Part shown: piece after piece, positions 1 to 64,000 of the stretch | Layout of the letters: every line of letters begins with the position of its first letter | How positions within the stretch are numbered: the stretch's first letter is position 1 | IMG/VR virus record: IMGVR_UViG_3300028591_000129 | Span: 32,001 to 96,000 of that record | Source of the DNA: a virus | Lineage: Duplodnaviria > Caudoviricetes | Strand: one strand, 5' to 3' | DNA length: 64,000 nucleotides | Made by a program: the position numbers and the translations under genes | The notes under the pieces: model-generated | Seen by the model: only the letters and a program-made list of their open reading frames with translations | Told to the model about the DNA's origin: nothing | The model's database searches: none

Positions 1-289
1 CTGCGTTGTACTCGATAGAGGAGTCGGGTGTTCTTGTACCAAGGATAGTACGATTTACACGTGTGTAATATGTACCCGTTGTCCAAGTAGGTGCAGAACC
101 GCCTGTTACAGGGGTGTAAGAACCGCTGGACTCTGTGTAATAAGCGGTATAGTTAGTGTCCCAATCCAAGGGCTCTGAATCCTGAAGTACATAGGACTTA
201 CCGTCTTCTGCCTGCCACTCGATTACGTGTACGAGAAGCTTTCTTTCGGCTCTTTGGTCGGGCTTTAAGTTGAACTTACTGATTGCCAT
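1..289 (-). CDS. Probable major tail protein, N-terminal part (runs off window)
   Basis: Read by hand from ATG 289: MAISKFNLKPDQRAERKLL...; SD AAGGAG; follows tail-completion genes. Confidence 0.6.
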   Translation of the reverse strand, partial: MAISKFNLKPDQRAERKLLVHVIEWQAEDGKSYVLQDSEPLDWDTNYTAYYTESSGSYTPVTGGSAPTWTTGTYYTRVNRTILGTRTPDSSIEYNA

Positions 290-291
290 TG

Positions 292-774
292 TCAATCTCC
301 TTTCACGTTCCAAATTACTTCGGAAGTATCTATATATTCTATTCTAATAGAAATGCTGTATTTCGCAAGTGCGGGCGTTGAGGAATTGTCCACACTGTTA
401 AGTATTGGTTGGTCGGTAAGCGCTTCCATTTTCTCAATATGACACTTATCTCCAAAGTCAGGGTAGTTCTCGGCTTTGTTCTGCTCTGTTATCCATTCGA
501 TAATGCTCTGTACGTCGAAAGCATATTCCATATTCTCGTCGTCGGCATTCTCGATAACAGCCCTGTGTGCAACCATTTTGTAAAAGATAAGAATGAACGT
601 ATATCTTTTCTGCACTGCACCGTCAATGAACGGTACGTTTAAAGCAACTTCAGTTGCACGTGTGTTGAACTGACTATTGTCTGCGCTCGCCTGCGCAAAG
701 TTAAAGAACAAGGGATTATCCCTGATAGCAGGACAGGTAAGTAAAAAGTTGACAACAGCTTTATTCTTATCCAT
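292..774 (-). CDS. Tail terminator/completion protein
   Basis: Position between connector genes and tail tube; 160 aa with a typical C-terminal Y-x-I-x-I-x-I-x-Y strand. Confidence 0.55.
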   Translation of the reverse strand: MDKNKAVVNFLLTCPAIRDNPLFFNFAQASADNSQFNTRATEVALNVPFIDGAVQKRYTFILIFYKMVAHRAVIENADDENMEYAFDVQSIIEWITEQNKAENYPDFGDKCHIEKMEALTDQPILNSVDNSSTPALAKYSISIRIEYIDTSEVIWNVKGD

Positions 775-1120
775 ACTTCTCTCTCGCTCTCTGCTTCAAT
801 ATCTCTTCAACACGTTTTGCATAGTTATCTTTTTCAGATACCATTGCAACCGTATCCCAATGTGACGTCGCAAGAGGGTGCTTGTCCTTGTGGTGCTTAA
901 TGTCGTCTCCGTAGTAGTTTTTCTCGGCATATGGCGCTCTGTAATGAACACCTTCAGCGTCTACTCGAATATCGTGTGCAAGTCTACCTGTATCATACGG
1001 AACGTATGGATTGATAGTGCTTGCAAATGCACCCTGTATCTTTGACTGCGTAATGTCGTCCAACAGACTATCAAGTTTGGCTTGTATTGCCTCTTCGTTA
1101 ACATAGACTGTTACCGACAT
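767..1120 (-). CDS. Minor capsid/tail-completion protein (Minor_capsid_2 / HK97 gp10-like)
   Basis: PYVPYDTGRL...Y.APYA..NYYG...HPLA...W motif. Confidence 0.75.
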   Translation of the reverse strand: MSVTVYVNEEAIQAKLDSLLDDITQSKIQGAFASTINPYVPYDTGRLAHDIRVDAEGVHYRAPYAEKNYYGDDIKHHKDKHPLATSHWDTVAMVSEKDNYAKRVEEILKQRAREKYG

Positions 1121-1121
1121 A

Positions 1122-1565
1122 TCAGATACCTCTTACTAAATAGTGCTCGTCAACTCTGCCTGCACCTGTGTTGTCTCGGTACTCGTTAATCTCGATACAC
1201 CCACGGTCACGATACTTATTGAGTAAGTCCGTAGACCGTTCTCCGCGAGTATACTCGCTTATCGTATCCTCAACTTCCCCAAGTACAAGAATATCTCCAC
1301 GTCCAAGTGTGAAGTATGTATCCTTGCTGTCCGACGCGTCCCATTCGTCTTTCGGTAGATAATCTAACGGCTGACCAACGGGAATACGACAGGTCGTGTC
1401 CTTTGTTGCAAGCACTGCGTCATTCACTCTGACTTCGTCGCCTGTGTACTTCCAAAAGCAGTTGTTAAGGGTCGTACGATACCAAGTAACTTCTCCGTTA
1501 CTCTCTGTATGCTTGTTATACAGGGTGAGCGTCTTATCCCACCAAATCGGGTATACATTACTCAT
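1122..1565 (-). CDS. Head-closure/head-tail joining protein
   Basis: Synteny; likely start MSNVYP overlapping the upstream stop; TLTLYN...WYRT...GDILVLG pattern. Confidence 0.6.
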   Translation of the reverse strand: MSNVYPIWWDKTLTLYNKHTESNGEVTWYRTTLNNCFWKYTGDEVRVNDAVLATKDTTCRIPVGQPLDYLPKDEWDASDSKDTYFTLGRGDILVLGEVEDTISEYTRGERSTDLLNKYRDRGCIEINEYRDNTGAGRVDEHYLVRGI

Positions 1566-1998
1566 TCGGGTAAAGTCCTCTAAACAGTATCTTTCTGCCA
1601 AGCTCGTTTACAACCCCGATAAGCCTGCGCTGTATGACGTCCTTAATCTCGTCATTCAATGACTTGATAGCGTCGTGCGCCGCAAGGTGGTTGTATTGTA
1701 CGGACACTCCGTCGTTAGACTGTCCTGCGAGTATGGCGTCCCCGTAACCGCCTTGTGAAGTTGACGTGTCTACTCCACCAACACCGAGTGCGTTACACCT
1801 TGTCTGAATAAGTCGAATAAGGTAGAACTCCATATCCTTGACTTTCTTCATTATGTCTTCCGTCTGCCATTCTTCCTTCTGAAGTCTGTTGAACGTGTAC
1901 CAATCAATGTAACTCTCGGCTTCATAGCCGTAAAAATCAAAGTCGAGTTCGGACAATGTACCGCCCATATCCGTATACTCTTCATATGTTAAGTACAT
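1558..1998 (-). CDS. Head-tail connector/adaptor (SPP1 gp15-like)
   Basis: MYLTYEEY..MGG...AE.YID.YTFNR...SNDGVSV.Y...LFRG family pattern. Confidence 0.75.
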   Translation of the reverse strand: MYLTYEEYTDMGGTLSELDFDFYGYEAESYIDWYTFNRLQKEEWQTEDIMKKVKDMEFYLIRLIQTRCNALGVGGVDTSTSQGGYGDAILAGQSNDGVSVQYNHLAAHDAIKSLNDEIKDVIQRRLIGVVNELGRKILFRGLYPNE

Positions 1999-2018
1999 TG
2001 TCGAACCCTCCTTTAATC

Positions 2019-2411
2019 TTATTCCTCTGTCGGCTCTGTGGTAGCCTGCTTGCGCTTACGTGTGGGCTTCGGCTCACTTGCAGGCTCGTCTGCCTTTGCA
2101 CTGATAGGCATTGACTTGAACTTATCAAGCTCTGCCTTTGCGTCCTTAAGCTTGCCCTTGAGTGAAGCAACTTCGTCATTAAGCTTGCCGATAGTTGCGT
2201 CCTTTGCCTCAAGCTCGCTCTTAAGGCTTGCGATTTCTACGTCCTGCTTCTTTACCTCTGCTGTAAGAGCATTAGTATCGTGAGGTACGCCCTTTTTGAT
2301 AAGGTTGCCGTTCATATCAGTGATTGAATATCCCTGACCAAGATAACGGTCAATATAGTCCTCGCTTATCTTAAGAAGCTTGTTTCCACGTCTTGCGTAA
2401 TATGTTGCCAT
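2019..2411 (-). CDS. Coiled-coil head-module protein, function unknown
   Basis: ORF with heptad repeats located between capsid and connector genes. Confidence 0.6.
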   Translation of the reverse strand: MATYYARRGNKLLKISEDYIDRYLGQGYSITDMNGNLIKKGVPHDTNALTAEVKKQDVEIASLKSELEAKDATIGKLNDEVASLKGKLKDAKAELDKFKSMPISAKADEPASEPKPTRKRKQATTEPTEE

Positions 2412-2429
2412 ACTGCTTACCCCCAAATA

Positions 2430-2843
2430 TTAAGAATCAAGACAAACAAGCTCACTCAAGAAGTATGTCTTTGTAACAGTGCTCACACCGTCAGTAGCAA
2501 CAATCTTGAACTTCTGATTGCCCTTGTCAGCAATCTTAAAGACGCTGTCAAGGTCGTCAAGGTGTCCAATAAGCTCTACGAGACCTGTACCCTGTGAATT
2601 CTCAAGACCAACCTTAACGGAAGTATAGGCTGTCCAATCGTCTGCCTCAAACGTTACTGCAAGGAAGTTGCCCTCGCCCCAAACGTCTGTGATAGGATTA
2701 GAACCGCTCAAGAACTTAAGAGTACCTGTGAAAGAACCGTCAAGGATAGAACTCTCACCGAGCTCTACGTCTGTCTGAATATCGCTAACGGCTACTCCGT
2801 AAACGCTCCCATCAGTCATAGCCTTTACTGTGGGAGCTGTCAA
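2430..2843 (-). CDS. Beta-rich (Ig-like/decoration) domain, probably a -1 frameshift extension of the major capsid protein
   Basis: Overlaps the capsid stop in the -1 frame directly after A AAT TTT; no clear SD before its TTG. Confidence 0.65.
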   Translation of the reverse strand: MTAPTVKAMTDGSVYGVAVSDIQTDVELGESSILDGSFTGTLKFLSGSNPITDVWGEGNFLAVTFEADDWTAYTSVKVGLENSQGTGLVELIGHLDDLDSVFKIADKGNQKFKIVATDGVSTVTKTYFLSELVCLDS

Positions 2844-3739
2844 AAATTTCCGTCAGAAATGTTGAACTGAATAGCGTCAGCCTTGTTATTGAGAATGAAT
2901 ACGTCCTCGAAGGACTCCTCGTAGTAAACCCACTTACCCTCTGAACCTGCGGAAGGCTCGTCAAGTCTTGAGAATGTGTAAGATACAGGTGTCAAGACTG
3001 CGGTGGGGTGAACAAGGAACATATTAATCTGCTTTGCACCGTCGGCTACTGCCCAACCTGTTGTGAAGTCATACAGTGTTCTCATAAGAGTTGCAGGAAC
3101 GCCAACAATCTCAACCTCGTCAAGACGAGAGACGATACGATTAAGTCTGTTCTCACCGCCCTCAAGGTCGATAGAACGAGAAATCTTATCAGCGTTCTTG
3201 AGCATTGTCCTTACTTCGTTTGTGCAGTAAAGAATTCTGCCCTGTACAGGTACTCTTTCGTTATCCATATTAAGCATAAGCTTATCAAAGATAGGGAGTA
3301 CAGTAGACTCGGAAACAGCAGTTGTGTCGGCTGTCTTACCAAGTCCTGTCCAATCACTGTAAATCTTGGAAATGCAGTAAGCGTCCATTTCAGGGAACTT
3401 CTGCTCTTCGTTCATTACACGTGTAATGTTAGCGATAGTAGCTGTGAGGTTTGTCTGCTCAATGTCCATAGGGTGTACAAGAGTAGACCACTTTCTCTCG
3501 TTCTCAAGAACCTTGGGTTCCCAGCTATTTGTGAAGTTTCTCTGTGCTGTTGCGATTGTGTCTCTGTCAGCATCAACACGACCTGTTGTCTGAATAGAAG
3601 GAATCTCGATTGTTCTTGCGTTAATCCATCTGTACAGTCTGTTGTTGGGTGTGCTGTAAAGTGCACCGAAGTTCAGGGCATAAGGGAATGCCTGTGCAAG
3701 TGCTCTTTGATACTGCTTTGCGTAATTAAGAGGTGGCAT
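2840..3739 (-). CDS. Major capsid protein
   Basis: NYA..Y...L.Q...IEIP.I...G..D..R...EEQKFPEMDAY...INMFLVHP...DVFIL.NK pattern; follows scaffold gene; SD AAGGAG before ATG 3739. Confidence 0.9.
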   Translation of the reverse strand: MPPLNYAKQYQRALAQAFPYALNFGALYSTPNNRLYRWINARTIEIPSIQTTGRVDADRDTIATAQRNFTNSWEPKVLENERKWSTLVHPMDIEQTNLTATIANITRVMNEEQKFPEMDAYCISKIYSDWTGLGKTADTTAVSESTVLPIFDKLMLNMDNERVPVQGRILYCTNEVRTMLKNADKISRSIDLEGGENRLNRIVSRLDEVEIVGVPATLMRTLYDFTTGWAVADGAKQINMFLVHPTAVLTPVSYTFSRLDEPSAGSEGKWVYYEESFEDVFILNNKADAIQFNISDGNF

Positions 3740-3766
3740 AATGTTTCTCTCCTTCAAAATAAATGT

Positions 3767-4492
3767 TTATTCGTGTGCTCTAACACCTACGAAGCCAAAA
3801 TCAAAGACGTCTCCGCCGTCGTCATTTGACGCGCCGGGTGTTGATGCAACCATTGTGGGTAACGGCTCTTGCTTTGCGGGCTCTGCGGGTGCAGGCTCGG
3901 GTGCAGGTGTCGGTTCGGGTACGGGTGCAGGGGCAGGCTCAACATAGAATGCGTCGTCATTTTCCTCTGCATACTTCGCTCTGAAGTCGTCACCGCCGAT
4001 AAGCTTATCGCCGTCCATTTGGAGACCGCGTTCAATCATTGCTTTAACGAAGTCTCTCTTTGCCGCCTTGGACGAGAACTTTTGTGTGTTCGCGTATTCC
4101 TTAACAGCAAATTCATAAGATTGCTGACGCAACTTGTCCTCTTGTGCCTTAATATCAGCCTCGTACTTTGCCTGCAAGTCAGTCATACTTGTGCTCAATT
4201 GCTCAAGCTTTACCTTGTCCTCGCCTGCCTGTTCCAACTGCTTCTTCAAGCCCTCAAGGTCTGCGTCACGTGTTGTGATAGTCCCATTCAGGTCGTTAAT
4301 CTGTGCGTTGAGTGTCTCAACCTGCTGATTAACTTTCTCAATGTCGGACTCGTACTTTGACTTGCTTACATAGTTACCGTCTTTCAGGTTAACGAACTTT
4401 ACGTCGTTTTCCTTGACGAGTGCTTCAAACTGCTCGTAAGTCAATGTACCGTTCTCTGCCTTTTCGAACAAATCCTTAATGGTTGTGCTCAT
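3767..4492 (-). CDS. Capsid scaffold protein (Phage_GP20-like)
   Basis: YVSKSKY motif followed by a long coiled coil and a Pro/Ala-rich tail; lies upstream of the capsid gene. Confidence 0.8.
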   Translation of the reverse strand: MSTTIKDLFEKAENGTLTYEQFEALVKENDVKFVNLKDGNYVSKSKYESDIEKVNQQVETLNAQINDLNGTITTRDADLEGLKKQLEQAGEDKVKLEQLSTSMTDLQAKYEADIKAQEDKLRQQSYEFAVKEYANTQKFSSKAAKRDFVKAMIERGLQMDGDKLIGGDDFRAKYAEENDDAFYVEPAPAPVPEPTPAPEPAPAEPAKQEPLPTMVASTPGASNDDGGDVFDFGFVGVRAHE

Positions 4493-4504
4493 TGTGTTTT
4501 ACCT

Positions 4505-4786
4505 CCAAAAAACAATCTTTTATATCCGCTGTATTTGTAATTCCGCAGTTGCGGGTCTGCGCTGATTGTGCAACGTTTAAACGTCCGTTGCGCGACAAAA
4601 ACACCCTGATAGTATTACTACTGCCACGGTGTCTGATATAGGTTATAAAGTTGTATAGCGAATGTCATACCCGCTCTATCCCCTATGACGCGGTTAACTG
4701 TCGTTCCTGTAAGCACCCCGAGGTGGTACTTTGTGTGTACCCCCCTCGAAGCACTTAGGAGGTACGGCAGAAAACAACACTACCAC
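4505..4786 (-). ncRNA. Candidate structured 5' leader RNA of the scaffold/capsid operon
   Basis: ~290 nt between promoter and ATG; long G-U-containing hairpin, possible H-type pseudoknot, three further hairpins. Confidence 0.55.
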
Positions 4787-4792
4787 AATGTC

Positions 4793-4821
4793 ATTATATA
4801 GTAAGAATAGTTTCGTGTAAA
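4793..4821 (-). promoter_or_regulatory. SigA-type promoter for scaffold/capsid
   Basis: TTTACA-17 bp-TATAAT. Confidence 0.75.
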
Positions 4822-4846
4822 GAGTATGAGTACCATTAATAGGACA

Positions 4847-6721
4847 TTAACTGTTCTCCGACACCTGTTCAGGTGCTTGCTCTTGAGTATCCTCACTTTG
4901 GGAAGCCTGTTGAGCTATCTTCTGAAGATTAACGGGTTGTGCCTGCTCTTGAGGATTTTCACCCTGCCCCTGTCCTTGCTCTTGTCCCTGACCGTCACGA
5001 ACCTGCTGTCCGAGTGCGGAAGACATCATCATATTGTTCTCGATAGCCTCACGCTTCTCTTCAGCAATCTTATTAAGTGCGTCCTGTGCCTGTGCTTCAG
5101 TCTCACCGAAGTACCACATACGAAGAGCAATACGGCTCTCAAGCCCCTTGTCATACAGCGCCATTCTTGTTGCAAGCTCGCTCTCTTGGTCAATGAGAAT
5201 ACTGTCGTCCCACTCAAAGGATACGTTGTACTTACCCATTTTAGAGGTATCCGCAACTCTCTTGCCGTCTTTATCCACATACTTAATATCGTCTACGATA
5301 TTGTACAGCGTGCAGTAAACGTTCATTGCGTATACAACGTCTTCAAGGGCAACCTGCAATGCGTTCTGTATCTCTCTGTTAGCCGAGAATGAACGCTGTC
5401 TTAATATCTTAATCTCCGTAGCCGTACGCGCCTCGTGTGCCACGTCAGAGATAGTACCACGGCTCATTGCACATACGTCCTCAATACGCATAAGAATGTT
5501 ATTGAGACCATTGATAAGTGACGTATCACGAAGAGACGGGGAGAACGGTCTGTATGTGTCAGATTCACCAAGGTCGATTTGTCTGTAAAGTCTCTTTTGG
5601 TGCTTCGGCATTACAGAGTTTCCACCGCCGTTATCGTTGTTCATAAACTCAAGCGCGTCACGGTCAATATCAATTGCAAGCTCACCGCCCTCAAACTCCC
5701 ATATAAGTCTTGAGTACTGTTCGTCAGCGTCTCTGATAAGGTCTCTTGCACGACCAAAACCGCTCATACCAAGCGGGGAATGAGGGTCAATGATATTTGC
5801 TTCGGGCATTTTGAAGTAACCGAAGAGCAGTCTGTCTACGTTCTTGATAGTTACCGCCTGCGGTATATCTTTCCACTCGGGGACTTCCGTTAACGGTATC
5901 TGTGCGCCCAAAGAAACATTTCCGATACTCTGATTGTCAGGCGCGTTTTTCTGCTTAAATGCGTAGTTCTCGATATGCACATTTCCACCTGTAAGCTTAT
6001 GTCTCTCAAGGCGCGTAAATGTCGTATCTCCGTCTACCTTTGTCTGTATAAATGCAACGTCACTCAAGTTGCCCGAACCGTCAAATGAGATAGGGTAGAA
6101 ACAGTCTGCCTGAATGAAATCAAACTCCATAAAGTACTTGTATGTCTCTTCCGTCTCGGTTTGTTGGTCTTTTGCGACGCCTGCTACACCGCTTACCTTG
6201 GTGCGGACAACATACGGCTTGATAATCAGGCTTCCCTTTGCGATACCATACTCAAGCTGTGCACGTATCTTTGATATGAGCTTCTTTTGATACTGCTCGT
6301 TCATATAGTCAGCACGCTTTGTGTCGCCGTCTACGGTCTCCTGCACGACGGTCTTGGACTGTCCGCTTACACGAATATTGCCGAACGCGTCAGCTTGAGG
6401 CGGGAAGTAATTAGGATTTTCCACTCTCTCGGAAGACGTAGGTGCTGTAATCTCAGATTTAAGTTCAAGCACCGCCATACGAGCTTTCTCACTCGCAATA
6501 AACGCGGGAAGTCCCATAGAAACTACTCGCGTCGGGTCGTCTAACGTAGGCTCTCTTAACCATTCAGCCTCATTTCGATACATTGCATCCCATTCTTCAA
6601 TGGCATTGACCATCTTGTCACTTACAGCAGGTGTAACGTGCAAGGTTTCCTCGATTTTTTGATTATATCCAAGCATTCTTGAGAAAAACTCCTTTATCTT
6701 ATCCCAAACAGAAGAGAACAT
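4847..6721 (-). CDS. Portal protein (SPP1 gp6/A118-like)
   Basis: YFKMP.AN.ID..SPLG.S...D.QYSRL.WE...RTATEI...WDDSI motifs; Gln-rich tail. Confidence 0.9.
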   Translation of the reverse strand: MFSSVWDKIKEFFSRMLGYNQKIEETLHVTPAVSDKMVNAIEEWDAMYRNEAEWLREPTLDDPTRVVSMGLPAFIASEKARMAVLELKSEITAPTSSERVENPNYFPPQADAFGNIRVSGQSKTVVQETVDGDTKRADYMNEQYQKKLISKIRAQLEYGIAKGSLIIKPYVVRTKVSGVAGVAKDQQTETEETYKYFMEFDFIQADCFYPISFDGSGNLSDVAFIQTKVDGDTTFTRLERHKLTGGNVHIENYAFKQKNAPDNQSIGNVSLGAQIPLTEVPEWKDIPQAVTIKNVDRLLFGYFKMPEANIIDPHSPLGMSGFGRARDLIRDADEQYSRLIWEFEGGELAIDIDRDALEFMNNDNGGGNSVMPKHQKRLYRQIDLGESDTYRPFSPSLRDTSLINGLNNILMRIEDVCAMSRGTISDVAHEARTATEIKILRQRSFSANREIQNALQVALEDVVYAMNVYCTLYNIVDDIKYVDKDGKRVADTSKMGKYNVSFEWDDSILIDQESELATRMALYDKGLESRIALRMWYFGETEAQAQDALNKIAEEKREAIENNMMMSSALGQQVRDGQGQEQGQGQGENPQEQAQPVNLQKIAQQASQSEDTQEQAPEQVSENS

Positions 6722-6784
6722 TTAAGCGCTCCTATCAATAAAATTGACTGTTATACGAGTGACGTCGTTGTTCATACGGAGAAA

Positions 6785-6828
6785 CCCCCTATAAATAACA
6801 TTTTACACAATGTTTATAGGGGTTGCAA
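6785..6828 (-). promoter_or_regulatory. Portal promoter embedded in an inverted repeat
   Basis: TTGCAA-17 bp-TAAAAT inside CCCCTATAAA...TTTATAGGGG. Confidence 0.55.
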
Positions 6829-6862
6829 CCGACCATATTGGAAGTTTTCTCGTCTCCCTGCG

Positions 6863-7099
6863 TCAATAATCGACTATCATTATCCGTATGAACGGTTCTC
6901 CTTTGTCGTCCTTGTCTGACGATATACCAAAGACTTTCTTATCCATAAGGGCTTCGATAACGGTAGCGTCATACGCGTTAGCACCGTCCACGTATGTCAC
7001 AAAGGTTAACGTGTCCCCTGACCGTGCACTCACTAACTGTATACGCTCAAACTGACTGATTACTTTCGGAATTAGGTTCTTCAGTTTCATTGTGCTCAC
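6863..7099 (-). CDS. Hypothetical protein
   Basis: ORF with SD, in operon orientation. Confidence 0.55.
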   Translation of the reverse strand: MSTMKLKNLIPKVISQFERIQLVSARSGDTLTFVTYVDGANAYDATVIEALMDKKVFGISSDKDDKGEPFIRIMIVDY

Positions 7100-7108
7100 C
7101 GCCTACCC

Positions 7109-7735
7109 TCAACGTCTTATCGGCAGGCACATAGCGTGTCTGTCGTCTTTACCGTGAAAAAACAGTGGCTTGGTATTGTCCGCTAAGTCAATGACTATTT
7201 CCGTAGCTCCTGTGAAATCAAGACACACTTTGAGATACTTGGGATTGATTAACTCAACAAAGCCGTTCTCTCCTGTAAGCTTAAACGGCTCACGAAGATA
7301 CTTGGGCTTGCCCGCTTCCGTCTTAATAAACAGCATAAGCTCCTTTTTGAACTCGTCAGTTACAGGGATAGTACCCCTGTTCTGATAATTAACTTCGATA
7401 ATCTTACGCCAATTCAATGTGCAACTCTCGTCAGCAACGTCAAACCCAAAATCAATAGGTGACCACGCAAGCTTGTATCCGTCGCAATAACCATAATACT
7501 TGACCCCGTCAATCTCCTGCACATTAGCCTTGGTAAGATTAGGGCGTACAAGGTCTTTACGGATAAACTGCTTAACAGCGTTTCTGATAACGGGCTTTCT
7601 TCCTGCTTCCTTTTCCGCTTCCTTGGCAAGTTCTTCCTTGACCATTCCAAGCAACTCTGAATAGACAGGTTCGAGAATAGCGCCCTTGTTTTCCGTGATA
7701 ATCTGATAAAGTTTTCTCGTATTCATATCATTCAT
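7109..7735 (-). CDS. Hypothetical protein with a clamp-like C-terminal pattern
   Basis: INPKYL...KPL.F.....AMCLPIR resembles the beta-clamp C-terminus. Confidence 0.4.
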   Translation of the reverse strand: MNDMNTRKLYQIITENKGAILEPVYSELLGMVKEELAKEAEKEAGRKPVIRNAVKQFIRKDLVRPNLTKANVQEIDGVKYYGYCDGYKLAWSPIDFGFDVADESCTLNWRKIIEVNYQNRGTIPVTDEFKKELMLFIKTEAGKPKYLREPFKLTGENGFVELINPKYLKVCLDFTGATEIVIDLADNTKPLFFHGKDDRHAMCLPIRR

Positions 7736-8114
7736 TCTCCTTGATTAAAATGTCATACTCTCTCGGGTGCACGTTGATAGCTTCTCTTACGCAATGCACC
7801 ACGTATACCGCAGGACGGTCAACTCTTGTGAGTGTCTCAACTGACACAACCTTGTCCCTTCCCATATCATTTGACCCGCGAATTAACTGATTTACGAATT
7901 CAAGTACTGTCGGATTTTCCATATCAGTCTTCCCCCTTTTATGATTATTCCTTGACAAACTGCTTACCGTTGATTGTAACTATAAGCCCGTCTTCCCGCA
8001 TTGCGTTGATATACGCATTAACCCAATCTTTAGGTGTCTCTCCGTCTTCCAAATCGACTACGGTCTTTGCATATACAAGCATTTCCTTTTTGAATTGTGT
8101 CAATGTCTGCATTT

Positions 8115-8408
8115 TCAGTCTTCCCCCTGTGCTAACGCTTCAAGTATTCCCTCACAGAACTCGTCAATGAAGTGGATGCCCTCTTCAGTGCCCTCTCCAT
8201 ACTTCGTGACGTTCGGGAAGTCTCCTGTACCCTCAAGGTACATAATGACCAAGCCGTCCTCGTCAAAGATAATGCTGTCCTTGGACTTTGCAGTCGTGTT
8301 CTGAAGAGCCCAAAGGCGCAACATAGCATTTCCAAGACCACTCAATGTCTTGTCAATTTTGCCTGTCTTTCTGTTAAACCTTACGCAATAAGTCTTCTTA
8401 AGTTCCAT
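8115..8408 (-). CDS. Hypothetical protein in a promoter-ACTCATA cassette
   Basis: MELKK start after ACTCATACAAAGGAG. Confidence 0.6.
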   Translation of the reverse strand: MELKKTYCVRFNRKTGKIDKTLSGLGNAMLRLWALQNTTAKSKDSIIFDEDGLVIMYLEGTGDFPNVTKYGEGTEEGIHFIDEFCEGILEALAQGED

Positions 8409-8473
8409 TTTAGTTTCTCCTTTGTATGAGTTTTTGATTTGTACCCTTATGGTATCACGGTAGTAATTACTTG

Positions 8474-9321
8474 TCAAGCGACATTTTCTACCCACTTGAA
8501 TTCACCCCGCTCGTAGAAATATGGCTGATGGGTAAGCTCCCATTTCATTGTGACCATATAGGCGGTATATCCGTTAGCCATAAGCCCGATAGCCACGTCC
8601 TCTGCCATATCCTTGCTGAATGCCTTGGGGCTCTTTTCCTTATCCCACTCGGCGTTATGCTTGGGCAGAATATCTGTTACGAACACTGCACCGTATGCGG
8701 TGCAAACCAACACGTAATAATAGTTCTTCTTTGCCATTGTCTTACTCTCCTTTATGTGTACTTACATTCCTTAAGCTGTCTGATATTCCAACGGATATTC
8801 TTGGCTTCGTTCTTGGCGTACTTAAGCTCACGCTTCCAATACACTTTCCACTCTTCGTCAGTCTCGACAGCAAGCACTTCCTCGTACCTCTTAATGTCTC
8901 TCTTCCAAATGGCAAGGATTTCTTTCTGCTTGTCAATCTGTCTGTCGACGTCTTCGTTCCAAATAACCTGCGCTTCAGTCAGGTCGTTATTTACGAGCTT
9001 CTTACCGTACTCGTAAATCTTATCCTTGGGTATGTCAGAATTCATATACATAACCTCAAGGTCTTTGAATACCTGAAAATTCTGTGCAGTGTCTCTGCAA
9101 CCCGTACCTGCAATAAATTCTTCGTATAACATTGATTACACCCCCTCACGTTTAACTGAAATTACCTTGTACTTGTCTTCGTGCTCGTGCAAAATCCGCA
9201 CGACACGGTGATAATCCTCATATGTGTATGACGTGTGCTCTCGCGCATATCCGCCAAAGGGCTCTTTGTACAGCCACACATATCTAATCGTGATAGGCTT
9301 GCGCATTTTCTTTTCTTCCAT
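8474..9321 (-). other. Three small hypothetical genes (9136-9321, 8752-9132, 8474-8737) in one ACTCATA-led unit
   Basis: ORF track; TTGACA promoter near 9389 and ACTCATA at 9338. Confidence 0.6.
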
Positions 9322-9427
9322 ATCTGTTTCTCCTTTCTATGAGTTTCTATTTGCACTTATAAGGTAACATAGTAAGTATAGTTTGTCAAGCATAAATTTA
9401 GGACAGCTTTTGACTGCCCTAAAAGTC

Positions 9428-9544
9428 TTACTTTTTCTTTTTGCTTTCCTTGTACTTCTTAATCTCGCTCGGCTTGGGCGCAGGGCGCTTCTTTACGAGT
9501 TTTACAGGGTTAAGCAGGTCTCGATTTTCGATTCTCTTTGTCAT
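9428..9544 (-). CDS. 38-aa Lys-rich peptide following the JAB gene
   Basis: MTKRIENRDLLNPVKLVKKRPAPK...; SD GAGGTG. Confidence 0.6.
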   Translation of the reverse strand: MTKRIENRDLLNPVKLVKKRPAPKPSEIKKYKESKKKK

Positions 9545-9549
9545 TTTAA

Positions 9550-10299
9550 TCACCTCTCTAATCCGTATGTGTATCCGTACTTGCCTTGGTTCTCTAACAG
9601 CCAATTGTGAGCATTTATATGTGCCACATTGTTTATCCTGTTCAACTGTGCCACGCAATTGTTATATGCTTGGTCGTTCTGTGTGGCGTACTCGGCGCGA
9701 CTTATCTCACCTCGCACGCACCTATTCCACAACTCCCTTGATAACGCCCTATATTCTCGTGTTATCGGTGACGCTTGTGCACTTGCTGACCTGCTATTCT
9801 CACGTATAAAGTGTGCATAGTCATTAGCAAACGCAACTGCACTTGCGCGGTCAGCAATCATTGCGGGCGACTTGGTTATGCTGTAAGTGCCCTCGGAAGC
9901 AACTGCACGAAATGAAGATATATTGAACCTTGCCCAATTGTTAATATCTGCGTCGCTGAATGTGCCACCAAGTTCGTCACTTGAGTAGCCTGACCTCGGG
10001 TGGATATGTGAAAAATAATCACCATTGATAAATGCTCGTACAGACGACTTAACAGCGCCCTTACCGCCTCTACGTTCCTCAAGCACCGTTCCGTCAGCAG
10101 TTACTACCATACCAAATTCTATCTTGGCGTTCTTACGCTTACTCTCAAACTCTTGTATGCTCCTTGGCATTACGGGGCTTCCGCTATCCGCACTGTATAC
10201 GAGCGGAATATCAACGGTAATCTGACCTCTTGCGCCAAGGTCAACGTCCGTTACGCCTATCGAACGGCTGTTATTATTGTCACTTCCCGAGCTTCCCAT
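9550..10299 (-). CDS. JAB/MPN-like metalloenzyme effector with MGSSG N-terminus
   Basis: E...HIHP...TFSDAD matches the JAMM pattern E-HxH-S-xx-D. Confidence 0.7.
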   Translation of the reverse strand: MGSSGSDNNNSRSIGVTDVDLGARGQITVDIPLVYSADSGSPVMPRSIQEFESKRKNAKIEFGMVVTADGTVLEERRGGKGAVKSSVRAFINGDYFSHIHPRSGYSSDELGGTFSDADINNWARFNISSFRAVASEGTYSITKSPAMIADRASAVAFANDYAHFIRENSRSASAQASPITREYRALSRELWNRCVRGEISRAEYATQNDQAYNNCVAQLNRINNVAHINAHNWLLENQGKYGYTYGLER

Positions 10300-10314
10300 T
10301 AGCTTCTTCTCCTG

Positions 10315-10452
10315 TCACTTCTTACTGTTAAGCTTCTTCTTAAGTGCATTGACTGCCTTTGTATTCTTTGTGTTCTTAACAGGATTGTTTGTGTCATTGT
10401 CCGTAGCGACAAACCTCATTTTTGCGTTGTTGTCTCTCTTTGTTCTCGGCAC
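10315..10452 (-). CDS. 45-aa basic peptide, class A (AKxRFVAT)
   Basis: GTG start 8 nt after a GGGGGG SD; shares AKxRFVAT with 13201-13305. Confidence 0.6.
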   Translation of the reverse strand: MPRTKRDNNAKMRFVATDNDTNNPVKNTKNTKAVNALKKKLNSKK

Positions 10453-10469
10453 TTTCAATTCCCCCCTTT

Positions 10470-11207
10470 TTATAAGATTACGTCTATCTCCAAGTACGCC
10501 GCGTTCTCGCCTCTTGCTGTTGACCACTCACGTACTATCCTCGCGTCACCCGTGAAGTTATAGTGCTGATTTCTCTGCACAAGTACCTCGTGTTCTGCGT
10601 GATTGTTCGTCATTATCGCACCCGTACCCTGTTGGACTACTACCCTAAATCGTACAGGGTATGCGTCGAATGTTCCGTGCCCCTTTGTGTATGTCAGTGA
10701 CGTATATGCACGCTGTGTATAGTCCGTTGACTGCAACACATCTCGAAGTGCACTGCTCATACTCGGGTCTGACGCCATTGCCACTTTAAGCCTGCCAAGC
10801 TCGCTCTCGCTTAATCCGAGTATACGAGAAGCTGACCTCAATGACACGTACCTGTACGCTAACAAGTCCTCTGACATAGGCTTCATACCGTTGTCTATCT
10901 GTGCTATGTCCCGCTTAATGTCGCTCTCGCTGTACCCCAAACGTGTCCAATCACTGTCAGGACTTCCGACCTTGCCTGTGTTCAGATAATAGTTAATATC
11001 GAATGCCTTTGAGGTCTTTACATACACCTTTTTACGGGACGGTGCGTCAGGGTCACCTGCTTCATAGCCTGTCTGACCCATATCATTCTGCAACCTGCGC
11101 ACTTCCTCACGCTGTTCCGACCTTGTAAGCCCCTCTAAATTGGTAGCTTCCTCGAACGGGTCGCGCTCCGAAGCGGTGTTTGTTATACGTTCCCCTCGAC
11201 TGCCCAT
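10470..11207 (-). CDS. ADP-ribosyltransferase (VIP2/C2-like R-S-E, ExE type), MGSRG N-terminus
   Basis: LAYR...YTSLT...AEHEVL motifs. Confidence 0.8.
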   Translation of the reverse strand: MGSRGERITNTASERDPFEEATNLEGLTRSEQREEVRRLQNDMGQTGYEAGDPDAPSRKKVYVKTSKAFDINYYLNTGKVGSPDSDWTRLGYSESDIKRDIAQIDNGMKPMSEDLLAYRYVSLRSASRILGLSESELGRLKVAMASDPSMSSALRDVLQSTDYTQRAYTSLTYTKGHGTFDAYPVRFRVVVQQGTGAIMTNNHAEHEVLVQRNQHYNFTGDARIVREWSTARGENAAYLEIDVIL

Positions 11208-11211
11208 TCGA

Positions 11212-11349
11212 TTACTTCTTCACAATCTTAAGCAGACCGTTAGGCATTTTCTCGAACTTCTCGTCAGGCTTAAGCATTCTGCCATATGCAGGTGCGTCAA
11301 ATCCCGACTTCTTTTTTGCGTTCTTCTTCGCTGTCTTCTTGTTAGCCAT
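11212..11349 (-). CDS. 45-aa basic peptide, class B (MANKK...KSGFDAPAYG)
   Basis: Has its own promoter (11381-11409); paralog of 12196-12357. Confidence 0.7.
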   Translation of the reverse strand: MANKKTAKKNAKKKSGFDAPAYGRMLKPDEKFEKMPNGLLKIVKK

Positions 11350-11380
11350 TACCTTAACCCCTTTCGTGTTGTTTGAGTAT

Positions 11381-11409
11381 ATACTAACATAGTAAGTATA
11401 ATTTGTCAA
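11381..11409 (-). promoter_or_regulatory. Promoter between ART stop and peptide gene (near-identical copy at 12388-12416)
   Basis: TTGACA-17 bp-TAGTAT within a ~40-bp duplicated block. Confidence 0.7.
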
Positions 11410-11411
11410 CA

Positions 11412-12170
11412 TTAGCTATAATCGTGCTCGATACGTCTGACGACTTCAAGTACAACACGATACTCGGCGCGTCCGTGTGCTCTTCCGCTACCGCCTACGC
11501 GCTCATATGATACAGGCATAAGAATAAGGTCTCTGTTTAACATAAACTCGCGTTGTCTGTCGCCGTAGTAAGAATTAACGTCGTCGTTACCTAACCACAT
11601 ACCGTAGCCTGTGCCCGACGGAACTCTAATCTCGTACTCAATCTGCTTGTTACTTCCGATTGTGAGACCCTCACGTGCCGCACCCGTAGACATATTACCT
11701 CTTGAATATATTTCCTGTCCTATCATACGCTGTATATCCTCTTCCGTTGCTGTCCTGTTTCCTTTTCCCAACAATAACTCAGCCGTTGCACGACGGTGTA
11801 CCACAAAAGGGGTATTAATCGTTGAACGGTCAAGGTACTTATCGTATATCCGAGTGGCGTCTTGGTCTTCCTTGTCCATTTTACTGAAACCCTCGTACTG
11901 CTGTCCGTCCATAAAATGACCATATACCCAAGTGTGGTCAAATGCTAACCACTCGTCACGGTCTTTATTTATCTCGTCATAAAGCTCTTGGGCATTACTA
12001 TGCTCCAAGAACCAACGATTAGTCGCGCCCCCGTCACGCTCATAATTATGCGTATCCGAGTGCCGACTATCGAATGTTTTATATTCGTCCTTGTCCTTGC
12101 GTCTTACAGGCAGTTCACCGCCCGATACTGCGCCTGTGCTCCCCGCAGAAACTCTTCCTGTACTTCCCAC
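11412..12170 (-). CDS. ADP-ribosyltransferase (R-S-E, QxE type), MGSTG N-terminus
   Basis: VVHRR...NMSTG...QREFML; paralog of 12420-13175. Confidence 0.8.
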   Translation of the reverse strand: MGSTGRVSAGSTGAVSGGELPVRRKDKDEYKTFDSRHSDTHNYERDGGATNRWFLEHSNAQELYDEINKDRDEWLAFDHTWVYGHFMDGQQYEGFSKMDKEDQDATRIYDKYLDRSTINTPFVVHRRATAELLLGKGNRTATEEDIQRMIGQEIYSRGNMSTGAAREGLTIGSNKQIEYEIRVPSGTGYGMWLGNDDVNSYYGDRQREFMLNRDLILMPVSYERVGGSGRAHGRAEYRVVLEVVRRIEHDYS

Positions 12171-12195
12171 GGCTAATTCTCCTTACACCAAATGC

Positions 12196-12357
12196 TTATT
12201 TCTTTGCTCCCTTGGGTGGTATCATTCTGTATGTTCCGTCGGGAAGCTTCTTGTATGTTGTTCCCTTGGGTACGATTTCACCGTAAGCGGGTGCGTCGAA
12301 ACCGCTCTTTCTCTCTGTTGCCTTTGTGTTCTTCTTTGTTGTTTTCTTATTTGCCAT
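12196..12357 (-). CDS. 53-aa basic peptide, class B
   Basis: Hand-translated MANKKTTKKNTKATERKSGFDAPAYGEIVPKG...; SD AAGGAGG; own promoter. Confidence 0.75.
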   Translation of the reverse strand: MANKKTTKKNTKATERKSGFDAPAYGEIVPKGTTYKKLPDGTYRMIPPKGAKK

Positions 12358-12419
12358 TTTTAGTTCCTCCTTGTATTGTTTGAGTATATACTAACATAGT
12401 AAGTATAGTTTGTCAACTA

Positions 12420-13175
12420 TTAATCGTAATTATGTGGCTGTCTGCCTATATACTCAAGAATTACACGATATTCAGGCGCGGTATCCCACGTCCTATCTTC
12501 AATATCTTGCCTCTCACTTTGTGATATACGCTCATAACCAACTATACGATATGCAGTGTCTCTATTCAGCATAAATTCACGTTGTTGGTCTCCCCAAGTA
12601 GGGTTTACACTATTGTGTCCTATATACATTCCTGCACCAACAGAGCCCGCAGGGATACGGATAGTATAGTCAATAGGCTTGGAAGCGCCTCTTCCGATAG
12701 TAAGTCCGTCTGCCGCTGCTCCCGTAGACATATTACCGAGAGATATGACCTCATTACCTACTGCATTACGCAACATTTCTTCAGTAACACTGCGTCTGCC
12801 CTCTCCGAATAATAACTCGGGCGTAGCTCGTCTATGTACTTCAACGCCCTCATTAATGACGGAACGGTCAAGAATATTATCGTAAATACGCGTGTATGTC
12901 TGTCTTGTGTCGTCCATATCAGAGAACTTGCCATACTGTTGACCGCCCATAAAATGACCACGTTCCCAATAGTCAAACGCGTTCAAATGCGCCCTCACCT
13001 CGGGGTATAACTCTTCAACATTAGAATTTTGTTCAAACCAACGGTAGGTTGCACCTCGGTCACTTTCATAATTATGTGTGCCCTCTGCTTCCCACTTAAA
13101 TTGGTGGTACTTGCCGTCACTTGCACCCGCAAGCATTCGACTTCCCTTATTTTCGTTACCCCCTGTGCTTCCCAC
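12420..13175 (-). CDS. ADP-ribosyltransferase (R-S-E, QxE type), MGSTGG N-terminus
   Basis: EVHRR...NMSTG...QQREFML. Confidence 0.8.
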   Translation of the reverse strand: MGSTGGNENKGSRMLAGASDGKYHQFKWEAEGTHNYESDRGATYRWFEQNSNVEELYPEVRAHLNAFDYWERGHFMGGQQYGKFSDMDDTRQTYTRIYDNILDRSVINEGVEVHRRATPELLFGEGRRSVTEEMLRNAVGNEVISLGNMSTGAAADGLTIGRGASKPIDYTIRIPAGSVGAGMYIGHNSVNPTWGDQQREFMLNRDTAYRIVGYERISQSERQDIEDRTWDTAPEYRVILEYIGRQPHNYD

Positions 13176-13200
13176 GGCTAATTCTCCTTATCCTGACTAA

Positions 13201-13305
13201 TTACTTCTTCTCGGGCTTCTTCTTTCCCTTGGTAATTGTCATTCCTTTGCCTGTTGCAACAAAGCGAGCTTTTGCTTTCTTTGTATCTTCCTTGATATTT
13301 GCCAT
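13201..13305 (-). CDS. 34-aa basic peptide, class A
   Basis: Hand-translated MANIKEDTKKAKARFVATGKGMTITKGKKKPEKK; promoter TTGACA-16-TATAAT at 13335-13362. Confidence 0.7.
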   Translation of the reverse strand: MANIKEDTKKAKARFVATGKGMTITKGKKKPEKK

Positions 13306-13358
13306 TTCCGACTTCCCCTTTCTCGTTTTCTTACATTATATCACGGTAATTACTACTG

Positions 13359-14057
13359 TCAAGGCACTGTCTCTACGGATATAATCAACTGTCTTCCGTC
13401 GGCGGACACTTGTATATCATTAATGCCATAACCGACATTACGGGACAGCACGCACTCCGATTCCATTCCTGTCGGACTGAATATGGCGGGTGTACCCGCT
13501 TTTGCGTCGATATTTATGCGTACTCTACGATACGAGAACTCCGAATCGGTCAAGGACGTGTCATATGTTGTTGACATATATGCGTGCTCACGCACAAAGT
13601 CACCAAGAAGCACCCTGCGAAGCTCTGCTACGTCATTTTCGTCGAACTTTCTAAAGCCTTTTGAGGCGTCCATAAGGCGTCCTCTCACGTCGTCGTCCAA
13701 CTCTGCCCCACCGTTCGTTATCAAATTCTCTAAATAGCCATTATCCGCCATTCGGACTAACTCAATATCTTTGTTGAGTGGAAGCATACTTTTGTCCATT
13801 GCGTCTATCGTCCTGTATGCCTCTGCAAGCTCGTCCTCGTCACCATATTCAAGCTCAAGTGACGCGCGTACGCTTATTCCGTCGGCTACCGCGTCTCGTA
13901 ATGCGCCGTTAATCTTCCACGAGTTTGCAGACTGAAAATAGCCCGAGTTATATATGCCTGACCTGTGCACCATATGTGTAAAGTCGTCGGGGTTTATCTT
14001 CGTATAATGTGTATCTACGTCCGAGTAGTTATCTTTGCTACCGCCTGAACTGCCCAT
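13359..14057 (-). CDS. ADP-ribosyltransferase (R-S-E, ExE type), MGSSGG N-terminus
   Basis: ELVR...YMSTT...MESECVL; starts at a TAATG overlap. Confidence 0.8.
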   Translation of the reverse strand: MGSSGGSKDNYSDVDTHYTKINPDDFTHMVHRSGIYNSGYFQSANSWKINGALRDAVADGISVRASLELEYGDEDELAEAYRTIDAMDKSMLPLNKDIELVRMADNGYLENLITNGGAELDDDVRGRLMDASKGFRKFDENDVAELRRVLLGDFVREHAYMSTTYDTSLTDSEFSYRRVRINIDAKAGTPAIFSPTGMESECVLSRNVGYGINDIQVSADGRQLIISVETVP

Positions 14058-14206
14058 TATCTCTTTTTCCTTTTTCGCTCTGTCCAACCGCTCTCTTCGA
14101 TAGCCTTGCCTTGCGCTTCAGCTTTCCTACGGGCATTTTTGGCGCGATAGACTTTGCCCGTCGTACCCCATTGGTATCCGTCTTTACCGACCTTATGAAC
14201 AGGCAT
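14057..14206 (-). CDS. 49-aa small basic phage protein (MPVHKV...GYQWG..GKVY)
   Basis: Hand-translated; SD GAGGT; TAATG coupling to the ART gene. Confidence 0.65.
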   Translation of the reverse strand: MPVHKVGKDGYQWGTTGKVYRAKNARRKAEAQGKAIEESGWTERKRKKR

Positions 14207-14211
14207 AGCGA

Positions 14212-14361
14212 TTACCTCTTCTTATCCTTGACAATCATATGACGTCCGTTGACCGTTACCCAACGCTCGCCTTTCTTAAGCTGACTGTCAATCTTGTCGA
14301 AGCTTGCTCTCTCCTTGGCTGTGACCTTATGCGGTCTCGGTGCGCTCTTCTTCTTCGCCAT
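14212..14361 (-). CDS. 49-aa basic peptide (MAKKKSAPR...ERWVTVNGRHMIVK)
   Basis: Hand-translated; SD GGGAG; extended -10 TGTTATACT near 14407-14415. Confidence 0.65.
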   Translation of the reverse strand: MAKKKSAPRPHKVTAKERASFDKIDSQLKKGERWVTVNGRHMIVKDKKR

Positions 14362-14417
14362 AATGTTCTATCTCCCATTATCCTGTCGAGGGCTTATTCA
14401 CTTATCAGTATAACATA

Positions 14418-14447
14418 AAAGTGCCTCAAGCGAACTCAAGGCACTTT
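14418..14447 (-). terminator. Hairpin terminator after the TROVE gene, overlapping the next promoter
   Basis: AAAGTGCCT...AGGCACTTT inverted repeat. Confidence 0.55.
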
Positions 14448-14452
14448 ATATC

Positions 14453-15925
14453 TCACGCTGTTATGTCCTTATACCTGTCAGACGCAAGAATTTCATTCAT
14501 AACGTCCAACGGTGTCTTCCCCAAGTTATCCATTACCTGCTTCATAATGTTCGGTGAGTATCCTGACACGAGGGACACGCAACTGTCCGACATAGACGCG
14601 TGGTAAGTAGGGTTGACCGCATTCACGTTCCAATAGATAACGTGAGGCAGTCTGTACCCTGCACGCTCGTACTCACCGCGTACGACGTCAGTGAACGTCA
14701 TAAAGCCGTCACTATCACAGCCACGGACACAGTCTACCTGCATATCGGATATGACACAGATAGCTTCAGGCATTTCGTCAGGGTCGATATGATACTTAAC
14801 GCCTATCTCAAGTATCCTGTCAAAGACAGCCTTGAGGTTAGTGGAATTACCCCACTCGGAACGATGTACGTCTTCGTACATTTGCCCAAGCGTCTCACCT
14901 TTAATCTCTTTGAGCGTAGGTGTGCTTGAGAAAGTAAAGAACTTGTCCTTGAACTCACCGACGTTGTTCTGTGCGAAGTAGATACCAAGAGAGATAGCAA
15001 CCGTGAGCGGTGACATACCGCCACGCCCCCAAGTCATTGAGCCTGAAGTATCCACGACGGCAAGGGCTCTTGTCGTGACCTTGGGTAACTGTGCCCACAT
15101 AGTGTTTATCTCGACAGAGTTATCACCCTTGACCACTTTCTGCATAATGTCACACGGATTAGCCGTCGCCATATTCATTTTGGCGTCACCTGTCTTGACC
15201 TTGGAAATGTACGCGGTGTATCTTTCCCCGTCGTGCCTCTTGAACGCTTCCCTGTTCTGCACGTTACACTTTGAGGGGACTGTCTCGTAGTCAATCTCGC
15301 CCCAACGGTTCGTGGACATTTTAGCTTCAGGGGTGTCTATCGCTTTTCTCAAGGCAACAAGGGCTTTCCTGTACACTGACATAGTCTTAAAGGAATACCC
15401 TAACTTCTTGGCTGTAAGCTTACCTAACTCTGCTGTCTTCTTTGAGGACGCATTCGGTGTGGCAAGCCACTTCGAGAGCAAGGATACAGGCTTGCCCTCC
15501 GCGAGGTTATGCAAGTCTCTGCGGTACTGACAGGCAATGAAGTCCCACATAGCGTTCTCGGCAGGTGTCCCTATGAGACTGTACAAGTCTTTAGCTCGAC
15601 CAAACTCAAGCACGTTGGGAATGTTCTTGACGACGCTGTCAGTATGCGTCTCCGCCAAGTGAGCGAAAATCTGATTAAAGGCGTCTCTCTCCCCAAGCCC
15701 GCCACGAATGTCACGGGCATAGAACAACAGCTTCATAGCACTGTCCTTATCTTCCTTATACGCCTCGTCGAACAGGTCACATTTAGCGTACGCAGACGCC
15801 CCGCGAAGAGCGCCCACTCTCCCAAGGAAGTCAAGACACCTGTTCGAAGTAGACGTAAGGCAGTCAGCCCCATTCCACGTCTTGCCGTGTGTCAGTTCAA
15901 TGTTAAACGCGTCAGAAAAATTCAT
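14453..15925 (-). CDS. TROVE/Ro60-like protein with C-terminal vWA domain (DUF2828-type)
   Basis: RDIRGGLGER, SLLSKWL, VVDTSGSM (MIDAS), ISDMQ, IYWNV, VSGYSP motifs. Confidence 0.85.
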   Translation of the reverse strand: MNFSDAFNIELTHGKTWNGADCLTSTSNRCLDFLGRVGALRGASAYAKCDLFDEAYKEDKDSAMKLLFYARDIRGGLGERDAFNQIFAHLAETHTDSVVKNIPNVLEFGRAKDLYSLIGTPAENAMWDFIACQYRRDLHNLAEGKPVSLLSKWLATPNASSKKTAELGKLTAKKLGYSFKTMSVYRKALVALRKAIDTPEAKMSTNRWGEIDYETVPSKCNVQNREAFKRHDGERYTAYISKVKTGDAKMNMATANPCDIMQKVVKGDNSVEINTMWAQLPKVTTRALAVVDTSGSMTWGRGGMSPLTVAISLGIYFAQNNVGEFKDKFFTFSSTPTLKEIKGETLGQMYEDVHRSEWGNSTNLKAVFDRILEIGVKYHIDPDEMPEAICVISDMQVDCVRGCDSDGFMTFTDVVRGEYERAGYRLPHVIYWNVNAVNPTYHASMSDSCVSLVSGYSPNIMKQVMDNLGKTPLDVMNEILASDRYKDITA

Positions 15926-16001
15926 AAAAAATACCTCCTACTCTCTAACGTCCTTTGTGTCGCTATCAACCAAGGCAGTTAAATCGTAAAAGGTTTAAGA
16001 C

Positions 16002-16136
16002 AAGACCCCGTGTGGTTTTATTCTGCATATCTGTTTATCATAAGAGTTGCTGTATGGGTCTTTCACCTTATGTTCATAGCAACGAGACACCGTTTCATAT
16101 CCGCATTATGTAAAATCATTTTGCTGTCTGTGTCTC
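16002..16136 (-). ncRNA. Two tandem ACAGCAA stem-loop elements in the TROVE leader (candidate Y-RNA-like ligands)
   Basis: GAGACAC-agACAGCAA...GGTGTCTC and AAGACCC-atACAGCAA...GGGGTCTT; promoter TTGACA-17-TATACT at 16151-16179. Confidence 0.55.
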
Positions 16137-16618
16137 AACTAATCAAACATAGTATATATCTATTCAAGCGCACTGTCAACATCATTTTTCTCTGCCCGCC
16201 GTCAAAATAATACTCACCTGCGCGGGAAATAACTACACACTCTGCACTAATAAAAATCAAGCCACCACTCAACACCTGCTTGACGAAAACGCCGTTTTTT
16301 CAGGTGGGTGGGGGTATCCGTGCTCCCGTATGCTCCCTTATGCTCCGTATCGCTCCTGCTTCCCTTGCCAACACTCGCTCGGAAGGTTTTCCTATCACAC
16401 GTATATGCCCCGCTCGGAAGGTTCTTGCACGGGAAATTAACTACAATCAATGACATTCAAAAAATTAGCAAGCCCCTCTCCCTCTTGCGGTTTCCATATG
16501 GTTTTCTCGGGGCAGGGGGTGGGGTGCGTGGGGCATAAAATTGCGGGCTGATTTTTGGGTGGGGGTTAAGGTCGTTTCAAGGTGTGGGGGCTGTCCCCCT
16601 ATATGAAAAGAAGACAAT

Positions 16619-16646
16619 TAAAAAGTCCCGCCTATTGGCGGGGCTT
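16619..16646 (-). terminator. Intrinsic terminator after the FtsK-like gene
   Basis: AAGCCCCGCC-AATA-GGCGGGACTT followed by a U-tract. Confidence 0.7.
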
Positions 16647-16671
16647 GTGGCTGTTGGCTGTCGTTGGAAGA

Positions 16672-17352
16672 TTAACGCTTCCAAAAAGCTATAAGCGGTT
16701 CTGTATCTACCTCGGGGAATGTCACGCGCTCGACCTTGCAACCTGTCTTGATTATTGCTTCCCCTATGCTCAACGTTTCCGCGCCTGCAATACCTAAAAT
16801 AACTCTGCTCTCTGATACTGAAGAAACGGGGACGGATACACGTGTATCAAGGTTACACTTCAAACGTGTTGGGATAACCTCTGCATTGATATTCTGTGTT
16901 GCACAGATTAACTGCACCCCTGCCGCACGTGCTATGCGTGCCAAACGCTCTAATAACTCAAAAGCTCTTTTACTTGTAAACGCAATGTCTGCAAGCTCGT
17001 CAACGATTATATAAAGCTTCGTGCCTGTATACTTGCGCGCGCCTGCTTGTTCCATTTCGCGGTAGCGATAGTCTACGAGTGCCAAGCACTTATTAAGCAA
17101 TGCCTCTATGTCCTCGGGCTCTGTCGCGTAGCCTGCGCAATGCGCTGTATGCTTAAAACGGCTCAACTCAACGCGCTTAGGGTCTATCAAAACCATTTGA
17201 CATTCTGCGGGGTTATGAGTGAGAATGTCATATATGATATTCTCAAGAAAAGTTGACTTTCCGCTTCCTGACGCGCCCGCGATTAATGCGTGGTGTGCGC
17301 TTGCTGTGATTGCTGAAAAGACGGGGTTTCTGTTGATTGTCATTGTTGCCAT
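16672..17352 (-). CDS. FtsK/SpoIIIE-family ATPase (motor domain only)
   Basis: H.LIAGASGSGKS, LIDPKRVEL, YIIVDELAD, ARAAGV.LI.ATQ, GAETL motifs; no membrane or gamma domain. Confidence 0.9.
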   Translation of the reverse strand: MATMTINRNPVFSAITASAHHALIAGASGSGKSTFLENIIYDILTHNPAECQMVLIDPKRVELSRFKHTAHCAGYATEPEDIEALLNKCLALVDYRYREMEQAGARKYTGTKLYIIVDELADIAFTSKRAFELLERLARIARAAGVQLICATQNINAEVIPTRLKCNLDTRVSVPVSSVSESRVILGIAGAETLSIGEAIIKTGCKVERVTFPEVDTEPLIAFWKR

Positions 17353-18815
17353 TGCTTACACCCCCTCTCTAATTGCCTTGATAGCCTTAATGTATCCCTC
17401 AACCTGCGAAACTGTCAGATAGTGACCAAAGCGGTTTAACAGCTCTGTTGCCTTGTCTGCGTCCCTAAACAGCTTAATCTGATTGTCGAGTAATACCCTA
17501 ATGTCTGCGGGGTTTATTCTTGTGTCTTTCATAGTGTTTTACCTCTTTGCTTTCTATGAGTTTTCGTGGGGAATTGCTCGGTATCCCCTACTAATAGTAT
17601 ACGCCTCTCTTCCTTATTTGTACATACCACTTTTCTAAACAAAAAGTTCAATATAGCTTAACTTGTATATGTCCCATTAATGGGGCACTTCCGTGCAACG
17701 GTTAGCACTGGCTAACTGATATGTCCTATTATTGGGATACAGAACAAACACGGCAAGCTGTCCCATTATACGGACACACTGTAATTGTCAAAACGACTTG
17801 ACACCCCTGCCCCTCAAAAATATTTTTCTGTCGGAGCTGACCCCCTGCCCTCGCGCGCACGCCTGCACGGGCGCATTCGCACGCTCGGAACTGCTGACCA
17901 AACCACAGCAAAAAGTTCGTTGCGAACTACACACTCCCCGTGACTGCGTTGGACTGCCCGCCTGCTGTCTGTTCTCTGCTGTCGGATATTCACTGCAAAA
18001 TAAAAGACACCTGCCGTGTTAGCAAGTGCCCTTTACTGCCTGTCTATACTGTCCGTATTACGCGTTATATATCGGTAGGCTTTCCTCTGCGATTACGCGA
18101 TACTTGCCGTGTATAATATCCTCTATTGTCTCTATATCGACGCCCCACGCGTCAGCTACGAAACGACGGCAAGTCTTATAGTTATTCTCTAATATCCTGC
18201 ATATAGCGCCATAGTTGTATTCGTCCTCGGGGCGCTGTTCAAGACGTGTCTCCATATCCTGCCACTGCTCGCGAAGTCTGCGAAGCTCGTTATAGATTGC
18301 TGTCTCTGCGTTATTAAGTACGATAATATCTGTATACATAATTATGTCTCCTGTCAATAATGTTGAGTATCGTTTGGCTCGGAATGTCAGCGCGGTCAGA
18401 CCATACGCCAACCGCACCAATATGCCTCGTTGTATCCGTCCACGAAAGCGTCCTCAAGGCTCTCCTCGCCCATTGCAAGCTCGCGCTCTGTAAAGTCGAG
18501 CACTCTCTGCTGAAAAGCAAGCTGTGCCTCATAGTATCTGTCCATTGCTTCCTCGAATGTAACCTGTGCGAATGTAACCTTTGCCATTGTTCTAATCTCC
18601 TTTATATGAGTTTTATGAGTGTTAGCACCTAACGTGCTTGTAAGTATAGTATATACCACATAGGATAAAATGCAATACATTTTTTCACATTTTCCAAAAA
18701 TTCTTTTTACCCGTCCTGACTGCCTACTCTCCAATCAAAACAAAACACCGATAATCTCGGTATCTTCAGGTGTCAGCTACACCTCTTTTCGTTGGTTTGG
18801 TATTTACAACGAGCA

Positions 18816-18870
18816 AAAATGTCAATCTGAAATTGACGTATCTAAAATGTCAATCTGAAATTGACGTATC
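18816..18870. repeat. Tandem 27-bp direct repeat, each copy containing an inverted repeat
   Basis: AAAATGTCAATCTGAAATTGACGTATC x2. Confidence 0.9.
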
Positions 18871-19799
18871 AGTGCGCGTGCCTGCCTGAAGAGTTCACAA
18901 TAGCCACCAACCGCCGACGAAATGCGGAAGCTACACGTCGTGCTGTGCGCACTCGGCTGTCCTGTCCGCCTGTCACTGAAGCATACAAAAAGGGGCGCTG
19001 TACACGCCCCCTGTCTGCTGTCCTGCGCTGTCCTTAATTCAGATACAGCACACGCCCTGTTACTGTCTTTACTCGTGACGGTTCACCGTGGAAATATCCA
19101 ACGACTGCCACATAGGAATTAACGATACCGTTAACTGTGCCCTCTTCGTAGTACTTGATAAGCTCTTCGTACTGTCTGCGCTTTACTTCCTGAAGTTCCA
19201 TTGCCTTGATAATGCTCGTTGTCATATTACTTCTCTCCTCTCTTCATTCTCTCGATAATTTCTGCCTTAACAAGCTCGTAGTCCTCGCACCTGTCCTCGT
19301 CAACGGGATTGAAATTGTTTACGTACCACAGAAAACGCTCCATAAGCTGTTCTGCCGTGTCTTTCTGAATGATTGCCTTATGTGTTGCTCTTCTCTCGTC
19401 TGTCATATGCTTATACCCCCTTTGTATACTCGCGAATTAAATATGCCTTATGTATCTGAATAGCGATACGCTTTGCCTGACGAAGCTGTGCTTCTGTAAG
19501 CTCGCGTCCTGCCTGTACTCTCTTTGCGAAAGAATGAACGTACTCGTATCCAATATATGTGTATACGGGTGCAACGTTATCAGCGGGAACGTTAACGCCT
19601 GCAAGCTCTGCGAGAAGCTCTGCCTCATTGGCGTAGATAGCTGTCCACTTTACGGGCTTCAAGCCCTCGCCATACTGTGCCTCTGTCTCTCTGCAAATTC
19701 TCTGTGCTTCATTAATAGTCATAATCAAATCTCCTGTCTATGAGTTTTCCGAACTGTGATTATAGATTAACATATCTCGTGGTAAATACAATAGGTTTA

Positions 19800-19828
19800 T
19801 GTTACAGTAATGTTACAAACAGATTACA
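19800..19828 (-). promoter_or_regulatory. 11-bp-period direct repeat upstream of a promoter (WalR/OmpR-type box); copies at 21079, 23441, 27377, 28303 (inverted), 28832, 31847
   Basis: TGTTACA-N4-TGTTACA-N4-GATTACA, read as TGTAAC-N5-TGTAAC on the minus strand. Confidence 0.65.
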
Positions 19829-21289
19829 AACGAGAGCAACAGGTTGACAACTACTTCAGAAGTCATTCGTCCTTCGCTCGGTCAGCTACATTCATTTTTG
19901 CCTCGAAGCAGACCTCTCGGCTTTCCTCTACTCGGCTCGGAAAACCTGCAAACCCCTGAAAACACTGCATTTGCAGGCAAATCAGCCCTCAAGTCAGCTC
20001 ACAGGCTGTGCGGAAGCTACACTCACGCCTCGTGCCTGCGATTGGCGCGTACCAAGAATGTCTGCAATAGAAAAACGGGAACTGTGCCCCGCTTCTCCTG
20101 TCGTGCTGTATGCTATGTTCTCGGACTTAACTTCTCATAGCACACGCCCAATTGACGGCGTCTCGTGCCATACCGTATTCCTTGCCTGTCAACCACACGA
20201 TACCTCGTGCGTCTCTGCCCATAAAGACGTCGAGCAAGTCTCCAAGGTCATTAATGAGCTTCTCGTACCTCTCGTCCTCTTCAGCAGTAAGCGTGCCGTT
20301 GAACGCCTTGTCAGAACGCTCATTCATAGCACGATTACGTCTGAATATAATGTCGTGCGCGTGCTTCTCTACGTTGAACGGATACCTCTTCTGTGCCATA
20401 ACTTATACCCCCTTTACAAGCTCGCAATTAGCAACGTTAATCTTACCGCCCTCTACGAAGTAAGCATATGTTGCTACCCAACGTCCATATCTGTCATTGA
20501 AGTCACAAATCTTACGAACTGTACCTATGAAGCCGTGCTCGATTGTTCTGCCCTTAACAACACGGACTGTATCTCCCTCAAGAATGATACCGCGAGAGTG
20601 CAGGAAAGCTCTGCGTGCTTCCTCGTTAATCTCCATATAGTACAGCTCGTCATTATCGTGTGAACCGTCAGCATAATCATAATCTCTAACACAACAGGAA
20701 TTAACCTCGTTAGTTACAGGATTATAGAAAGTTGCTGTAACGAATGTTCCGCCCTCGTGGGATACCTTATAGAACTTATTCTCTAACATTTGCTTTACCC
20801 CCTTATGCACGTTTAACACCGACGACTACTCCGTTTACCTCACGCTCGTCCATAACGTCGTCGTAACAGGACGTTGCAACGGCTACTTCCATAGCGGAAA
20901 CCGTAGCATTTCCACAAATAGCTACTGCGAGCCATCTTTCGACCTCAACCTCTTCTACGTAATTGGATACTGTGTACTTGAACATAATCAAAATCTCCTT
21001 TGCTTGTTATGAGTGTTCTGCACTTCCGTGCTTGTGAGTATAGATTATCACATTTCGTAGTGATTACAATGCCCTTTATGTTACAAATATGTTACAAAAC
21101 TGCACCAAATCGACAGCTCCGAGCGCCATTCAAAAGCTACACTCGCCCCAAAAATCACAGAAAATACCAAAAAGTGCCTCGAAAGCGGGCGGTCAGCTAC
21201 ACCTGTTTTTGCTCCGAGACGAATTGATGACAAACAAAAAGACGGAAGTTGTATCCGCCTCTCTGCATATATAGGAGATTTTAGATTGA

Positions 21290-21915
21290 TTACTCTGACT
21301 TTACTCTCTTCGCTGTTGCCTCTCTGTAATAGTTGTTGATATTGTCCTTGTCGCCTGTCTCAAGTTCGTCAGTGAACGGCATTCCTTTAACGTTTGTTCC
21401 GTTAACTCGTCTGTTGTCTCCGAAGCCCTGCACGGTCAATGTCTTGAACTCGCCTTTCCAATTCTGAACGATAATTCTGTCGCCCTTTTTAAGGTCTGCT
21501 GTCGGTACGTCTTCTGCGTGCCAATATTCTGCACCAATAGGGCGTGCCTGTCTCTCGTCGATAGCCTCAAGCATTTCGTTAAGCTCGTATGTATCCTGCT
21601 CTATTCCACGGAAATACTCGCGCCCTGTGATTTTCCACCCCTCGACAATGTATGTTCCGTTGTCGCCGTTGTCAGTGTCAAGTCTGTCCAATGTGTCGAT
21701 ACCTACGGAAAGTCCGTCGTCTCCGAAGAAGTTAGCGATAACCTGTGCAAGTCTTGCGAAGCCGTAGCAGTCTGTATCAGGTGCACGGAAACCTCTTATC
21801 TCGCAATACTTCAGGAAAGCTTCTACGCTGTCCCTGCCACCATTCCAATGAAGATAGATACCAATACCGTTATTCTCGAAGTTCTCACGTGTTGTTATAA
21901 CTGCTCTGTTGCCCA
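21290..21915 (-). CDS. Hypothetical phage protein (MGNRAVI...IYLHWNGG)
   Basis: Long ORF with SD GAGGAGG. Confidence 0.7.
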
Positions 21916-24374
21916 TTATCTTATACCTCCTCAAAGCTTGCTACTCTTGTTAAGTGGTTGTGATTTCCGCCTGTATACACCGTTGCGTGGTGCTCTTTTG
22001 CGTACTTAATAGCTGTATCCTCTTCCCATACATATGCGTGAACTGTCGCGTCCTTTGAGCTTCCTACCAAGAACCAATAACCATACATATAATAGTTATC
22101 GCGCCAGTCCTCAATGGAAAGATAGTGGTGCTTGTGTGTTACCATTCTGTCTGCTGTACTCATTGATAAAATCTCCTTTTGCTTGTTATGAGTTTTCCAA
22201 ATTGTGATTATACAATAGCAAAGTATTTACCACCTGTCAAGCATTATTTTCACATTTTCAGAAAAATAATTAAAAATACTACCGAACTCAACAAAGACGG
22301 GAGCTACAACTGTTTTAGATTGTTTGGTATTTACTGCTCGGCTCACCTGTCAGACAGTACCAAGGAAACCACTGCAAACTCCAACCACTGCCGACATTCA
22401 GCGCTTCCGAGAAGCTACACACTGTCGGTGGTCGGCGGGCTGTGCGCGTTTTCCTGCGCGACAAAAGGGCGGGATTTGTCGTCCCGTCCCTCTGTCATAA
22501 ATATAGGAGATTTCGCGTAGATTGTCTTAATGAATACGAACTAAAAGCTCCGCTTCAATTGCTGTCAGAATTCTATTCAAGTCCTTGTATCTGTCACTGT
22601 CTTGATGGTGAATGTATTCACGTGACGCGCGGGCTGAATAGTCCCTGTGGTAACTTAACAGGCGGGCGCTGTCAAGCTCTCTGCACTTTGCTGTTATCTC
22701 ATTAATATCAGTCAACATATTTTCACCCCTCTCTTAATTGTAATACCAAACGATATACTTGCTTTCTGTAACACGTCCCTGCGCGTCTCTCGCTTCCCAC
22801 GGTGTATAGTGGGCGGGTTTATGTGTCCTGATATATCTCGTGCAATGCGCGTTAATTCTGATAACCTCTGCGCGTGCCTCTCTTTCCGTGTCCGCGAATT
22901 CAAAAGTAAGTCTGTAACGTCCTCTCATTGTCAATCCTCCTCTACTGCCTTTCTGATAAGCTCCTGCTCTTCAAGCGTGATTAAGCCAAGAAGATACAGA
23001 ATATGTGTTGCACCCTTTGCCTGCTCCTGCACTTTAGTGTCGTCCCCAAGTGCGATACAGTTACGCAAATATCTGCGAAGCTCTCTGTTATCCTTACCAA
23101 GTCTCTCAACTGTCTCAAGCGCCTGTAAATACTCGTTCATTGTGTTTGTTCCTTTCTATGAGTGTTTATGCGATAAGCTCTGCGGGTGTTCCTAACAGCT
23201 CTGCTGTTCTTTCCTTGCTATATGTGAAAAGGTCGAAGAAATCTTCACTTGTGATAGCCTTATCATTAGCGATAGCCTGCAAAATGTCCATTACCTGACA
23301 GTTGCTTGTTGCTACTGCGATTAAAACCTTGTACATTCTTGCCTTTGTCATTTCCCCGTCCTGCCTTTCTATGAGTTTTCCTTTGTTAAGTATAGAATAT
23401 CACTTTCGGTGGTAAATACAATACCCCTTTAGCTGTTTTATGTTACAGTTGTGTTACAAACAGATTACACTGTCAATCTGCTCTTGACACCGCAGGCAAC
23501 AGGTGGCACTGTCAGCTACACCCGTTTTTGCTCTGAAACTGCTCCTCTCCGCCTGCTTCTGTCTACCGTCAGCTAACAGCAAAACGGCGGAAATGCCTGA
23601 TATTACTGCGTTTCAGCCTGTCCGTCAGCCCAACCGAACCACAGCAGACCGAGCTCCTCGCGCGAAGCTACACTTCGTGGGTGCGGAATTCGGGCATACA
23701 AAAAGCGGTCTGTGTGACCGCCTCTGCTTATTCTTCCTCGTCGGGAACTGCTATCTGTACCACTCGACCGTTCCACCAAACCTCTTTGCCTGTGACCTCT
23801 TCAAACATAAACACACAAGTCATAAAACGCTCGTGTACACGGTGCGCAATGTCTGTAAGGGATACTTCACACGCCTCAAGATACTCGCTGTAAAGCTCAT
23901 TCAGATAATCCAAAGACTTCTTCTCGTATTCTGTCAACTCTGCCATACTTGCACCCCCTCACTCTACGACAAACCTAACAACTACTCCGTCGTCCTCGTC
24001 TAACCACTCTTCCACAAAACCGTTATCCTCTCCGTCGTACTGCCAAGAATACGTTGTATCTATGACGTCGTCCTCTCTCCAAAGCTCAATCTGCATATCA
24101 GGTGCACTCTCCATATATTCGCTGTACTTCTCATAAAGACGGATTGCTTCCTTTACAGACTTCGCACGAACTACTTCGTCCATAACCTCGGCAAGTGTCA
24201 TAGTATTTGACGCCTCACCGCAGTACTTGTCCCAAGCTCGCTCTACCATTAAATCGTAATTGTCGTAAACGTACATTTTGAAATCTCCTTTGCTTGTTAT
24301 GAGTGTTTAAACTGTACTTACATTATATCACTTCCAATAGTGAATACAACCCCTAATTTACACTTTTTCCAAAC

Positions 24375-24392
24375 TGTCCCATTAATCGGACT
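24375..24392. promoter_or_regulatory. Palindromic operator-like site TGTCCCAWTAWTSGGACA; copies at 4830, 17670, 17722, 17759, 25518, 26442, 34565, 39707
   Basis: Recurring 18-bp dyad, mostly just upstream of -35 elements. Confidence 0.65.
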
Positions 24393-26011
24393 TTCTCGCG
24401 GAGCTACACCGTGTCGGTCTGTGCGTGGTTGGTCGGGGCTGTCAGAATTCGGGCATATTAAAAGGGCGGTTACTGTCCGCCCCTTATGTTATCAGTAGTG
24501 ATTGTATCCTGCTTCTGTGTGCTCTCTTGCAATCTGTACAACCTTTCTTGGATAATCGCCGTTAGGATAATATCTCTTAACCTGTGCGGGTCTTGCTATG
24601 AGCTTTGTGATAATGTCGTTTGTTGTGTTGTTGTAAACTATGATAATTCCGTTATCTGTCAGCTCGTGTCTCTCTAATCCGTGCCAATGTCCTCTGTCTA
24701 CGTAGAACTTGCCTATAACGTTTCCCTGTCCGAGGTACTTAATGAGCTCTTCGCGGTACTGTCTATCGTTCATATAGTGTCTGCTAACTGCCATTGTCTT
24801 TTCCCCCTTATGAGTGTTTTGAGCGATACCCTGTATCTGATTATAGAATATCACCTTTGGTGGTATTTACAATAGGTAAATCGTAGTGTTCACAATTCGT
24901 TAACATTTGCCAACTCTCCCTGTCACCACGGTGCGAAAAGGTCAGCTACACCTGAATTCTGCTGTGGGTTTGCGGGCATAATAAAACGCCCCTGTTAAGG
25001 GACGTCTTACCTCTGCTGTCAATGTGCCGTGTGCCCTATTATGCTACCCCCTCAAGCTTGATAGTTGCGGACAGTTTGCAAAGGTTGTTATAGTTCTTCT
25101 TGGTTACTGTCTCACCAATTACCTCTGAGCTCTCCTGTATTACTCTATAACAGCCCGACTCCAAAGGATAAAGAGTGTTAACAATATGCACGGGCTTGTG
25201 CACCTCTGTGATTGTGCCGTTCTCTCTGACGTACTCAGAGGCATATCTGATTTTGTGCTGTGTATATGTGCCGTCCTCGTGCTTGATATTCTTGATAAGT
25301 GCCTTTTCGCTCCAAAGTACATAATACTCAACGTCAAATCTGAAAGAGCCGTACTTCTTAGCCTCTGTATCCCACTTAATAGCCTTTTCTCTTGTAATGC
25401 TTGCCATTGTTCTAATCTCCTTTATATGAGTTTTATGAGTGTGTACCTATTGGGTACGATATGAGTATATACCACTATGCAATTCAATGCAAGCCCTTTT
25501 TTGAATATTTTTTCAGGTGTCCCATTATTCGGACAGTTTGCGAAGCTACACCGAGGCGGTTAAAAAGCGGGATTGCTCCCGCCTTGTGGTCACGCCTCTT
25601 CGTGCTCGATAAAGGCTCGAAGAATTGTGTCGCCTGCTACCTCTGCGTTCTGCCTTATCTGCTCGTCTGTAAGCTCGTTGTATTCCATTGACAATCTGAT
25701 AAGCTCAACTGCACGTTCTACCAACTGCTCGTGTGTTGCGTTGCGTGTGTCTGTCATACCTTGCACCCCCTTATGCTGTAAGCTCGTTGTATCTGTTCTT
25801 GAGTACGTCTACGCGGTATCTTGCCTGATTTGCGTAGTCCTCGTCGCCGTAATTGTTGATACGGATATTGTATACCTCGGTGTAATAGCGGATTTCTCGC
25901 CTAATCTCGCGTGTGTCTGTCATAGCATTAACACGGGCATTGATTACTTCTCTATATCCTGCGGGTACATAATAGTTAACGTTCATTTTCTTTCGTCCTT
26001 TCTATGAGTGT

Positions 26012-26326
26012 TTATGCAACCTTTTTAGGCTGTGTGCCAAGCTCTACCGTCTGCTCGTATGTGAAGAAAGACGTTGCGAAGTATCCGCGTGCTTTCTTGG
26101 GAGCTAAAAGGTCAATCTGTGCAACGTGTGTCTCGTCGTGTCTTACTTCACGTCCTACGAGTGTCCAACCATACCACGTTCTAACTTCGCCGTATGTGTC
26201 GCGGATTTCTGCTACTGCCTTTGCGTCTACCCAAGCAAGGTGCAGGCAGTTAGCGAATGTGCCATAGCGTCCGCTTCTGTATGCCTCGTGTGCCTTTTTC
26301 ATAATAAGCTTCTTGTCGTATCTCAT
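26012..26326 (-). CDS. Possible ArdC-N-like ssDNA-binding protein
   Basis: TWYGW...GREVR.DE...FFTYEQT resembles the ArdC N-domain pattern. Confidence 0.4.
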   Translation of the reverse strand: MRYDKKLIMKKAHEAYRSGRYGTFANCLHLAWVDAKAVAEIRDTYGEVRTWYGWTLVGREVRHDETHVAQIDLLAPKKARGYFATSFFTYEQTVELGTQPKKVA

Positions 26327-26783
26327 TGCTAAAATCTCCGTTCTATGAGTGCGTCAAGTTATCTAACTTGCACCTTAAGTATATCGAAGTACTTACCACT
26401 TGTCAACACTATTTTTAATAATTTTCCAAAGTCGCGCAAAGTGTCCCAATAATCGGACAGTTTTCAGAAGCTACACTGCGTGATATTTCGCAGAAATGGC
26501 TCGGGGAGCTACACCTGTTTTCCTGCTGAAACGGAACTGCATTAGAAAAGGTGGGCTTGTCAACCCACCCTGTATGCAAGGTACTCGGTATTCCCTACCG
26601 TGCCACCGTACATTCCTGTACGTCCTCGTTTTAGCTTGTATCCGACGTATTCTGTGACCTCGTCAAGCCCTTTGCAGTATATCTCAGGCGCGTTCTCTAA
26701 CGCCTGCATATATGCGTCCCTGTCCATTCCTTTAGTAAGCTCAACTTTCTTTACTGCGTAGATATTCATATACTGACACCCCC

Positions 26784-27302
26784 TTATGCTGTCTTTCCAT
26801 TAACGGGCTCTTTAAGGAACTTCTTGAGCTGTCGCGCTGTCTTGAAGCCGTCGAACTTAAGTCCTGCAAGCTCTGTAAGTTTTACGTCTTCCTTATACAG
26901 AATATCCCAATAGGTGTAATCTGTTGTGAATGACCTGTACAAGAAGTCGCAACCCTCGGGAGAATAACCTGTCTCTGTCTCCATTGTATGCGCCCACATA
27001 CCGTTAGCACAACCGCTGACGCCTACCTTGAAGCAGACATAGCCTGTGAAGCCAAGCTCGATAGCTGTCTCCAAGAACTGCCTCATTTGGTAAAGCCTTG
27101 TCAGTGACAGCTTGTCAATCCACCAATCGAAGATTGACAACTCTTTGCACACCTCGCGCATTTCAAAGTACAACGGTGTATAATACTTGCGCTCGCAGTA
27201 AGACATATTGTCCCAATTAGCCTTTCTCTCCTCAAGAATAAAGATACGCTCGTTTACCCTTGCCAATACTTCCTGTGCGTTCTTGTCTGAATACTTACCC
27301 AT
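26784..27302 (-). CDS. Hypothetical protein
   Basis: 172-aa ORF after ACTCATA-SD. Confidence 0.65.
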   Translation of the reverse strand: MGKYSDKNAQEVLARVNERIFILEERKANWDNMSYCERKYYTPLYFEMREVCKELSIFDWWIDKLSLTRLYQMRQFLETAIELGFTGYVCFKVGVSGCANGMWAHTMETETGYSPEGCDFLYRSFTTDYTYWDILYKEDVKLTELAGLKFDGFKTARQLKKFLKEPVNGKTA

Positions 27303-29135
27303 TGATTTAATCTCCTTTACTGTTTATGAGTTTGTTTTACTGTACCCATATTATAGCGCGTACTACCCGCCCTGTGTGTTACAGTTGTGTTACAAACACA
27401 TTACAGCGCGGACAGCCACGGCGAGCCCCAACCCCCGACGGGCACGCACCGCGGAGCGGTTGGTGTAGCCACCTCGCAGGGGCAAAGAAAAACGGGGTGA
27501 ACCCCCGCTTCTCAACCGTCTGCCCACTCTCGGGCTTCCTTTAGATTGTCCTGATACTCGTCAGCAGTAATCGGTAAGCTTACCGTGTAAATCGGGCTTC
27601 CGTCTGTCCAATCGTAAATCGCGGTGACTGTGCACCCGATAGACTGAAAAGCACACGCGACCTCGTCCCCATAGGTAGTCAACCCGTAATCGGACACTAT
27701 TTTGTTAATGTAGGTCGCTACGTTACTCTCGTCTATGCCCCAATCACTCCACTGTACCCTGCCTGCAACTTCCCTGATATTATCCGCTGTCAACATATCG
27801 TCTACCCCCTCAACGCTCTATACCTGCAAGCTCGTCATACCTCGCGTCTGCCAAGCACTGCCAACGCTTGATAGTATGGTCAGAGTGAACGTTCTTAACG
27901 AGCTTCCTGACGTCGTCATAGAATGTATCAACATTAGTAAGCGTATTGAGCTTGTCAATTCTCTTATAGTCGTTTCTTTCCATTGCGTAATCGTATGTCA
28001 TTTTGTTTTACCCCCTTAAATAAGCTTCCAACCGATACCCTGTGTCTTATACGCGATACCGCAGTAATCGAGAACCTTTACAACGTCAGAATTGATTGTC
28101 GTGGTCTGCTCGCCACGGTAAATATCCACTAACTCGTAGATACCATAAGGAGTAATACTGATACCCCTTACAGCGTGACCGTCCATAAGTGCGTTGATAA
28201 CATTTGCTAACTTTTCCATACTGAAATCTCCTTTGTATGAGTTTTAAAATTGTGCCTTTAGTTTATCACGGTGGTATTCACATTGCAAGCGATTTCACGT
28301 TTTGTAACCTGTTTGTAACATTCAGTCAGGGGCGTCGGTGGCTTCTCTGAAGCTACACCTCGCGGGTCGTGTGGTCGGCTGTGCTCGGGGCATAAGAAAA
28401 GGGGCTTCCTGCCCCTTAATCCCACTCAAGATATACGTCAGTGATATGTTCGTTGTCGACCCCCATACATTCTCGACAGTACCGCTTAGCCTGCCTGCTA
28501 CTCACTGCTCTGCACCTGTAATGATAATGAATTCCGCACACGACGTATACGACACAATACGGCTTTAACTGCATACTCACACCCCCTCTATTCTGATAAT
28601 GTCTTCCTTGCCAACAGTCTTATAGTTGTATCTGTCAACCTTGAAGTAATACAAGCTTGTTCCGTCAGGAATGAAATAGCTTATTGCGTGAAGCTTACGC
28701 TCAAAATCAACGCAAGTATAGGGACTTGTGAAGTGTCTTTCTCTGTAAATAACTGTCATACCGATAATCTCCTTTACGTGTTATGAGTTTTCTTAATGTG
28801 CCCACAGTATAGCATATGTGACTGCTCCGTAGGTTACAGCTGTGTTACAAACAGGTTACAAAAGCAAGCTCGAAGTTGACAGCTCCGAATCAACGAGTCG
28901 GCAGAAGCGAGCTTTCAGCTACACCCCAAAAATAGCAAAAGTTGCTCCAAGGTCAGTATTCCGACTGCGGGATTAGCGGTTTCCTGCACGGAAGCAATGG
29001 TTTTATCGGTGCTCGGGTCTCTACTCGCTTATAACACGTCTTACCGTAGCCCAATATCCGTGCTTCCTCGTTCTTCAGCCTGCGCCCACAGCGCAAACAG
29101 TACTTGTACTCTTTCATTCCTGCCTGCCCCTTATA

Positions 29136-30059
29136 TTAGAATATATGCGACAGTGCGTATTCCACTGCCACAGCGTCGTCTACTTCTCCTGTCTTTATCC
29201 CTTTCTCTACTGCCTGCAACACCTTAAGAAACTGCACAAGGTCAGCTCCGCCCCAAAAGCCCAAGTTCTTCTTCGCGCACTTCACGTCCCACTGCGACAG
29301 CCCCGTTGTAGCGCACACGTCACTGCTTGCACACGTCTGCACCTGTAAAACACGCTTCATATTGGTATAAAGTACGCTAATTAGCCTTAAAGACGGCTCT
29401 CCTATCGCCTTGCAGTCCTCTAAAAGCATATATGCTCGATATGGGTCAGCTCTCAACACTGCGTCAGTAAATGCGAAGATAGCGTCAGTCGGTGGTCGGT
29501 GTATCGTACCGTCCTCAACCAATCGGGAAAACGCTTCGTCAGGAGCTACATTCGTTTCTTGTGTGTACTGCTGTACCTTGTCTATCTCTAAAAGAATTCG
29601 TCCGTAGTTTTGCTCGCACAGCATAATTAACTGCTCGGTGTGCTCGTCAGATAGTGAAATCTCCTTTTGCACGTACTTATACAACACGTCAACGTCCATA
29701 TAATTAAATGTAACTACCTTATCCTTGAAGAAATTATAGAATTTTGTACGCTTATCTACCGTGGTTATCTGAAAAATGAGCATTTTATCACCTAAAAGGG
29801 CGTCTATCTCGTCCCACGCGTTCTCTGCCTGCATAAATTCCTTGTCGTCGCGCACAACATACAGTGTCGGTCTCGGTATCAAACCCGTCCTTTTACGTAG
29901 GGCGAAAGCTACACTATCTGTGCGTTCCACGGTGCGACCTGTGACCTCGGCGATTTTGTTAATGTATATACGCTGTGCCTCTATCTCGTCCCCTGTAAAT
30001 ATATAAAATGGGTCAAGATTTTTACCCATAATCTGCTTTTTTACGGCGTTAATCTCCAT
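29136..30059 (-). CDS. holA: DNA polymerase III delta subunit-like clamp-loader protein
   Basis: FYIFTGDE, VDKRTKFY, EIDK, IFAFTDAVL, E.GIKTG motifs. Confidence 0.75.
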   Translation of the reverse strand: MEINAVKKQIMGKNLDPFYIFTGDEIEAQRIYINKIAEVTGRTVERTDSVAFALRKRTGLIPRPTLYVVRDDKEFMQAENAWDEIDALLGDKMLIFQITTVDKRTKFYNFFKDKVVTFNYMDVDVLYKYVQKEISLSDEHTEQLIMLCEQNYGRILLEIDKVQQYTQETNVAPDEAFSRLVEDGTIHRPPTDAIFAFTDAVLRADPYRAYMLLEDCKAIGEPSLRLISVLYTNMKRVLQVQTCASSDVCATTGLSQWDVKCAKKNLGFWGGADLVQFLKVLQAVEKGIKTGEVDDAVAVEYALSHIF

Positions 30060-30069
30060 AGAACTTCTC

Positions 30070-30735
30070 CTACTCGAACTCTTTGTAATTTTTCATTCTC
30101 GAACCACAGAAAGAACAGTACCGCAGATAATATCCCGTTACGAGGCTGTCACTGTTGTACGCCGAATTACGACAGTTAGAACACCTCAAACGGTATCTGT
30201 CACGCCCCACAGCGGTTGTTTTGGACTGCACAAGCCACATACCGTCCCGAGTACCGTCGTCAGCTTTCAACGCTAAAATAGCCCTGTTTACGGCTGTCTC
30301 AAGGTTACTTCCGCGATGTATGCTCCGCTTCAGGTACTTCAAACATACAATTGCTTCTTCATTCGTCATCTCATTCATTGATTCGTCTCCCTGCGTCGGG
30401 CGGGGAGCTACACCCGCTTTTTCACAAAAGTTCTCCTTTGAGGACTTCCTGCTACTTCTTATGTTCGTTCCGCGTATAGTGGATATTGCGTCTGAAAATT
30501 CCCGTACCTCACGGTCAACCTCACCGTCAGCTTCATAATTCTCCTGTCGGTCAGGGCTGTCAGACACCGTATCCTCATTATCTGCCTCAACCTCTGCCAA
30601 TAGCACGTCAGGAATACCTAATGCTTCCTTTGCGTCAGACACGAACTGTCCAAATAGTTCTAATAAACGTCCCCAACTGTCTATTAAGGTACGTAAATCA
30701 AGCTCAACCGAACTCTCTTCTTTCTTATCTGCCAC
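30070..30735 (-). CDS. Hypothetical protein with C-terminal Zn ribbon
   Basis: CSNC...YCSFCGSRM. Confidence 0.5.
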   Translation of the reverse strand: MADKKEESSVELDLRTLIDSWGRLLELFGQFVSDAKEALGIPDVLLAEVEADNEDTVSDSPDRQENYEADGEVDREVREFSDAISTIRGTNIRSSRKSSKENFCEKAGVAPRPTQGDESMNEMTNEEAIVCLKYLKRSIHRGSNLETAVNRAILALKADDGTRDGMWLVQSKTTAVGRDRYRLRCSNCRNSAYNSDSLVTGYYLRYCSFCGSRMKNYKEFE

Positions 30736-31052
30736 GTCCTCACTCTCCTCTCCTCGTTATCATATCTTTCCTCGGCTACCCGTCCTCGGCAGTCAGCTTC
30801 TCCTTACTCACGCGCACACGCGTATCCTACGGTCTGCCACCCACAGGGTCAGCTTCCAAAAATTTTTCCTATCCGCACCCCGATTAATGTAGTTTTCCGC
30901 CAACTACTCGTCGGGTACTACCTCATATTCCAAGTACTCGGGGCACAGCCTCGCCATATCAGTGTATGCCTCATAACAGTTATCCCTAAACTGACATGCG
31001 TCACACCCTGAATTCTTGGTGGGGTCGCGTGCACTGTCAGAACTTGCCATAG

Positions 31053-31777
31053 TCAGCTCGCTCTCCTTAATACAAGATTGCCGTCCTCGGACTTCAGGGT
31101 ATACTTCGGATTATTCTCAAGGAACAGCTTGAACTGTCGAAGCAGATTATCCGCACCATTCACGAAAATATCTCTATCCGTAATAGTGAAACCCTCACCG
31201 TCGGCATAATACAGGAAGTCGTCGTATGTGCTATCCATTTTAACACCGCCTGTCTTTGCAAGCCAATAACGGATTACGTACTCCTGTCTGTCTCTGTAAT
31301 TGTCACGCCAAAGGAATTCTGCATTACCGATATGAAGCTCATTCGTCAGCGCACTTGCCTGCTCGGTATACTCTGCAATCTTCTTACTTCCTCGCTCTGT
31401 ATTGATTTCAGGCTCAAGATACAGGTATACTTGATTATTCTCTGCACGCAAAACAGGGAAGAAGCACGCGTCTGTCTTCGCTGTCCACTCGTTTATCTGC
31501 CTATCAAGCTCTCTGCACTCCAATATGGTCATACATTCACCCCCTCGGGGATATTCTCGTACATTGCCATACGAAGAATGTCCCTATCCTCAAATGAGAT
31601 TGCTCCTGCATAATAAAGTGCCTGTGTGAAGCCTCTGAAGTACTCCTCGGATAACTTACACGCCTCGTCCTTTGCGTGCGTGCGTACAAGTGCATTTCTG
31701 AATGCCTTACGGTCAAGTGTTGCATTGTCTGCACACGCTCTGTCAATAATCTCAAGTGCTCTCTCAAAATTTGTCAT
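31053..31777 (-). other. Two hypothetical genes (31529-31777, 31053-31532) in an ACTCATA cassette
   Basis: ORF track; ACTCATA at 31795; WalR-like box at 31847. Confidence 0.6.
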
Positions 31778-31867
31778 AGTTTTAATCTCCTTTGTATGAG
31801 TTTCTAATTTGATAGTTATATACTACCACAGAATTCACCACTGCAATGTTACAGTTATGTTACAAAG

Positions 31868-32398
31868 TCAGTCGCCCTCGCGACGATACGGATAATGCAC
31901 GTCATAGTAAGTATCAAAGAACGGCTGAAAGTCATAATCATAATATACACGCCTCTTGTGACCCCCGATAGTGTAGCTTCCCGCAAGCTCCGCGTCATAC
32001 TTAATGCTCTTATCTCCCCTGTCTCTTACCGCCTGTGCAGTCTGTATCGGAATGAACCTTGTCACGTCTCGGTCAACCCACCAAACAAGTAAACCTGCTA
32101 CAACACCGCGGTGGTGGCTCGCCTCGGTCAGACCGTCCCACTGTGCATTACTGATATTTCCATAGATATGCTGTCCTGTTGGGTCGTTACTGAATATCGG
32201 AAGTCTGTTACCGTGAACTGATTTACACTCGAACATATAAAAAATACCCTGACGATACACGATAATATCGCAAGGGTTGGCAATTCCTTTAAGATACGGC
32301 GGTGGGTCGTACAGGCGCAAGGAATAGGCGTCTGTCCTATCCAACGCTTCTCTTACCTCGTCCTCAAAGGGCTTTCCTACGTTCTTCCTTTTAGCCAT
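31868..32398 (-). CDS. recU: RecU-like Holliday junction resolvase
   Basis: N.GK.FE...PCD.I.Y......FECKS...NI...Q...L PD-(D/E)xK pattern. Confidence 0.7.
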   Translation of the reverse strand: MAKRKNVGKPFEDEVREALDRTDAYSLRLYDPPPYLKGIANPCDIIVYRQGIFYMFECKSVHGNRLPIFSNDPTGQHIYGNISNAQWDGLTEASHHRGVVAGLLVWWVDRDVTRFIPIQTAQAVRDRGDKSIKYDAELAGSYTIGGHKRRVYYDYDFQPFFDTYYDVHYPYRREGD

Positions 32399-33885
32399 TA
32401 AGCGGTTCTTCCCTGCTCCATAAACAAGTCCATTTCGAATTCTTGGAACTTACGCCACATAAGCTCAAGCTCGTCTGCACCCATTTTACCAATAAGTGCA
32501 ATCATTTTCTCCCTCTTTTGGTCAAGGTCAGCAGTATACTCTCGCCACAGCTCCTCTTGGAATACTCTCTCTGTATTTGTCATATCATTTCTCCTCTCGA
32601 TTCGTACTTTTGGATTTTCTTGGGTGTAGCTCCCTGCCACCTCTGACTGCCTTTCCACCAATCGCTCTTACCCAACTGTTGTTTCTCCTGACACGTCTCT
32701 TAATCTCACGCACCACGTCTTTCTTATATCTCGTGAACTGCTCGTCTGTACAACACCTCTCCAACTCCCTAATCAGCTTATTCACGCCGACCTTATAGAG
32801 CTGTTCGCGTGTTAATGGTGCTTCCTCTGCTTCCTGTCTAAACAGCTTCCGATAGAAGTTAAGCTTCATACATACCTCATTCTGCTCATTCCGCACCGTG
32901 GACACCTGACCACTGCGTACTTATATCTCTCGTCCATTGCTATCCGCTTCCCACACCTCGCGCACACGAATACGCGCTTACGTTCTATCACTCAAAGTGA
33001 CCCCCTGATACTATTTTTAACGGGGAATTTATGTAGTTTTTAGCCCCACAGGCGCTTATCAAAGCAAGTCAGCCTGTGTAACGAACACGTTCTGCCGTCC
33101 GTCACCAATATCCTCGTAGCCCATAACCCAATCAGTATTCTCTGACAGGAACTTCAGCAAGTCATTCATTACGTCAACGGTAAGCTTGCTCGGCTCGATA
33201 ATAATGTTCCCCATATATTCATTATAGAACCCGCCAAGGTTATATGAAAATACCAATTCGTATGTTTTCTTTCCCTGCTCTGTAAGCATTCCTATTCTCC
33301 TCTCACCAAATGAACATTGTAACTTTTGAGTTGCAGTAAATCTCAACCTTGTTCTCGAAGTAAAGTACAAGGTATTCGTGGTTCTCGTCAATCTCGTCAA
33401 CGATTTCCTCAAGCACTTCTGCTTCCTTACCGCCCTCAATAACGTCCCACCTACGAAGTCCTGTGAACTCAAGTAACTCTTCGTCCTCGGGTACGTCGTC
33501 AGCCATATAGATACGGCTTCCACGCTCATACTTATTCTTCTTGGATACATAAAGACGTACCTCTGCCTCTGTAAGGTCAGGGTGGAATAATGTGCCTGTG
33601 TATGTTCTCTTCATAGTGTTACCCCCTCATACGTTATTTGCCCTAATACAGGCAAGTCTGAAGTTAGAAGCAAAGCAGATATGTCTGCCATTACAAGACG
33701 AAATAGCATAATCCTCGTCCCTCGTAATGATATATGCACGACCACCGAACGTTCTATAAAAACCCTCGCTAATCTCGATAACGTTGTATTCTTTTGCGAT
33801 TTTCTCCATTACAGGTGTCATATGCGTCTTCTCCTTTTATGAGTTTTCTAATGTGTCTTTACAATAACATAGTAACGAAAGAATG

Positions 33886-34491
33886 TCAAGCGTGAATATA
33901 CAACGCACGCTTCTTGCTGTCGGCTGTGAAGTAAACATAATACCTATTACCCTCACGTGTAACCTTAAGGATATTCTTCTTGGGCGTTGTGGCATAACCT
34001 CTCTGCTTCTTAACAAGCTTATAGATAAGTGCCAACCTTGCAGGGTCAGTTACTACTTCCCTACGGTCATTTCTACGCGCCTGTAAGCGTGCCTCGCGCA
34101 ACTCAATGTGCCGCTTTGCATTCTCAATTGTATCTACGAAAGCTTTTCTGTCGTCAATGGAATACCAAATCTTCTCTTCCACTAACTCTCCCTCGCCACC
34201 CCACAGGATTGCGAATGTGTCGAGTGCAGGGGCTCTCTTGTTCTCAAACTTCTCAACGGTAAGATTAACCGTATGTGTTCTAAAGTCATAGTCGTTCTCG
34301 GCAACTTTCATATAGTCTCTGTCGAGCTTAATGCGATAGATATACTTACCGTCTGTTACATCAATACGGCTGATTTCGCCTGAAGTGCCCGACATTGTAC
34401 CAACGTTAATCTCCATACCCTTTGCAAGGTACTCATTAACCTTATTTGTGAATGCTGTTCTGATTTCATTTGCCAAGATTACGTTTTCCAT
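33886..34491 (-). CDS. Hypothetical protein in a single-gene ACTCATA cassette
   Basis: 201-aa ORF; promoter TTGACA near 34565 overlapped by the palindromic site. Confidence 0.65.
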   Translation of the reverse strand: MENVILANEIRTAFTNKVNEYLAKGMEINVGTMSGTSGEISRIDVTDGKYIYRIKLDRDYMKVAENDYDFRTHTVNLTVEKFENKRAPALDTFAILWGGEGELVEEKIWYSIDDRKAFVDTIENAKRHIELREARLQARRNDRREVVTDPARLALIYKLVKKQRGYATTPKKNILKVTREGNRYYVYFTADSKKRALYIHA

Positions 34492-34743
34492 AGTGTTATC
34501 TCCTTTACGTGTTATGAGTTTTATGATTATGAGTACATACTACTACGGATATTGAGGGTTGTCAATACCATTAATGGGACAGTTTAAGATTTTTCTGAAA
34601 AATTATCCCTTAATCCGCTCGTCCCTGCTGAAAACCTGCTTACAGAAACGACAACGCCAAGGCTTATCTGCCTTAACAAAGTAAGGTGCGTCATTTCCAC
34701 AATAAGGACAATAGAATATCTTCTCTTTCTTCTTTGGCTTCAC

Positions 34744-35301
34744 TTACTCAACCCTCACTGTTATATTTCGCCTGCTTGCTAAATAATCACACATATGTAC
34801 AAACTGCTGTTCTCTTGTAATAGGTTTATCTAATACCACGTCTGACTTCGGTGACGTATTCCACTGTCCCATATGACTTCGGACTAAATGGCATATCGTA
34901 TTCACCTGACTTATCGGTAAGTCTGCTCGGTTAAGCACCATAAACCCCTCGAAGCAATCCGACGCTACGTTCGGGTGGTCAAACACAGTATGTCCTGCGT
35001 CTATGTCACCGTGCTTAAAGGTGTCGTGTATGATACACGCAGTGATTATCTCGTCGTGATAGTTGATATTTAAGTCCTGATACTGCTCAAGCTGAAGTAA
35101 TTCTTCGGCTATCTGAACGACTGCCTTTGTGTGCCTGACCAAGCCACCTACACCCAAGGCATAGGACGGGTGGTATTTCCCTGACGAACTCGCGGGTACG
35201 GTGAAAAAATAGGGTGGCACGCAACTGTCGAGGTAGCGCGCAACCCATAACTTAAGCTTCTCGTCTCGTATCAACTTAACTTCGGCTAACAAATCACTCA
35301 T
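34744..35301 (-). CDS. HD-domain phosphohydrolase
   Basis: PASSSGKYHP...GGLVRHT...IHD..K...SHMG.W...DYLASR. Confidence 0.85.
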   Translation of the reverse strand: MSDLLAEVKLIRDEKLKLWVARYLDSCVPPYFFTVPASSSGKYHPSYALGVGGLVRHTKAVVQIAEELLQLEQYQDLNINYHDEIITACIIHDTFKHGDIDAGHTVFDHPNVASDCFEGFMVLNRADLPISQVNTICHLVRSHMGQWNTSPKSDVVLDKPITREQQFVHMCDYLASRRNITVRVE

Positions 35302-35736
35302 ATGTCTGCAATGACCTTTACTTCGGCTTTCGTGACCATATCAGTCACGCTGAAATACTCCAAACGCCCCGTGTCAAGCCTTACTGCCACGCCTTTATCA
35401 GGGTCAGACTCCTTTGGGTCAAACACTTTCATATACAGTGTGTCAGTCTGATAAAAAGCGTCACCGTATTCCAAGTCACTAAAACAGACAGAACACGCAT
35501 TATAACAGGCAACTTTCATTTCCGCACCACCTTGTTCAAGTATTTGTCTGCCCAATCGTTCATTGCTCCCTGTAATTCAAGCTTTGCTTCCTTATCAAGG
35601 TGTCTGATACGTGGGTTATCAACATAGTACATATCTATATTATCCCAAAAGCTATTTAGACACAATACCGCCTGCCTAAATCCGTTAACGTAATCTTCAC
35701 TGTGCATTGGTAGCTACATTTCCTTTCTGTATTCAC

Positions 35737-36261
35737 TTATGTTCCGATGGACTGTTTGGTCATAATGTACTCATTGGTACGTCTTGTGAGAACTTTCTTA
35801 CAAGAACTCATAAGCTCCTGCGCGTTCTCTACCTTTGACTTCATAGTCTTAAAGGCTCTTGAATAGCAAATACTGACCAACTGCTCCTGCTGTGACGCTA
35901 TCTCCGCTCGGCTGTTCTTATCCTGAACTGTTCCTTTCGTCTCGTCTCGGGCGCTGTTAAATGCTTCCTTATAGACTGCATTGGATATGTCGTCTCTGAT
36001 ACCCAACTGCTCTTGTCCACCGCCTGCCCAATAGATATAGGCGGCGAGGTTCATACAGAAATCTTCAAGCTCTTGGTCTGACGGCGGGTTATTACCGTCC
36101 TTAAGACAATCGGATACGAACTGCACGTAATTATCCAAGTCTCTGATGTACGGCTCGATAATCTCTGCTACGATACTGTCTATCGTCTGTGAGTTAGTCT
36201 CTACGTGAAGTCTTATCTTACTTACTGCCTCGGGGTTAACTGAACTGAATAAAGTACTCAT
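35737..36261 (-). CDS. Helical protein, possible recombination mediator
   Basis: Coiled-coil ORF near the exonuclease gene. Confidence 0.35.
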   Translation of the reverse strand: MSTLFSSVNPEAVSKIRLHVETNSQTIDSIVAEIIEPYIRDLDNYVQFVSDCLKDGNNPPSDQELEDFCMNLAAYIYWAGGGQEQLGIRDDISNAVYKEAFNSARDETKGTVQDKNSRAEIASQQEQLVSICYSRAFKTMKSKVENAQELMSSCKKVLTRRTNEYIMTKQSIGT

Positions 36262-37085
36262 TATTCCACCACCTCTCCTGCTGTATAATGCTCTCTCAAC
36301 ACTCTTCTGAATATCTCATATGCTCCGTCCTCTCCCCACGTTGGTGTGGACTTAATGGCGAATACGATATGCTTAAAATAGCCGTTATATACGTTAAGCA
36401 CCTCTGCAAACGCCTGTGCAACCACCTTTGGGTCTTGTGCAAATGCGCCACAGCCCCAAGCACCAAGCACGATACAATCTGCACCATTATCTACCGCTGA
36501 CAGCACAATCTGCTCCATTCTGCCCTCATACAAGCTCAACGCGAAGTCAGGCTTCAGGGCTTCCTTGGGCGCGGGGCACGTAATAACGTCAAGCTTTCTC
36601 GGTGCAACGTTCTCATAAGAAGTGTCGTCCTTAAACACTGTCACGTCCCTTGCATAGATAACTCTGTTCGTATACAGCTCAAATCCTGTCTCAAGCACAT
36701 TCTTCTTGTTCGGGGCATAGTAATTCTTATCAGCGTCACTTTTGCCCAAAACGGGGTGTAGGTTTGTGCACCGACAGATGTTCTCCTCCTGCGTCTGCGC
36801 ACCGTTCTCAACCCAACCGCCATACTTCATTGCGTCAGCAAAGTTAAGAATTGCTACTCTTTCCTTGTCTGCATAGCTGTATCCTGTATTTACCGTACCG
36901 CCTCTTACAAGTGTTATCGGTACTCCGACGTTCTTCTCGGGCGCTTCAAGGTCGTCATTATAGAACTTAACCTGAACGTCCTTTGGGCTGTACCTTTCCT
37001 CTATCTGCTTCAGAGTGTCCTTAAACACACCGATATTCTTAACCTCGCCTCTTATAATGTTGTCAAAGTATTCCTTCTTCCTCAT
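36261..37085 (-). CDS. Macrodomain ADP-ribose glycohydrolase, bacterial PARG type (TIGR02452/DUF2263-like)
   Basis: LNFA...GG..NGAQTQEE.ICR...DVITCPAP...VLGAWGCGAF...IVFAI. Confidence 0.85.
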   Translation of the reverse strand: MRKKEYFDNIIRGEVKNIGVFKDTLKQIEERYSPKDVQVKFYNDDLEAPEKNVGVPITLVRGGTVNTGYSYADKERVAILNFADAMKYGGWVENGAQTQEENICRCTNLHPVLGKSDADKNYYAPNKKNVLETGFELYTNRVIYARDVTVFKDDTSYENVAPRKLDVITCPAPKEALKPDFALSLYEGRMEQIVLSAVDNGADCIVLGAWGCGAFAQDPKVVAQAFAEVLNVYNGYFKHIVFAIKSTPTWGEDGAYEIFRRVLREHYTAGEVVE

Positions 37086-37905
37086 TCTTTTCCCCCTTGT
37101 TTGTCTTCTCGTACTCCTTACACCTCTCTCTATAACTGCAATACTGACACGTGGACTTAAGCACACCCTTTGGCTTCGGGGGCACTTCATTTTTCTGCAC
37201 GTACCCGTCGCACTTGAGAATGTCACTTATCAGCTTCCTCTTCATTTCCGCAGTCGGCTCGAACATAAAGGACTTCATATCAAGAATATCCCTGTTGATA
37301 TACACGAATATAACTTGGTCGATACCAAACGCTATTGAATATGCTGTTCCCTGTGCATAATGCTTCGGGTCGACACTGTCGCGCTTCTGCCACTTAAAGG
37401 AACTCTCCGTCTTCAGCTCAAGGATATAGTACTTACCCTTGTACTTAATGATACCGTCGCATAAGAAGCTCATATTGTATGTCTTATGAAACAGCTTCGT
37501 CTCCATTCCCTGCTTGGACACCACGTCTATCCTGTCGAGACCTTGGTCTGCCACGAACTGTCCAACGTCGATATACTCGCAGTCGTAGCCGTTCTCTTTC
37601 ATTGCGTCTACGTACCTCTGCGTCCTGTCGTGTATGTCCGACCCGCTGTTGCAGATACCAACGAGTGTGTACGGCGTCATTCCCTCGTCCTGTGGCGCGC
37701 CCGTGACCTGATAATACATATTCCTGATACACGCCATTGACGACGGCTTGTAGCTTCGGCTCGGCTCACGGCTCTCCGCCTGATTGGTCTGTTCGATAGA
37801 CTTCTTCAAGTCCTCAAGGAACTCGTGTTCTATATGACGCTCTTCTCGCGTCTCGTCTGCCTCAACCAAGCGAGCCTTAAGCTCTGCTAAACTTCGTCTG
37901 CTCAT
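37063..37905 (-). CDS. Cas4-like PD-(D/E)xK exonuclease
   Basis: PSS..C.R...G..IH...CDG...ELKT...Q...Y...C..C.Y...C. Confidence 0.8.
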   Translation of the reverse strand: MSRRSLAELKARLVEADETREERHIEHEFLEDLKKSIEQTNQAESREPSRSYKPSSMACIRNMYYQVTGAPQDEGMTPYTLVGICNSGSDIHDRTQRYVDAMKENGYDCEYIDVGQFVADQGLDRIDVVSKQGMETKLFHKTYNMSFLCDGIIKYKGKYYILELKTESSFKWQKRDSVDPKHYAQGTAYSIAFGIDQVIFVYINRDILDMKSFMFEPTAEMKRKLISDILKCDGYVQKNEVPPKPKGVLKSTCQYCSYRERCKEYEKTNKGEKNEEEGIL

Positions 37906-38398
37906 TTTAATTCTTCTCCCCCTATCGGCAGTCCCTCTACGCTGTCCATTATTGCGTTATATATAGTCCGCACAATATGCACGGGGTCTCCGTCGTGTGC
38001 GTATGCCCACGCGTCAATGTCTGCACAAAGTGTTGCACAGAACCACTCAAAGTTATCTATACGCTCCAACGCGGTCTTTGACGCAAGGGCGTACTTCTCG
38101 TATGTCTCGTAACCTGACATTATGCTTCCTCTCCTTTTACTTTACCTGTATATTTTCTGCTTCTTGCAACCAGTTGCTTAAGTTCTTCCAAATCTTCGTT
38201 AACATATGGACTGCCTGTGCACTCTACTAACCTTTTGTCAGATAGCAGTTTATATAACGCACGTGCATTATTCAGCAAGTCAGTCGTATCTGCTTCTATA
38301 TTACACATATGTATAAGTAAACAAACCACCTCTATACATAAGGATACAAGCATAACAATAACCATAGTCTTCTCAAAAACTGTCATAATTCCCTCCTC

Positions 38399-38719
38399 TC
38401 AGTCCGTAGTCCTAAAGAAATATGTAAGGTCGTCACCCTCAAGATTGTCATAGCACCAACCCTGTGCCTCGTAGAACAGGTCAACGTATACCTTGGAATA
38501 CTCGGGGTTCTTCTCTGCCCACTGCCAAGACTTCCAATTAAGTACCATTACAAGCTCTGTAACGTATATAACGTTAGTCTTCCAAGCCTTGAACGCTCTT
38601 CTGTAAGTGTCCTTGATAGCGGAAACACCAAATGCGTCCGCAATTGAGAAGTCCTGCCAAAATGTTGTCTGCTGTGTGTAACCGCAGAATGCTTCTGAGT
38701 CGAATACTGAATAAGTCAT
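38399..38719 (-). CDS. Hypothetical phage protein in an ACTCATA cassette
   Basis: TTFWQDFSIADAFG...TELVMVLNWK; SD after ACTCATA. Confidence 0.65.
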   Translation of the reverse strand: MTYSVFDSEAFCGYTQQTTFWQDFSIADAFGVSAIKDTYRRAFKAWKTNVIYVTELVMVLNWKSWQWAEKNPEYSKVYVDLFYEAQGWCYDNLEGDDLTYFFRTTD

Positions 38720-39161
38720 AATTGATTTCTCCTTTGTATGAGTTTTTGATTTGTAAGCATAGGATAGCATAGTGGTATTCACTTGTCAAGCACCCACACA
38801 AAATTTTACGGCTCACTGCAAGTCGTCAAGAAATATCTGCGCGTTCTCAAAGAAAAAATACGGCTTCCCGTTAGAGTGTTTTATCTTTGCTGTGTGCACC
38901 TTTACCTTTCCATACAGGGCGGGCACGGTAAATATCGCCGTATCCCCCTCTACCGCACGCACGGTCACGTGAGGCATTGTCACTGCCACCCCGAGTGCGG
39001 GCTTATTTATGTACTTCTCTTTCTCTTCTTTAGTCATTATATCCCCCTGTGTTCTGTTCCCACACTACCTGATACCCCGTGGGGCTCTTTCGGCTCGCCT
39101 TTGTGTAGCATTTCTTCGCCCATTTGAGGCTTCCGTCGCTGTTAAGGAACATTACTCCCTA

Positions 39162-39482
39162 TCAGCAAACACCCGTCTTTGCGAAGCAATATCCAACGTG
39201 GTCATAATATGTCCAAGTCCTAAATGCCTCGCACTTTCCCAAGTTCTTAAAGCCACTGCCCTCGGATACATTAAAATCTACTGCGTCCAACAGCTCAATG
39301 TCATATGTTTTCGGCTCACCAAAAACTCTATCCCCTGTATCCTCGGATATATGGCTCTCACGTACTGTAACGGTATTATCCGTACGCGTGACCACCTCGT
39401 AGTTCGCAATACCGCCATACAACATTGTTGTTGCAAGGTGCTGTCCTACCTCAAATCTGAATACGTTTGCTGAATTTTCCAT
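39162..39482 (-). CDS. Hypothetical protein in an ACTCATA cassette
   Basis: ORF track; ACTCATA at 39499. Confidence 0.6.
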   Translation of the reverse strand: MENSANVFRFEVGQHLATTMLYGGIANYEVVTRTDNTVTVRESHISEDTGDRVFGEPKTYDIELLDAVDFNVSEGSGFKNLGKCEAFRTWTYYDHVGYCFAKTGVC

Positions 39483-39742
39483 TTGATTGTCTCCTTTTTA
39501 TGAGTTTTCTTGATTTCCTCTCGATTATAACATAGTAAATAATGTTGTCAAGTGTTTTCTCGGGAATTTTGACCATTTTTGCCGATTTTCCGTATCATAG
39601 TATATAAATATAAGGGCTAAAATAGGGTATAAAAGTCCACCTCAACACCGTTGGTGTAGCTTTTTTAACACATAAAAGCCGTCCCATTTCAGTATATCAA
39701 AACCACTGTACCATTATTCGGGCTATTATACGAACTGTCCTA

Positions 39743-41446
39743 TTAATTACCTTTTCTGTTGCAGTACTTCTCAAGAGCATAACGACAATTATGCACAACA
39801 ACCCCGTTAGACAGTACAAAATTGTGGTAGATTGGCACTTCCAAGTCATATACCGCAGTCCTTTTAGCTGTCTTCGTCACGGACTTAACATACGCGTAGC
39901 CGTCTTCACAAAATAATGCGTCCTCGTGGGTAAGCTCGTCAGCTCTCACGTAACCTCTGTCTGTGGTTAACAGCCTGTGGTTATCAGTACATTCAACTGT
40001 CCTACCGTCCTCAAGTGTAACTCTGTAAATCTCGGCATAATCAAACGTCTTTCTGCAATGACAATAAGGTGTCAAAACAAATCTGTTCCGCTTAATATCA
40101 TACGCGTGAAGATAACCCTCGGTATCCACCATATCCTCGATTTTCTTATTTCCGTCAGCAGTAAATACCTCGGTATCTCCCGTAAGGCACGCGTCGATAC
40201 TGTGGTCGTTACCATCAGGATATTGAGATATAAAGTTGCCGTCTTTGTCTTGTTCATACTCATAATTAGCAAATTCCCAAAACGAATCAGGACAATATTT
40301 CGGGTCAATATAGATATGATTAAGTCCCTGCAACCACTTGATGCCGTAGCGCCTGCTCTCCGCTCCCTTCTGTGCGCCACGAATAAACGCTCCGTATGCT
40401 TTGAAGTCAGCAATGGACTTTGGCTCGGCGCTGTCTGCTATTACCTGCTCTGTCTTATCCACTAAATGTAGCTTCTCATAAAGCTCGTCGAATATCTCGG
40501 CATTACGCTTCTCGTGTGTGCTGTACTCCCTGAAGATATACAAATCAAGCCTTGTCGGGTCAAAATGCATACGGACAAATCGTGTCGGGTCTTTTGCATA
40601 GCCCCAATCTATGCCGTTGTATATATGGTCAAATGTATCTGAACGCCTACAACCATTGTCCATAATCTCGTCGGCGTCGAACTCACATACATTAGGGAAG
40701 ACGTCTCCACCTGTACCGACAGCAATTCCGAGATACTCGTGCGCGTATGCTCGCTCATTTCTCTCTTTCAGTAACTCGGCTTCCTCGAAGAACGGGTATC
40801 CCAACCATTCAGGCGGTACGTCCAAATATGTATTGTGGGTAACGAGAACTCCGTCACGGTCTTTCATATCTTCCGCATACTCGTTCGCCCAATTGTTTCT
40901 GCTTATCGGCGGGTTGAACGTCATAAAGTTCCAAAAGTCTTTTCCGCCTCTCATTGTGGACTGAAGAACCTTACGCATTTCGTTCTCGCCTGCGAATTGG
41001 TCAAGCTCTTCCCACCAAGTAACTCCGATATAGCCTTTCTCTACCTTAATAGACTTGACCTTGTTCGGGTCGTCCATTCCCATAAAGATTATCTTCTGCC
41101 CCGTCGGTCTGTATACTATCGGGTTACTGTATATCTTCGGTATATGAAACAGTGGTGTCAGCCCAAGCTTCTCTATTCCCCACACTACCTGTGAGTACAC
41201 GCTGTTCTGTATGGTAGCTCCGACCTTACGGAAACATACCGCATTGACAAGCGGGTTACCGACAATGAGCAACGGTATCGCTATGCCCCCGTAAAATGAG
41301 GACTTCGTGCTACCTCTTCCGCCCTTACCTATATAATGCGTGTGCCCGTGTGTCAGTATATCCTTAAGTATCGGTTTGTACATCGGTATCACACACTCAT
41401 TAACGGGTATGCTTATCTCCGCGCTCTCTACCTGTCTGCCTGCCAT
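39743..41446 (-). CDS. terL: Terminase large subunit (PBSX/SPP1-like) containing an intein
   Basis: GGRGSTKS Walker A, WWEE, TFNPP, GIDWGY, ADSAEPKSI, DHSIDA...RYA. Confidence 0.93.
   Translation of the reverse strand: MAGRQVESAEISIPVNECVIPMYKPILKDILTHGHTHYIGKGGRGSTKSSFYGGIAIPLLIVGNPLVNAVCFRKVGATIQNSVYSQVVWGIEKLGLTPLFHIPKIYSNPIVYRPTGQKIIFMGMDDPNKVKSIKVEKGYIGVTWWEELDQFAGENEMRKVLQSTMRGGKDFWNFMTFNPPISRNNWANEYAEDMKDRDGVLVTHNTYLDVPPEWLGYPFFEEAELLKERNERAYAHEYLGIAVGTGGDVFPNVCEFDADEIMDNGCRRSDTFDHIYNGIDWGYAKDPTRFVRMHFDPTRLDLYIFREYSTHEKRNAEIFDELYEKLHLVDKTEQVIADSAEPKSIADFKAYGAFIRGAQKGAESRRYGIKWLQGLNHIYIDPKYCPDSFWEFANYEYEQDKDGNFISQYPDGNDHSIDACLTGDTEVFTADGNKKIEDMVDTEGYLHAYDIKRNRFVLTPYCHCRKTFDYAEIYRVTLEDGRTVECTDNHRLLTTDRGYVRADELTHEDALFCEDGYAYVKSVTKTAKRTAVYDLEVPIYHNFVLSNGVVVHNCRYALEKYCNRKGN
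39788..40189 (-). mobile_element. Mini-intein, 134 aa, without homing endonuclease
   Basis: CLTGDT start, block B TDNH, VYDLEV...HNF...VVHN/C end. Confidence 0.92.
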
Positions 41447-41489
41447 ACTCTCCTGACCGTACCTGCCTCTTCCTTATCGTCTCGTATTC

Positions 41490-41652
41490 TCTCCCCGCAG
41501 GGGAAAGTGTGTAGTTTTCCACCATCTGTTATGTACGTTATACCGCCTATAAGTTCCCCTCGCCACGAGTTTGTGTAGTTTTTCAGCTCCTATAAGTGTA
41601 CGTTATACCCCGCAGGAAATCAACCCACGGGGCAATCGGTGTAGTTTTTCAC
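41490..41652. repeat. Three GTGTAGTTTT repeats and two CCCCGCAGG repeats between terS and terL
   Basis: GTGTAGTTTT at about 41509, 41573 and 41639 (~65-bp period). Confidence 0.75.
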
Positions 41653-41654
41653 TG

Positions 41655-42362
41655 TCAATCCGACAGACCCTCTAAATTAATGTCAGGCTGTACTGCTTCC
41701 ACTGAAACCTCTCCGCTACTCGGCATATCCTGACCAAAGTCTAACTTTATCTTCAGTGTCGGCTCTTCATTTCCTGCTAACCTGTTAGGAATATCAATCT
41801 GTCTCTTCGCCAACTCTTGTGCCGCCTTTGTTCTCTCTGACAATGACGCTTCCATATCAAATTGGTCTTTTATCTTGCCCCTCATCACGTCCGTAAAGTA
41901 CTGCATTATCTCTTCTGCACTCGCTATACTCTCATTTTTCGCTTGTTCTAAACGATAATTGATTTCATCAGTGACGTAACCTTTGTTTAGGAGCTTCTGA
42001 GCATACTGTGCAGGAGCTTTGCACTGATAACCTGCGTCTATAACGGACTGTTTACCGTTACCTGTTTCTATATATCTGTCGATAAAAGTAGCTTCTTGAG
42101 GGGTAAGGGCGTGACCGTTATGCGTAGCGAATGATACACGGTTAACTTTAACAGCATTACGTGTATTATAGGATTTCTTCTTACCTGTATCTTGTTCTAC
42201 TACTGCTTCTGATAGGGATTGATTAGCAATATCTATAACGGTATCCTTATCATTAGGAATAGACTTACTGTCAGTATTAATAACAGTAGGATTATCTATA
42301 AGAGTAGGATTAACAGTATCAAGGTTATCAGGAAGATTAGGTGTATTCATTTCTTTTTTCAT
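41655..42362 (-). CDS. terS: Terminase small subunit
   Basis: LTPQE..F.D.YI...N..Q....AGY...ASAEEI..YFT.VMRG...ERTKAA.ELAKR. Confidence 0.85.
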   Translation of the reverse strand: MKKEMNTPNLPDNLDTVNPTLIDNPTVINTDSKSIPNDKDTVIDIANQSLSEAVVEQDTGKKKSYNTRNAVKVNRVSFATHNGHALTPQEATFIDRYIETGNGKQSVIDAGYQCKAPAQYAQKLLNKGYVTDEINYRLEQAKNESIASAEEIMQYFTDVMRGKIKDQFDMEASLSERTKAAQELAKRQIDIPNRLAGNEEPTLKIKLDFGQDMPSSGEVSVEAVQPDINLEGLSD

Positions 42363-42459
42363 TTTCGCCGGCGCGCCCCTTATTCTATGGTAAAAGGGTA
42401 AGTGTGACTGTCTCTTGCCTTACTTACCCTTCTCCGAGTGTGTTTCTTATCCTATTGTA

Positions 42460-42639
42460 TCACTTGTCTGCCGTTTCGTCAGTAACTCGTACTATACCTT
42501 CCTTACGGTCTTCTTCTTCCTCTCCCTCTTCGTATGCTTCATCGGCTACCCTGTTTATCTCGTCTCGCATACTCTCTACTACTTCATCTATGTCCTTGTA
42601 TATCTTCTCAAGGTCAAACTTCTCTTTCTTCTCTGCCAT
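42460..42639 (-). CDS. 59-aa acidic peptide
   Basis: Hand-translated MAEKKEKFDLEKIYKDIDEVVES...EEGEEEED. Confidence 0.55.
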   Translation of the reverse strand: MAEKKEKFDLEKIYKDIDEVVESMRDEINRVADEAYEEGEEEEDRKEGIVRVTDETADK

Positions 42640-42670
42640 CTTTTCGTACCGTCCTTTGCCTTATTTTTCC

Positions 42671-43192
42671 TTACGCCTTGTCAAAGTCGTCTCTTCTTAT
42701 GTTTCTCGTCCTGATGTGTCCGCCGAACCTTCTTCCGCCTCTTCGATTATCCGCCGCTACCATTCGGTCTATCATTTGTCTCTGTATCGTGCTCCTCACT
42801 ATCTCCTCAACAACTCTCCTCTGTGCACTGTTCAGGTTAGGGTTGTTCGCAAGTATTCTCGATATTGCCTGCTGTATCTGCCCGTTCTCTCCCCTTGCTT
42901 CCTCTCTTTGCATCATTGTGTTCAGCTTGGAGATAAAATTGTCCTTTTGTGACTGCGTCGCGCCTGACATTGCGATTGCATATCCTCTTACTGCGTTTGC
43001 TATGTCTATCTTGTCACTGTACTTGTTTAAGCTGTTGAGTGTCGACTCTATTGACGTGAAGTTGTATGGGAAGATTACAAGGGAATTCGCGTCCCTGAAT
43101 TTGTCCCTCAATACCCCTGTCGCGTCCTTAAGGTTTGTTACCTGTGTGCCCGTTATCTGTCCTCGACCTGTGTGTACGCCTACTGCTCCCAT
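42671..43192 (-). CDS. Basic Arg-rich protein with MGAVG N-terminus
   Basis: SD AGGAG before ATG 43192. Confidence 0.6.
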   Translation of the reverse strand: MGAVGVHTGRGQITGTQVTNLKDATGVLRDKFRDANSLVIFPYNFTSIESTLNSLNKYSDKIDIANAVRGYAIAMSGATQSQKDNFISKLNTMMQREEARGENGQIQQAISRILANNPNLNSAQRRVVEEIVRSTIQRQMIDRMVAADNRRGGRRFGGHIRTRNIRRDDFDKA

Positions 43193-43506
43193 TGCTGTAA
43201 ATCTCCTTTGTCTTTCGCCTTTATAGCGTCCCATACCTCGTCTTGAGGTATCTCTTTACCGATTACAGTGTACCACATATCGCGTAAATACTTGACTATA
43301 CGCATCTGTGACGTGCTCTCATACAGCTTCACATTCTTCCAACGCCCGCTCTCTTCGTCATATACCGCCTGCTTAATTGTGTATATCGTCACGGGTCTCT
43401 GCTGTTGCTCCGAATAAAACTGTGAGGTGGAATACATTATCTTCTTCCCACCCCTCGTGTTGAGCGCTTTCTGTAACTTGCGTATAAGTACTGTGTTACT
43501 CGGCAT
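43180..43506 (-). CDS. Hypothetical protein
   Basis: ORF with SD AAGGAG. Confidence 0.6.
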   Translation of the reverse strand: MPSNTVLIRKLQKALNTRGGKKIMYSTSQFYSEQQQRPVTIYTIKQAVYDEESGRWKNVKLYESTSQMRIVKYLRDMWYTVIGKEIPQDEVWDAIKAKDKGDLQQWEQ

Positions 43507-43703
43507 TTGCAGATACTCTCCTTACTTATCAGTATATACAATCTTTGAGGGAATTACAATATTATGTACTCTCTTTGCTACCCCGCTTTTTCAGCGTTTT
43601 TAATTGGTGTAGCTACCGATTTTTAATGGGTTTTGACCGCCCCCTACCCTGTCCTGTCAAAAATACAAGACGGATAAGGGGCAATATGTCAAAAACACAG
43701 GAG

Positions 43704-44789
43704 TTAAGCCATAAGTGCTACTACTGAAGTGACGTCTCCGTCGATAATCTTGATAGCTTCCTCGCTTCCGTAGTATATGTCTACCACGTTTCCTATCTGC
43801 GACTTAATCTGCGTGGTCAGTGTGGCAATGTCTGTCCTGCACTCGAACTCACCGACGTTAGCTGTTCCCTCTGCGTACTCTATCTTCTCTTCCGCGTCCT
43901 TGCTCGTTACCGTAAGTCCGTCCTTACCGAATGACAGCTTTATCTCTCCGTTGTCGTAAAGTCCTACGAAAAGTGCAATTCTGTCGAGCAGGTTAAGGAA
44001 CGGCATTTTGGATACCTTGCAAGAATATCCGAAGTCCTGCGTTACGTATGTTCGAAGACCCTCAATGTTAAATCTCTCGATACTGTCAGGGATAGTTGTG
44101 TATACGTGTCCGTCGTCAGATACAAATATCATATTGTTTCCGTTAACATAAACGTTTATGTCCCCCGTAAGAAGTCCGACCAAGTCCATTGTACGTGCGT
44201 CAATGAGATACGGGCTGTTCAAGAAACCCTTTGCAAAGCTTCCTACCGTGTATCTGTCTGTCGTAAGCACGCCCTTACTGTCGGCGTAATAACAACTGTA
44301 CCAAGGCTCGTCATTAGTAGTAAGAAGTGCTGACTTGATACTTGTGATAACTGTGCTGATGTCCGCAGAATTTGCCTTACCGACGGCGTTCTGCTCTGTC
44401 GTATACTGCTCAAGCTCCTTGAGCGGGTCGTGCAATACGATAGGCTCTCCGTCAGGTGCGTCAAGAGCAATCTGATACTGTCCGTTACCCTTAACAGTGA
44501 GTGCCTTGTTCGTAATCTCAAGTGTCGTCTTGTCACTCGTAATCTTGGATACAAGTCTCGTGAGAATATCTACGGATACTGCAACATACAGGTCGTCTCC
44601 CTCAATGTTGTCTGCCGTGATATACAGATAGTTTGCTCTCATTCTGTCGATTGTCATAAGGGTCAGGTGTCCGCCCTTAAGGCTGATAGCAACATACTCT
44701 GTCTCGGGCTTGAGCTTGTCGTTACCTGCACCCTTGACTACCTTGCCAAGCATTGCCTGTAACTGCGTCGTGTTCATTGTAAGTTTCAT
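43704..44789 (-). CDS. dnaN: Sliding clamp (DNA Pol III beta-like)
   Basis: 361 aa with the three-domain clamp pattern; located in the replication cluster. Confidence 0.7.
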   Translation of the reverse strand: MKLTMNTTQLQAMLGKVVKGAGNDKLKPETEYVAISLKGGHLTLMTIDRMRANYLYITADNIEGDDLYVAVSVDILTRLVSKITSDKTTLEITNKALTVKGNGQYQIALDAPDGEPIVLHDPLKELEQYTTEQNAVGKANSADISTVITSIKSALLTTNDEPWYSCYYADSKGVLTTDRYTVGSFAKGFLNSPYLIDARTMDLVGLLTGDINVYVNGNNMIFVSDDGHVYTTIPDSIERFNIEGLRTYVTQDFGYSCKVSKMPFLNLLDRIALFVGLYDNGEIKLSFGKDGLTVTSKDAEEKIEYAEGTANVGEFECRTDIATLTTQIKSQIGNVVDIYYGSEEAIKIIDGDVTSVVALMA

Positions 44790-44810
44790 ACCTTACCTCC
44801 TGTGTTTATA

Positions 44811-45725
44811 TTATTCTTTGTTTTGCTTCTTATACGTACTGCTCACTATCTTCGGTACTGCGTTCTCCCACTTCACGTTGTGGTGTACCCTCGCGTGATT
44901 ATTACCTAAAATGCCTATCTTACAAAACGACGGGCAACACATTACCGTATAGAATGACTTACAATACGTTCCCTCTGACGTGTACGGTGTTATCAGTCCG
45001 CCTTTTCGCATTCCGCCCCGCCTGTTTCTCTGCTGTGTATCGTTCTGATTGATACTTACGTCCATAACGGTCAGAAACAGGTCTCCACGAGCACCTAACA
45101 TACAATACGTGTTCACGTCTTCATTCAGTCTTCCTACGAACGTGAACGGTCTGTCCGTCGAGCATATAAAGCTGTTCATTGCCTTGCGCATAACTCGCGC
45201 CTTGAAATGTGAACCCTCTATACCGCCCATAAAGTCCCCGTTTTGCGCGATACATAACGTCTTCAGTGTCGGAATACTCTTATAATAGTCCAACAACGCC
45301 TCGAATACCACGTCAAGCTTCGTAGGAAACAATGTCTTAAGCTTCCCGTCTGCCTCGAACCTGAATTGGAACTCATAATAGTCGTCGTCAAGTACCATAA
45401 AATAAGTGTAACCAAGCCCCTTGGCGATGTCAAAGCAGGCATTTCTTGCATAAGTTGCCGAATTCCGTAACGGCACGTTGTCCATATGGTCGAACTTATC
45501 TGTCACGCTGTCCTTATCGAACTGAATTATCTTATCCTTGCCGAAACGCTTCACGTACTTGTCATATGTGTCGTCGTCACTTCCAAGCACGATATACCAT
45601 TCTCCCGTGTACCCGTACTTATTAAGAGTATCTACGGTCAGTATAAGGTCAGCATTGTGGTGGCTGATAATCAGCACGACAAGGTCACTCAAAGTCTTTG
45701 GCTTGTTTTGCAAGATTTCCGTCAT
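44811..45725 (-). CDS. GREB1/TAGT-like glycosyltransferase (putative DNA hypermodification)
   Basis: YARN..FD.A..LG..YF..LDDDY...RKAMNSF...NEDV..Y...KSFY.V motifs. Confidence 0.75.
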   Translation of the reverse strand: MTEILQNKPKTLSDLVVLIISHHNADLILTVDTLNKYGYTGEWYIVLGSDDDTYDKYVKRFGKDKIIQFDKDSVTDKFDHMDNVPLRNSATYARNACFDIAKGLGYTYFMVLDDDYYEFQFRFEADGKLKTLFPTKLDVVFEALLDYYKSIPTLKTLCIAQNGDFMGGIEGSHFKARVMRKAMNSFICSTDRPFTFVGRLNEDVNTYCMLGARGDLFLTVMDVSINQNDTQQRNRRGGMRKGGLITPYTSEGTYCKSFYTVMCCPSFCKIGILGNNHARVHHNVKWENAVPKIVSSTYKKQNKE

Positions 45726-46104
45726 TGCGGATTGCCTCCAATCTCTTTGACAGCTTCACATATCCGTTTGCTATCGCGTCGTCAAAGTCGATTAATACCA
45801 ACGCTGATTCTTCCATAAGCTTTTGCATTTCAGGCGTAGCGCTTGCATAATAATCCGCGATAAGTCCATAGTTAAATACGATATGTCGGGTCGCACCGTA
45901 ACGTAAGAACCTCTTTTCCTCGTCGGTAATGTCTGCCTCGTCTATATGCCTTAACAGCTCGTTATACTTGCGATAATCATAGCAGGCGTCGACTGACGGC
46001 GGATTATCACTCGGTGTGTATTGCGGTATCTTGAGCAATCTCGAATACTTATTATCGCCGTCCATTGCAGTACTTTGAATGGCTACTAATGGCTTCATTC
46101 TCAT
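45685..46104 (-). CDS. Partner protein of the TAGT-like glycosyltransferase
   Basis: A.RHIVFNY..IADYYA...MEESALV.ID...AI.NG; overlaps the GT gene. Confidence 0.55.
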   Translation of the reverse strand: MRMKPLVAIQSTAMDGDNKYSRLLKIPQYTPSDNPPSVDACYDYRKYNELLRHIDEADITDEEKRFLRYGATRHIVFNYGLIADYYASATPEMQKLMEESALVLIDFDDAIANGYVKLSKRLEAIRNDGNLAKQAKDFE

Positions 46105-46107
46105 ACG

Positions 46108-47154
46108 TTATTCCTCACTCTCGCTGTCCTCGTCGTCAATATCCCACTCCTCATAGTTATCCCACTCAATGTTCTCTCCGTACCACGCGTCGGATACGGT
46201 AACGTCGCACTTGATAGGCATTTGCAGTATCTCCTCGGCGGCGTGAGACATTGTCTCGGCAAGTAACTCTGAGCACTCTTTCATATTCTCTCTCGGGCAC
46301 TCCGCGATAATTTCGTCGTGTACAGGGATAAGCATTCTGAACCCCAAATCACGTAAGCGCTCGTTCTTATAAAGCTCTATCATTGCTATCTTTGTAAGGT
46401 CGGCGGCACTGCCCTGAATACGGGAATTTACGCATTGTCTCGTGGCATTGCCTATCCTCTTACTGTTATCTGTGATAACAAAATGCTCGCGCTCTGCTTG
46501 GTCAAATATCGTAAATTTCTGCTTTCTGCTCTGCGCATTCAACAGCTTTGTGATATAGTACTTTTCCTTTTGATACGGAACGGTCACGTCGGTGTTCTCA
46601 AAGTCGAGAATATCTCCGTCGGGTTCAAAACCTTTCTTCCAAGCAATCTCGTACTTGGGCAACTGCAAATCAGGAAGTCTGCGCTTACGTCCGCAAACGG
46701 TGGTAACATACCCAAGCTCGCGTGCCATCTGTAAAGACCTGTCCTCAAATGCCTTGATTGCAGGAAACGCTCTAAATACGCTGTCCTTAATAGCCTGCGC
46801 CTCTTCTTCCGTACAGCCTAACTGCTCTGCGATACTCTTAATGCCTCTTCCATACAGCACTCCAAGTAAGATACTTTTAGCCTGTCCTCTTCGCGTCTTA
46901 CCCGCGTCATACGTGTCCGTCTCTCCGTCAGCAAGCTTATCATAATGGTCGTCGGTGGCGTAATACCAATTCCCGTCTTCACCCTTTACGATAGGTGTAC
47001 CCTTGGGGAAATGCTCAAGACATTCCTCATATGATACGTGAAAAGACTTACTCGCAATCTCTGAATACAAGTCCTTGCCCTGCATAAATGTGTCGTACAT
47101 TTGACTATCGCCGTCCATACGGCACAAGGCGGCAAGGCATTTTGGTTCTTGCTG
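46108..47154 (-). CDS. polA: Family-A DNA polymerase, C-terminal frame (from QQEPK; motifs B and C)
   Basis: R..AK...LG..YG, NSRIQGSAAD, VHDE; this frame has no start codon upstream of QQEP. Confidence 0.9.
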   Translation of the reverse strand, partial: QQEPKCLAALCRMDGDSQMYDTFMQGKDLYSEIASKSFHVSYEECLEHFPKGTPIVKGEDGNWYYATDDHYDKLADGETDTYDAGKTRRGQAKSILLGVLYGRGIKSIAEQLGCTEEEAQAIKDSVFRAFPAIKAFEDRSLQMARELGYVTTVCGRKRRLPDLQLPKYEIAWKKGFEPDGDILDFENTDVTVPYQKEKYYITKLLNAQSRKQKFTIFDQAEREHFVITDNSKRIGNATRQCVNSRIQGSAADLTKIAMIELYKNERLRDLGFRMLIPVHDEIIAECPRENMKECSELLAETMSHAAEEILQMPIKCDVTVSDAWYGENIEWDNYEEWDIDDEDSESEE

Positions 47155-47162
47155 TGACCGCT

Positions 47163-47216
47163 CTAAGAGAAGTCACTTGACAGTAAGACGTAATTCTCAA
47201 CTGTTCGTAACTTCAC
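47163..47216 (-). CDS. 17-codon mini-ORF encoding the first half of polymerase motif A
   Basis: GTG AAG TTA...=MKLRTVENYVLLSSDFS then TAG; SD GAGGGGGTG. Confidence 0.7.
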   Translation of the reverse strand: MKLRTVENYVLLSSDFS

Positions 47217-48792
47217 TCATTATCACCCCCTCAACAATGTCAAATGTAATAGTAGTGTCGGTTTTCGTTATCTCGCGGATAACAACATTTCCCTCGTCAG
47301 TAACAAGTGTGTCACCCACACGCATATTATCTGCGTATGTAAATCCACCAAGCGTCTCTACGTTACACCAACGGCTCACCGTAAAATGGTTGTCCTGTGC
47401 TTCCACGTCTTCCGACGCCCTGCTCGCAACAAACATTGGTCGTATATCTTTTGCGTGCGACGGGATATTCTGCATATTAGGGTCACTTGAACTCATTCTG
47501 CCCGTATCTGCGCCGTATTGGTTGAACTTGCAATGAAGCCTGTGGTCATTCGGATTAAGACATTCAGGCAACTTATCAATATACGTTGATAAGAGCTTCT
47601 TTGCACCTCGATAGTCAAGGATAGCTTTTGTCAAAGGTGTGCCAAATGACTTAAGTATCTTTTCTCCTGTACCTCTCGGTTGCTTCCTGCTCACGCTCTC
47701 ATATTTAAGAATATCGTAGAACAGCACGGCTAACTGCTGTGAACTTCCAACCTTGATAGGGTCGTCCAACTTACAGTCGCTATGGCTTGCCTTATATGCC
47801 TCTATTTCCGCGTCATATTCGTGCAACAACGTATGGAAATGCTGTAATGCCTCTTCCTGCTTCTCGTGGTACTTGACGGACAACTCACGAGCGTACATAA
47901 CGTCCAACGATACCCCTGCGTCTTCCATATCAATGATTACGTCGATTAACGGCATTTCAATGTTAAAGAACACGTATGACACACCGTTCATACCATTACG
48001 GTCACTTAACGGCGCGTCAGGGTCATAATACAAGTACTGATACTGAAACTCGAAGTCCTCGTCAGTTATCTTTGCGTCGTGTCCTGCATACAGATAACCT
48101 ATGTTGATAGGAATAAGGCTAAACTTAACCTTGTCGAACAACTCGTCAAAGCTAAATGCGTCAGCAGTGCCCCCAAGTACGTACTTTTGGTGCAACTTCT
48201 TTAAGCCGACCTTACCCTTAATCTCATACTTCTCGTTCTCGTTAAGACACCTGTGCCCGATAGAACAGTCCCACCAACAGTGAAGACGTACCCCAATTTG
48301 GTGCATAATGACCCTTATATCGAACGGGGCGTTAAACATTATTATCTTTGTACCTGCCTCGTTAAGACGTTGTAATTCCTTTGCTACGACCTCTTTAGGT
48401 AATTGGTCGGGACATTTCTCACCCGTGATATAGTTAACGTGATTTAACGGCACATAGACCGTCTTCTCGCCCTTTACATATAAGCTTGTACCAACACAAT
48501 CGTCCAACATTGGGTCAAGTCCCGTTGTCTCTGTATCTATCGCAACCCTGCCAAACTCAATTGCCTTGGTTATATACGAATACAGCTCAATCTCATTCTG
48601 AATGCAGGCGGTCTCATTCTCGTACATTCCAAGGTTCTTAAGTACAACCGTCTTGATATTTGCGATTTGAGACGCGAGACCGCCATTACGTTTTACCGTA
48701 GTGGCGGGCTTCTTCGCGCTCTTCTTGGCTTTCTGTACGATAGCAAGGTCATTCGCCCTGTCCGAACGTGGTATTAAGCTCCTTATGGGCAT
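47197..48792 (-). CDS. polA: Family-A DNA polymerase, N-terminal part (3'-5' exonuclease and thumb) with a Hint-like tail
   Basis: IDTETTGL, FNAPFD, YAGHDA, TGRMSSSDPNMQNIP. Confidence 0.9.
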   Translation of the reverse strand: MPIRSLIPRSDRANDLAIVQKAKKSAKKPATTVKRNGGLASQIANIKTVVLKNLGMYENETACIQNEIELYSYITKAIEFGRVAIDTETTGLDPMLDDCVGTSLYVKGEKTVYVPLNHVNYITGEKCPDQLPKEVVAKELQRLNEAGTKIIMFNAPFDIRVIMHQIGVRLHCWWDCSIGHRCLNENEKYEIKGKVGLKKLHQKYVLGGTADAFSFDELFDKVKFSLIPINIGYLYAGHDAKITDEDFEFQYQYLYYDPDAPLSDRNGMNGVSYVFFNIEMPLIDVIIDMEDAGVSLDVMYARELSVKYHEKQEEALQHFHTLLHEYDAEIEAYKASHSDCKLDDPIKVGSSQQLAVLFYDILKYESVSRKQPRGTGEKILKSFGTPLTKAILDYRGAKKLLSTYIDKLPECLNPNDHRLHCKFNQYGADTGRMSSSDPNMQNIPSHAKDIRPMFVASRASEDVEAQDNHFTVSRWCNVETLGGFTYADNMRVGDTLVTDEGNVVIREITKTDTTITFDIVEGVIMSEVTNS

Positions 48793-49439
48793 TAGAACGC
48801 CTCACGTCTGCTTGAATTACCTGCGGGTGTGCGTCTCTGATACTGCTGTCCGCCACCTTCATTAGCCTCGCGTGTGTTACCGTTACTCGGGAAACTTCCG
48901 CTGTTAAGGTAAGCATTCATTTCCTCGGCTGTCTTGACCATTACGACTGTGCCTACGGGGTTCTGAACGTCGAAGTCATTAAGGGATACACCCTCTGTCT
49001 TCTCTTCCTCATAAATCTCGTAAGAAGTCTGCTGATAGCCTGCCTTACCGTGTCTCTCGATTGTGAACACGTGAGAATAAGTGTCGGGGTATCTCGAACA
49101 GATAGACGAAAGCTTACTGCCGAAGTCCTTACCTCTCTCCCAAATCTGCGTTGTGTTCGCGTCAATGTTGAAAAGCGGAATGAAGTACTTGATATTGACA
49201 TACCTGCCCGCCTTACAGAACGGGCACGCGTCAACAGGGTCTCCATAGCCTCTCAAACAGTCTACCCAACGCTTCTTTCCGTCTACCTCACATTCGTGTA
49301 CTGACTGCGGGTGAACGCTGTCTGCACCGTTGTACAGGATACGTACTCTTGCTGTGTCAAGGTCATTCTTAAGACGGAAAAAACCGCCACCGCCCTGTCC
49401 ACCAATACTGTCTGCCTGACTGATACTAAAACTCGCCAT
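48792..49439 (-). CDS. Single-stranded DNA-binding protein (gp32-like)
   Basis: FFRLK...RVR.L...H...C...CPFC...F.I.R.G pattern; adjacent to the polymerase. Confidence 0.7.
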   Translation of the reverse strand: MASFSISQADSIGGQGGGGFFRLKNDLDTARVRILYNGADSVHPQSVHECEVDGKKRWVDCLRGYGDPVDACPFCKAGRYVNIKYFIPLFNIDANTTQIWERGKDFGSKLSSICSRYPDTYSHVFTIERHGKAGYQQTSYEIYEEEKTEGVSLNDFDVQNPVGTVVMVKTAEEMNAYLNSGSFPSNGNTREANEGGGQQYQRRTPAGNSSRREAF

Positions 49440-49489
49440 TTTCTTTTCTCCTTTCACGAGTGTTTTTATTTATTTGCCCTTATAGGGCT

Positions 49490-49564
49490 TGGCGGGGGTG
49501 ACAGGAATTGAACCTGTGAGTAATGGAGTCAAAGACCATTGCCTTACCACTTGGCGACACCCCT
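49490..49564 (-). tRNA. tRNA-Gln(TTG) with encoded CCA
   Basis: Cloverleaf: GCCAAGTGGTAAGGC D-arm, CTTTGAC anticodon loop, GGTTCAATTCC T-arm, 3' CCA. Confidence 0.92.
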
Positions 49565-52500
49565 GTTATAAAATCAAGTGTTGTGAAGTTACTTGAATAT
49601 TCTATCATACACAGCCTTAAACTGCTCTTCAGTCATTGTCTCTGTGTAAATAGCCATAAGCTCTTCAACAGTTGCTTCTTCCGTGATAATCTCGGCGTCA
49701 CAAAAGCCAAGGTTCATATACTTGTCGTTGTCCTCAAGCATATCAAGCACGTTACGCTCGATTACCTTTCTCGGGACATACTTATTGCCAAGTGCGTTTA
49801 CCTTGTAACCGACACCGTTTACTCTGCTCATTGTAATTCTCATTCTGATTACCTCGTCTTTCTATGAGTTTGTTTTACTCTTCCATTATAACAGAGTAAC
49901 GAGTGTTGTCAATACCATTTTTAAGTATTTTCTGTTCCCGTCAGATTAGGACATTCGTTAGCTACCTCGAACTGCTTCTTTTCCCAACAAGACGAGCAAA
50001 TATCGCTCTTTCCGACTACCCTGCCGTTCTCCAAGTTACGGTACACGGTAAAGTAATCCCCCTTGCATTCCTGCTTGCATACGTCACACTTACATACGTT
50101 ATAAATCATACCGTTTTCCCCTTTTTAGCTTCAACTTCCTGTCTTGCGTCACTCAACAATCTGTCGTACAGACTATCCATAAACGAATGGTCAATCGTCA
50201 TATAAACGTGCGTTCTATCGTCTTCCCTGCGTGATTTTACTGCACACCACATACCCACATAATCATAGTATGACTTCATAAAGATAAATTCATTTGGGTA
50301 TTCCTCACGCAATGCTTCACGCACCTTGGTCACATAATCAAAATAAACCGCACGAAACATACTATTAGCCACTTCACGCACATAGTTAGCAAGAAACTTA
50401 TAGTTGTAACAGTCCCCCTCAAACTCAAAGCAAGTCACGCGTTTTTCTATCGCCTCGGTAATATCTGCACGGATACATTCACGCTGTCTGCTCCCTCTTT
50501 CCTTACGGCTCTCGGGTATACTATCCATTGCCCTAATGCTCACTTCGCTTCCCCCTTACCCATTTCAGCACCACAATGCTTACAGAATTTATCAAGTTTA
50601 CCCCCTCTACCATTACATATAGAACATCTGTATTCATCGGGTTCGTATTGTGGAAAACTTGAATGAAATGTGCAGTTCCACTCGCCTTGCGGTCTTGCCT
50701 CTACTGTTGGGGCATTTGCTATCTGACTTTGACTTATCGCCAAAGCTCCATTTTTAGTCATACAGTCGGGGTATATTTTATCTGCGTTAATTAACCTCAT
50801 TCTCTGCCCCCTCTCTCCCTCTCTATGCAGGCGTAATATCTCCAAGTGCGATATAAGGCTCTTGATATAGGCTTTCTCGTAGTCTTGTCTTTTCTTTCTA
50901 TCGCCAAGCACTCAAGGAATGTTCTAATTGCATTTTCAGCACTTACCTTTCTATACCAAATCATTCTCGTCACCCTCGTCAAAGCCTAACCACTCATTCT
51001 CGGATATAACACCTGCGATATATTGCATATCTTCTGTGGTAATTACCTGACCTTTACTCTGTAATACTGCGATAAGTCTTTTCATATCTTCACTCATTCT
51101 TCTTCTCCTTTCCTCTCATATCAGCTCCGCACCAATGACAAAATGGATAATACTCGTATTTATAGCCGAAGCCTGTGTCATGACTTATAAGTCTTGTTCT
51201 ATTGCCACATTCGGAACACTCTGCCGTCTTATAGCCTATGTCTATACTATGCTTATTTATCCACTCGCCTTGCGGTCTATCTTCATATGGTGTGCCATTT
51301 GCGATAATAGCTTCTGCAACTTGAGCAATACCTTGTTTCCGCAACCGCTTACACTCATTGTAATAATCTTCAGGAATATCAATTACTATCTTCATTCTCA
51401 TCCTCCTTATAAGGTTTTGGTAAGAATTGCCAAGCAATTATTTCTGTGCCCTTTAGTTCCTCACCACCAAATGTCCAAACGTCGTCAGATAAACGCCTCG
51501 CTATATCAATACCTATATAACCTCTACTAACATTCTTTCCTGTCACAAGGTACATTCCACCGACAGCAGGTTCTTGCTCACTAACAGGAATCCACTCGCC
51601 TGTCTTTCTTTTCTCACAACCACGAAGTAGATTGATTGCAAATCTGACAGATTGCTTATCCTTATCATCTGTTAGGTTTTCTAACATTTTCTCCAACTTT
51701 GTTATTTCTGCTTCCGTATCAATTACTATTTTTGCCATTCTCTGCCTCCTTATCATAATCGCTCAGAAAATCCTTCAACAACTCGTAGCACTTGGGACAA
51801 AGGTCAAGGTCTGTTCTCCCTTTACGAGCAATATACGGCTCGCCATTCTGTAACACTCTCGGCTCAAAAATTCTCTTGCACTTATCACATTGAGTTACTT
51901 TACTCATTCTCTGCCTCCTTATCTGATTCTATGATTGTTGGTGCAATAAAATATTCTCGGAGATAACTCGAAAGCACCTCGGGTTTGTATGTACCAAAGC
52001 CTATAATATGTTCTCCATTTTCTTCATACTGGATTGAAAAATATGGTTTACCTCTATATTCGGGATATATGCATATTTCATCGGGCAGATATCTAACCAC
52101 TATTTCCTCAAATCTTCTTCCGTGTCCTTTAGGAATAGGTGTGCCATTTGCTATTGCCTGTGCTATCATATCCATTCCTTCATCACCTAACATTGGCGGT
52201 CTTCCTTTGTATCCTTCATAAAGTTCTTCGGGAATATCAATTGCTATCTTCATTCTCTGCCTCCTCTCATATCATTACCGCACTCCATACAGAATTTAGG
52301 TATGTAATCTCCTTCGCAATAGGTAGTATTCTCACAGAAGGGACAGATATAAGTATCATCATCGCCTTCGATATGTAACCACGCACCTCTCTCAACTATT
52401 CTTAATTTAGATACATCGACCAAGTTACTACTTTTCTGTTCTTTCTTCCTATGATTCCGTTCTTGCTTCTGCATAGCGGTTTCATAGCCACAACGATAAC

Positions 52501-54375
52501 CCTTTTTGTAATCTTCACTTTTACCTTCAAGATTAGTTCTTTTACTCATTATCTGCCCCCTCATCTTGTGTCATTTTCGTACCACACCAATAACAATATC
52601 TTTGATACTTGATGTTTTCGTTGCCTGTAATTCGTGCCTTGCACACAGGACACATAAATGTATTCTTGCCGACCATTAACCAACGACTGATTAAATCACT
52701 ACTCATTCTCTTTCTCCTTGAGAACTTGTATCGTTAATTTTACACCCATCGGGCATTACAAACGAATTTAAGCATTTATCACAATATATCCATTCCGCTT
52801 CAATAACTCGTTCGTGTATATCCTGCGGAACAAAAACATCTTTTTGTCCGTGATGTGATGATTTAATTTGTGCAAGTAATGTATGACACTTTTCACAAAC
52901 TATCGTAGCTGTATATGAACTCACTATTAACACCGCCTTTCTTCCGTGATATACTATATTTGCATTTTATATGTGTTGCACTTCGCGTGTAATATTGATA
53001 GCATCCCTCTTGCAAATTTTATCGGGGATGCTATTTTCATTTAAGTAGGTCAGTAAACGCTCTCAACCCAATTTCTATAACTCGCTTAATATTTGCGATA
53101 AATTCGTTTAACTCCTCGTTGCTCATATCTTCTAAAAAGTCGTAATCTTTCATATCGAGGTCGTAGGTACGGCTGATTAAATCATCACTCATTCTCTGCC
53201 CCTCTCATATCTACCCCACAGTTAGGGCAGAAGTCAGATAAAACATATCCTTCGTCATTACAAAAAGGCTCTGTATGACATTCTGAACATTCGCACGGAT
53301 ATTTTGCTCCTTGCCCCTGATTTATCCAATGTCCTTGCGGTCTTTCAAACTTAGCCTTAGCCATTTCATAGCCGAGCTTAAAGCTTTCGTCAATCGCAAA
53401 TTTAATGTCCTCACCTGTGAATTTAATGTCCTCGTTTGTGCTATCTTCTTTTGTCGTATCGCACTTTCCTTTAGACACACAGCTCTCACACCACGAAGCG
53501 TCATTGCCACAATATGACGTGTTTTTCTGTGAGAAATCTATCGTGGGTATACTGTCGATAACCTTCTCCCATAATGGCGTAAGGGTATCAGGAAAGTCAC
53601 AATTTAGCGCACAATAAAGCTTTTTATTAGGGCAAATATCGCACACTCGGCAATTAGCAATAAATTCCTTTAGTGCATTCGCGTCTATTAATCTCACGTT
53701 CTCTTGCATATCAACCACCATAATCTGTACCAATTATTGACGGCGGATAGTACGTCAGTCTCACCGTTGGTCGCTGTGCATTGTACCTATACTCCACCTG
53801 CGCTTCAACAATATCCTTAAGCGGAATAATAAGACAATCTTCGCCGTTGTATGTTCCCTGACTGCCATATGTTATCGGAAAATTACTCATTATTGTCCAC
53901 CTCTTTAACGCCTAAAAACTCAAGTGCTGTGTGCATACATTCAGGGCACAGGTCAAATGCGAGACAATTACATATCCCGTCATTGTCACTTCGCTGAAAA
54001 AGCCTTACACCGTTTACAGTCTTGTAAGTACCTGCACCTCTCTTGATACGCATAAAGTAAACGTCGTAATAGTTACCGCACTTATCACATTTTCTTGCTA
54101 ACACCGAAATCGCCCCCTAAACCGTCGTTGAACCTTGCAACGAATTCCTCAACTGCCTGCTTCTTCTCATACGCGAGCAGTGTGTCAATGTGCCCCTTGC
54201 TAAGGTAAACACTCTCACCGTTCTCAAGCGTGCATACAGGGCGTATTACAGGCTTAATCCGCACTGCTCTTGTGTCCCCTCTCAACCCTGTCAGCACAAG
54301 TGTAAGTTGGTCAGGGTCGTCACGCCTGAAGTATTGTAAAAAATCGTCGTCAAATACTGCTATGTATTTCATATC

Positions 54376-54885
54376 TTACTCCCCAATCTTGTACGGCAAG
54401 CTCGGTTCTGCCTCGCTGAAGTAATTACCGCCAATGCAGGCATACCCTTGATAATACGAGCCGTTAGCATATCCGACACAATTGAAAAAGAGTAACCACG
54501 GGTATTCCTCACCGCTGTTTATCCACTCGACAGCCTCGATAACAGCTTGGTCTGATAAGTCCGTTCTGTTCGTTACGGCTGACCCCCCACGCACGGTGGA
54601 AAATTGACCACTTTGGCACAGCACGTCTTGTATGGTATTCGGAAATCTCGTGTCCATTACACGACACAAAATACAAAGTGCGATATAGCGGCGGGCTTCC
54701 GTGCCCTCGTCAAATCGCCGGTTGCTCTCGCTCTCAACGACTGACGAAATGAGCACAAAATCTTCAACTGACATTTGTGCCATTTCTGCTCTTTCCTCAA
54801 GTGGTATTGCCTCGAACGGCACAGGTGCTTTAAACAGATTAATGCCTAAAGATACGATTGCCACGAGTGTGATTATTCTGTTCAT
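54376..54885 (-). CDS. Cell-wall hydrolase (SleB/Hydrolase_2-like) with N-terminal signal-like segment
   Basis: V.SES...RV...FPNTI.DV..Q.GQFS...LFF...IGG.YF. Confidence 0.8.
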   Translation of the reverse strand: MNRIITLVAIVSLGINLFKAPVPFEAIPLEERAEMAQMSVEDFVLISSVVESESNRRFDEGTEARRYIALCILCRVMDTRFPNTIQDVLCQSGQFSTVRGGSAVTNRTDLSDQAVIEAVEWINSGEEYPWLLFFNCVGYANGSYYQGYACIGGNYFSEAEPSLPYKIGE

Positions 54886-54900
54886 TTCTTGTTCTCTCCT

Positions 54901-55332
54901 TTACTCTGTGTCTCCTGACACACGCATATCTGCACCGCATTCCATACAGAATTTAGGTACGTAATCTCCTTCACAATAAGTAGCGGTTTTACAAAAAGGA
55001 CAAATGTATGTATCGTCGTCACCCTCAATATGAAGCCACTCCCCTTTATTTGGGTGTACGTGATAATGGTCTTTCTTCCACATAAGATTTTCAACGTGAT
55101 TATTCTTGGGGTTTTTATCCTTATGAACAACGTATGTTTGATAATCTTCGTGTGGTAAGAATGCCTCAGCAACTAATGTATGTACCCCGCGTTTCTTTCC
55201 GTCAAGACTTACACACAGATAAGCACGTTTTGTCCCACCAAGGAACTGCTTGAGTATTCTGCCTGTCTTGTTATTACGCACCTGTCCGTCTGTACTTACG
55301 CTATACTTAGGGTGTGCACCCACTTCTCTCCA
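54901..55332 (-). CDS. NUMOD4/HNH endonuclease-like protein fused to a Zn-ribbon module
   Basis: KYSVSTDGQVRN...ILK...VHTLVAEAF...HKD.N.KNN.VENL.W. Confidence 0.75.
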   Translation of the reverse strand, partial: WREVGAHPKYSVSTDGQVRNNKTGRILKQFLGGTKRAYLCVSLDGKKRGVHTLVAEAFLPHEDYQTYVVHKDKNPKNNHVENLMWKKDHYHVHPNKGEWLHIEGDDDTYICPFCKTATYCEGDYVPKFCMECGADMRVSGDTE

Positions 55333-57252
55333 TTCACTCATTCTCTGTCTCCCTGTTATCTGTGTTTTCTTTGGCTTTATTCAATAGCCATACAAGGGCT
55401 TTATTCATAGCTTCAAAGAAATCATTAACAAAGTAGGTTTCAATAAACCAGCAATCAGATTTATCTGAATAGTATTTGACTTTTACTACGGTCTTGTAAT
55501 CCGTCAAATAACGCTCGAAGAAAATATCAGTAACAACAAAATCGTGTACTTCCTTATCTCTCCAATATAAAAGCTGTACCGTGCTACCAATTTTAATATC
55601 GTTATTCATTCTCTGTCTCCTCTTGTTTGCAGATTTTCAAAATTCTCTTTGTTTGAATATCCTCGATTATCTTAATTATCTTGCACCCGAAGCGAACACG
55701 CTTATCACACCACTCGCAACAATCGTTCAATTCACAGAATGCGTGCTTATAACCATATATCCTGCCACCAATATGTCTACCTTGTTCTAATTCTTCCCTT
55801 GTCATTTTCTGCCTCCTCACATATAGTCAGCCTTGCATTTCTTAATGCTGATAACAACTTCTGCTTCTCTTCTTCCGTATCACATTTAATTGTTATCTGT
55901 TCGGTTATATTAGCTGTCGGGGCATTGTCGATAACCTTTAAAATCTTGTTATAAACGTCAATGGGGGATTTATCACGCATATATCTAATAAATCCTGTTG
56001 CTGTTATTCCGTGAAATATAGTCACTATTTCTTCCCTCAAAGCGTCAGCGTCAATTAATCTGCTCATTATCTGCCCCCCTATAAAACTCCATAAGCATAT
56101 CTATTATCATTAGGTCTTTAGGTGTTAAGTTCTTTCTCCATTTAATTCCATATTGAACATAACCTCTGTCTTTATAATCTTTCATTCTTCGTCACCTCTC
56201 ATATCCGCCCCACAATTAGGGCAGAATTTAGTGTAATTGTTATTGTGCAGAAAGCACTCCGAGCATAAGAACCCGTCAGCATATGCGTTCTTCCACTTGC
56301 CTTGCGGTCTTTCTTCATAAGGTATCCCTTTAGAAACTGCGCCTAAAATGTGCTCTGCACCTAACCAATCTACTCCGTCATTCTTAAGTACATCAAGAGC
56401 CTTTTCAGGAATATCAATTATCAGTTTCATTCTCTGCCTCCTTTATCCTTTATGAATACACCCTCATCATTGTCATACCCTTTACTATTACGAATGGTAT
56501 CTATTTCAGACCTCACTTCTTCATAAGCCTTAACAAACTCTGGGTTCTTTAACTGCTCATTTAAATAATCATTAAGTGTTTTCATCTTCATTCTCCTTCA
56601 ATAATTGCTCTATTGCATCTAACTGCCTTCTCCATACATTGATACATTCTACTGAATGAAAATGCAGAACTATCGGGAAATCAACTCGTTCGGCTTCTTG
56701 TGGTACTTCTGTACCGACAGGGAAAGTGTTTGCGAGAGGTTCGATGACTATACTTGGAATATCATATACTGTTCCCGAAGCGACCGATACTTTTCCTTGA
56801 CCCAAATGAATCGATAAAGCCATTTTATTACTCATTCTTCTTTCTCCTTGTCGTCTTCAGATACGCCAAATACTCCCATATCGCGTAACCAATGCTTAAT
56901 GCCGTCTGCTATACCTGTAACGTCCAATGCAAATGTCATAAGGACTATGCATATAATGAATGTGATAAATAACTGTAATCCGCTCATTATCATTTTCCTT
57001 TCTATGAGTGCTTCAAGTGTTTCCGTCTCTCTTGTGATTATATCATAGTAACGATATAATGCAAGCTCTTTTTACACAACCCTTGTGTGATTGTACACCT
57101 TTTGTGGTTCAGGCTTCTCACCGAACTCAATGTTATCCAAGGCAACCAAAAGCTTAAGCCATTCCTCATACTCTGACTTCTCAAGGGTAAGCTTGACAAT
57201 ATCCCTGCCGTCATTCCATACAACAGGGGTAGCGTCCAATATCCTCAAAATC

Positions 57253-57960
57253 TTATGTGCCTGATAGCTTATATTCATTAAGCCTTTTCTCCAAGTCCTC
57301 TATTATGCTGTCGTCTATCCAAAAGATTGACCGTGTATTCTGTCCCTTATCTCTCTGCTTATTACAAACTGTTCCGCCTATGAGGTCGTCTATGTGATTA
57401 ACAAGATTAGGTGCAAGGTTAAGTACGTCAGCGTATCCGTACCTATCGAACAACCATTCCTTAAAGATTAAGTCGTCTCCCTTGTTTCTGCGTACCCAAC
57501 AACCGAAGTAATCACTTTGCCATAGATTTAAGTTAGCCCAAGATACAAATTCCTCAAGTATCGTAGTCGGTATCCTTATGCAAGGAAAACTAAACCACAG
57601 CTTATCCTCGTGCACCTTAAATCTTCCCGCTTCAGGCATTTTATCATACGCACAAGTGAAACCGCAAATGATAGTGCTTGCAGGCTCAAACTCTTCAAGA
57701 GCACGTATACGAACTTCAAAGTCCTTACAGATACATATGTCGTCCTGTAAGTGCCACACGCTCTGTATGCCGTTCTTAAGGCACATTCTGACAAGTCTGT
57801 TACTGCTGTCTACGAACGCCCTCAAATTGCCTATTCTGTTAATATCCTGATAGACAAAGATATGCTCGGGGTCAATGCCTTGCTCGACCATTGACGGCAA
57901 CAGGAAGTCCTTTACGTACCACATACGGCTCGGACAAGTATGTATTATGAAATATGCCAT
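57253..57960 (-). CDS. Glycosyltransferase-like protein (GT-A fold)
   Basis: WHLQDD..I..DF...SFPC...GDD...PNLV.HI. Confidence 0.6.
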   Translation of the reverse strand: MAYFIIHTCPSRMWYVKDFLLPSMVEQGIDPEHIFVYQDINRIGNLRAFVDSSNRLVRMCLKNGIQSVWHLQDDICICKDFEVRIRALEEFEPASTIICGFTCAYDKMPEAGRFKVHEDKLWFSFPCIRIPTTILEEFVSWANLNLWQSDYFGCWVRRNKGDDLIFKEWLFDRYGYADVLNLAPNLVNHIDDLIGGTVCNKQRDKGQNTRSIFWIDDSIIEDLEKRLNEYKLSGT

Positions 57961-58637
57961 TCTTCTCCGCCCTCAAATTTCTTTATGTCTTCAGGAACGT
58001 CAATGTCGCAAGTATAGTCGTTAATCGTAATGTAGTTGGTGTAATCAATGTGGTTAAGCTCCGTACCCTTGATAACCTGCCACAACTCCCACGCGATAGG
58101 ACTGCGTCTAAACGCTCCCTCTTCTGCATATTTCTCCGTCTTCCTGACAGCTTTCTCGAAGCCCTCAATGTCCACTACCTTGAACGCAAACGGCTCTGCC
58201 CACGGCTTGCTGTAATTACTCGCAAACGGCGGTGCTGACGCAAAGAAGTCAATGTCCTTTGTCTCCGTCTCGACTATCTTCTTGATAGCTTCAGGCGAAT
58301 ACACCACGTCACCCATAAGGAATGTCGTACCAAGCTTATGTCGCATTCCGAAACAATCTAACCACAGACCGTTAGTCACGCGGTTAACTTCAGCAACCTC
58401 ATAGTCATTACCGCTAAGCCAATACGCCATAGGTAAGCCTGAAAAACGCTCTTCATTCGCACGCAGAATGTTTATAAGCTCATAGCTTGCTGTTATAAAC
58501 ATATCTTCGAGTGCCACGCCGTTCTCTTTGAGCAACCTGACTGTACGCTCAATAAGTGTCTCACCGTGTATCATTGAAAGCTGTTTAGGATACTTCCAAT
58601 ATTTATAACTACCACCACACATTATGCAATACTTCAC
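57945..58637 (-). CDS. Nucleotidyltransferase (cytidylyl/NTP-sugar transferase-like)
   Basis: IMCGG...PKQL..I.GETLIERT.RLL...GDV.YS...DIDVPED. Confidence 0.75.
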   Translation of the reverse strand: MKYCIMCGGSYKYWKYPKQLSMIHGETLIERTVRLLKENGVALEDMFITASYELINILRANEERFSGLPMAYWLSGNDYEVAEVNRVTNGLWLDCFGMRHKLGTTFLMGDVVYSPEAIKKIVETETKDIDFFASAPPFASNYSKPWAEPFAFKVVDIEGFEKAVRKTEKYAEEGAFRRSPIAWELWQVIKGTELNHIDYTNYITINDYTCDIDVPEDIKKFEGGEEWHIS

Positions 58638-59641
58638 GCAAACACCACCTCAAGGTTATTTATCTCTTCATCTGTCAACTCGCCTATGTCTTTCTTTCCG
58701 CTCGGTATCACAAACTCGTCTATAAGTTTATTCCGAACGGCTCTTCTTATCTTCACCGCTCCTGCACGTCCCGCGTCGTCATTATCCAACCCAAGTATTA
58801 ACTGACGTGTCGGTAATGCCTTTAGCTGTGACATTTGGTAGTCACTGAAAAGACAACCAAATCCTGCAACTGCAAGCTTACCGTTACACCAAAGGCGTAA
58901 GCAATCAAACAACCCCTCACACACGCATACGGGCTCGGGGTACGTACTTCGCTTACCGTACTTTTCCTCTAACGCGTGAATGCACTCATACAGACCATAT
59001 AACGGCTTCTCTATGCCTTTAGGAATATCAAAACGCTTACTGCCGACGGCACGACGAGCAACAAAAAGACAAGTGCCCTCGATACCTTTAACGGGAAACG
59101 TAATGTCACCACGAACAGGGTCATACCCAAGGTCAAAAAGCTCAATAATGCTATCATTTAACCCCCTCTTGTACAGATACTCGTGTGTGTACCTGTAACT
59201 GTCCAACTCTTCCTCGCTTACGGCGAGCAAAGGTTGATTAGGATTATTATAGCCCAAAACAGTATTCTTATCGGCAACGTTAGCACGCGCCACATTAATT
59301 TCAATAGCAACACGGTCACTCACCCCCACTGATAAAAAATTCTGTGTTAACCAATGGTAGCCCCAATTACGGTCTTCGTATCCGAAACACCTCGCGATTA
59401 GCCTGTCTAAACCCATTGTCTCATCACACGCCAAGCAATGCGAAACACCGTCGGCTTTACGGATACCCATACTCGGTTTACTCTCCTGACCGTCCTTATG
59501 GAATGGACAGCATACCATTATGTCGTCACCACAATCGTTTATCTTCGCAAAGCGCTTTATTCCGTTCTCGGCTAACTGCCTGCGAAGTTCTACCAATATG
59601 TCCATAAGGTCAACCGTGAAGATTGTTCCGTTAATCAGCAT
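58634..59641 (-). CDS. DNA primase (CHC2 zinc finger + Toprim)
   Basis: CPFH...PS...HCLAC; VCEGLFD; LDND.AG; KDIGE. Confidence 0.9.
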   Translation of the reverse strand: MLINGTIFTVDLMDILVELRRQLAENGIKRFAKINDCGDDIMVCCPFHKDGQESKPSMGIRKADGVSHCLACDETMGLDRLIARCFGYEDRNWGYHWLTQNFLSVGVSDRVAIEINVARANVADKNTVLGYNNPNQPLLAVSEEELDSYRYTHEYLYKRGLNDSIIELFDLGYDPVRGDITFPVKGIEGTCLFVARRAVGSKRFDIPKGIEKPLYGLYECIHALEEKYGKRSTYPEPVCVCEGLFDCLRLWCNGKLAVAGFGCLFSDYQMSQLKALPTRQLILGLDNDDAGRAGAVKIRRAVRNKLIDEFVIPSGKKDIGELTDEEINNLEVVFA

Positions 59642-59752
59642 TGTTATTCCTCCTCGGATAAGTAGAATGCCAACCAACTTAAATAAGCTTTAGCAAGCTC
59701 GGCACAAATCTGTGCTATATCCGCCCTGCTCAACTTATTCTCCGTGAACACA

Positions 59753-60352
59753 TTAATGCTTTCCTGCGTTATCCTGTTCACTAACAGCTTCCGCTCCCGA
59801 GAGTTCATTATTAAACACCCCCTCTATCTGTCTGTATTCGTCATAGCTTACTGCACCGTATATGAGTTCCATAGGGTCTCCTGTCCCACACTTAATTGCG
59901 TCGTGGAATGCAGAAAACACGTCATACGATACTTTACCATAAAGCATACTAAACAGGGTAGCTTCTTGCTCACTCGTCGTATTCGTACGTGCAACGATAA
60001 CCTCTGCCTCAATCTCTTTCGGCTTTGTATTATCAACACGCCTGAAGAACGCGTCCTTTTTCTCGACTTCCATAGCTCCGCTCTTTGCTACCTGCTTCGC
60101 TGTGCGGTGCTCGCTTACCCATTCCTTATGGTCTTCCGCGAAGTGTGCCTTACCCTCGTCAAAGTCAACGTCAAAGAAGTTACACAGCTTCTCGATTACG
60201 CCGTCACTCGGCATAACCTGACCACTGAAGTATCCACCCCAACTCGAAGACCCTATATCGTCAAAAGCACTCACCAAGTCCTTATAACGGATATTGCACT
60301 CAACACGCTTCCTGTTCCACCAAGTAACCTTGCGCATACCTGAAAATGACAT
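59753..60352 (-). CDS. XRE/Cro-C1-like HTH regulator
   Basis: SS...YFSG..MP....IEKLC.FF.V helix-turn-helix pattern. Confidence 0.5.
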   Translation of the reverse strand: MSFSGMRKVTWWNRKRVECNIRYKDLVSAFDDIGSSSWGGYFSGQVMPSDGVIEKLCNFFDVDFDEGKAHFAEDHKEWVSEHRTAKQVAKSGAMEVEKKDAFFRRVDNTKPKEIEAEVIVARTNTTSEQEATLFSMLYGKVSYDVFSAFHDAIKCGTGDPMELIYGAVSYDEYRQIEGVFNNELSGAEAVSEQDNAGKH

Positions 60353-60439
60353 ACATTTAACCCCCTAATTTCTTTGGTCTATATGGCTTGTACTTCGGAA
60401 TGTCCCTGTAACCCTCTGTAAGCCACTTAATAAACGCTC

Positions 60440-63400
60440 TTACCAATTCATAAAGTAATCTGACTGTTCTCTTGAACATTGTCTTTCTCCGTCCCTCACG
60501 GCTCGTGCTACGCCCTGTCTCAACAACGCGTCTATCTGTCTCTGCTTCTCGGCGACCTTATCCTCAAGTCTCCAATTCTCGCGTCTGAACATTGCCCACG
60601 CAACAACAAAACCGATAAGTGCACCTGCTACGATTAATTCCATATCAATCTCCCTCCTCTAACTGTAAGTCGATATACATTGCGTCGTCGTGTACAGTTA
60701 TCAAGCATACGTCTGCATTTAACAAGGCGTCGCTTAAGATACCGTCAGCATAACCCTCACAGATAGCCTTTACGCAAACGTTCGGCTTGTCAATGTCTCC
60801 GTTACCGTCACGTGCTGTGTTGATATACACGTCACACAATGCACTTGAAATTAAGTCCTTTACTGTCATTCTGTCTACCTCGTTTCTGTTTATGAGTTTT
60901 AATTTGCAGTATCAATATAACATAGTACCGATATATTTGTCAATACTATTTTTTCAACTCAAACGACGTCTTCTTTCTTTTGCTCAAATCCACGCTTACA
61001 AGCTCTGTCACTTGGCTTATGATACCTTGAGATAGAATGCTCACTCCAAGTCGCCTGCATAACCTTACTCATACACTCAATGCCTACGACAGTCTCTTCG
61101 CCACACAGCCACTTGCAATCACGACAATGGTGTATGTCATTGTCTGCTTCATACTTCGCTGTTCTCGCTTTCCAACCGTCCTTATATCCTTGGTCATATA
61201 TCTGCTTGAATATCTTCTCCACTCTCTTGTGAATGTCCATTCTCCTGCTCCCCCTCAACCGTTAGCTTGACCTGCTTTTCAGGTAACTTCTCCATTACCA
61301 TAAGTGCGTTATGGAAGTTAAGCATAATCGTGCGTATGGCACTGTTCGCCTGCTCCATATCGGACACCGTCGCTAACACGTGTTCAATAACCTCAAGCAC
61401 ATATCGAAGTAACTCTGCGTGATTACCCTCTTCAAGGATTACACGATTGACCACTGTTGCTAATTCGCCGTTAACAGGTGCACCCAACAAAAAACTATGC
61501 ATTGGCGTATATGTCTCGTCAGTAATAGCCATAAGCTTATCCTGATTGCTCGTAGGCACTCCCTGCATTGCGTTAATCGCTATGCCAAACGCTTCAATAT
61601 CCTCGTCTAACAGATTTGACGGTGACGCCTGTAATCGCTCCCTGTACGCCTTGATAATCTCTAACGCTATCTCTTCAGTCATATCACTGCCTTTCTCGCC
61701 ACTCGCGAAGTAAATTAGGTGTAACGAATTCAACGGTCACCTGATAAGGCATTAATGCTTCACTCCACTGTGCTTGTGTATTCAAGTCAAGCACTCTGTT
61801 CTTTTCCTCAAGAACATAGCCTGCGTCCTCTCCCTCTAAAATCTCAACTCTCAAGTCTACCTTTGCTCTCATTCTCCTCTACTTCCTTTCTAACACGTTC
61901 CTTTCTAACACGCACTACTTCACAGGCGGGACAACATATTGGAAAGCTCTCTTGCTTGCCCATAGTTATATACCCCGTTTCTGACATAACATATGTGCCT
62001 CCAATACCATCTACCCAAAGTGACATATAACCGATTATCTGTCCACACTGTCCGCACTTTAATGCATACCGCTTCATTCTCGTTTTCCCTCTTATATGTC
62101 TCTATGCCACTTGCACGTTTTGCAATCGCCTTGAGCTAAATACTCTTCCGAATGCTCCCAATAATCTTCCATATTGTACGTCTTCATTCGCTTGCAAGCG
62201 GGGCAACAGATAACCGTTATATCAGGCGTACCGTAGTCTGTAAGCTGTTGATACTTATACATTTCATACCTGTCATATTCCGCACCCCAATCGGTACAAG
62301 TCTCACAATTACCGTTACAAGTGTCGGCGTCGTCGTATAAACTGCAACTCATTTCTGTATCACTCATTTTTCTTCCCCCTTGTATGTCGCACCTTATCAA
62401 TATGAATGTAAGCGGTATTGGAATGTGTAAAGAAGTCGTCATTAAGCCAATTAGTGAATACCTTTAACAAACACTCCGTACAACAAGCCTCTGTATCAGT
62501 TACACTGTCACAGCTATCGTTACCCCAATCACGGTGTCCTGTTTGTATGTCAAAATAAAAAGTTTCTTCCCAACCATATGCGTTGCACTTGTATTCTCCC
62601 TTTTTACCACACACGTCGCACACAAATTCTTCCGATACAACCTCGTCAACTTCCTTAACTACTTTCTTGGTTACCTTATTTATCATTCTCTTCCCCCTTT
62701 ATCCAACGATTATAGGCTTCGATAAAAGCTTCTTTGGTAATGACGATACTATCGCTAAAATACTTGTCGTCAATAACCTTACGAACACATATCCCACTGT
62801 CTGTAACTATCATTTTGTTATAGTATTTATTCATTATTCCCCTCCTTGCACCCAACTCTCGCAATCTTTTTCACTCCCGTATGCTTCGCAAAGAATGTCG
62901 TGAACACAATCACAAACTTCATTACACGTTGTACTGTTGATATATGCTTTCTTTATCTTCTCTACTACTTCCAATGATTTAATAGCCTGTGATATAGCGT
63001 GAATATGAGTTCTTTGAATTTCTAAACCACGTTCTCCAATAGGTAAACGACACCCTGCACCTAACCCTGCTCGAAAATTCTTTAAATCATCTATTGCTTC
63101 TTTGTTAGTCATTCTCTGCCCCTTTCGTCATCTTTGCACCGCAGTTAGGACAATAGTTTGACTTTACTTTCTGATTGGCATATTCAACTCTATATACCTT
63201 TTTACGGCAGTTAGAACAGTAAACACCCTCGTTTGAACACTCGTCTAATAAGAACCAATGCCCTGTTGGTCTTTCTTCCGCCTTACCTCGCTCATAAGCC
63301 TGTTTCCACAGCTTATCGGAATACTCGGATAAATCGTCTATCGTAGGTGCATTTTCGATAACTTCTCGTCTGAATATATCCATTTCCGTAATCCCAAACT

Positions 63401-63979
63401 CTGACTTACATTTCAGTATGAAATGTTCTCCCTCAAGAAGTTTGTCTGCATCAATTAATCTCATTCTCTGCCTCCTTAAAAACTTCGAGCAATTCCTCTA
63501 AATCAGAATGAACAGTACCTAACACTTGCTTTCTGCCATATGAATAATCACTATTGCCATCTTCAACTTCGTATAGACGAAGTGCGTTATCTCTCATACT
63601 CATTAAAGATTTGATTACCTCTAACGAATCAACAGCAAGTCTAATAGCCTGATTTGCCTCATTATCTGCTTTGCACCCGTCATAAGGGCTGATATGATTT
63701 TCTAATACTAAAATAGCTTCATCAATTTTCATTCTCTGCCTCCTTTAACTCGTCTTTAACTCGCATATCCGCACCACAATACGGACAAAATTTGAAAAAC
63801 CTTATTGAAGCATTGGTGTTATGGCTTATTCCTGTTCTGCAAAACGGACACACTTTGTCGCCGTTAAGTATAAGCCACGCACCTTGCGGTCTTTCTTCCT
63901 CATAGGAATTGCAATCAATAACATTTGTGTATTGAGCATTAAATAACTCAAAAAGATAATTGCACATTTTATTATGCAC
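60440..63979 (-). other. About 13 small hypothetical genes, several with Cys-rich Zn-ribbon modules
   Basis: ORF track; same modules as the 49.6-57 kb field. Confidence 0.7.
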
Positions 63980-64000
63980 GCATTTGACTCTATCACATTC

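Follow-up and report, generated by a model that had tools for sequence, protein, structure and literature searches.

Five free-standing, putatively host-modifying enzymes encoded just ahead of the head genes of a large phage from sheep gut may be virion cargo that is kept inactive by cognate plug peptides. We give this reading, in which the array is a free-standing, miniature variant of the MuF toxin-immunity arrangement (Bxa-Bsi), a probability of about 0.55; it draws on sequence comparison and one predicted complex. The peptides would act as active-site plugs, in effect immunity peptides, and silence the enzymes in the producing cell, while a Gly-rich N-terminal tag would route the enzymes into the virion in place of the covalent MuF fusion of their relatives. 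Promoters ahead of the peptide genes would hold each peptide in excess over its enzyme, and the enzymes would enter the next host along with the DNA, the plugs being left behind.

Organization of the array

The window, the whole 64,000-nucleotide stretch analysed here, belongs to a 104,810-bp record that CheckV rates as 100% complete. On its minus strand, between 14361 and 9428, four C3/VIP2-type ADP-ribosyltransferases (ARTs; two of each loop type, ExE and QxE) and a JAMM-like metalloprotease are interleaved with seven basic ORFs of 34-53 aa. A sequence-only reading had described four R-S-E ARTs and one JAB-type gene among Lys-rich ORFs of this size, and all are present. It had also called the program's ORF list faulty on the peptides; three starts in that list are indeed wrong (66, 70 and 76 aa forms). 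The features, with the head genes downstream, are as follows.

14418-14447, minus strand: terminator-like hairpin, stem of 13 pairs with a T run behind it; ends the upstream DUF2828 gene, and the array begins after it
14212-14361, minus strand: basic ORF, 49 aa, MAKKK start and Lys/Arg tail at the end; no enzyme gene upstream, no match in Pfam or PHROG
14057-14206, minus strand: basic ORF, 49 aa, stop overlapping the ART1 start (TAATG); phrog_31267 (E 2e-6), function unknown
13359-14057, minus strand: ART1, 232 aa, ExE type (E-S-E), N-terminal MGSSG; PF03496 (E 9e-12), phrog_3895
13335-13362, minus strand: sigma-70-type consensus promoter, 12/12, extended -10 TG, between the ART1 stop and peptide A
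13201-13305, minus strand: peptide A, 34 aa, motif AKARFVAT (class A)
12420-13175, minus strand: ART2, 251 aa, QxE type (Q-R-E), N-terminal MGSTG, GTG start; PF03496 (E 1.4e-4, 21.7 bits)
12388-12416, minus strand: promoter-like site ahead of peptide B, 10/12, extended -10 TG
12196-12357, minus strand: peptide B, 53 aa, SGFDAP family (class B); predicted position on the ART2 active site
11412-12170, minus strand: ART3, 252 aa, QxE type (Q-R-E), N-terminal MGSTG, paralogue of ART2; PF03496 (24.0 bits)
11381-11409, minus strand: promoter-like site ahead of peptide B', 10/12, extended -10 TG
11212-11349, minus strand: peptide B', 45 aa, SGFDAP family (class B), C-terminal half variant
10470-11207, minus strand: ART4, 245 aa, ExE type (E-H-E), N-terminal MGSRG; PF03496 (E 6.5e-11)
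10315-10452, minus strand: peptide A', 45 aa, GTG start after a G-rich ribosome-binding site, motif AKMRFVAT (class A)
9550-10299, minus strand: JAMM/MPN-like metalloprotease, 249 aa, N-terminal MGSSG, JAMM motif, C-terminal helical hairpin
9428-9544, minus strand: peptide C, 38 aa, third type; counterpart of the peptides that other phages have behind their JAMM-like genes, but lacking the Cys of those peptides
9397-9423, minus strand: terminator-like hairpin, end of the array
4847-6721, minus strand: portal gene, phrog_533 (E 3e-103), 2.7 kb downstream of the array
3767-4492, following the portal: scaffold (PHROG matches in the head module: phrog_194, phrog_422)
2840-3757, following portal and scaffold: major head protein (same PHROG matches)

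The array stands where the head module begins, just upstream of the head genes. In relatives the array genes adjoin terminase or portal genes; in the source phage the terminase is 25 kb from the array, and small non-structural ORFs lie between array and portal.

The enzymes and their tag

By sequence, ART1-ART4 are R-S-E ADP-ribosyltransferases, with the catalytic Arg, S-T-S and [QE]xE all present. ART1, ART4 and ART3 score 45.1, 42.4 and 24.0 bits against PF03496, above its curated cut-off of 23.4 bits. ART2 falls slightly below the cut-off at 21.7 bits, yet it shares 48% identity with ART3 in BLASTP (51% in the alignment). R115, Q198, R199 and E200 are invariant and S150 nearly so among 18 aligned QxE sequences, as are R102, S162 and E201 among eight non-QxE ARTs. 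PDB profile matches of ART2 are C3stau2, Lmo0066 and Certhrax, and the solved structures nearest to the ARTs are C3stau2, C3, Certhrax and CdtA/iota/VIP2. The ExE loop is the mark of Arg-specific ADP-ribosyltransferases.

The fifth enzyme (9550-10299) has 219 homologue clusters and no Pfam match, the Pfam JAB family included. Its residues E61, H98, H100, S115 and D118, the JAMM motif (E...HxH...S..D), are invariant across 60 JAMM-like sequences, and the string HxHPR...GGTFSxxD occurs in most of the 150 JAMM-like homologues listed. A predicted model (pLDDT 94.9) has JAMM/MPN proteins as its top Foldseek and VIA matches, at weak scores (E 0.035; PfJAMM1 Z 5.9, rmsd 3.7, 107 aligned). An L27/Prp-type leader, known on capsid, scaffold and tail proteins (PMC5744158), is present in four JAMM-like homologues, where it ends in ..Q[FL]F immediately ahead of G(G)RG.

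All five enzymes begin with MGS[STR]G. Residues 2-8 of this tag are 69% identical among unrelated enzymes of one phage versus 33% among orthologues of different phages, and none of 5000 permutations gave an identity as high. Being phage-specific in this way, the Gly-rich tag looks like an address label. Its codons differ synonymously within one phage, so selection acts on the protein sequence of the tag.

Enzyme-peptide pairing across phages

Does the class of a peptide follow the enzyme encoded ahead of it? An ORF shorter than 150 aa lies directly downstream of all five enzymes in the source phage. The class match within the window alone is weak evidence, because there are only four pairs and ART2 and ART3 with their peptides represent one tandem duplication. 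Independent loci in distantly related phages confirm the rule that the sequence-only reading had proposed. A class B peptide (SGF[DE]AP) lies directly behind 11 of the 12 testable QxE-ART genes, a short basic ORF (at most 45 aa) directly behind eight of nine JAMM-like genes, and peptides with an invariant Arg-aromatic pair behind all six non-QxE ARTs. The earlier reading had put forward the conserved Arg of class A as a possible decoy substrate. The QxE-ART/class B pairing persists at 31-56% ART identity and is independent of the downstream neighbour, be it portal, another ART, scaffold or the contig end. ART divergence is correlated with peptide divergence (Mantel r 0.48, p 0.002). The link also holds when sought from the other side, as an IMG/VR scan starting from the peptide returned three loci, all three with an ART upstream.

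The class B family comprises at least 139 clusters (42-89 aa) with no Pfam model, and the residue after its aromatic position is variable (D, E, N, A, G, S). Lys-rich N- and C-termini are common to all peptide classes; plugging alone leaves these shared ends unaccounted for. Exceptions without a peptide are the QxE ART of locus L005, the second ART of L014 and the JAMM-like gene of L026. These exceptions count against the cargo reading, as do the remote terminase and the non-structural ORFs between array and portal.

Cysteine-switch latency is known from zinc metalloproteases, in the propeptides of matrix metalloproteinases. At five related loci the peptides behind JAMM-like genes contain a conserved Cys-Gly-Gly (CGG) motif that could, by analogy, ligate the catalytic zinc. 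Unlike in the cysteine switch, the peptide has a gene of its own, and Cys is absent from peptide C of the source phage and from the peptide of L027.

Promoters and the predicted complex

Three promoter-like sites, all with an extended -10 TG, lie before peptide genes (13362-13335, 12416-12388 and 11409-11381; 12/12, 10/12 and 10/12), where the earlier reading had put them. Their placement supports transcription of a peptide gene at least as often as that of its enzyme. The array is bounded by terminator-like hairpins at 14447-14418 and 9423-9397. Internal promoters of sigma-70-type consensus could mean early expression by the host polymerase, not late expression for packaging. They decide nothing between early and late, because comparable promoter-like sites occur across the genome, also before late genes, including the scaffold gene.

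How might a peptide silence its enzyme? In one of the five pairs, ART2 with peptide B, the complex was predicted with an ipSAE of 0.91 (0.90-0.92 over three runs), against 0.00 for the best of three controls; 58 of the 80 solved complexes reached this mark, as did 2 of the 110 mismatched pairs. At least 79% of the contacts recur between runs, with a partner pLDDT of at least 65. Residues 16-29 of peptide B, which has no solved relative, contact R115, S150, Q198 and E200 of ART2 in the prediction, so that the conserved class B motif would be laid over the NAD-binding and catalytic residues. Identical predicted contacts would be expected if peptide B were a substrate. Together with the cross-phage pairing and the promoter placement, the predicted complex lends support to the polymorphic effector/inhibitor system first suggested from the sequence.

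Relation to known systems

MuF toxins (PMC5576092; Bxa with Bsi and BAH, PMC11699363) resemble the array in having an ART or metallopeptidase toxin domain in the head module and a small ORF, presumed to confer immunity, directly behind each toxin gene. Bsi, a small binder, neutralises the MuF-ART Bxa; it was modelled in the Bxa active site and tested by mutagenesis (PMC11699363), a placement like that predicted for peptide B on ART2. Relatives of the array enzymes join the two arrangements: a QxE ART forms the C-terminal domain of the MuF protein L006 (PF04233, 3e-20), a JAMM-like domain that of the MuF protein P0129 (PF04233, 4.6e-19), and the MuF-fused ART retains its peptide. The array differs in that its enzymes are free-standing, with a short Gly-rich tag at the N-terminus in place of the MuF domain, in its five tandem modules, and in its partners, which are Lys-rich peptides of 34-53 aa rather than small globular proteins. 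PF04233 has no match at E<=1 in the 104,810-bp genome, and no ADP-ribosylhydrolase-type second immunity was found within the array. MuF polymorphic toxins were found in temperate phages only (Jamet et al. 2017, PMC5576092), whereas the complete record of the array phage has no match to the integrase/recombinase families PF00589 and PF00239, and no copy turned up when 185,579 species genomes were scanned twice; the source phage is probably virulent. The head-module position, the MuF-fused relatives and the phage-specific tag argue for a free-standing form of MuF toxin-immunity and not for a new kind of system.

T4 Alt and IPI-III (PMC9503650) offer a second likeness, with an ART delivered with the DNA (packaging of the array enzymes being our supposition), a short N-terminal targeting sequence common to unrelated cargo proteins, and small basic proteins encoded nearby. 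The array tag and the capsid-targeting sequence of T4 are unrelated in sequence, and unlike in T4, a T4-type or HK97-type prohead protease was not found in a search for PF04586, the sole protease family searched in the phage. Polyvalent and head-associated phage ARTs (Iyer et al. 2017, PMC5512222; PMC9503650) likewise lie beside terminase and portal, are predicted to be packaged, and come with several effector domains per phage. These domains share one multidomain polypeptide, whereas the array encodes each domain in a gene of its own, paired with a dedicated peptide.

Alternative explanations

Could the enzymes instead be early host-takeover factors, never packaged, like T4 ModA and ModB? Host RNA polymerase would transcribe them from the consensus promoters early in infection, and the peptides would be timers or specificity factors that switch them off or redirect them. 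Three near-consensus promoters with extended -10 elements, an independent transcription unit between terminators, and the failure to find a MuF protein or prohead protease to handle cargo all fit this proposal. We consider it unlikely, since it leaves unexplained the phage-specific tag under protein-level selection, the MuF-fused forms, the Prp-type leaders and the constant place beside terminase and portal in smaller relatives, and similar promoter-like sites precede late genes as well. The peptides might also be products rather than plugs: basic, DNA-binding internal peptides (compare the T4 internal proteins and adenovirus core peptides) that are modified or processed by the neighbouring enzyme and packaged with the DNA. 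The Lys-rich termini of all classes suggest a common nucleic-acid-binding role, the Arg-aromatic pair is invariant behind non-QxE ARTs, two groups of which have the Arg-specific ExE loop, and in the predicted complex the peptide occupies the catalytic cleft in the way expected of a substrate. This is more doubtful still: class B lacks an invariant acceptor residue, a one-to-one family match of enzyme to dedicated substrate would be unusual, and the MuF-fused ART keeps its peptide as toxin-immunity pairs do.

Least probable, to our minds, are addiction, abortive-infection or superinfection-exclusion modules of toxin-antitoxin type that act against competing phages in the infected cell with no link to the virion. 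Their layout would match, a toxin followed by a small antidote with its own promoter, and the enzyme families are typical of toxins. Neither the tag nor the links to MuF and Prp would be explained, and in a probably virulent phage with no tyrosine or serine recombinase match there would be no lysogen for such modules to protect.

Within the preferred reading of plugged virion cargo, a bolder version seems possible, although we hold it only tentatively. The Gly-rich tag, whose mature form would begin with Gly, may be an undescribed label that loads free-standing enzymes into MuF-less heads, each cargo family having its own micro-peptide cap to plug the active site until packaging parts the two. 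If so, tag and caps would amount to a modular cargo system of general use among phages that infect gut bacteria. The caps would be SGF[DE]AP peptides for QxE ARTs, Arg-aromatic peptides for the other ARTs and Cys-Gly-Gly peptides for JAMM proteases.

The array and its enzymes

The sequence-only reading had described an array of ADP-ribosyltransferases (ARTs) and a JAB protein alternating with small basic peptides, with promoter sites in front of three peptide genes. All of these elements are present on the minus strand, in the following order:

14447-14418, minus: terminator-like hairpin, first element of the block
14361-14212, minus: first 49-aa basic ORF, without an enzyme upstream
14206-14057, minus: second 49-aa basic ORF, without an enzyme upstream
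14057-13359, minus: ART1, ExE loop, PF03496 match
13362-13335, minus: consensus promoter (12/12) before peptide A
13305-13201, minus: peptide A, after ART1
13175-12420, minus: ART2, QxE loop, PF03496 match
12416-12388, minus: promoter-like site before peptide B
12357-12196, minus: peptide B, after ART2
12170-11412, minus: ART3, QxE loop, PF03496 match
11409-11381, minus: promoter-like site before peptide B'
11349-11212, minus: peptide B', after ART3
11207-10470, minus: ART4, ExE loop, PF03496 match
10452-10315, minus: peptide A', after ART4
10299-9550, minus: JAMM-like gene, invariant E/HxH/S/D motif
9544-9428, minus: peptide C, after the JAMM-like gene
9423-9397, minus: second terminator-like hairpin, last element of the block

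The window corresponds to bases 32001-96000 of its source record, a 104,810-bp IMG/VR virus genome, complete by CheckV, with almost all of its genes on the minus strand. The portal, scaffold and major head genes lie 2.7 kb downstream of the array. The large terminase gene (39743-41446) and the portal gene (4847-6721) are about 33 kb apart, the terminase gene being upstream, with small ORFs, a DUF2828 gene and the array between them; in smaller relatives the two genes are adjacent or have only effector modules between them. The DUF2828 gene (14453-15925, minus strand), directly upstream of the array with the terminator between, encodes a 490-aa DUF2828 + DUF7788 protein that matches phrog_850 'RNA-binding protein' (E 1e-116), and a 226-aa protein (16672-17352, minus strand) resembles FtsK/SpoIIIE-like phage proteins in their ATPase part alone (phrog_1358, E 9e-48). 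The string RWVT.NG.H in the first 49-aa ORF (14212-14361, minus strand) is seen again close to the N-terminus of a protein of 209 aa (6214-6843) that comes after the effector array of L025, one of the homologous loci in other phages and metagenomes (L-numbers); a family search gave no match.

All four ARTs match PF03496, and the Arg / S-T-S / [QE]xE triad is kept in the family alignments. By profile searches, the nearest PDB relatives of both ART groups are C3stau2, C3, Certhrax, Listeria Lmo0066 and the CdtA/iota/VIP2 group. What is the fifth enzyme? It has no match in Pfam, and its family comprises 219 clusters in which E61, H98, H100, S115 and D118 are invariant. In searches with its structural model (pLDDT 94.9), JAMM/MPN proteins rank first, weakly (Foldseek E 0.035; PfJAMM1, Z 5.9, rmsd 3.7, 107 aligned), and we call it JAMM-like on the strength of its motif.

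Neither the array nor ART1 or ART2 had a match among 50,697 GenBank phages (megablast and tblastn), ART2 as the sole query drew none from IMG/VR, and two scans of a species-genome collection yielded no true match; three peptide matches in the latter were rejected as chance likeness to the NPDGT string. A word-indexed search detected only two homologs of ART1, and profile comparison relates a third ART family to it (probability 83%, E 8.5e-6).

Pairing of enzymes and peptides

Does peptide class follow the upstream enzyme, as the sequence-only reading proposed? In the window alone the match could be chance, since there are only four pairs and ART2/B and ART3/B' represent one tandem duplication, promoter included. 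We regard loci outside the window as the decisive evidence for pairing, and there the proposal holds. QxE-ART homologs with 31-56% identity were identified by an alignment-based scan at seven IMG/VR and three metagenome loci, and a class B peptide lies directly after 11 of the 12 QxE-ART genes with downstream DNA to read, including a copy that a frameshift splits (L010) and one joined to a MuF domain (L006); the sole gene without one is at L005. Directly after 8 of 9 JAMM-like genes (seven further loci plus the window) there is a basic ORF no longer than 45 aa. Beyond the class B peptide the next gene differs, being a portal, another ART, a scaffold or the contig end, which argues that the peptide belongs with the upstream enzyme. 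Linkage in other phages was also checked from the peptide side: a peptide-first scan of IMG/VR returned three loci, all three with an ART upstream, and a degenerate DNA pattern of the class B motif matched one locus. The divergence of ARTs and peptides is correlated (Mantel r 0.48, p 0.002), as shared descent alone would also make it.

Other families have their own peptides. Those with D-[YF]-D-R-[WF] come after the third ART family in three loci, and those with GYFN after a metallopeptidase-like family in two. Because the word-indexed search detected only two ART1 homologs, the link between ExE ARTs and class A peptides (AKxRFVAT) rests on the two pairs of the window and on an Arg-aromatic pattern: in the six aligned peptides of non-QxE ARTs, one Arg is invariant and the next residue is always F, W or Y.

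At L010, the QxE ART (7917-8689) is broken up over two frames that overlap (7917-8396 and 8360-8689), and its downstream class B peptide is intact. Four-member arrays of tagged proteins adjoin terminase genes at L022 (2680-6103), L025 (2458-5938) and L027 (1622-4231); their members include further families (137-267 aa), some of them without a Pfam match, and most have a basic peptide of their own.

By peptide profile search, the class B family comprises 139 or more clusters (42-89 aa), with a consensus of a basic N-terminus, SGF[DE]AP, G, PKGT..KKNPDGT and a Lys tail. Among the clusters found, the only annotation is "hypothetical protein", on one member from a Blautia MAG, and in the protein atlas peptide B matches unnamed clusters only. 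Two C-terminal subtypes occur, PKGT..KKNPDGT and LKPDEK..QPNG.LKIVKK, and the window has one of each, after ART2 and ART3. Five peptides after JAMM-like genes (L021, L022, L023, L024 and L025) contain [DSN]-C-G-G-[IVY]-K; the Cys is absent from peptide C of the window and from the L027 peptide. In the fashion of a cysteine switch, the Cys-Gly-Gly could ligate the catalytic zinc. All peptide classes have Lys-rich ends, for which common descent, another function that they share (e.g., nucleic-acid binding) or instability may account.

Probable peptide action

How would a peptide act on its enzyme? Complexes of ART2 (18-row alignment) and peptide B (10-row alignment) were predicted in three runs with three controls. 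The cognate pair scored 0.91 (runs 0.90, 0.92 and 0.91) versus 0.00 for the best control. Of 80 solved complexes, 58 score this high, as do 2 of 110 mismatched pairs; contacts agree by at least 79% among runs, and partner pLDDT is at least 65. In the confident contacts, peptide residues 16-29, which hold the conserved motif, touch ART2 at R115-T118, E120-E125, N141-S150, Q198 and E200, its NAD-binding and catalytic elements. For this one pair, the earlier suggestion that the peptide acts on its cognate enzyme gains a predicted complex with the motif over the active site. Solved relatives of peptide B were sought and none found, which makes it unlikely that the prediction reproduces a known complex.

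The model supports binding, and a substrate would occupy the same place. An inhibitor role is favored by promoter layout and by precedent. Promoters lie directly before peptide genes and the array has no internal terminator, so transcription of a peptide gene would start at all promoters of its enzyme and at one additional promoter. The small binder Bsi binds the MuF-ART toxin Bxa and has been modeled in its active site, and changes at the interface abolish protection (PMC11699363).

A proposed role as virion cargo and the N-terminal tag

Why would a phage encode such enzymes beside its head genes? We think that they are virion cargo, judging from gene context and N-terminal sequence. The same modules directly adjoin terminase or portal genes in smaller relatives. 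Moreover, a QxE ART (L006; PF04233, 3e-20) and a JAMM-like homolog (P0129; PF04233, 4.6e-19) each form the C-terminal domain of a MuF head protein, and MuF fusion is an accepted sign of head-delivered phage toxins (PMC5576092, PMC9503650). Where the enzymes stand alone, in the phage of the window and in four out of five related records, no MuF gene is found. The putative cargo repertoire is broader than ARTs and JAMM proteases.

All five enzymes start with MGS[STR]G. Among full-length JAMM-like homologs, 78 of 126 have an MG start, and Gly makes up 26% of the first 20 residues versus 8.6% of the remainder. In four homologs, a leader ending in ..Q[FL]F directly precedes G(G)RG in place of the start Met; this motif is where Prp protease cuts ribosomal protein L27 and, in Firmicutes phages, capsid, scaffold and tail proteins (PMC5744158). 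Both forms would give a mature protein beginning with Gly. N-myristoylation of the MG start in the manner of eukaryotes was rejected, since the hosts are bacteria.

Across ten phages, tag residues 2-8 are 69% identical among unrelated enzymes of one phage versus 33% among orthologs between phages (none of 5000 permutations gave so extreme a result), and synonymous codon differences in the tags within one phage indicate selection on the protein. Such a pattern is expected of an address label co-evolving with a receptor that differs from phage to phage. At the MuF-ART junction of L006 the tag was looked for and is missing, so it is not left over from a fusion linker.

Relation to known systems

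In its workings the system of the array would resemble MuF polymorphic toxin-immunity and may also parallel T4 Alt and its targeting sequence. Having neither a MuF domain nor a sign of temperate lifestyle, it falls outside the MuF toxin family as defined. The novelty lies in tagged enzymes that stand free, in several families of very small partners and in the five-fold array. If the cargo reading is true, phages can carry sets of injected enzymes without fusion to a structural protein, and a seven-residue label would suffice, which could serve for loading chosen proteins into phage heads. Inhibitors only 34-53 residues long would make up several families not yet described and mostly missed by automatic annotation, class B with its 139 or more clusters being the largest found, and would supply specific inhibitors, ready for use, against ADP-ribosyltransferases and JAMM proteases. 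Toxin-immunity logic, till now argued for temperate phages and lysogens, would extend to a probably virulent phage, its purpose moving from protection of the lysogen to silencing of cargo during assembly.

Expression and habitat

The consensus promoters of the array may point to early expression; sites resembling them are found genome-wide and before the scaffold gene, so promoters do not settle timing. Short contigs from a sheep-gut metatranscriptome library, 100% identical to the window (8500-15000), span several peptide/enzyme junctions; given their depth of 2-4 and possible DNA carry-over, they are not counted as expression.

The whole stretch is contained in a sheep-gut metagenome, which may be where it comes from. 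Parts of it, with at least 85% likeness, are found in bovine-gut metagenomes. In one of these (X2), no contig covers most of ART1, a gap that proves nothing. Pieces from two others (X3 and X5) are mostly 95-99% alike, and those from X2 mostly below 95%.

Follow-up and report, generated by a model that had tools for sequence, protein, structure and literature searches.

A polar octamer with opposed orientations in a gut phage genome is a possible one-way roadblock site

Introduction

The stoperators of Cluster A mycobacteriophages (L5 gp71, TipsytheTRex repressor) stop elongating RNA polymerase in one orientation only (PMC9283540). The replication fork traps of Escherichia coli and Bacillus subtilis are opposed groups of polar sites that have independent origins, perhaps from plasmids (PMC10331603, PMC4999828).

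Here, we describe ~30-32 GTGTAGCT-like sites, one-mismatch variants included, in a 105-kb gut phage (genome of 104,810 bp). We tentatively propose that GTGTAGCT is an asymmetric docking site for a putative sequence-specific DNA-binding protein of the phage or its host; a site with this protein bound would form a one-way roadblock to DNA-tracking enzymes. Unless genome coordinates are named, positions refer to the window, the whole 64-kb stretch of DNA analyzed. Sites are placed on the strand that reads GTGTAGCT, and all genes with coordinates are on the minus strand.

Results

Exact copies of the octamer, counted as AGCTACAC, number 21, with 17 on the plus strand (18775-30413) and 4 on the minus strand (31971-43614). 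The chance expectation is 1.88 (sd 1.3, maximum 5 among 100 shuffles). A scan of the entire 104,810-bp genome found no additional exact copy outside the window. All 21 have the positions and strands given in an earlier sequence-only reading, which had also noted their excess over chance. The RTGTAGTT variants of that reading were recovered at 30887, 33031, 41509, 41573, and 41639, as were its near-match exceptions at 27463 (GTGTAGCC on the plus strand) and 35712 (ATGTAGCT on the minus strand). Additional sense-strand variants lie at 16231, 17925, 19884, 22302, and 29544. The consensus is R-GTGTAGYT, with TGTAG as its core. Conservation is limited to the octamer and the preceding purine, plus a C two bases past the octamer that is only weakly conserved; we found no conserved RNA fold around the octamer and no Rfam match.

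Between 17356 and 29135 on the minus strand, small genes form an array of ~12 cassettes, each with 1-4 ORFs that have no family matches (genes were predicted with a home-made codon-score ORF caller). The cassette parts are a terminator, one or more sites, operator-like repeats, a sigma70-like promoter, a AAACTCATA leader, a Shine-Dalgarno sequence, and ORFs, and the order is intrinsic terminator, site, then the next sigma70-like promoter. Exact GTGTAGCT copies on the minus strand occupy spacers behind a predicted terminator at 18929..18936 (terminator 50 nt before), 20015..20022 (48 nt), 21135..21142 (89 nt), 21195..21202 (29 nt), 22413..22420 (42 nt), 23666..23673 (26 nt), 24402..24409 (50 nt), 24944..24951 (31 nt), 25544..25551 (10 nt), 26469..26476 (69 nt), 26507..26514 (31 nt), and 28351..28358 (38 nt). 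The copies at 18775..18782 and 23514..23521 are second sites in their spacers, the latter 152 nt past the first, and the copy at 28917..28924 is in the spacer downstream of a holA-like gene for a clamp-loader delta subunit (29136..30059). The variants on this strand include GTGTAGTT at 17925..17932, in a spacer with a terminator 69 nt before, ATGTAGCT at 19884..19891 and TTGTAGCT at 22302..22309, both second sites in spacers, and ATGTAGCT at 29544..29551 within holA. The opposite-orientation exception in the left arm, GTGTAGCC at 27463..27470 on the plus strand, also has a terminator 17 nt before it.

Spacers make up only 30% of the stretch but hold 15 of the 17 sense copies (P = 1e-6). A predicted terminator lies ≤90 nt upstream of 13 of 19 left-arm spacer sites, compared with none of 8 in the right arm (P = 0.002), where copies are not tied to terminators and some are within genes or operons. 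In the 12-kb array, the sites are in the sense orientation and in the only untranscribed DNA on offer, the predicted terminator-to-promoter gaps. The suggestion that the octamer is something other than a transcription signal is therefore not supported in the array, where sites track the ends of transcription units (terminator, site, promoter).

This layout raises the alternative that the octamer is regulatory or recombinational punctuation, either an operator for a phage regulator or the conserved core of modules that shuffle cassettes in the manner of the PeSLs of T4-type phages, with no polar mechanics; the reversed copies would then be a separate minor use. The array resembles PeSLs in its terminator-plus-promoter modules around small ORFan genes (PMC2839356, PMC4122927), and in the distant relatives L020, L023, L042, and L060, RTGTAG abuts the -10 box of their promoters. 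The phage also has other operator-like motifs, TGTAACA x2 and GTCCCATTAATGGGAC, and it encodes an XRE-type HTH protein with an uncharacterised C-terminal domain (59753..60352), which might recognize a DNA motif of the phage, though no link to the octamer was found. Nevertheless, sites lie anywhere from ~60 to 170 nt from the promoter and have no -10 or -35 partner, and recombination cores would retain their flanks. Here the octamer is exact while its flanks drift, and what the spacers have in common is promoter and leader sequence. A 9-fold purge from coding DNA would be unusual for regulator sites, and neither the orientation flip described below (P ~1e-7) nor the copies in holA and the recU-like gene are explained. 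Overall, punctuation alone seems unlikely.

The purge concerns the core. Outside 48-76 kb of the genome, TGTAG occurs 4 times against 36 expected and CTACA 6 times against 49, a ~9-fold depletion that ranks them 9 and 10 among 1024 pentamers. Predicted genes contain 9 copies of TGTAG (40 expected) and 11 of CTACA (53 expected). Both this depletion and the spacer preference had been overlooked in the sequence-only reading. The phage also shuns restriction-type words (GATC 0, GGCC 0, CTAG 0, CATG 1, and also GGWCC, GCWGC, CTNAG, GANTC, and CTRYAG), and TGTAG/CTACA is the sole non-palindrome within the 12 most avoided words.

Such extreme avoidance would fit a defense-driven orientation, in which TGTAG forms all or part of an asymmetric target. 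Its reader would be either a host nuclease that responds to Chi or a Type III-like restriction enzyme with a requirement for sites in inverse orientation. Selection would have purged most copies and left the remainder tail-to-tail, either non-cleavable or protecting the ends. The outward reading of GTGTAGCT on both arms matches the geometry of Chi against nucleases entering from DNA ends, and a one-orientation bias in the relative G406 resembles that of the EcoP15I sites of T7 (PMC3874151). However, avoidance could not produce 17 exact 8-mers at matching spacer positions, and the two exceptions (27463 and 35712) would give rise to head-to-head pairs. In addition, the octamer is not enriched but at chance density in the 4 MAGs holding relatives and in 401 Clostridia genomes, so it is not an over-represented, Chi-like word of the host. 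This explanation is thus very unlikely. The same survey of 405 candidate-host and Clostridia genomes, along with the lack of an FtsK gamma domain in the phage, gives no support to a host Chi- or KOPS-type word as the translocase/Chi-like site suggested earlier.

Read along the gene strand, the motif is GTGTAGYT below 30.4 kb and its complement above 30.9 kb. RTGTAGYT is oriented 21/0 in the left arm and 1/10 in the right arm (Fisher P = 1.7e-7), and exact copies are 17/0 and 0/4 (P = 1.7e-4), so that the orientation bias noted before survives a full count. As also claimed, genes keep one orientation; because essentially all are on the minus strand, the flip is not a gene inversion. Site density increases toward the switch point, and a site spacing of 0.5-1.1 kb is maintained across holA, an uncharacterised ORF, and a gene for a RecU-like Holliday-junction resolvase (31868..32398), with intragenic copies at 29907 and 31971 as first reported. 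The copy within the holA coding sequence (29907..29914, minus strand) has a 13-nt inverted match to 31967-31979. The innermost left-arm copy (30406..30413, minus strand), in a 221-aa ORF, has a 17-nt inverted match (16/17) to 32622-32638. The polarity switches in the interval between the arms (30414..30886), which contains a purine-rich tract but no evident palindrome or iteron.

The right arm, on the plus strand, begins with the variant ATGTAGTT at 30887..30894 in an intra-operon spacer. It continues with GTGTAGCT within the recU-like gene (31971..31978), GTGTAGCT at 32624..32631, which is either inside a small ORF located upstream of recU or at that ORF's end, ATGTAGTT in a spacer without a terminator (33031..33038), and GTGTAGCT in the spacer after the gene for the large terminase (39654..39661). 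Its outermost copy, GTGTAGCT at 43607..43614, is in the spacer after a sliding-clamp gene. The one exception, ATGTAGCT at 35712..35719, is in the sense orientation on the minus strand.

GC skew at four-fold sites also changes, from ~+0.01 on the left to ~+0.24 on the right (permutation P < 0.0005). The best split is at 28.8-29.1 kb of the window, ~1.3-3 kb from the polarity flip, although this change could stem from module history or expression instead of replication. The earlier interpretation is thus partly supported: the motif is a directional signal that does not simply follow gene orientation. It flips while genes keep one strand, the rest of the genome avoids its core on both strands, and the flip is within ~2 kb of the change point in synonymous skew.

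One directional candidate is a guide of the KOPS/SRS/TRS kind, in which the octamers would steer the phage FtsK/SpoIIIE-family ATPase (16672..17352) toward or away from the switch point. The word is polar and 8 bp long, its two groups converge and become denser near the switch, and AGCTACAC would be on the inferred leading strand toward the skew switch, as for KOPS. The ATPase gene borders the array, and its operon is flanked by the outermost sites. The outermost left-arm site is the variant GTGTAGTT at 16231..16238 (minus strand), in the spacer downstream of the gene. FtsK gamma domains do occur in phage small terminases (PMC8190038). The ATPase, however, is just a 226-aa core; no gamma domain was found anywhere in the phage genome at E ≤ 10, and the neighboring 58-aa ORF has no family match. 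KOPS-type words are harmless in genes, whereas the genes of the phage show a 3-9-fold depletion even for the permitted orientation, and the sites favor spacers. The relative G001 has the motif, but its 73%-complete contig has no homologue of the ATPase. We consider such a guide quite unlikely.

The genes for the large terminase with a C-terminal intein (39743..41446) and the small terminase (Terminase_2, 41655..42362) are separated by a 208-nt spacer, a typical pac location, which holds three phased plus-strand copies of GTGTAGTT (41509..41516, 41573..41580, and 41639..41646) spaced by 64 and 66 bp. RTGTAGYT could be a programmed nick, cleavage, or terminase-docking site, cut or bound by a phage nuclease or the terminase, with stray sites avoided since cuts in genes would be harmful. 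Fixed single-strand nicks occur in T5 and phiKMV-like phages, and pac repeats are the other model for docking. An exact recognition word that is strongly avoided elsewhere on both strands would fit, as would the NUMOD3 homing-type nucleases and Cas4-like exonuclease that the phage encodes. On the other hand, 17 scattered cut or pac sites per 12 kb would be unprecedented and of no obvious use, and strand-specific nicking leaves avoidance of both orientations unexplained. TRF did not score the units between the terminase genes as a repeat, so the three copies may be one local duplication. We regard this role as distinctly improbable, much like the guide.

Relatives bear on whether the word acts in RNA. 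UGUAG could be the cleavage or binding target of a ribonuclease or RNA-binding protein from the phage or its host, avoided in mRNAs and positioned behind terminators so that read-through RNA is destroyed. Avoidance is restricted to the sense strand in G406 and in G407/L017; in G406, TGTAG occurs 7 times against 36 expected on the sense strand and 80 times against 60 in the antisense orientation. Sites lie just past terminator hairpins in the phage and in G001, where GTGTAG is found after terminators and TGTAG is within 60 nt past 10 of 15 terminators. The phage also has a gene for a Ro60-like RNA-binding protein. In the phage itself, however, the antisense orientation is equally depleted, and 10 antisense-oriented sites are enriched at 30.9-43.6 kb, where there are no plus-strand genes. 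The word also lacks a conserved fold nearby. We therefore judge an RNA-level signal highly improbable.

Discussion

A polar roadblock, our favored reading, would work as follows. A bound site would halt DNA-tracking enzymes arriving from one side. Left-arm sites would turn their blocking side to RNA polymerase and shield cassettes against read-through, much as stoperators do; if they do block RNA polymerase, placement outside genes would be required. Right-arm sites would present the permissive side to RNA polymerase. Jointly, the two groups would admit forks toward ~30.6 kb but not outward, like a Tus or RTP fork trap. The core may be avoided elsewhere because a stray site would stall transcription or replication. 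Against the roadblock, the sites at 29544, 29907, and 30406 are within genes in the supposedly blocking orientation, G001 has both orientations after terminators with no clean flip, and the coupling of skew and flip is absent in G406.

The array recalls T4-type PeSLs in that small ORFan genes are bounded by terminator-plus-early-promoter modules in a plastic region, but in PeSLs no extra polar octamer of invariant sequence separates the terminator from the promoter and no core is avoided genome-wide, whereas the phage shows both features (PMC2839356, PMC4122927). No recombinase gene was found in the phage. EcoP15I sites in T7, which show Type III strand bias, are likewise an asymmetric word that keeps one orientation across long stretches of a genome with one-strand genes, a likeness that is clearest in G406 (29 vs 2). 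In contrast to them, the exact 8-mer is positively enriched at defined spacer positions and flips once (PMC3874151). The words read by FtsK, SpoIIIE, and TraB of Streptomyces (KOPS, SRS, and TRS) are also converging 8-bp polar words, and an FtsK-family gene adjoins the array (PMC3384302, PMC8190038). Unlike those systems, the phage has no gamma or winged-helix reader. Its sites are mostly intergenic and extend over just 27 kb, its genes avoid both orientations, and candidate hosts show no enrichment of the word.

Cluster A stoperators are similar in comprising >20 short asymmetric intergenic sites, which some members also have in promoters, with orientation tied to transcription, and the layouts of L020, L023, L042, L060, and G001 match the operator-plus-stoperator scheme (PMC9283540). 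The differences are that the phage sites are 8 bp rather than 13 bp, one-third are inverted despite one-strand genes, and the core is purged from genes. The host is a Firmicute, no Cluster-A-like repressor was found in the phage, and the phage is probably virulent since no integrase was found.

To our knowledge, no fork trap has been described in any phage. The phage has ~30 sites in 27 kb, whereas the 10 sites of E. coli are spread over 2 Mb, and neither Tus (PF05472) nor RTP (PF02334) is encoded in the phage genome. Mohanty, Sahoo and Bastia reportedly showed in 1996 that Ter complexes stop RNA polymerase in a polar manner and that transcription inactivates them; sites placed behind terminators would be in keeping with this. 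As in Tus-Ter of E. coli and R6K-type plasmids and RTP-Ter of B. subtilis, the phage sites are polar and non-palindromic, and they form two opposed groups on either side of a single point. The arrest of forks there is conjectural, and the meeting point roughly coincides with the switch in strand skew.

An octamer in two opposed groups

The octamer AGCTACAC (GTGTAGCT in complement; core CTACA/TGTAG) was found in 21 exact copies against 1.88 expected, with a maximum of 5 in 100 shuffles, and has no exact copy elsewhere in the 104,810-bp genome. Seventeen of these copies lie on the + strand at 18775-30413 and four on the - strand at 31971-43614, as the sequence-only reading had counted them. One-mismatch copies add to the left group on the gene strand (16231, 17925, 19884, 22302, and 29544) and to the right group on the + strand (30887, 33031, 41509, 41573, and 41639). 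In gene-strand terms, sites of the left group read GTGTAGYT and those of the right group the complement, with the switch falling between 30413 and 30887; the exceptions in polarity are 27463 on the left arm and 35712 on the right. The orientation bias that had been proposed for the two arms was confirmed (Fisher P = 1.7e-7 for RTGTAGYT and P = 1.7e-4 for exact copies). Within the array of small-gene cassettes (17356-29135), 22 sites are sense and one variant is antisense; at 30.9-43.6 kb, 10 of 11 sites are antisense to genes whose strand stays the same. Conservation is limited to the octamer, the preceding purine, and, weakly, a C two bases past the octamer.

The four innermost sites of the two groups share longer inverted matches (29906-29918 with 31967-31979, 13/13; 30399-30415 with 32622-32638, 16/17). 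We rejected an inverted duplication or invertible segment at the switch because the extended matches are interleaved rather than mirrored and no recombinase is present. Six-frame searches for tyrosine/serine recombinases and Y1 transposase (PF00589, PF00239, and PF01797) found none, and no integrase or resolvase was found in the phage. The switch interval (30414-30886) contains no dif-like palindrome or iterons, and its purine tract was discarded as a marker since it is among the top few genome-wide but not unique. Eight non-motif words hint at a second polarity switch at genome position ~17.9 kb, which we do not claim.

Genome organization of the phage

The record, of which the window spans bases 32001-96000, is rated complete by CheckV. 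Gene calls were our own, made from ORFs and a codon-usage score; by long ORFs and that score, the - strand holds essentially all genes. Small early genes are followed by a replication block (primase, split family-A polymerase, sliding clamp, terS, terL with an intein, Cas4-like nuclease, recU-like resolvase, and holA), a 12-kb array of small genes of unknown function, an FtsK-family ATPase and a Ro60-like gene; head and tail genes come last. The portal is among the proteins that point to the phages of Clostridia, and relatives were found in rumen and gut MAG bins of Lachnospiraceae, Ruminococcaceae, and Fimenecus. One contig end (genome position 1; L065) cuts an ORF whose start has a normal promoter, leader, and start codon. 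This argues against natural molecule ends and for either a broken circle or a permuted genome, and the map is therefore probably circularly permuted.

Several other features of the genome were recorded. The large terminase (39743-41446) carries a C-terminal intein, with Intein_splicing and PT-HINT matches at residues ~467-553. A radical-SAM gene and an unannotated PP-loop (SGGKDS) ORF occur in the early region (65288-67468) and in L067, and a glucosyltransferase-like gene (44811-45725) adjoins the polymerase, apart from these two. Together, the three genes hint at a DNA or nucleotide modification pathway.

The octamer core is avoided on both strands

Outside genome 48-76 kb, gene-strand TGTAG occurs 4 times, compared with 36 expected under a Markov model and 98 from base composition, and CTACA occurs 6 times, compared with 49 and 62, respectively. 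Predicted genes contain 9 TGTAG and 11 CTACA (40 and 53 expected), although GTA is the commonest valine codon. Conversely, 36 of the 53 genomic TGTAG fall at 16.2-43.6 kb, nearly all of them in an octamer-like context. The two pentamers rank 9th and 10th of 1,024 by avoidance, and the rest of the top 12 are all palindromic restriction-type sites. Orientation driven by defense would explain part of the pattern.

Word avoidance in this phage extends well beyond the core. Outside genome 48-76 kb, GATC, GGCC, and CTAG are absent, CATG occurs once, and CCGG occurs five times; GGWCC, GCWGC, CTNAG, GANTC, CTRYAG, GGNNCC, GATATC, and CTCGAG are nearly absent. The sets of avoided words differ among relatives, with GGATG/CATCC and GAWTC (GAATC, GATTC) avoided in G406, a complete 70-kb relative, for example.

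Left-arm sites lie mostly in spacers behind terminators

Spacers make up 30% of the left-arm stretch and hold 15 of the 17 exact left-arm copies (P = 1e-6), as well as four of the five left-arm variants; the fifth variant, 29544, is inside holA. The spacers share a common order. In gene orientation, the stop codon is followed by a G+C-rich hairpin with a T run, 10-90 nt that are often G+C-rich, and then GTGTAGCT, with a second copy 38-154 nt further in several spacers. Next come either two TGTAACA direct repeats or the palindrome GTCCNATTAATNGGAC, a sigma70-like -35/-10 pair, the conserved AAACTCATA leader, AAGGAGAT, and the start codon. A predicted terminator lies within 90 nt upstream of 13 of the 19 left-arm spacer sites.

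The pattern would be partly explained if the octamer were a plain regulator site or punctuation of the PeSL kind. As a promoter element it was rejected, since it has no -10 or -35 partner at a fixed distance and the DNA downstream is G+C-rich. Duplication of spacer modules was likewise rejected, as blastn similarity between spacers falls in the promoters and leaders and not in the surroundings of the octamer. An RNA-level signal would likewise explain part of the pattern; folds at the octamer differ between sites and share no conserved hairpin, and octamer sites gave no match to tRNAs or known RNA families. The sole match in that search was tRNA-Gln at 49490-49564.

Other spacer elements showed patterns of their own. 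The leader AAACTCATA(A/G) has 26 copies on the gene strand and 2 on the other, at window positions 8431-65225 and beyond. Genome-wide, more than 20 transcription units have it just past a sigma70-like promoter and 3-18 nt ahead of the Shine-Dalgarno, and it may act in the 5'-UTR as a signal for processing, stability, or translation. Seven cassette promoters (19817, 21096, 23458, 27394, 28849/28860, and 31864) have two TGTAACA direct repeats, separated by 4-6 nt, directly upstream of weak -35 boxes (TTGTAT-type); these pairs look like putative activator or repressor sites. The palindrome GTCCNATTAATNGGAC (17671, 17723, 24376-24391, 25519, 26458, 34.5 kb, 39708, and 65.2 kb) sits beside the -35 box in several promoters, three of its copies lying upstream of the FtsK-like operon, and looks like a putative dimeric repressor operator.

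Right-arm sites have a different setting

None of the eight right-arm spacer sites has a terminator upstream. Site 31971 is within the recU-like gene, 32624 is in, or at the end of, a small ORF, and 30887 and 33031 are in spacers with neither terminator nor promoter. The 208-nt terS-terL spacer (41447-41654) is filled by three phased octamer copies, 64 and 66 bp apart. Each phased unit starts with GAAAAACTACAC, and units 1 and 2 also share GGTATAACGTACA; a CCCCG...CGGGG hairpin is present in unit 3 and, in imperfect form, in unit 1. TRF did not score these units as a tandem repeat. This spacer is a candidate pac or TerS-binding region. A reading of the octamer as a nick or pac site would explain part of the pattern.

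Strand composition changes near the switch

GC skew at four-fold degenerate sites (GC4) on the gene strand is ~+0.01 left of the best split and ~+0.24 right of it. Taken by arc, genome 0-48 kb stands at ~+0.03 and the array at -0.03; from 62.6 kb to the end, values are +0.17 to +0.26, and single 8-kb bins reach +0.38. The best single change point is at window 28759-29136 (2-lnL range 27.3-29.1 kb; permutation P < 0.0005), and raw cumulative skew peaks at 29.0 kb. If leading strands are G-rich, replication forks would converge near the polarity switch, and we infer that they would run along transcription on the right arm and against it on the left. Module history or expression could also have caused the change in skew.

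Related phages and host genomes

Searches by DNA pattern found no close relatives in the phage collection or among viral contigs. The exact octamer is absent from 56 related viral loci whose holA is at most 58% identical, several of which do carry its core. The nearest holA relatives are 72-76% identical, one of them encoded on a 110 kb contig. G001, a related phage with holA 58% identical, shares the cassette grammar: GTCGTGTAGG, or the complement of it, stands 8-10 nt past terminators, and TGTAG follows within 60 nt at 10 of 15 terminators. G001 shows no clean flip. In G406, GTGTAG is antisense 29 times and sense twice. Sense TGTAG occurs 7 times (36 expected) and the antisense orientation 80 times (60 expected), and word usage in the related locus L017 behaves likewise. 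G406 showed no link between GC4 skew and word polarity. Four other related loci (L020, L023, L042, and L060) have promoters with RTGTAG fused to TATAAT, and no avoidance.

The location of sense TGTAG in G406 (L074-L077) was also recorded. All seven copies fall at gene-orientation positions 4389-7408 and 63219-68537, within ~7 kb of a contig end, and the central 56 kb has none.

The density of GTGTAGCT was at or below chance in four MAGs carrying relatives and in 401 Clostridia genomes. At least in the sampled genomes, it is thus not over-represented as a Chi or KOPS word of the host would be, and the Chi-like site suggested by the sequence-only reading was not supported.

Search for a reader protein

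A translocase guide would explain a skewed, converging word, and the phage does encode a motor, an FtsK-family ATPase. This protein is a bare 226-aa core. A six-frame search of the phage gave no match to FtsK gamma (PF09397), and neither the TerS N-terminus nor a 58-aa ORF gave any hit. Tus (PF05472) and RTP (PF02334) were absent from the phage at E <= 10 in a six-frame search. The single HTH candidate examined was an early protein (59753-60352) of 199 aa, with an XRE-type HTH N-domain and, at its C terminus, two helical repeats of the form YG(K/A)VSYD. Some of the ~270 proteins in its family have 3-5 HTH modules in tandem, and homologs occur in G001, G406, and the locus L070. A structure search gave generic XRE matches only, with no PDB match for the C-domain, and nothing ties this protein specifically to the octamer.

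A polar roadblock as a tentative interpretation

An exact word with drifting flanks, a core purged from both strands, and confinement to untranscribed DNA on one arm argue for a DNA site that is read by a protein and is harmful inside transcription units. Among the readings considered, a polar roadblock site explains the largest number of facts, and we put it forward tentatively, from sequence patterns. Left-arm sites would turn their blocking face toward RNA polymerase, so that they are placed behind terminators and can insulate cassettes. On the right arm, the polymerase would meet the permissive face, so that sites are tolerated inside genes and operons. The two opposed groups around the skew switch would, in this reading, correspond in layout to a Tus/RTP fork trap. 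Three in-gene sites next to the switch run counter to this reading.

A more specific version is, in our estimate, improbable. It supposes a virulent Firmicute phage with its own replication fork trap, in which ~30 Ter-like one-way sites and a new reader protein would make forks meet at ~30.6 kb. Where forks face transcription head-on, the sites would double as insulators behind every terminator, and relatives would police the same 5-bp core.

If the roadblock reading is true, a large gut phage of Firmicutes has a polar barrier system built on a single 8-bp word, and GTGTAGCT is a concrete handle for fishing out its reader protein. One could then test how replication is made compatible with heavy transcription of accessory cassettes when all genes of a phage share a strand, and what leads related phages to avoid TGTAG. 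Even under another mechanism, the exact word, spacer placement, single flip, and genome-wide avoidance form an unusually clean cis-acting signature.

Comparison with known systems

Polar protein-DNA barriers are found in bacterial chromosomes, a few plasmids, rDNA spacers, and temperate mycobacteriophages. Like the octamer, Cluster A mycobacteriophage stoperators are numerous copies of a single asymmetric site in short intergenic spaces, and insulation by a face that blocks RNA polymerase, as proposed here for the left arm, is what they do (PMC9283540). In contrast to stoperators, the orientation of the octamer is not tied to the direction of transcription genome-wide, as the relationship holds in the array and fails on the right arm. 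The monomeric HTH-plus-Stoperator-domain immunity repressor of those temperate phages was not found here.

Integron attC, shufflon sfx, and REP-RAYT systems were not supported, as there is no cognate recombinase or Y1 transposase and the sites lack an inverse-core partner each. KOPS, SRS, and TRS are similar in that a skewed polar octamer converges on a target site, but here neither the FtsK-like motor nor a partner has a winged-helix gamma domain. The Tus and RTP fork traps consist of two opposed groups of sites (PMC10331603, PMC4999828), and the two octamer groups around the skew switch would have the same layout. Unlike in those systems, a Tus- or RTP-family terminator protein is lacking among the phage proteins searched, and a terminus is suggested by the GC4-skew change alone (27.3-29.1 kb). 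Finally, the array resembles PeSL cassettes, in which a composite terminator and early promoter surround small variable genes; this likeness concerns the array and not the octamer.

Follow-up and report, generated by a model that had tools for sequence, protein, structure and literature searches.

An array of 13 small-gene transcription units in an uncultured gut phage, a probable swappable early or host-takeover region

The window, a stretch of 64,000 nucleotides (positions 32,001 to 96,000 of IMG/VR record IMGVR_UViG_3300028591_000129), belongs to an uncultured gut phage with a genome of 104.8 kb. Minus-strand reading combined with element mapping resolves window positions 16627-28952 into 13 consecutive mini-operons of 0.53-1.37 kb (U0 to U12), in which the order is spacer, promoter, ACTCATA leader with a strong ribosome site, one to four small ORFs and intrinsic terminator. 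The array of about 13 cassettes described in the first-pass annotation is thereby confirmed, as is its grammar of own promoter, leader and terminator. The features are listed below in the order of minus-strand reading, where 'octamer' stands for GTGTAGCT and 'palindrome' for TGTCC-N8-GGACA.

31848-31864 (-): TGTAACA-N4-TGTAACA box outside the array, with ACTCATA leader 31795-31801, ahead of ORF 31529-31777
28953-29117 (-): pre1, Cys-rich ORF of 54 aa that immediately follows the clamp-loader gene (29136-30059)
28385-28952 (-): U0; octamer 28917-28924; three phased TGTAAC repeats 28833-28860; -10 TATACT 28806-28811; ACTCATA 28782-28788; ORFs 28577-28759 (60 aa), 28416-28574 (52 aa); terminator ~28390-28417
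27478-28384 (-): U1; octamer 28351-28358; inverted TGTAAC repeats 28303-28319; TTGCAA...TAAACT promoter, -10 28260-28265; ACTCATA 28236-28242; ORFs 28016-28219 (67 aa), 27810-28001 (63 aa), 27512-27796 (94 aa); terminator ~27486-27512
26535-27477 (-): U2; no exact octamer, GGCTACAC near 27465 in opposite orientation; three phased TGTAAC repeats 27378-27405, adjoining a promoter that lacks a recognisable -35; -10 TATAAT 27350-27355; ACTCATA 27325-27331; ORFs 26784-27302 (172 aa), 26560-26769 (69 aa); terminator ~26547-26572
25555-26534 (-): U3; octamers 26507-26514, 26469-26476; palindrome 26442-26459; TTGACA-17-TATACT promoter 26378-26406; ACTCATA 26344-26350; ORFs 26012-26326 (104 aa), 25771-25986 (71 aa, internal 22-nt leader copy upstream), 25590-25757 (55 aa); terminator ~25563-25585
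24975-25554 (-): U4; octamer 25544-25551; palindrome 25518-25535; TTGCAT...TATACT promoter, -10 25464-25469; three ACTCATA copies 25425-25466; single gene U4a, ORF 25039-25407 (122 aa); terminator ~24978-25012
24450-24974 (-): U5; octamer 24944-24951; degenerate repeats; TACCAC-type promoter, -10 TATAAT 24840-24845; ACTCATA 24809-24815; single gene, ORF 24492-24794 (100 aa); terminator ~24460-24484, then TATGCCCGAATTC
23690-24449 (-): U6; octamer 24402-24409; palindrome 24375-24392; -10 TATAAT 24322-24327; ACTCATA 24298-24304; ORFs 23959-24276 (105 aa), 23728-23946 (72 aa); terminator ~23700-23724, then TATGCCCGAATTC
22455-23689 (-): U7; octamers 23666-23673, 23514-23521; three phased TGTAAC repeats 23442-23469; -10 TATACT 23389-23394; ACTCATA 23370-23376; ORFs 23166-23351 (61 aa), 22931-23140 (69 aa, with internal 22-nt leader copy), 22734-22928 (64 aa), 22527-22718 (63 aa); terminator ~22460-22496
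21228-22454 (-): U8; octamer 22413-22420 and TTGTAGCT 22302-22309; AT-rich upstream tract, TTGACA promoter, -10 TATAAT 22207-22212; ACTCATA 22187-22193; ORFs 21921-22163 (80 aa), 21290-21916 (208 aa); terminator ~21236-21264
20062-21227 (-): U9; octamers 21195-21202, 21135-21142; TGTAAC repeats 21080-21096; -10 TATACT 21037-21042; 5' hairpin; ACTCATA 21008-21014; ORFs 20803-20985 (60 aa), 20403-20789 (128 aa), 20127-20399 (90 aa); terminator ~20069-20098
18980-20061 (-): U10; octamer 20015-20022 and ATGTAGCT 19884-19891; three phased TGTAAC repeats 19801-19828; -10 TATAAT 19759-19764; ACTCATA 19739-19745; ORFs 19411-19722 (103 aa), 19227-19406 (59 aa), 19034-19225 (63 aa); terminator 18990-19012
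17995-18979 (-): U11; octamers 18929-18936, 18775-18782; tandem 27-nt repeat with palindrome GTCAAT-N5-ATTGAC, ~18815-18875; AT-rich tract, TTGCAT...TATACT promoter, -10 18643-18648; two ACTCATA copies 18605-18620; ORFs 18396-18587 (63 aa), 18058-18339 (93 aa); terminator ~17999-18039
16627-17994 (-): U12; GTGTAGTT 17925-17932; palindromes 17759-17776 (overlapping a TTGACA...TATAAT promoter), 17722-17739, 17670-17687; -10 TATACT 17596-17601; ACTCATA 17555-17561; ORF 17356-17532 (58 aa), then FtsK/SpoIIIE-like ATPase 16672-17352 (226 aa); terminator-like site 16627-16642, from a pattern scan, unfolded

A -10-like hexamer lies 12-34 nt 5' of ACTCATA in all 13 units, followed by a AAAGGAGAT-type ribosome site and ATG. 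The reported reuse of leaders on unrelated small genes is borne out by verbatim identities of 42 nt between U4 and U11 (25401 and 18581), 27 nt between U6 and U9, with the U8 leader almost identical, and 22 nt at 23150 and 25996, against a longest common string of 7.2 on average and 11 at most for random 140-nt segments; the ORFs behind identical leaders are indeed unrelated (best all-vs-all E = 0.003 among array ORFs). The ACTCATA leader is present in every unit, as claimed, but is not specific to the array, since half of its copies (40 on the minus and 7 on the plus strand genome-wide) lie elsewhere and two lie inside operons. The predicted hairpin terminators form at all 12 unit ends that were folded (A-tract/GC-stem/U-tract, -13 to -23.5 kcal/mol), with z <= -3.3 in nine and -0.9 to -2.6 in the remaining ends, the U12 end resting on a pattern match. 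TATGCCCG, said to follow terminators often, occurs in the form TATGCCC after 4 of 12 and as looser variants after two more, but not after the rest. With a promoter in every unit and a folding terminator at each of the 12 ends examined, the data support each unit as an autonomous expression cassette.

The array grammar is not uniform across units. The promoters fall into three classes, marked by phased TGTAACA repeats, by the palindrome or by a plain TTGACA box; boxes thus exist upstream in many units, but the single 'upstream box' proposed earlier resolves into two different elements and a boxless class, and the proposed TACCAC in the promoter spacer is found in 4 of 13 promoters but not in the other nine. 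About eight promoters carry two or three helically phased TGTAACA repeats, and several of them have poor or absent -35 boxes. TGTWAH-N5-TGTWAH has 16 matches (0.67 expected), all within 19800-31864 and all upstream of promoters. At the sequence level, the repeats match exactly the published consensus of WalR/VicR-type response regulators, which in S. mutans takes the form TGTWAHA-N4-TGTWAHA (PMC4168254), and a host regulator probably binds them; a genome domain search found no OmpR-type domain encoded by the phage. The palindrome, with six copies in the array spread over four units, is probably an operator for a dimeric repressor. Both of its strands contain -10-like hexamers. Two units have a plain TTGACA promoter preceded by an AT-rich tract.

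Non-coding DNA makes up 34% (3890 bp) of the array region, and coding density is 0.665 versus 0.815 for the genome (crude ORF caller). The terminator-to-promoter spacers measure 40-350 bp. Their described GC-richness holds for this core (52.4% versus the genome value of 44.4%) but not for entire intergenic regions (41-54%). GTGTAGCT has 17 minus-strand copies in the 104.8-kb genome, where ~1.6 per strand are expected, all within 18775-30413 (5' bases 30413, 29914, 28924, 28358, 26514, 26476, 25551, 24951, 24409, 23673, 23521, 22420, 21202, 21142, 20022, 18936 and 18782). Fifteen lie in inter-unit spacers of the array; the copy at 29914 is inside the clamp-loader coding sequence, and that at 30413 is just 5' of the pre3 start (30378), within a longer GTG-start ORF (30070-30735). 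One or two copies, as the first-pass annotation had it, and all on one strand, precede 11 of 13 units, but the spacers of U2 and U12 hold variants. Plus-strand sites are the following.

31971, 32624, 39654, 43607 (+): GTGTAGCT, region 31971-43614
41509, 41573, 41639 (+): GTGTAGTT, ~65-bp period, between terS (41655-42362) and terL (39743-41446)

At the strand switch between 30413 and 31971, the 17 minus-strand copies part perfectly from the 4 on the plus strand (calculated chance ~1 in 3000). The polar octamer belongs to the spacer grammar.

Pfam and PHROGs give no significant match for any of the 29 small ORFs, and no two of these ORFs are related. Their codon-position GC (0.51/0.35/0.50) equals that of core genes (0.51/0.36/0.53). 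The AF2 model of U4a (pLDDT 80) gave no fold match, and that of U8b (208 aa) is poor (pLDDT 39). The ATPase closing the array matches Pfam PF01580 (E = 2.6e-29) and PHROG 1358; no FtsK gamma domain was found in the genome. Neither integrase nor resolvase was found in the genome, in agreement with the earlier reading, so the phage is probably virulent. The host is probably a member of Clostridia.

Among 80 related IMG/VR loci, pre1 is detected in 67 (tblastn), whereas array ORFs are almost absent; pre1 is the final conserved backbone gene ahead of the array. Only 3 of 29 array ORFs (U2a, U3a and U5a) recur there, at other positions: U2a and U3a share one operon in a relative, in reversed order, and homologues of the U5 ORF lie elsewhere in L124 and L137. 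L124, a 58% relative, has an eight-unit array that uses another motif dialect and occupies another place in the genome. A close relative (219,928 bp) has 15 of 30 proteins in common at 83-100% identity, including the FtsK-like protein (99%), but lacks homologues of U4a and U6a although the neighbours of both are kept at 98-100%. U4a has only seven homologue clusters and U6a only two, none on that contig, though U6b is present there; these two absences rest on a full homology search, the others on 90%-identity clusters, which for the shortest ORFs do not prove absence. Sharing with this relative is patchy by single genes inside units. A 13,180-bp contig (two Logan records, taken as one from source and length) carries U4a at 96% identity with a clamp loader at 76%. 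The comparison of cassette gain and loss suggested earlier thus reveals differing content among relatives, and in these sequences cassette presence or absence does not follow the backbone. Together, these results support the view of the array genes as small, fast-evolving ORFans.

We consider the array to be a hyperplastic accessory region with insulated, swappable units, most likely an early or host-takeover block (probability about 0.7). Autonomous cassettes, ORFan genes and backbone-independent content lend partial support to the 'exchangeable platform' proposed earlier. The 13 insulated units would be read by host sigma-A RNA polymerase, under combinatorial control by the three promoter classes. 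Transcripts would start a few bases 3' of the -10 box, sometimes with a 5' hairpin, then ACTCATA and the AAAGGAGAT ribosome site, downstream genes being coupled via TAAGGGGGT-type sites, and would end at a strong intrinsic terminator. Since units have their own promoter, leader and terminator, acquisition, loss or replacement of any one would leave its neighbours undisturbed. Flanking homology may come from the 5' blocks, near-identical in box, promoter and leader, and from the semi-conserved 3' blocks, which comprise terminator tail, TATGCCCG, C-rich run and octamer; homologous recombination there between co-infecting relatives would shuffle ORFs. Early timing is likely by analogy; against it counts that sigma-A-type promoters with the identical leader stand before replication-, packaging- and effector/head-region genes too. 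We infer this recombination, the regulator identities and the host-directed role of the products.

The octamer invites other readings. A genome-level DNA function of spacers and octamers, with small genes filling gaps (polar replication sites, TerS-binding packaging, T5-like strand-specific nicking or translocase guidance), would suit the perfect strand separation, the three one-mismatch copies between terS and terL, which resemble pac-site boxes, the adjoining FtsK-like motor gene and the orientation of GAACAGTGTAGAT in L144/L146, kept relative to the clamp loader although the cassettes are inverted. It is nevertheless unlikely: octamer copies are restricted to ~25 kb of the 105-kb genome, the gamma domain is missing, the switch point has neither origin-like repeats or inverted repeats nor a GC-skew inflection, and pooling the 80 relatives shows no enrichment of GTGTAG upstream of promoters. 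Less likely still is an integron-like platform, in which a phage-encoded enzyme would use the octamer for crossover or nicking to move whole cassettes in and out. The genome has no tyrosine or serine recombinase, cassettes bring their own promoters, octamers number 0-2 per spacer outside attC-like imperfect palindromes, and the close relative shares single genes rather than octamer-to-octamer blocks; these points outweigh the same-strand octamers ahead of 11 of 13 units, single-cassette presence or absence among relatives, the ATPase closing the array and a Holliday-junction-resolvase-like gene at the polarity flip.

Long spacers could also encode small RNAs, sense or antisense, given 1.9 kb of spacer DNA outside promoters and terminators, A-tract terminators that may be bidirectional and the two-stranded hexamers of the palindrome; yet z-scores of the 12 testable core spacers (60 nt or more) are around zero on both strands, except U10>U11 and U11>U12, and neither Rfam matches nor consistent plus-strand promoters were found, which makes this idea highly improbable. 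The least probable is a Chi-like signal shielding injected DNA from host AddAB/RecBCD nuclease. A strand-specific 8-mer that flips orientation is what Chi sites facing DNA ends would give, but the octamer is not over-represented in three MAGs holding phage relatives or in 401 Clostridia genomes (at most ~128 copies in 5.1 Mb, no more than chance predicts), and no known physical end lies near 31 kb.

The swappable early region has precedents. Cassette shuffling itself is not new: in the PeSL cassettes of T4-type phages, ORFs are likewise shuffled between flanking homologies (PMC2839356, PMC4122927). [quoted passage not shown] Beside the swappable early-gene regions of SPO1 and T4, the array may be viewed as a counterpart in Gram-positive style, in which the control motifs beyond these precedents are unusual extras. 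The 40-350 bp spacers and the octamer are superfluous in a PeSL-type model.

The first-pass annotation had described an exchangeable array of early-gene cassettes at 17356–28930. As an observation the array stands up and far exceeds what chance would give; its interpretation is reasonable and has found partial support, the idea itself being already established for other phages. The array comprises 13 units (U0–U12; ORFs within a unit are lettered a, b, c) of 0.53–1.37 kb each, located between the clamp loader and its neighbour pre1 (a 54-aa Cys-rich ORF) on one side and the effector and head genes on the other. The source record (IMG/VR, 104,810 bp, rated complete) is linear, with no end repeats reported; the window corresponds to its bases 32001–96000, and the minus strand is the coding strand of almost all genes. 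The landmarks are as follows.

4847–6721, portal
16672–17352, FtsK/SpoIIIE-type ATPase of U12, closing the array
28952 to 16627, minus strand, array of 13 units
28953–29117, pre1
29136–30059, clamp-loader delta subunit
39743–41446, TerL, intein-bearing
41655–42362, TerS

Other phage genes include a split family-A DNA polymerase, a clamp, a TET-associated glycosyltransferase and a primase, and a tRNA-Gln outside the array (49490–49564) is the sole find of the Rfam and tRNA scans. A megablast search with the array found nothing similar among 50,697 phage records, so that no sequenced phage matched at the DNA level; a single-protein search of IMG/VR with the clamp loader likewise returned none, and a DNA pattern search of IMG/VR for the leader yielded single chance matches only. 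Relatives of the clamp loader are common in gut and rumen metagenomes (710 hits), and some fall into MAG bins of Ca. Fimenecus, Lachnospiraceae and Ruminococcaceae. Together with AAGGAGG-type ribosome sites and TTGACA/TRTG-TATAAT promoters, this binning points to Clostridia as the host.

Each element of the units was mapped by script on the minus strand. The order is the same in every unit: a −10-like hexamer 12–34 nt before ACTCATA, a AAAGGAGAT-type ribosome site and ATG, with TAAGGGGGT-type coupling sites preceding the later genes. All 12 unit ends tested fold as intrinsic terminators (−13 to −23.5 kcal/mol). The cargo amounts to 29 small ORFs of 52–208 aa (mean 85) in 11.6 kb, one to four per unit. 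Searches of Pfam and PHROGs produced no significant match for any of them, and no paralogy was found among the 29; their codon-position GC follows the same profile as that of the phage core genes, and thus they look like real genes. ESM Atlas look-ups returned unnamed clusters only. The AF2 model of U4a is confident (pLDDT 80), with no fold match in PDB or BFVD, and that of U8b was unusable (pLDDT 39). U12 also encodes the FtsK/SpoIIIE-type ATPase, a 226-aa motor core lacking the gamma domain, which is 99% identical in a close relative and has a homologue in only one of 80 related 20-kb loci. Non-coding sequence makes up 34% of the region, and coding density, as estimated with a crude ORF caller, is 0.665 versus 0.815 for the genome, the lowest anywhere in it. 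The core spacers between terminator and promoter measure 39–354 bp and are moderately GC-rich (52.4% versus 44.4%). The 3′ side of the units is semi-conserved as well: the terminator tail is followed by TATGCCCG (twice with GAATTC next), a C-rich run and an octamer, GTGTAGCT.

The verbatim reuse of leaders on different genes, proposed from the sequence at the outset, is confirmed. Exact identity extends over 42 nt between U4 and U11, over 27 nt between U6 and U9 (U8 being almost identical there) and over 22 nt in front of the second gene in both U3 and U7, whereas the longest string shared by chance averages 7 nt and reaches at most 11. The ACTCATA leader, which had been listed as part of the cassette plan, does occur in every unit but is no mark of the array, being the general expression signal of the phage. 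Genome-wide, it is found 40 times on the coding strand and seven times on the opposite one. Half of the copies lie beyond the array, behind consensus TTGACA-N-TATG-N-TATAAT promoters of replication-, packaging- and effector/head-region genes, and it is also found intergenically within operons. Related loci use other dialects, namely AACACTT(A/G) in L139, including an intercistronic copy, and AAACTC in L124. This suggests that ACTCATA works on the mRNA, through its translation, processing or stability. A separate motif, AAATCTCCTATAT, stands just after the stop codons of U7 and U8 (22495–22520 and 21265–21285), in these two instances only; since it is the reverse complement of the ribosome-site region of the leader, AGGAGATTT, base-pairing between a leader and the transcript's 3′ end is conceivable.

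The closest concept is the promoter-early stem-loop (PeSL) of T4-type phages, in whose hyperplastic regions repeated PeSL blocks, made of terminator, early promoter and ribosome site, border the ORFans (Arbiol et al. 2010, PMC2839356; Comeau et al. 2014, PMC4122927). PeSLs mediate modular shuffling via homologous recombination and even form mini-circles (PMC2839356, PMC4122927). As in PeSLs, strong host-sigma promoters, terminators and ribosome sites are repeated between ORFans, here as 13 promoters and 12 of 12 tested terminators with 22–42 nt shared exactly between units; the region is likewise plastic, lies between core modules and differs in gene content between close relatives, and homologous recombination between the regulatory blocks is again the proposed mechanism. 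By contrast, the host is of a different type, the array having Gram-positive-style signals; the elements are not interleaved within ~100 bp as in the compact PeSL, terminator and promoter being 39–354 bp apart; the units hold one to four genes; and WalR-type repeats, a palindromic operator and the polar octamer come in addition. In scale and type of host, the nearest match is the host-takeover module of Bacillus phage SPO1; according to the summary of Stewart et al. 1998 in PMC6873191, its 26 small genes occupy 12.4 kb and are split among many operons, whose promoters and ribosome sites are strong. As described there, its products shut down the host, and the module, located in the terminal redundancy, is proven to be early and host-toxic (PMC6873191). 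The likeness extends to size (29 small genes, 11.6 kb and 13 units here), to the use of strong sigma-A promoters and strong ribosome sites across numerous operons, and to products mostly of unknown fold. For the array, early expression and host toxicity would be analogies with the SPO1 module, and its record is linear with no end repeats reported; no array ORF has a significant PHROGs family that would indicate homology to SPO1 gp37–gp60, and a search for Sigma70_r4 in the phage genome gave no match, so that no phage sigma factor is seen. The array thus appears to work like the PeSL regions and the SPO1 module and, as no homology was found, not to be a member of either by descent. Three features set it apart from both: long spacers, three promoter classes (including WalR-type boxes) and the polar octamer. 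It also takes the 'mobile regulatory cassette' idea behind PeSLs beyond T4-type coliphages, into uncultured gut phages that probably infect Clostridia. Phages store their most rapidly changing anti-host weapons in regions of this kind, and since the promoter, leader and terminator of each ready-made unit are exactly delimited, the 29 uncharacterised genes should be easy to clone and to screen for growth inhibition or counter-defence.

If the cassettes are exchangeable, relatives should differ by gain and loss of units, and presence/absence at the protein level agrees with this prediction of the first-pass annotation. Closer relatives were compared as proteins only. A 219,928-bp ENA contig encodes cluster-mates of 15 of 30 proteins at 83–100% identity (99.1% for the FtsK-like protein, 98% for U3a and U7a, 100% for U5a and U7c), yet a full homology search found no homologue of U4a or U6a on it, though their neighbours are present. 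Among 5.8 billion proteins these two have seven and two homologue clusters, respectively. On what is, judging from source and length, a single 13,180-bp Logan contig, U4a is 96% identical while the clamp loader is only 76% identical. The absence of U4a and U6a amid retained neighbours, and the conservation of U4a beside a more divergent clamp loader, indicate at the protein level that cassette content turns over among near relatives independently of the backbone. The wider comparison covered 80 IMG/VR loci whose clamp loader is related at ≤58% identity. In 67 of these pre1, the gene directly after the clamp loader, recurs, and three array ORFs only recur, at other positions: in L139/L140, U2a and U3a share an operon that precedes the clamp loader, with their order reversed, and U5a is upstream of the clamp loader in L124 and downstream in L137. 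Locus L124 has no array after the clamp loader; an eight-unit array built on the same plan, in another motif dialect, precedes it. In this 58% relative, the gene after the clamp loader has a low-complexity, repeat-rich tail with AGAGCA-type repeats (11060–11400), followed by a C-rich non-coding tract and then TerS and TerL, showing that gene order around the clamp loader differs between relatives. As a side observation, GTAGCT is absent from both strands over 5–20 kb of several relatives (L124, L125, L127–L130, L139, L140, L144, L146, L151, L164, L166 and L167), where ~1–5 copies per strand are expected, perhaps because a site containing AGCT is avoided; in the present phage AGCT is not avoided (410 observed versus 381 expected).

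The 'upstream box' initially assigned to all units does exist, but it is not one element: two different elements and a boxless class can be distinguished. TGTAAC(A) recurs two or three times at 11-bp intervals in U0, U1 (inverted), U2, U7, U9 and U10 and, outside the array, at 31848–31864, with a degenerate form in U5. The pattern TGTWAH-N5-TGTWAH has 16 matches versus 0.67 expected, at seven promoters and confined to this region. It is the consensus of WalR/VicR, the form in S. mutans being TGTWAHA-N4-TGTWAHA (PMC4168254). The resemblance to WalR/VicR regulon promoters of Bacillota covers the 11-bp spacing of the direct repeats, an exact fit to the consensus, down to the A at position seven in the S. 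mutans form, and a location upstream of the −35 box or in its place, as at activated promoters; in U0, U2 and the 31.8-kb promoter the repeats abut a promoter with no recognisable −35, as is the case for activator-dependent promoters. In contrast to those promoters, the putative sites here are on phage promoters and often number three. Since no OmpR-type DNA-binding domain and no Sigma70_r4-type domain was found in the phage genome, a host regulator is the likelier reader of the TGTAACA repeats. A literature search for phage promoters using WalR found no report and no phage precedent. If a host WalR-type regulator does read the repeats, the phage would be placing its accessory genes under the control of a growth sensor that is essential to the bacterium. 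The second element, a palindrome TGTCC-N8-GGACA that looks like an operator, is present in four units, U3, U4, U6 and U12 (three copies there, one overlapping a −10 box), and U8 and U11 have AT-rich upstream tracts only. A first candidate for the palindrome binder is the 58-aa protein encoded at 17356–17532. The spacer before U11 also contains a tandem 27-nt repeat (18815–18875) with the palindrome GTCAAT-N5-ATTGAC in each copy, which may be a third kind of operator. On other viral contigs from IMG/VR (L204–L318), TGTAACA-N4-TGTAACA...TATAMT has 124 matches, 51 of them with a third half-site in phase (~1% by chance), and some promoters there have 4–6 TGTAAC(A) repeats running into the −35 box. 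Phased repeats accompany strong promoters, for example, in L239 and L243 (same 127-kb contig), L220, L212 and L218. The many different metagenome identifiers on these contigs suggest that sites of the OmpR-family type may be widespread among phage promoters.

The octamer is strand-polarised, which poses a clean, testable question. On the minus strand, all 17 copies lie at 18782–30413, 15 of them in inter-unit spacers of the array, where 11 of 13 spacers have the octamer and the remaining two have variants; the four plus-strand copies lie at 31971–43607. With a probability of ~1 in 3000 by our calculation, this strand switch is too clean for chance. Two flavours can be discerned, one near the promoter (GCAAAAACRG-octamer-GAC) and another 25–45 nt after the terminator (C-rich run-octamer-TCNGC), and a Holliday-junction-resolvase-like gene is located at the switch point. 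Our best guess is that the octamer is a DNA-level site for a phage protein.

Several other roles were considered. A Chi-like site would fit a strand-specific motif whose orientation flips, but the octamer is over-represented in none of 404 Clostridia genomes (401 genomes plus 3 MAGs that contain relatives of the phage, possibly without the true host), which weakens this reading. A KOPS/SRS-type translocase guide would find a candidate partner in the FtsK-like protein of U12; this protein, however, consists of the motor domain only, with PF09397 absent, and in place of a genome-wide skew the octamer is confined to ~25 kb. Tandem unrelated small genes separated by a short oriented motif are also reminiscent of integrons. 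Here, however, each cassette has its own promoter and terminator, the octamer lies outside any imperfect palindrome, no attC structure is seen, and neither tyrosine nor serine recombinases (PF00589, PF00239), and hence no integrase or resolvase, were found in the genome. No repeats suggesting an origin occur at the polarity switch. Spacers acting as small-RNA genes are disfavoured by folding z-scores of about zero on either strand, and an Rfam scan of the spacers had no match. Look-alikes of the octamer occur in relatives, namely GAACAGTGTAGAT seven times in L144/L146 and (G/T)TGTAG(G/T) in six of eight spacers of L124, but a family-wide GTGTAG element is not enriched when the 80 relatives are pooled. 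An integrase-free, self-shuffling array is a long shot: the octamer would be the nick or exchange site of a phage enzyme, whole cassettes would move between co-infecting phages, for example as circles, and the WalR-type boxes would couple the cargo to the cell-wall growth sensor of the host.

Sequence related to the octamer, the putative protein-binding site, is also found between terS and terL, where GTGTAGTT is present in three copies with a 65-bp period. In this gap (41447–41654), GAAAAACTACAC is repeated three times on the minus strand at a ~65-bp period, interleaved with repeated GGTATAACGTACA; these repeats, the core of which resembles the array octamer, are a candidate packaging (pac) site.

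Follow-up and report, generated by a model that had tools for sequence, protein, structure and literature searches.

The split polymerase gene

The window analysed here, a stretch of 64,000 nucleotides, belongs to a 105-kb gut phage (104,810 bases), the genome of which contains a single PolA gene and no second copy. This gene lies on the minus strand and is split into two fragments (Table 1). The N-fragment comprises a 3'-5' exonuclease and the N-terminal portion of the polymerase domain. It also has an extension at its C-terminus, the last 12 residues of which come from reading through the ribosome-binding site and into a mini-ORF. The mini-ORF encodes the first half of polymerase motif A, the half that contains the catalytic Asp (GAC, 47174-47172). 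Its homologues are the mini-ORFs of 17-19 codons found in the relatives and, in P0001, P0004, and P0021, an uninterrupted stretch of sequence. The mini-ORF is bounded upstream by TGA TAA TGA (47225-47217), and is followed by a short gap, beyond which the rest of the C-fragment is encoded.

Table 1. Features of the split PolA gene, in window coordinates.
Feature	Position	Strand	Basis
PolA N-fragment ORF, 531 aa plus TGA stop	47197..48792	-	ORF list; Pfam PF01612 and PF00476 positions 4-150
C-terminal extension of the N-fragment: beta domain of about 62 aa plus 12 residues	47200..47421	-	comparison with relatives
Shine-Dalgarno-like element GAGGGGGTGAT, 5 nt upstream of the GTG start of the C-fragment	47222..47232	-	sequence
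Mini-ORF, 17 codons, from the GTG start to the Ser (putative take-off) codon	47166..47216	-	sequence, ORF list
Putative take-off codon UCU (Ser)	47166..47168	-	sequence; Ser codon in 16 of 16 contigs (TCT, TCC, TCG, or AGT)
Coding gap, 11 nt: UAG (47165-47163), AGCGG, putative landing codon UCA (47157-47155)	47155..47165	-	sequence
Remainder of the C-fragment, resuming at CAG 47154 (QQEPK...), motifs B and C, stop codon 46110-46108	46108..47154	-	Pfam PF00476, 168 bits
Imperfect hairpin, GUGACU/GGUCAC plus CUC/GAG	47154..47176	-	RNAfold

The original prediction, which was based on the letters of the window, had described an 11-nt interruption of motif A, and the sequence agrees with it base for base, with AGT GAC TTC TCT (47177-47166) being followed by TAG, AGCGG, TCA, and then CAG CAA GAA CCA. 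The omission of the gap restores the motif SSD(F/Y)S-QQEPK, as found in the uninterrupted relatives. As also claimed, the frame in which translation would resume is closed by a TGA (47175-47173), with no ATG, GTG, or TTG ahead of QQEP, and two Ser codons flank the interior of the gap, with UCU placed directly before the UAG, and UCA directly before the resume codon, CAG. The hairpin that was predicted here does fold as described (-11 kcal/mol for 41 nt), with the take-off and stop codons at its top and the landing codon in the 3' arm, but it is weak (RNAfold z = -1.6, with 14 of 200 shuffles folding as well), and does not seem to be retained by all members of the family. Of the 12 relatives that were folded, eight have a comparable closing helix, which is absent or weak (z near 0) in L016, L080, L089, and L090.

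The break in the reading frame upstream of the mini-ORF is, as the first reading had missed, a restart of the C-fragment at a strong ribosome-binding site and a GTG (47216), rather than a second recoding event. The resume frame is that of the N-terminal ORF. Codon pairs that might serve a second hop at this position, GTG-to-GTG and GTT-to-GTT, are both present at a spacing of 10 nt, but this reading, like that of a +1 frameshift, was rejected, given that the Shine-Dalgarno-like element and the start codon are found there in all the cassette-bearing relatives, and that a whole endonuclease gene lies between the two ORFs in most relatives.

The C-terminal extension of the N-fragment is conserved in the relatives that bear this cassette, and is missing from those that are free of it. 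Its domain was modeled with a pLDDT of 82, and the best PDB matches in Foldseek are inteins, all of them weak (E 0.03-0.4, and none below 0.03), which suggests a weakly Hint/intein-like fold. The features of a splicing or split intein, namely a nucleophile at position 1, a terminal Asn, and Cys, Ser, or Thr at +1, were not found, however, as residue 1 after MFVA varies (S, R, D, K, or T), the residue before the Tyr is variable, the +1 residue is Tyr, and the matches to the intein fold are weak.

Authenticity and strain variation of the gap

The locus was recovered independently in a Logan contig of run X1, the probable source of the record, which is identical to the window over positions 46500-47900 (1401 bases, depth 15). 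Contigs from two other studies (X2 and X3), which are approximately 99% identical to the window, have a gap of 9 nt, in which 2 nt at position 47161 are missing, while UCU, UAG, and UCA are all retained. The presence of 9-nt and 11-nt gaps in contigs this similar means that a frame-changing indel is tolerated within the gap. Downstream of it, all five of the substitutions that separate X2 from the window are synonymous in the resume frame.

An error of assembly had been listed among the alternatives, and the record does derive from a metagenome assembly. No positive sign of an artefact was found, however, and the identity of the independent X1 assembly over the 1401 bases, the presence of the site in the two other studies, and the interruption of 15 other contigs, from other samples, at the same place exclude an assembly error and leave an artefact of sequencing with a vanishingly small probability. 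Pieces of the polymerase gene are also present in the metatranscriptome run X7, with the gap site lying outside them.

When the gene was compared by megablast with 50,697 phage records, no near-identical phage DNA was matched. Neither the tail domain nor the cassette of L082, used as queries, recovered a cultured carrier, the sole find being an unannotated faecal scaffold (MT839691.1). No published description of this family of PolA gaps was found.

A family of gaps at one site

The alignment of homologous genes, which had been proposed as a check for a conserved D(F/Y)S-stop-gap-QQEP arrangement, yielded 16 contigs, that of the window among them, interrupted at exactly the same site, with 13 distinct gap sequences. 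These gaps are 4, 6, 7, 8, 9, 11, 15, or 16 nt in length, and include all three frame relations. A stop codon follows the take-off Ser of D(F/Y)S in all 16 contigs; counted over the 13 gap sequences, this stop is TAG in 10, TAA in two, and TGA in one. In 14 of the 16 contigs, the triplet just ahead of the resume codon also encodes Ser, from the same codon box as the take-off, although the members of the family share ancestry, and these matches do not count as independent events. In all the matched cases, the landing triplet is the first Ser triplet of that box 3' of the take-off, and the two codons co-vary, UCN with UCN and AGU with AGU (UCU-UCA, UCC-UCA, UCG-UCG, UCU-UCC, and AGU-AGU). The interiors of the gaps are unrelated among the relatives.

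The two contigs without a matching landing codon, L089 and L186, have a GTG and a TTG, respectively, immediately 3' of the stop, while in-frame starts are found within the gap in L082 (a GTG that overlaps the TGA) and L090 (ATG). These resume-frame starts are what would be expected if termination at the UAG released a 17-aa peptide carrying the catalytic Asp, with reinitiation nearby, so that the polymerase would consist of three non-covalent pieces. The N-terminus of the mini-peptide could, in this case, dock on the Hint-like tail. The window and eight other contigs, by contrast, have no ATG, GTG, or TTG between the last stop of the resume frame and QQEP, and reinitiation leaves unexplained the Ser triplet before the resume codon, and its co-variation with the take-off. 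We know of no precedent for an active-site strand being provided as a free 17-mer. To judge from these start codons, some members of the family may use termination and reinitiation, but this is an improbable explanation overall.

The mobile cassette and apparent introns at the gap site

The gap is part of a mobile cassette that carries a homing-endonuclease gene of the GIY-YIG (PF01541) or HNH (PF13392) type. All 11 of the distinct cassettes with such a gene carry the gap, which is confined to split genes, and a gene that is split without a gap also exists (L063). The window, L002, L087, and L089 have lost their endonuclease gene, and cassette-free sister phages may be up to 98% identical to the carriers. 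Contigs L001 and L024, for example, are approximately 98% identical in both flanks, and differ by a cassette of approximately 950 nt and the gap, around which approximately 150 nt are more divergent. The tree calls for at least six gains or losses.

The precise site of the gap is occupied, in L113 and L116, by an intervening sequence that contains a GIY-YIG ORF. The E-value search of these two contigs against Rfam matched the L113 sequence to Intron_gpI (E 2e-6; 36 bits, which is below the gathering score of 50) and returned no match for L116, and nothing reached the gathering threshold in L113, L116, L002, or L114. Both sequences appear to be group I introns. The origin of the gap as the remnant of an intron, which had been raised as an alternative, is plausible given these apparent introns at the gap site, and the 3' end of the L116 sequence resembles the gap of L004.

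The same observations count in favor of the removal or correction of the gap before translation, whether by RNA excision and ligation (a micro-intron), by editing, or by polymerase slippage. A gap of 4-16 nt is too short for a group I core, however, introns of this type being some 200 nt or longer, and no Rfam match (E <= 1) was obtained in positions 45500-49500 of the window, where the insert is only 11 nt in length. There is no homopolymer run to support slippage, and excision would constrain one Ser codon only and need no stop, whereas the stop is conserved together with both Ser codons. Given this, processing at the level of the RNA is slightly less probable even than reinitiation.

Selection on the downstream frame

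The frame downstream of the gap is under purifying selection, with dN/dS values of 0.07-0.15 after the gap, including pairs in which both members have gaps, and the terminal branches that bear gaps are no longer than those of their gap-free sisters. The gene does not, then, have the features of a pseudogene, and the intact flanks that had been taken to argue against decay are indeed intact in both fragments. It may nevertheless be asked whether the polymerase is dead or dispensable, with the gap being tolerated damage from endonuclease cutting and its repair, and with replication depending on another polymerase. The gap of L002, a plain 4-nt tandem duplication (TAGT TAGT), is a type of scar that can result from repair. 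Against this, both fragments are intact in all 16 contigs, the dN/dS downstream is low, the five downstream differences between near-identical strains are all synonymous, the rate of evolution is not accelerated in comparison with the gap-free sisters, and the genome has no second PolA. A dead polymerase is accordingly the least probable of the biological alternatives, and very unlikely.

The reassignment of TAG or TGA as a sense codon was also considered and rejected, because the gap of the window is out of frame, L004 has both TAA and TGA in a single gap, and the ordinary genes of the genome use all three stops.

A proposed hop from Ser to Ser

The bypass with the layout of T4 gene 60 that was originally suggested is supported by the 16 interrupted contigs, the matching Ser codons, the tolerance of indels, the endonuclease cassette, and the purifying selection, and a translational hop from Ser to Ser across the gap is probably the best explanation of the locus. 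In the mechanism proposed here, a homing-endonuclease cassette would have invaded a single PolA gene and split it after the fingers region, giving the N-fragment a small Hint-like tail and supplying the C-fragment with its own ribosome-binding site and start codon. The phage of the window would later have lost the endonuclease gene. The cassette would also have brought a short insert to the junction of the DFS Ser codon with QQEPK, where the gene is most conserved at the DNA level, and this insert presumably disrupts the target of the endonuclease, which is also the insertion site of the introns, so that the carrier would be immune to cutting.

Ribosomes would read the 17-codon mini-ORF and pause with the peptidyl-tRNA-Ser on UCU and a rare stop, UAG, in the A site, before sliding 11 nt, where the same tRNA would re-pair with UCA, and translation would resume at CAG. 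The product would be a C-fragment of 365 aa with an intact motif A, which would assemble with the N-fragment to form an active enzyme. The phage encodes only tRNA-Gln(UUG) and tRNA-Ser(GCU), neither of which reads UCU or UCA. The nascent chain has just 17 residues at the take-off, which is a point against the hop, and the yield of the enzyme could be low, since competition from RF1 is expected at the UAG, and synthetic stop-hops are inefficient.

If the hop is real, the natural variants of 4-16 nt, in an easily assayed enzyme, would provide a compact system for the study of the requirements of ribosome hopping, and homing endonucleases would have driven the evolution of non-standard decoding more than once. 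Gene callers split or discard polymerase genes of this type, which affects both the annotation of phages and the phylogenies of their polymerases.

Comparison with known systems

Efficient programmed bypass is known at the bench essentially from T4 gene 60 only, and its known relatives are homologous cassettes in one gene. In the T4 element of gene 39, mobA, and gene 60, the translational bypass spans 50 nt (Manning and Atkins, bioRxiv 10.1101/2022.08.31.505936; Bonocora et al. 2011, cited there), and the known cassettes of this type are all in Topo2L, that of gene 60 still being called unique in the 2022 preprint (bioRxiv 10.1101/2022.08.31.505936). In both the T4 element and the PolA family, an essential replication gene has been divided by a cassette with a homing endonuclease, with tails on both halves and a separate start for the downstream half. 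Early in the downstream half lies a non-coding insert led by a stop, flanked by take-off and landing codons that match, which are UCU and UCA, with UAG as the stop, in the window. The type of endonuclease is exchangeable (GIY-YIG or HNH) in both systems, and its gene, which adjoins the split in 11 distinct cassettes here, can be lost while the gap remains. Some relatives, such as L063 in the present case, are split without a gap.

The two systems differ in their host gene, which is PolA, at motif A (PF00476), rather than Topo2L (gene 39/60), and no sequence similarity to the gene 60 cassette was seen. The PolA gaps are also far shorter, and the take-off would occur at codon 17-19 on Ser, in contrast with codon 46 on Gly or Asp in T4. 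The PolA family appears to have no conserved take-off stem-loop or mini-SD, and bypass is proposed here from sequence comparison. It is, on balance, likely, if a little less so than the hop itself, that these gaps represent a second, independently evolved family of natural bypass, in which they would act as 'introns' at the level of translation that shield the target of a homing endonuclease. The hop would be from Ser to Ser, early in the new chain, and would dispense with long signals like those of gene 60, while the length of the gap would drift freely, even between strains that are 99% identical.

Shorter counterparts of bypass with matched codons have long been presumed to exist, according to a 2016 review of recoding (PMC5009743), which gives the hopping of in-frame stops as shown in synthetic constructs only (work of 1987), with no natural occurrences known. 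These engineered hops were inefficient. The synthetic 'stop-hop' with matched codons is identical in form to the 6-nt relatives (TCT TAG TCA), of which the window would be an 11-nt extension. The synthetic version was engineered, whereas the PolA gap would be natural, and required for an essential enzyme.

The mitochondrial 'byp' elements of Magnusiomyces capitatus, reportedly described by Lang et al. in 2014 and touched on in PMC5009743, are said to be short inserts that are skipped by the ribosomes. Like the PolA gaps, they are numerous short non-coding inserts in protein genes, skipped between matching codons, but they belong to yeast mitochondria, measure 27-55 nt, start with a sense codon that is unassigned, and have no known link to homing endonucleases.

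A further parallel is the collaborative homing that Zeng, Bonocora, and Shub reportedly observed in cyanophage psbA in 2009, in which a free-standing endonuclease acts together with an endonuclease-less intron that protects the target. In the PolA cassette, similarly, a free-standing nuclease gene adjoins the target gene, an insert at the target would confer immunity, and an apparent group I intron occupies the gap site in L113 and L116. The protecting insert of the PolA gap is too small to splice, however, and would thus have to be dealt with during translation.

Organization of the split polymerase gene

The 104,810-base virus record to which the window belongs encodes a single family A DNA polymerase, and the gap, the stop codon, and the flanking frames described in its motif A by the original prediction were all confirmed on the minus strand. 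The mini-ORF, a GTG-started stretch of 17 codons that precedes the gap, lies in a frame bounded by stops, TGA TAA TGA on its upstream side and the TAG at 47165-47163 on its downstream side, while the frame in which decoding would resume is closed by the TGA at 47175-47173. A TET-associated glycosyltransferase (PF20691, E 2e-32) is encoded two genes downstream of the polymerase, at 44811-45725 (-), so the phage may add sugars to hydroxymethylated bases of its own DNA.

Features of the interrupted polymerase gene in the window and of the apparent introns in two relatives (L113 and L116)
Feature	Coordinates	Strand	Remarks
Family A DNA polymerase	46108-48792	-	Pfam PF01612 and PF00476
N-terminal ORF	48792-47197	-	531 aa
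Tail domain of the N-fragment	47200-47421	-	Small beta domain, pLDDT 82
C-fragment restart	GTG 47216	-	Shine-Dalgarno GAGGGGGTGAT, then 5 nt, then GTG
Mini-ORF	47216-47166	-	17 codons, +1 frame; first half of motif A, including the catalytic Asp
Gap	47165-47155	-	11 nt; proposed take-off codon UCU directly before it, proposed landing codon UCA at its end
C-terminal part	CAG 47154 to stop at 46108	-	Same frame as the N-terminal ORF
Intervening sequence	L113 2340-3480; L116 2350-3305		Apparent group I intron; contains a related GIY-YIG ORF

In all the relatives that bear the cassette, the homing-endonuclease-type insert that splits polA, a Shine-Dalgarno sequence and a start codon are found just 5' of a basic mini-ORF of 17-19 codons ending in ...SD(F/Y)S. 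In most of these contigs, an entire gene sits between the N-fragment and this restart, encoding either a GIY-YIG nuclease (L001, L004, L052, L077, L080, L082, L090, L106, L108, and L115) or an HNH nuclease (L016). The nuclease gene is absent from this position in the window, L002, L087, and L089, and the N-fragment ORF of the window extends 12 codons across the ribosome-binding site. Given the restart features and the intervening genes, the polymerase is a split gene, and recoding is needed only at the downstream break. In another relative, L063 (1124-3440), two unrelated ORFs (470 and 302 aa) rather than a nuclease gene separate the halves of polA at the same position; a ribosome-binding site is present, the start codon is apparently ATA or some other unusual codon, and there is no gap.

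The C-terminal extension of the N-fragment, the tail domain, is conserved across the cassettes, and its structure is modeled with confidence. The best PDB matches are the inteins gp41-1, DnaB, and RecA, which are weak (E 0.03-0.4), and no splicing residues are conserved in the tail domains compared across cassettes. The domain is probably a degenerate Hint-like module carried by the cassette, which may help the two polymerase fragments to associate.

Reality and variability of the gap

The gap is real, and not the assembly error that the original prediction had allowed for. The independent Logan assembly of the probable source run (X1, from sheep gut) is identical to the window over 46500-47900, with zero differences at a depth of 15, and retains the 11 nt unchanged. 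Contigs from two further runs, X2 (bovine gut) and X3, which belong to two other studies, cover the site with approximately 99% identity to the window. Both lack 2 nt at 47161, leaving a gap of 9 nt (TAG CGG TCA), which is in frame, whereas the 11 nt of the window are out of frame; these contigs are of low depth, yet the independent studies agree. The length of the gap does not matter.

Conserved rules across the family

Interrupted polA genes were surveyed by two protein-seeded scans, one DNA-pattern scan, and one search of GenBank phage records. The D(F/Y)S-stop-gap pattern anticipated for the homologues was recovered at exactly the site of the window in 16 contigs, with 13 distinct gap sequences and displacements of 4, 6, 7, 8, 9, 11, 15, and 16 nt. 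In all of them the take-off Ser codon is followed directly by a stop, and in 14 of the 16 the resume codon is preceded by a Ser triplet from the same codon box, although these 14 are related by descent, and are thus not independent events. The matching landing triplet is always the first of its kind 3' of the take-off, and the pairs include TCT-TCA, TCC-TCA, TCG-TCG, TCG-TCA, TCT-TCC, and AGT-AGT, with nothing in common among the gap interiors. The turnover of codon pairs and gap lengths shows that the take-off and landing rule has persisted while the sequences changed. In the genome of the virus, TAG, the stop at the take-off site, is the rarest stop, ending three of 95 long frames (TAA 55, TGA 37). 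In approximately 45 distinct relatives, polA is uninterrupted, with a three-residue linker (SPG or SDG, for example) where the cassette would be.

Proposed mechanism and alternatives

In the proposed hop, a Ser-to-Ser translational bypass, translation would begin at GTG 47216 and, after 17 codons, leave UAG in the A site and a peptidyl-tRNA-Ser paired with UCU. This tRNA would then un-pair, the mRNA would slide by 11 nt, and the tRNA would re-pair with UCA, with decoding resuming at CAG to yield a predicted C-fragment of 365 aa. As this tRNA must read both UCU and UCA, it would be a host U34 isoacceptor. The phage itself encodes tRNA-Gln(UUG), at window 49490-49564 (-), and tRNA-Ser(GCU), at 104107-104196 of G000:C1 (its genome); the latter reads AGY rather than the UCU and UCA of the window, and would fit the AGU-AGU gap of L002.

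The re-pairing of the peptidyl-tRNA needs both Ser codons and the stop, the three conserved features, whereas removal of the gap before translation would put a constraint on just one of the Ser codons and leave no need for a stop. Reinitiation after the stop may account for part of the family, given that L089 and L186, which have no matching landing codon, carry an in-frame GTG or TTG immediately 3' of the stop, and that L082 and L090 have in-frame starts inside the gap, but no start codon exists in the resume frame of the window. For the hop, efficiency could be low, with RF1 expected to compete at the UAG.

The predicted hairpin does fold at the gap (-11 kcal/mol), although its z-score is only -1.6, and comparable helices were found in eight of the 12 relatives folded, and in none of the other four. 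It is regarded as a possible helper rather than a requirement.

Origin, mobility, and selection

The last codon of exon 1 in L113 and L116 is the Ser codon itself; the intervening sequence that follows, of approximately 950-1150 nt, starts with TAA, has a P1-like pairing to the exon, and gives way to CAA CAA/CAG GAA CC. Rfam recovers Intron_gpI in L113 (36 bits, E 2e-6, under the gathering score), and no match in the intervening sequence of L116. The gap therefore coincides with a site at which intron-borne nucleases of the same family home, and, by inference, may disrupt the nuclease target, like the 50-nt insert for MobA in T4. Intron remnants or scars left by repair are possible sources of the gaps; in L002 the gap is simply a duplication of TAGT. 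The L004 gap (TAACAGTGAAAG) is similar to the 3' terminus of the L116 intervening sequence (TAACAGAAAG). In L002, polA is interrupted again within the NLQNIP motif (2001-2747) by approximately 750 nt holding an HNH_3 ORF split in two frames; this stretch probably represents a further intron or insertion, and its HNH protein resembles the free-standing HNH of the L016 cassette.

The distribution of the gap among relatives marks it as part of a mobile cassette. Gap-bearing loci are scattered in the C-fragment tree, several with a gap-free sister, and well-supported branches force at least six gains or losses. The contigs L001 and L024, for example, are approximately 98% identical over 1.6 kb upstream and from approximately 120 nt downstream, and L001 carries an insert of approximately 950 nt, starting right after the MFIA codons and comprising the tail domain, GIY-YIG gene, and restart, plus a 6-nt gap. 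The approximately 150 nt surrounding this gap are merely 84-90% identical, as expected from co-conversion during homing, and the same pattern is seen between L004 and L011. Every nuclease-carrying cassette has a gap, while L063, split without a nuclease gene, has none.

The polymerase gene is under selection, with dN/dS after the gap of 0.07-0.15 in eight pairs, including pairs with gaps in both members, and gap-bearing loci show no lengthening of their terminal branches relative to gap-free sisters. In the resume frame, none of the five X2 substitutions 3' of the gap alters an amino acid, and the E and P codons of QQEPK account for two of the five. The X2 strain has three amino-acid changes (47267, 47273, and 47276) clustered within seven codons of the tail domain, and eight of its remaining ten substitutions in the polymerase gene are synonymous. 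The tail domain evolves faster than the enzyme.

Comparison with known systems

The closest known system is the mobA/gene 60 element of T4. A preprint that surveyed this element turned up no cassettes other than homologous ones in Topo2L genes, and described the bypass cassette as unique (bioRxiv 10.1101/2022.08.31.505936). A 2016 review of recoding noted that shorter matched-codon counterparts had long been presumed, with no natural in-frame stop hop known (PMC5009743). A full-text literature search found no description of bypass in PolA.
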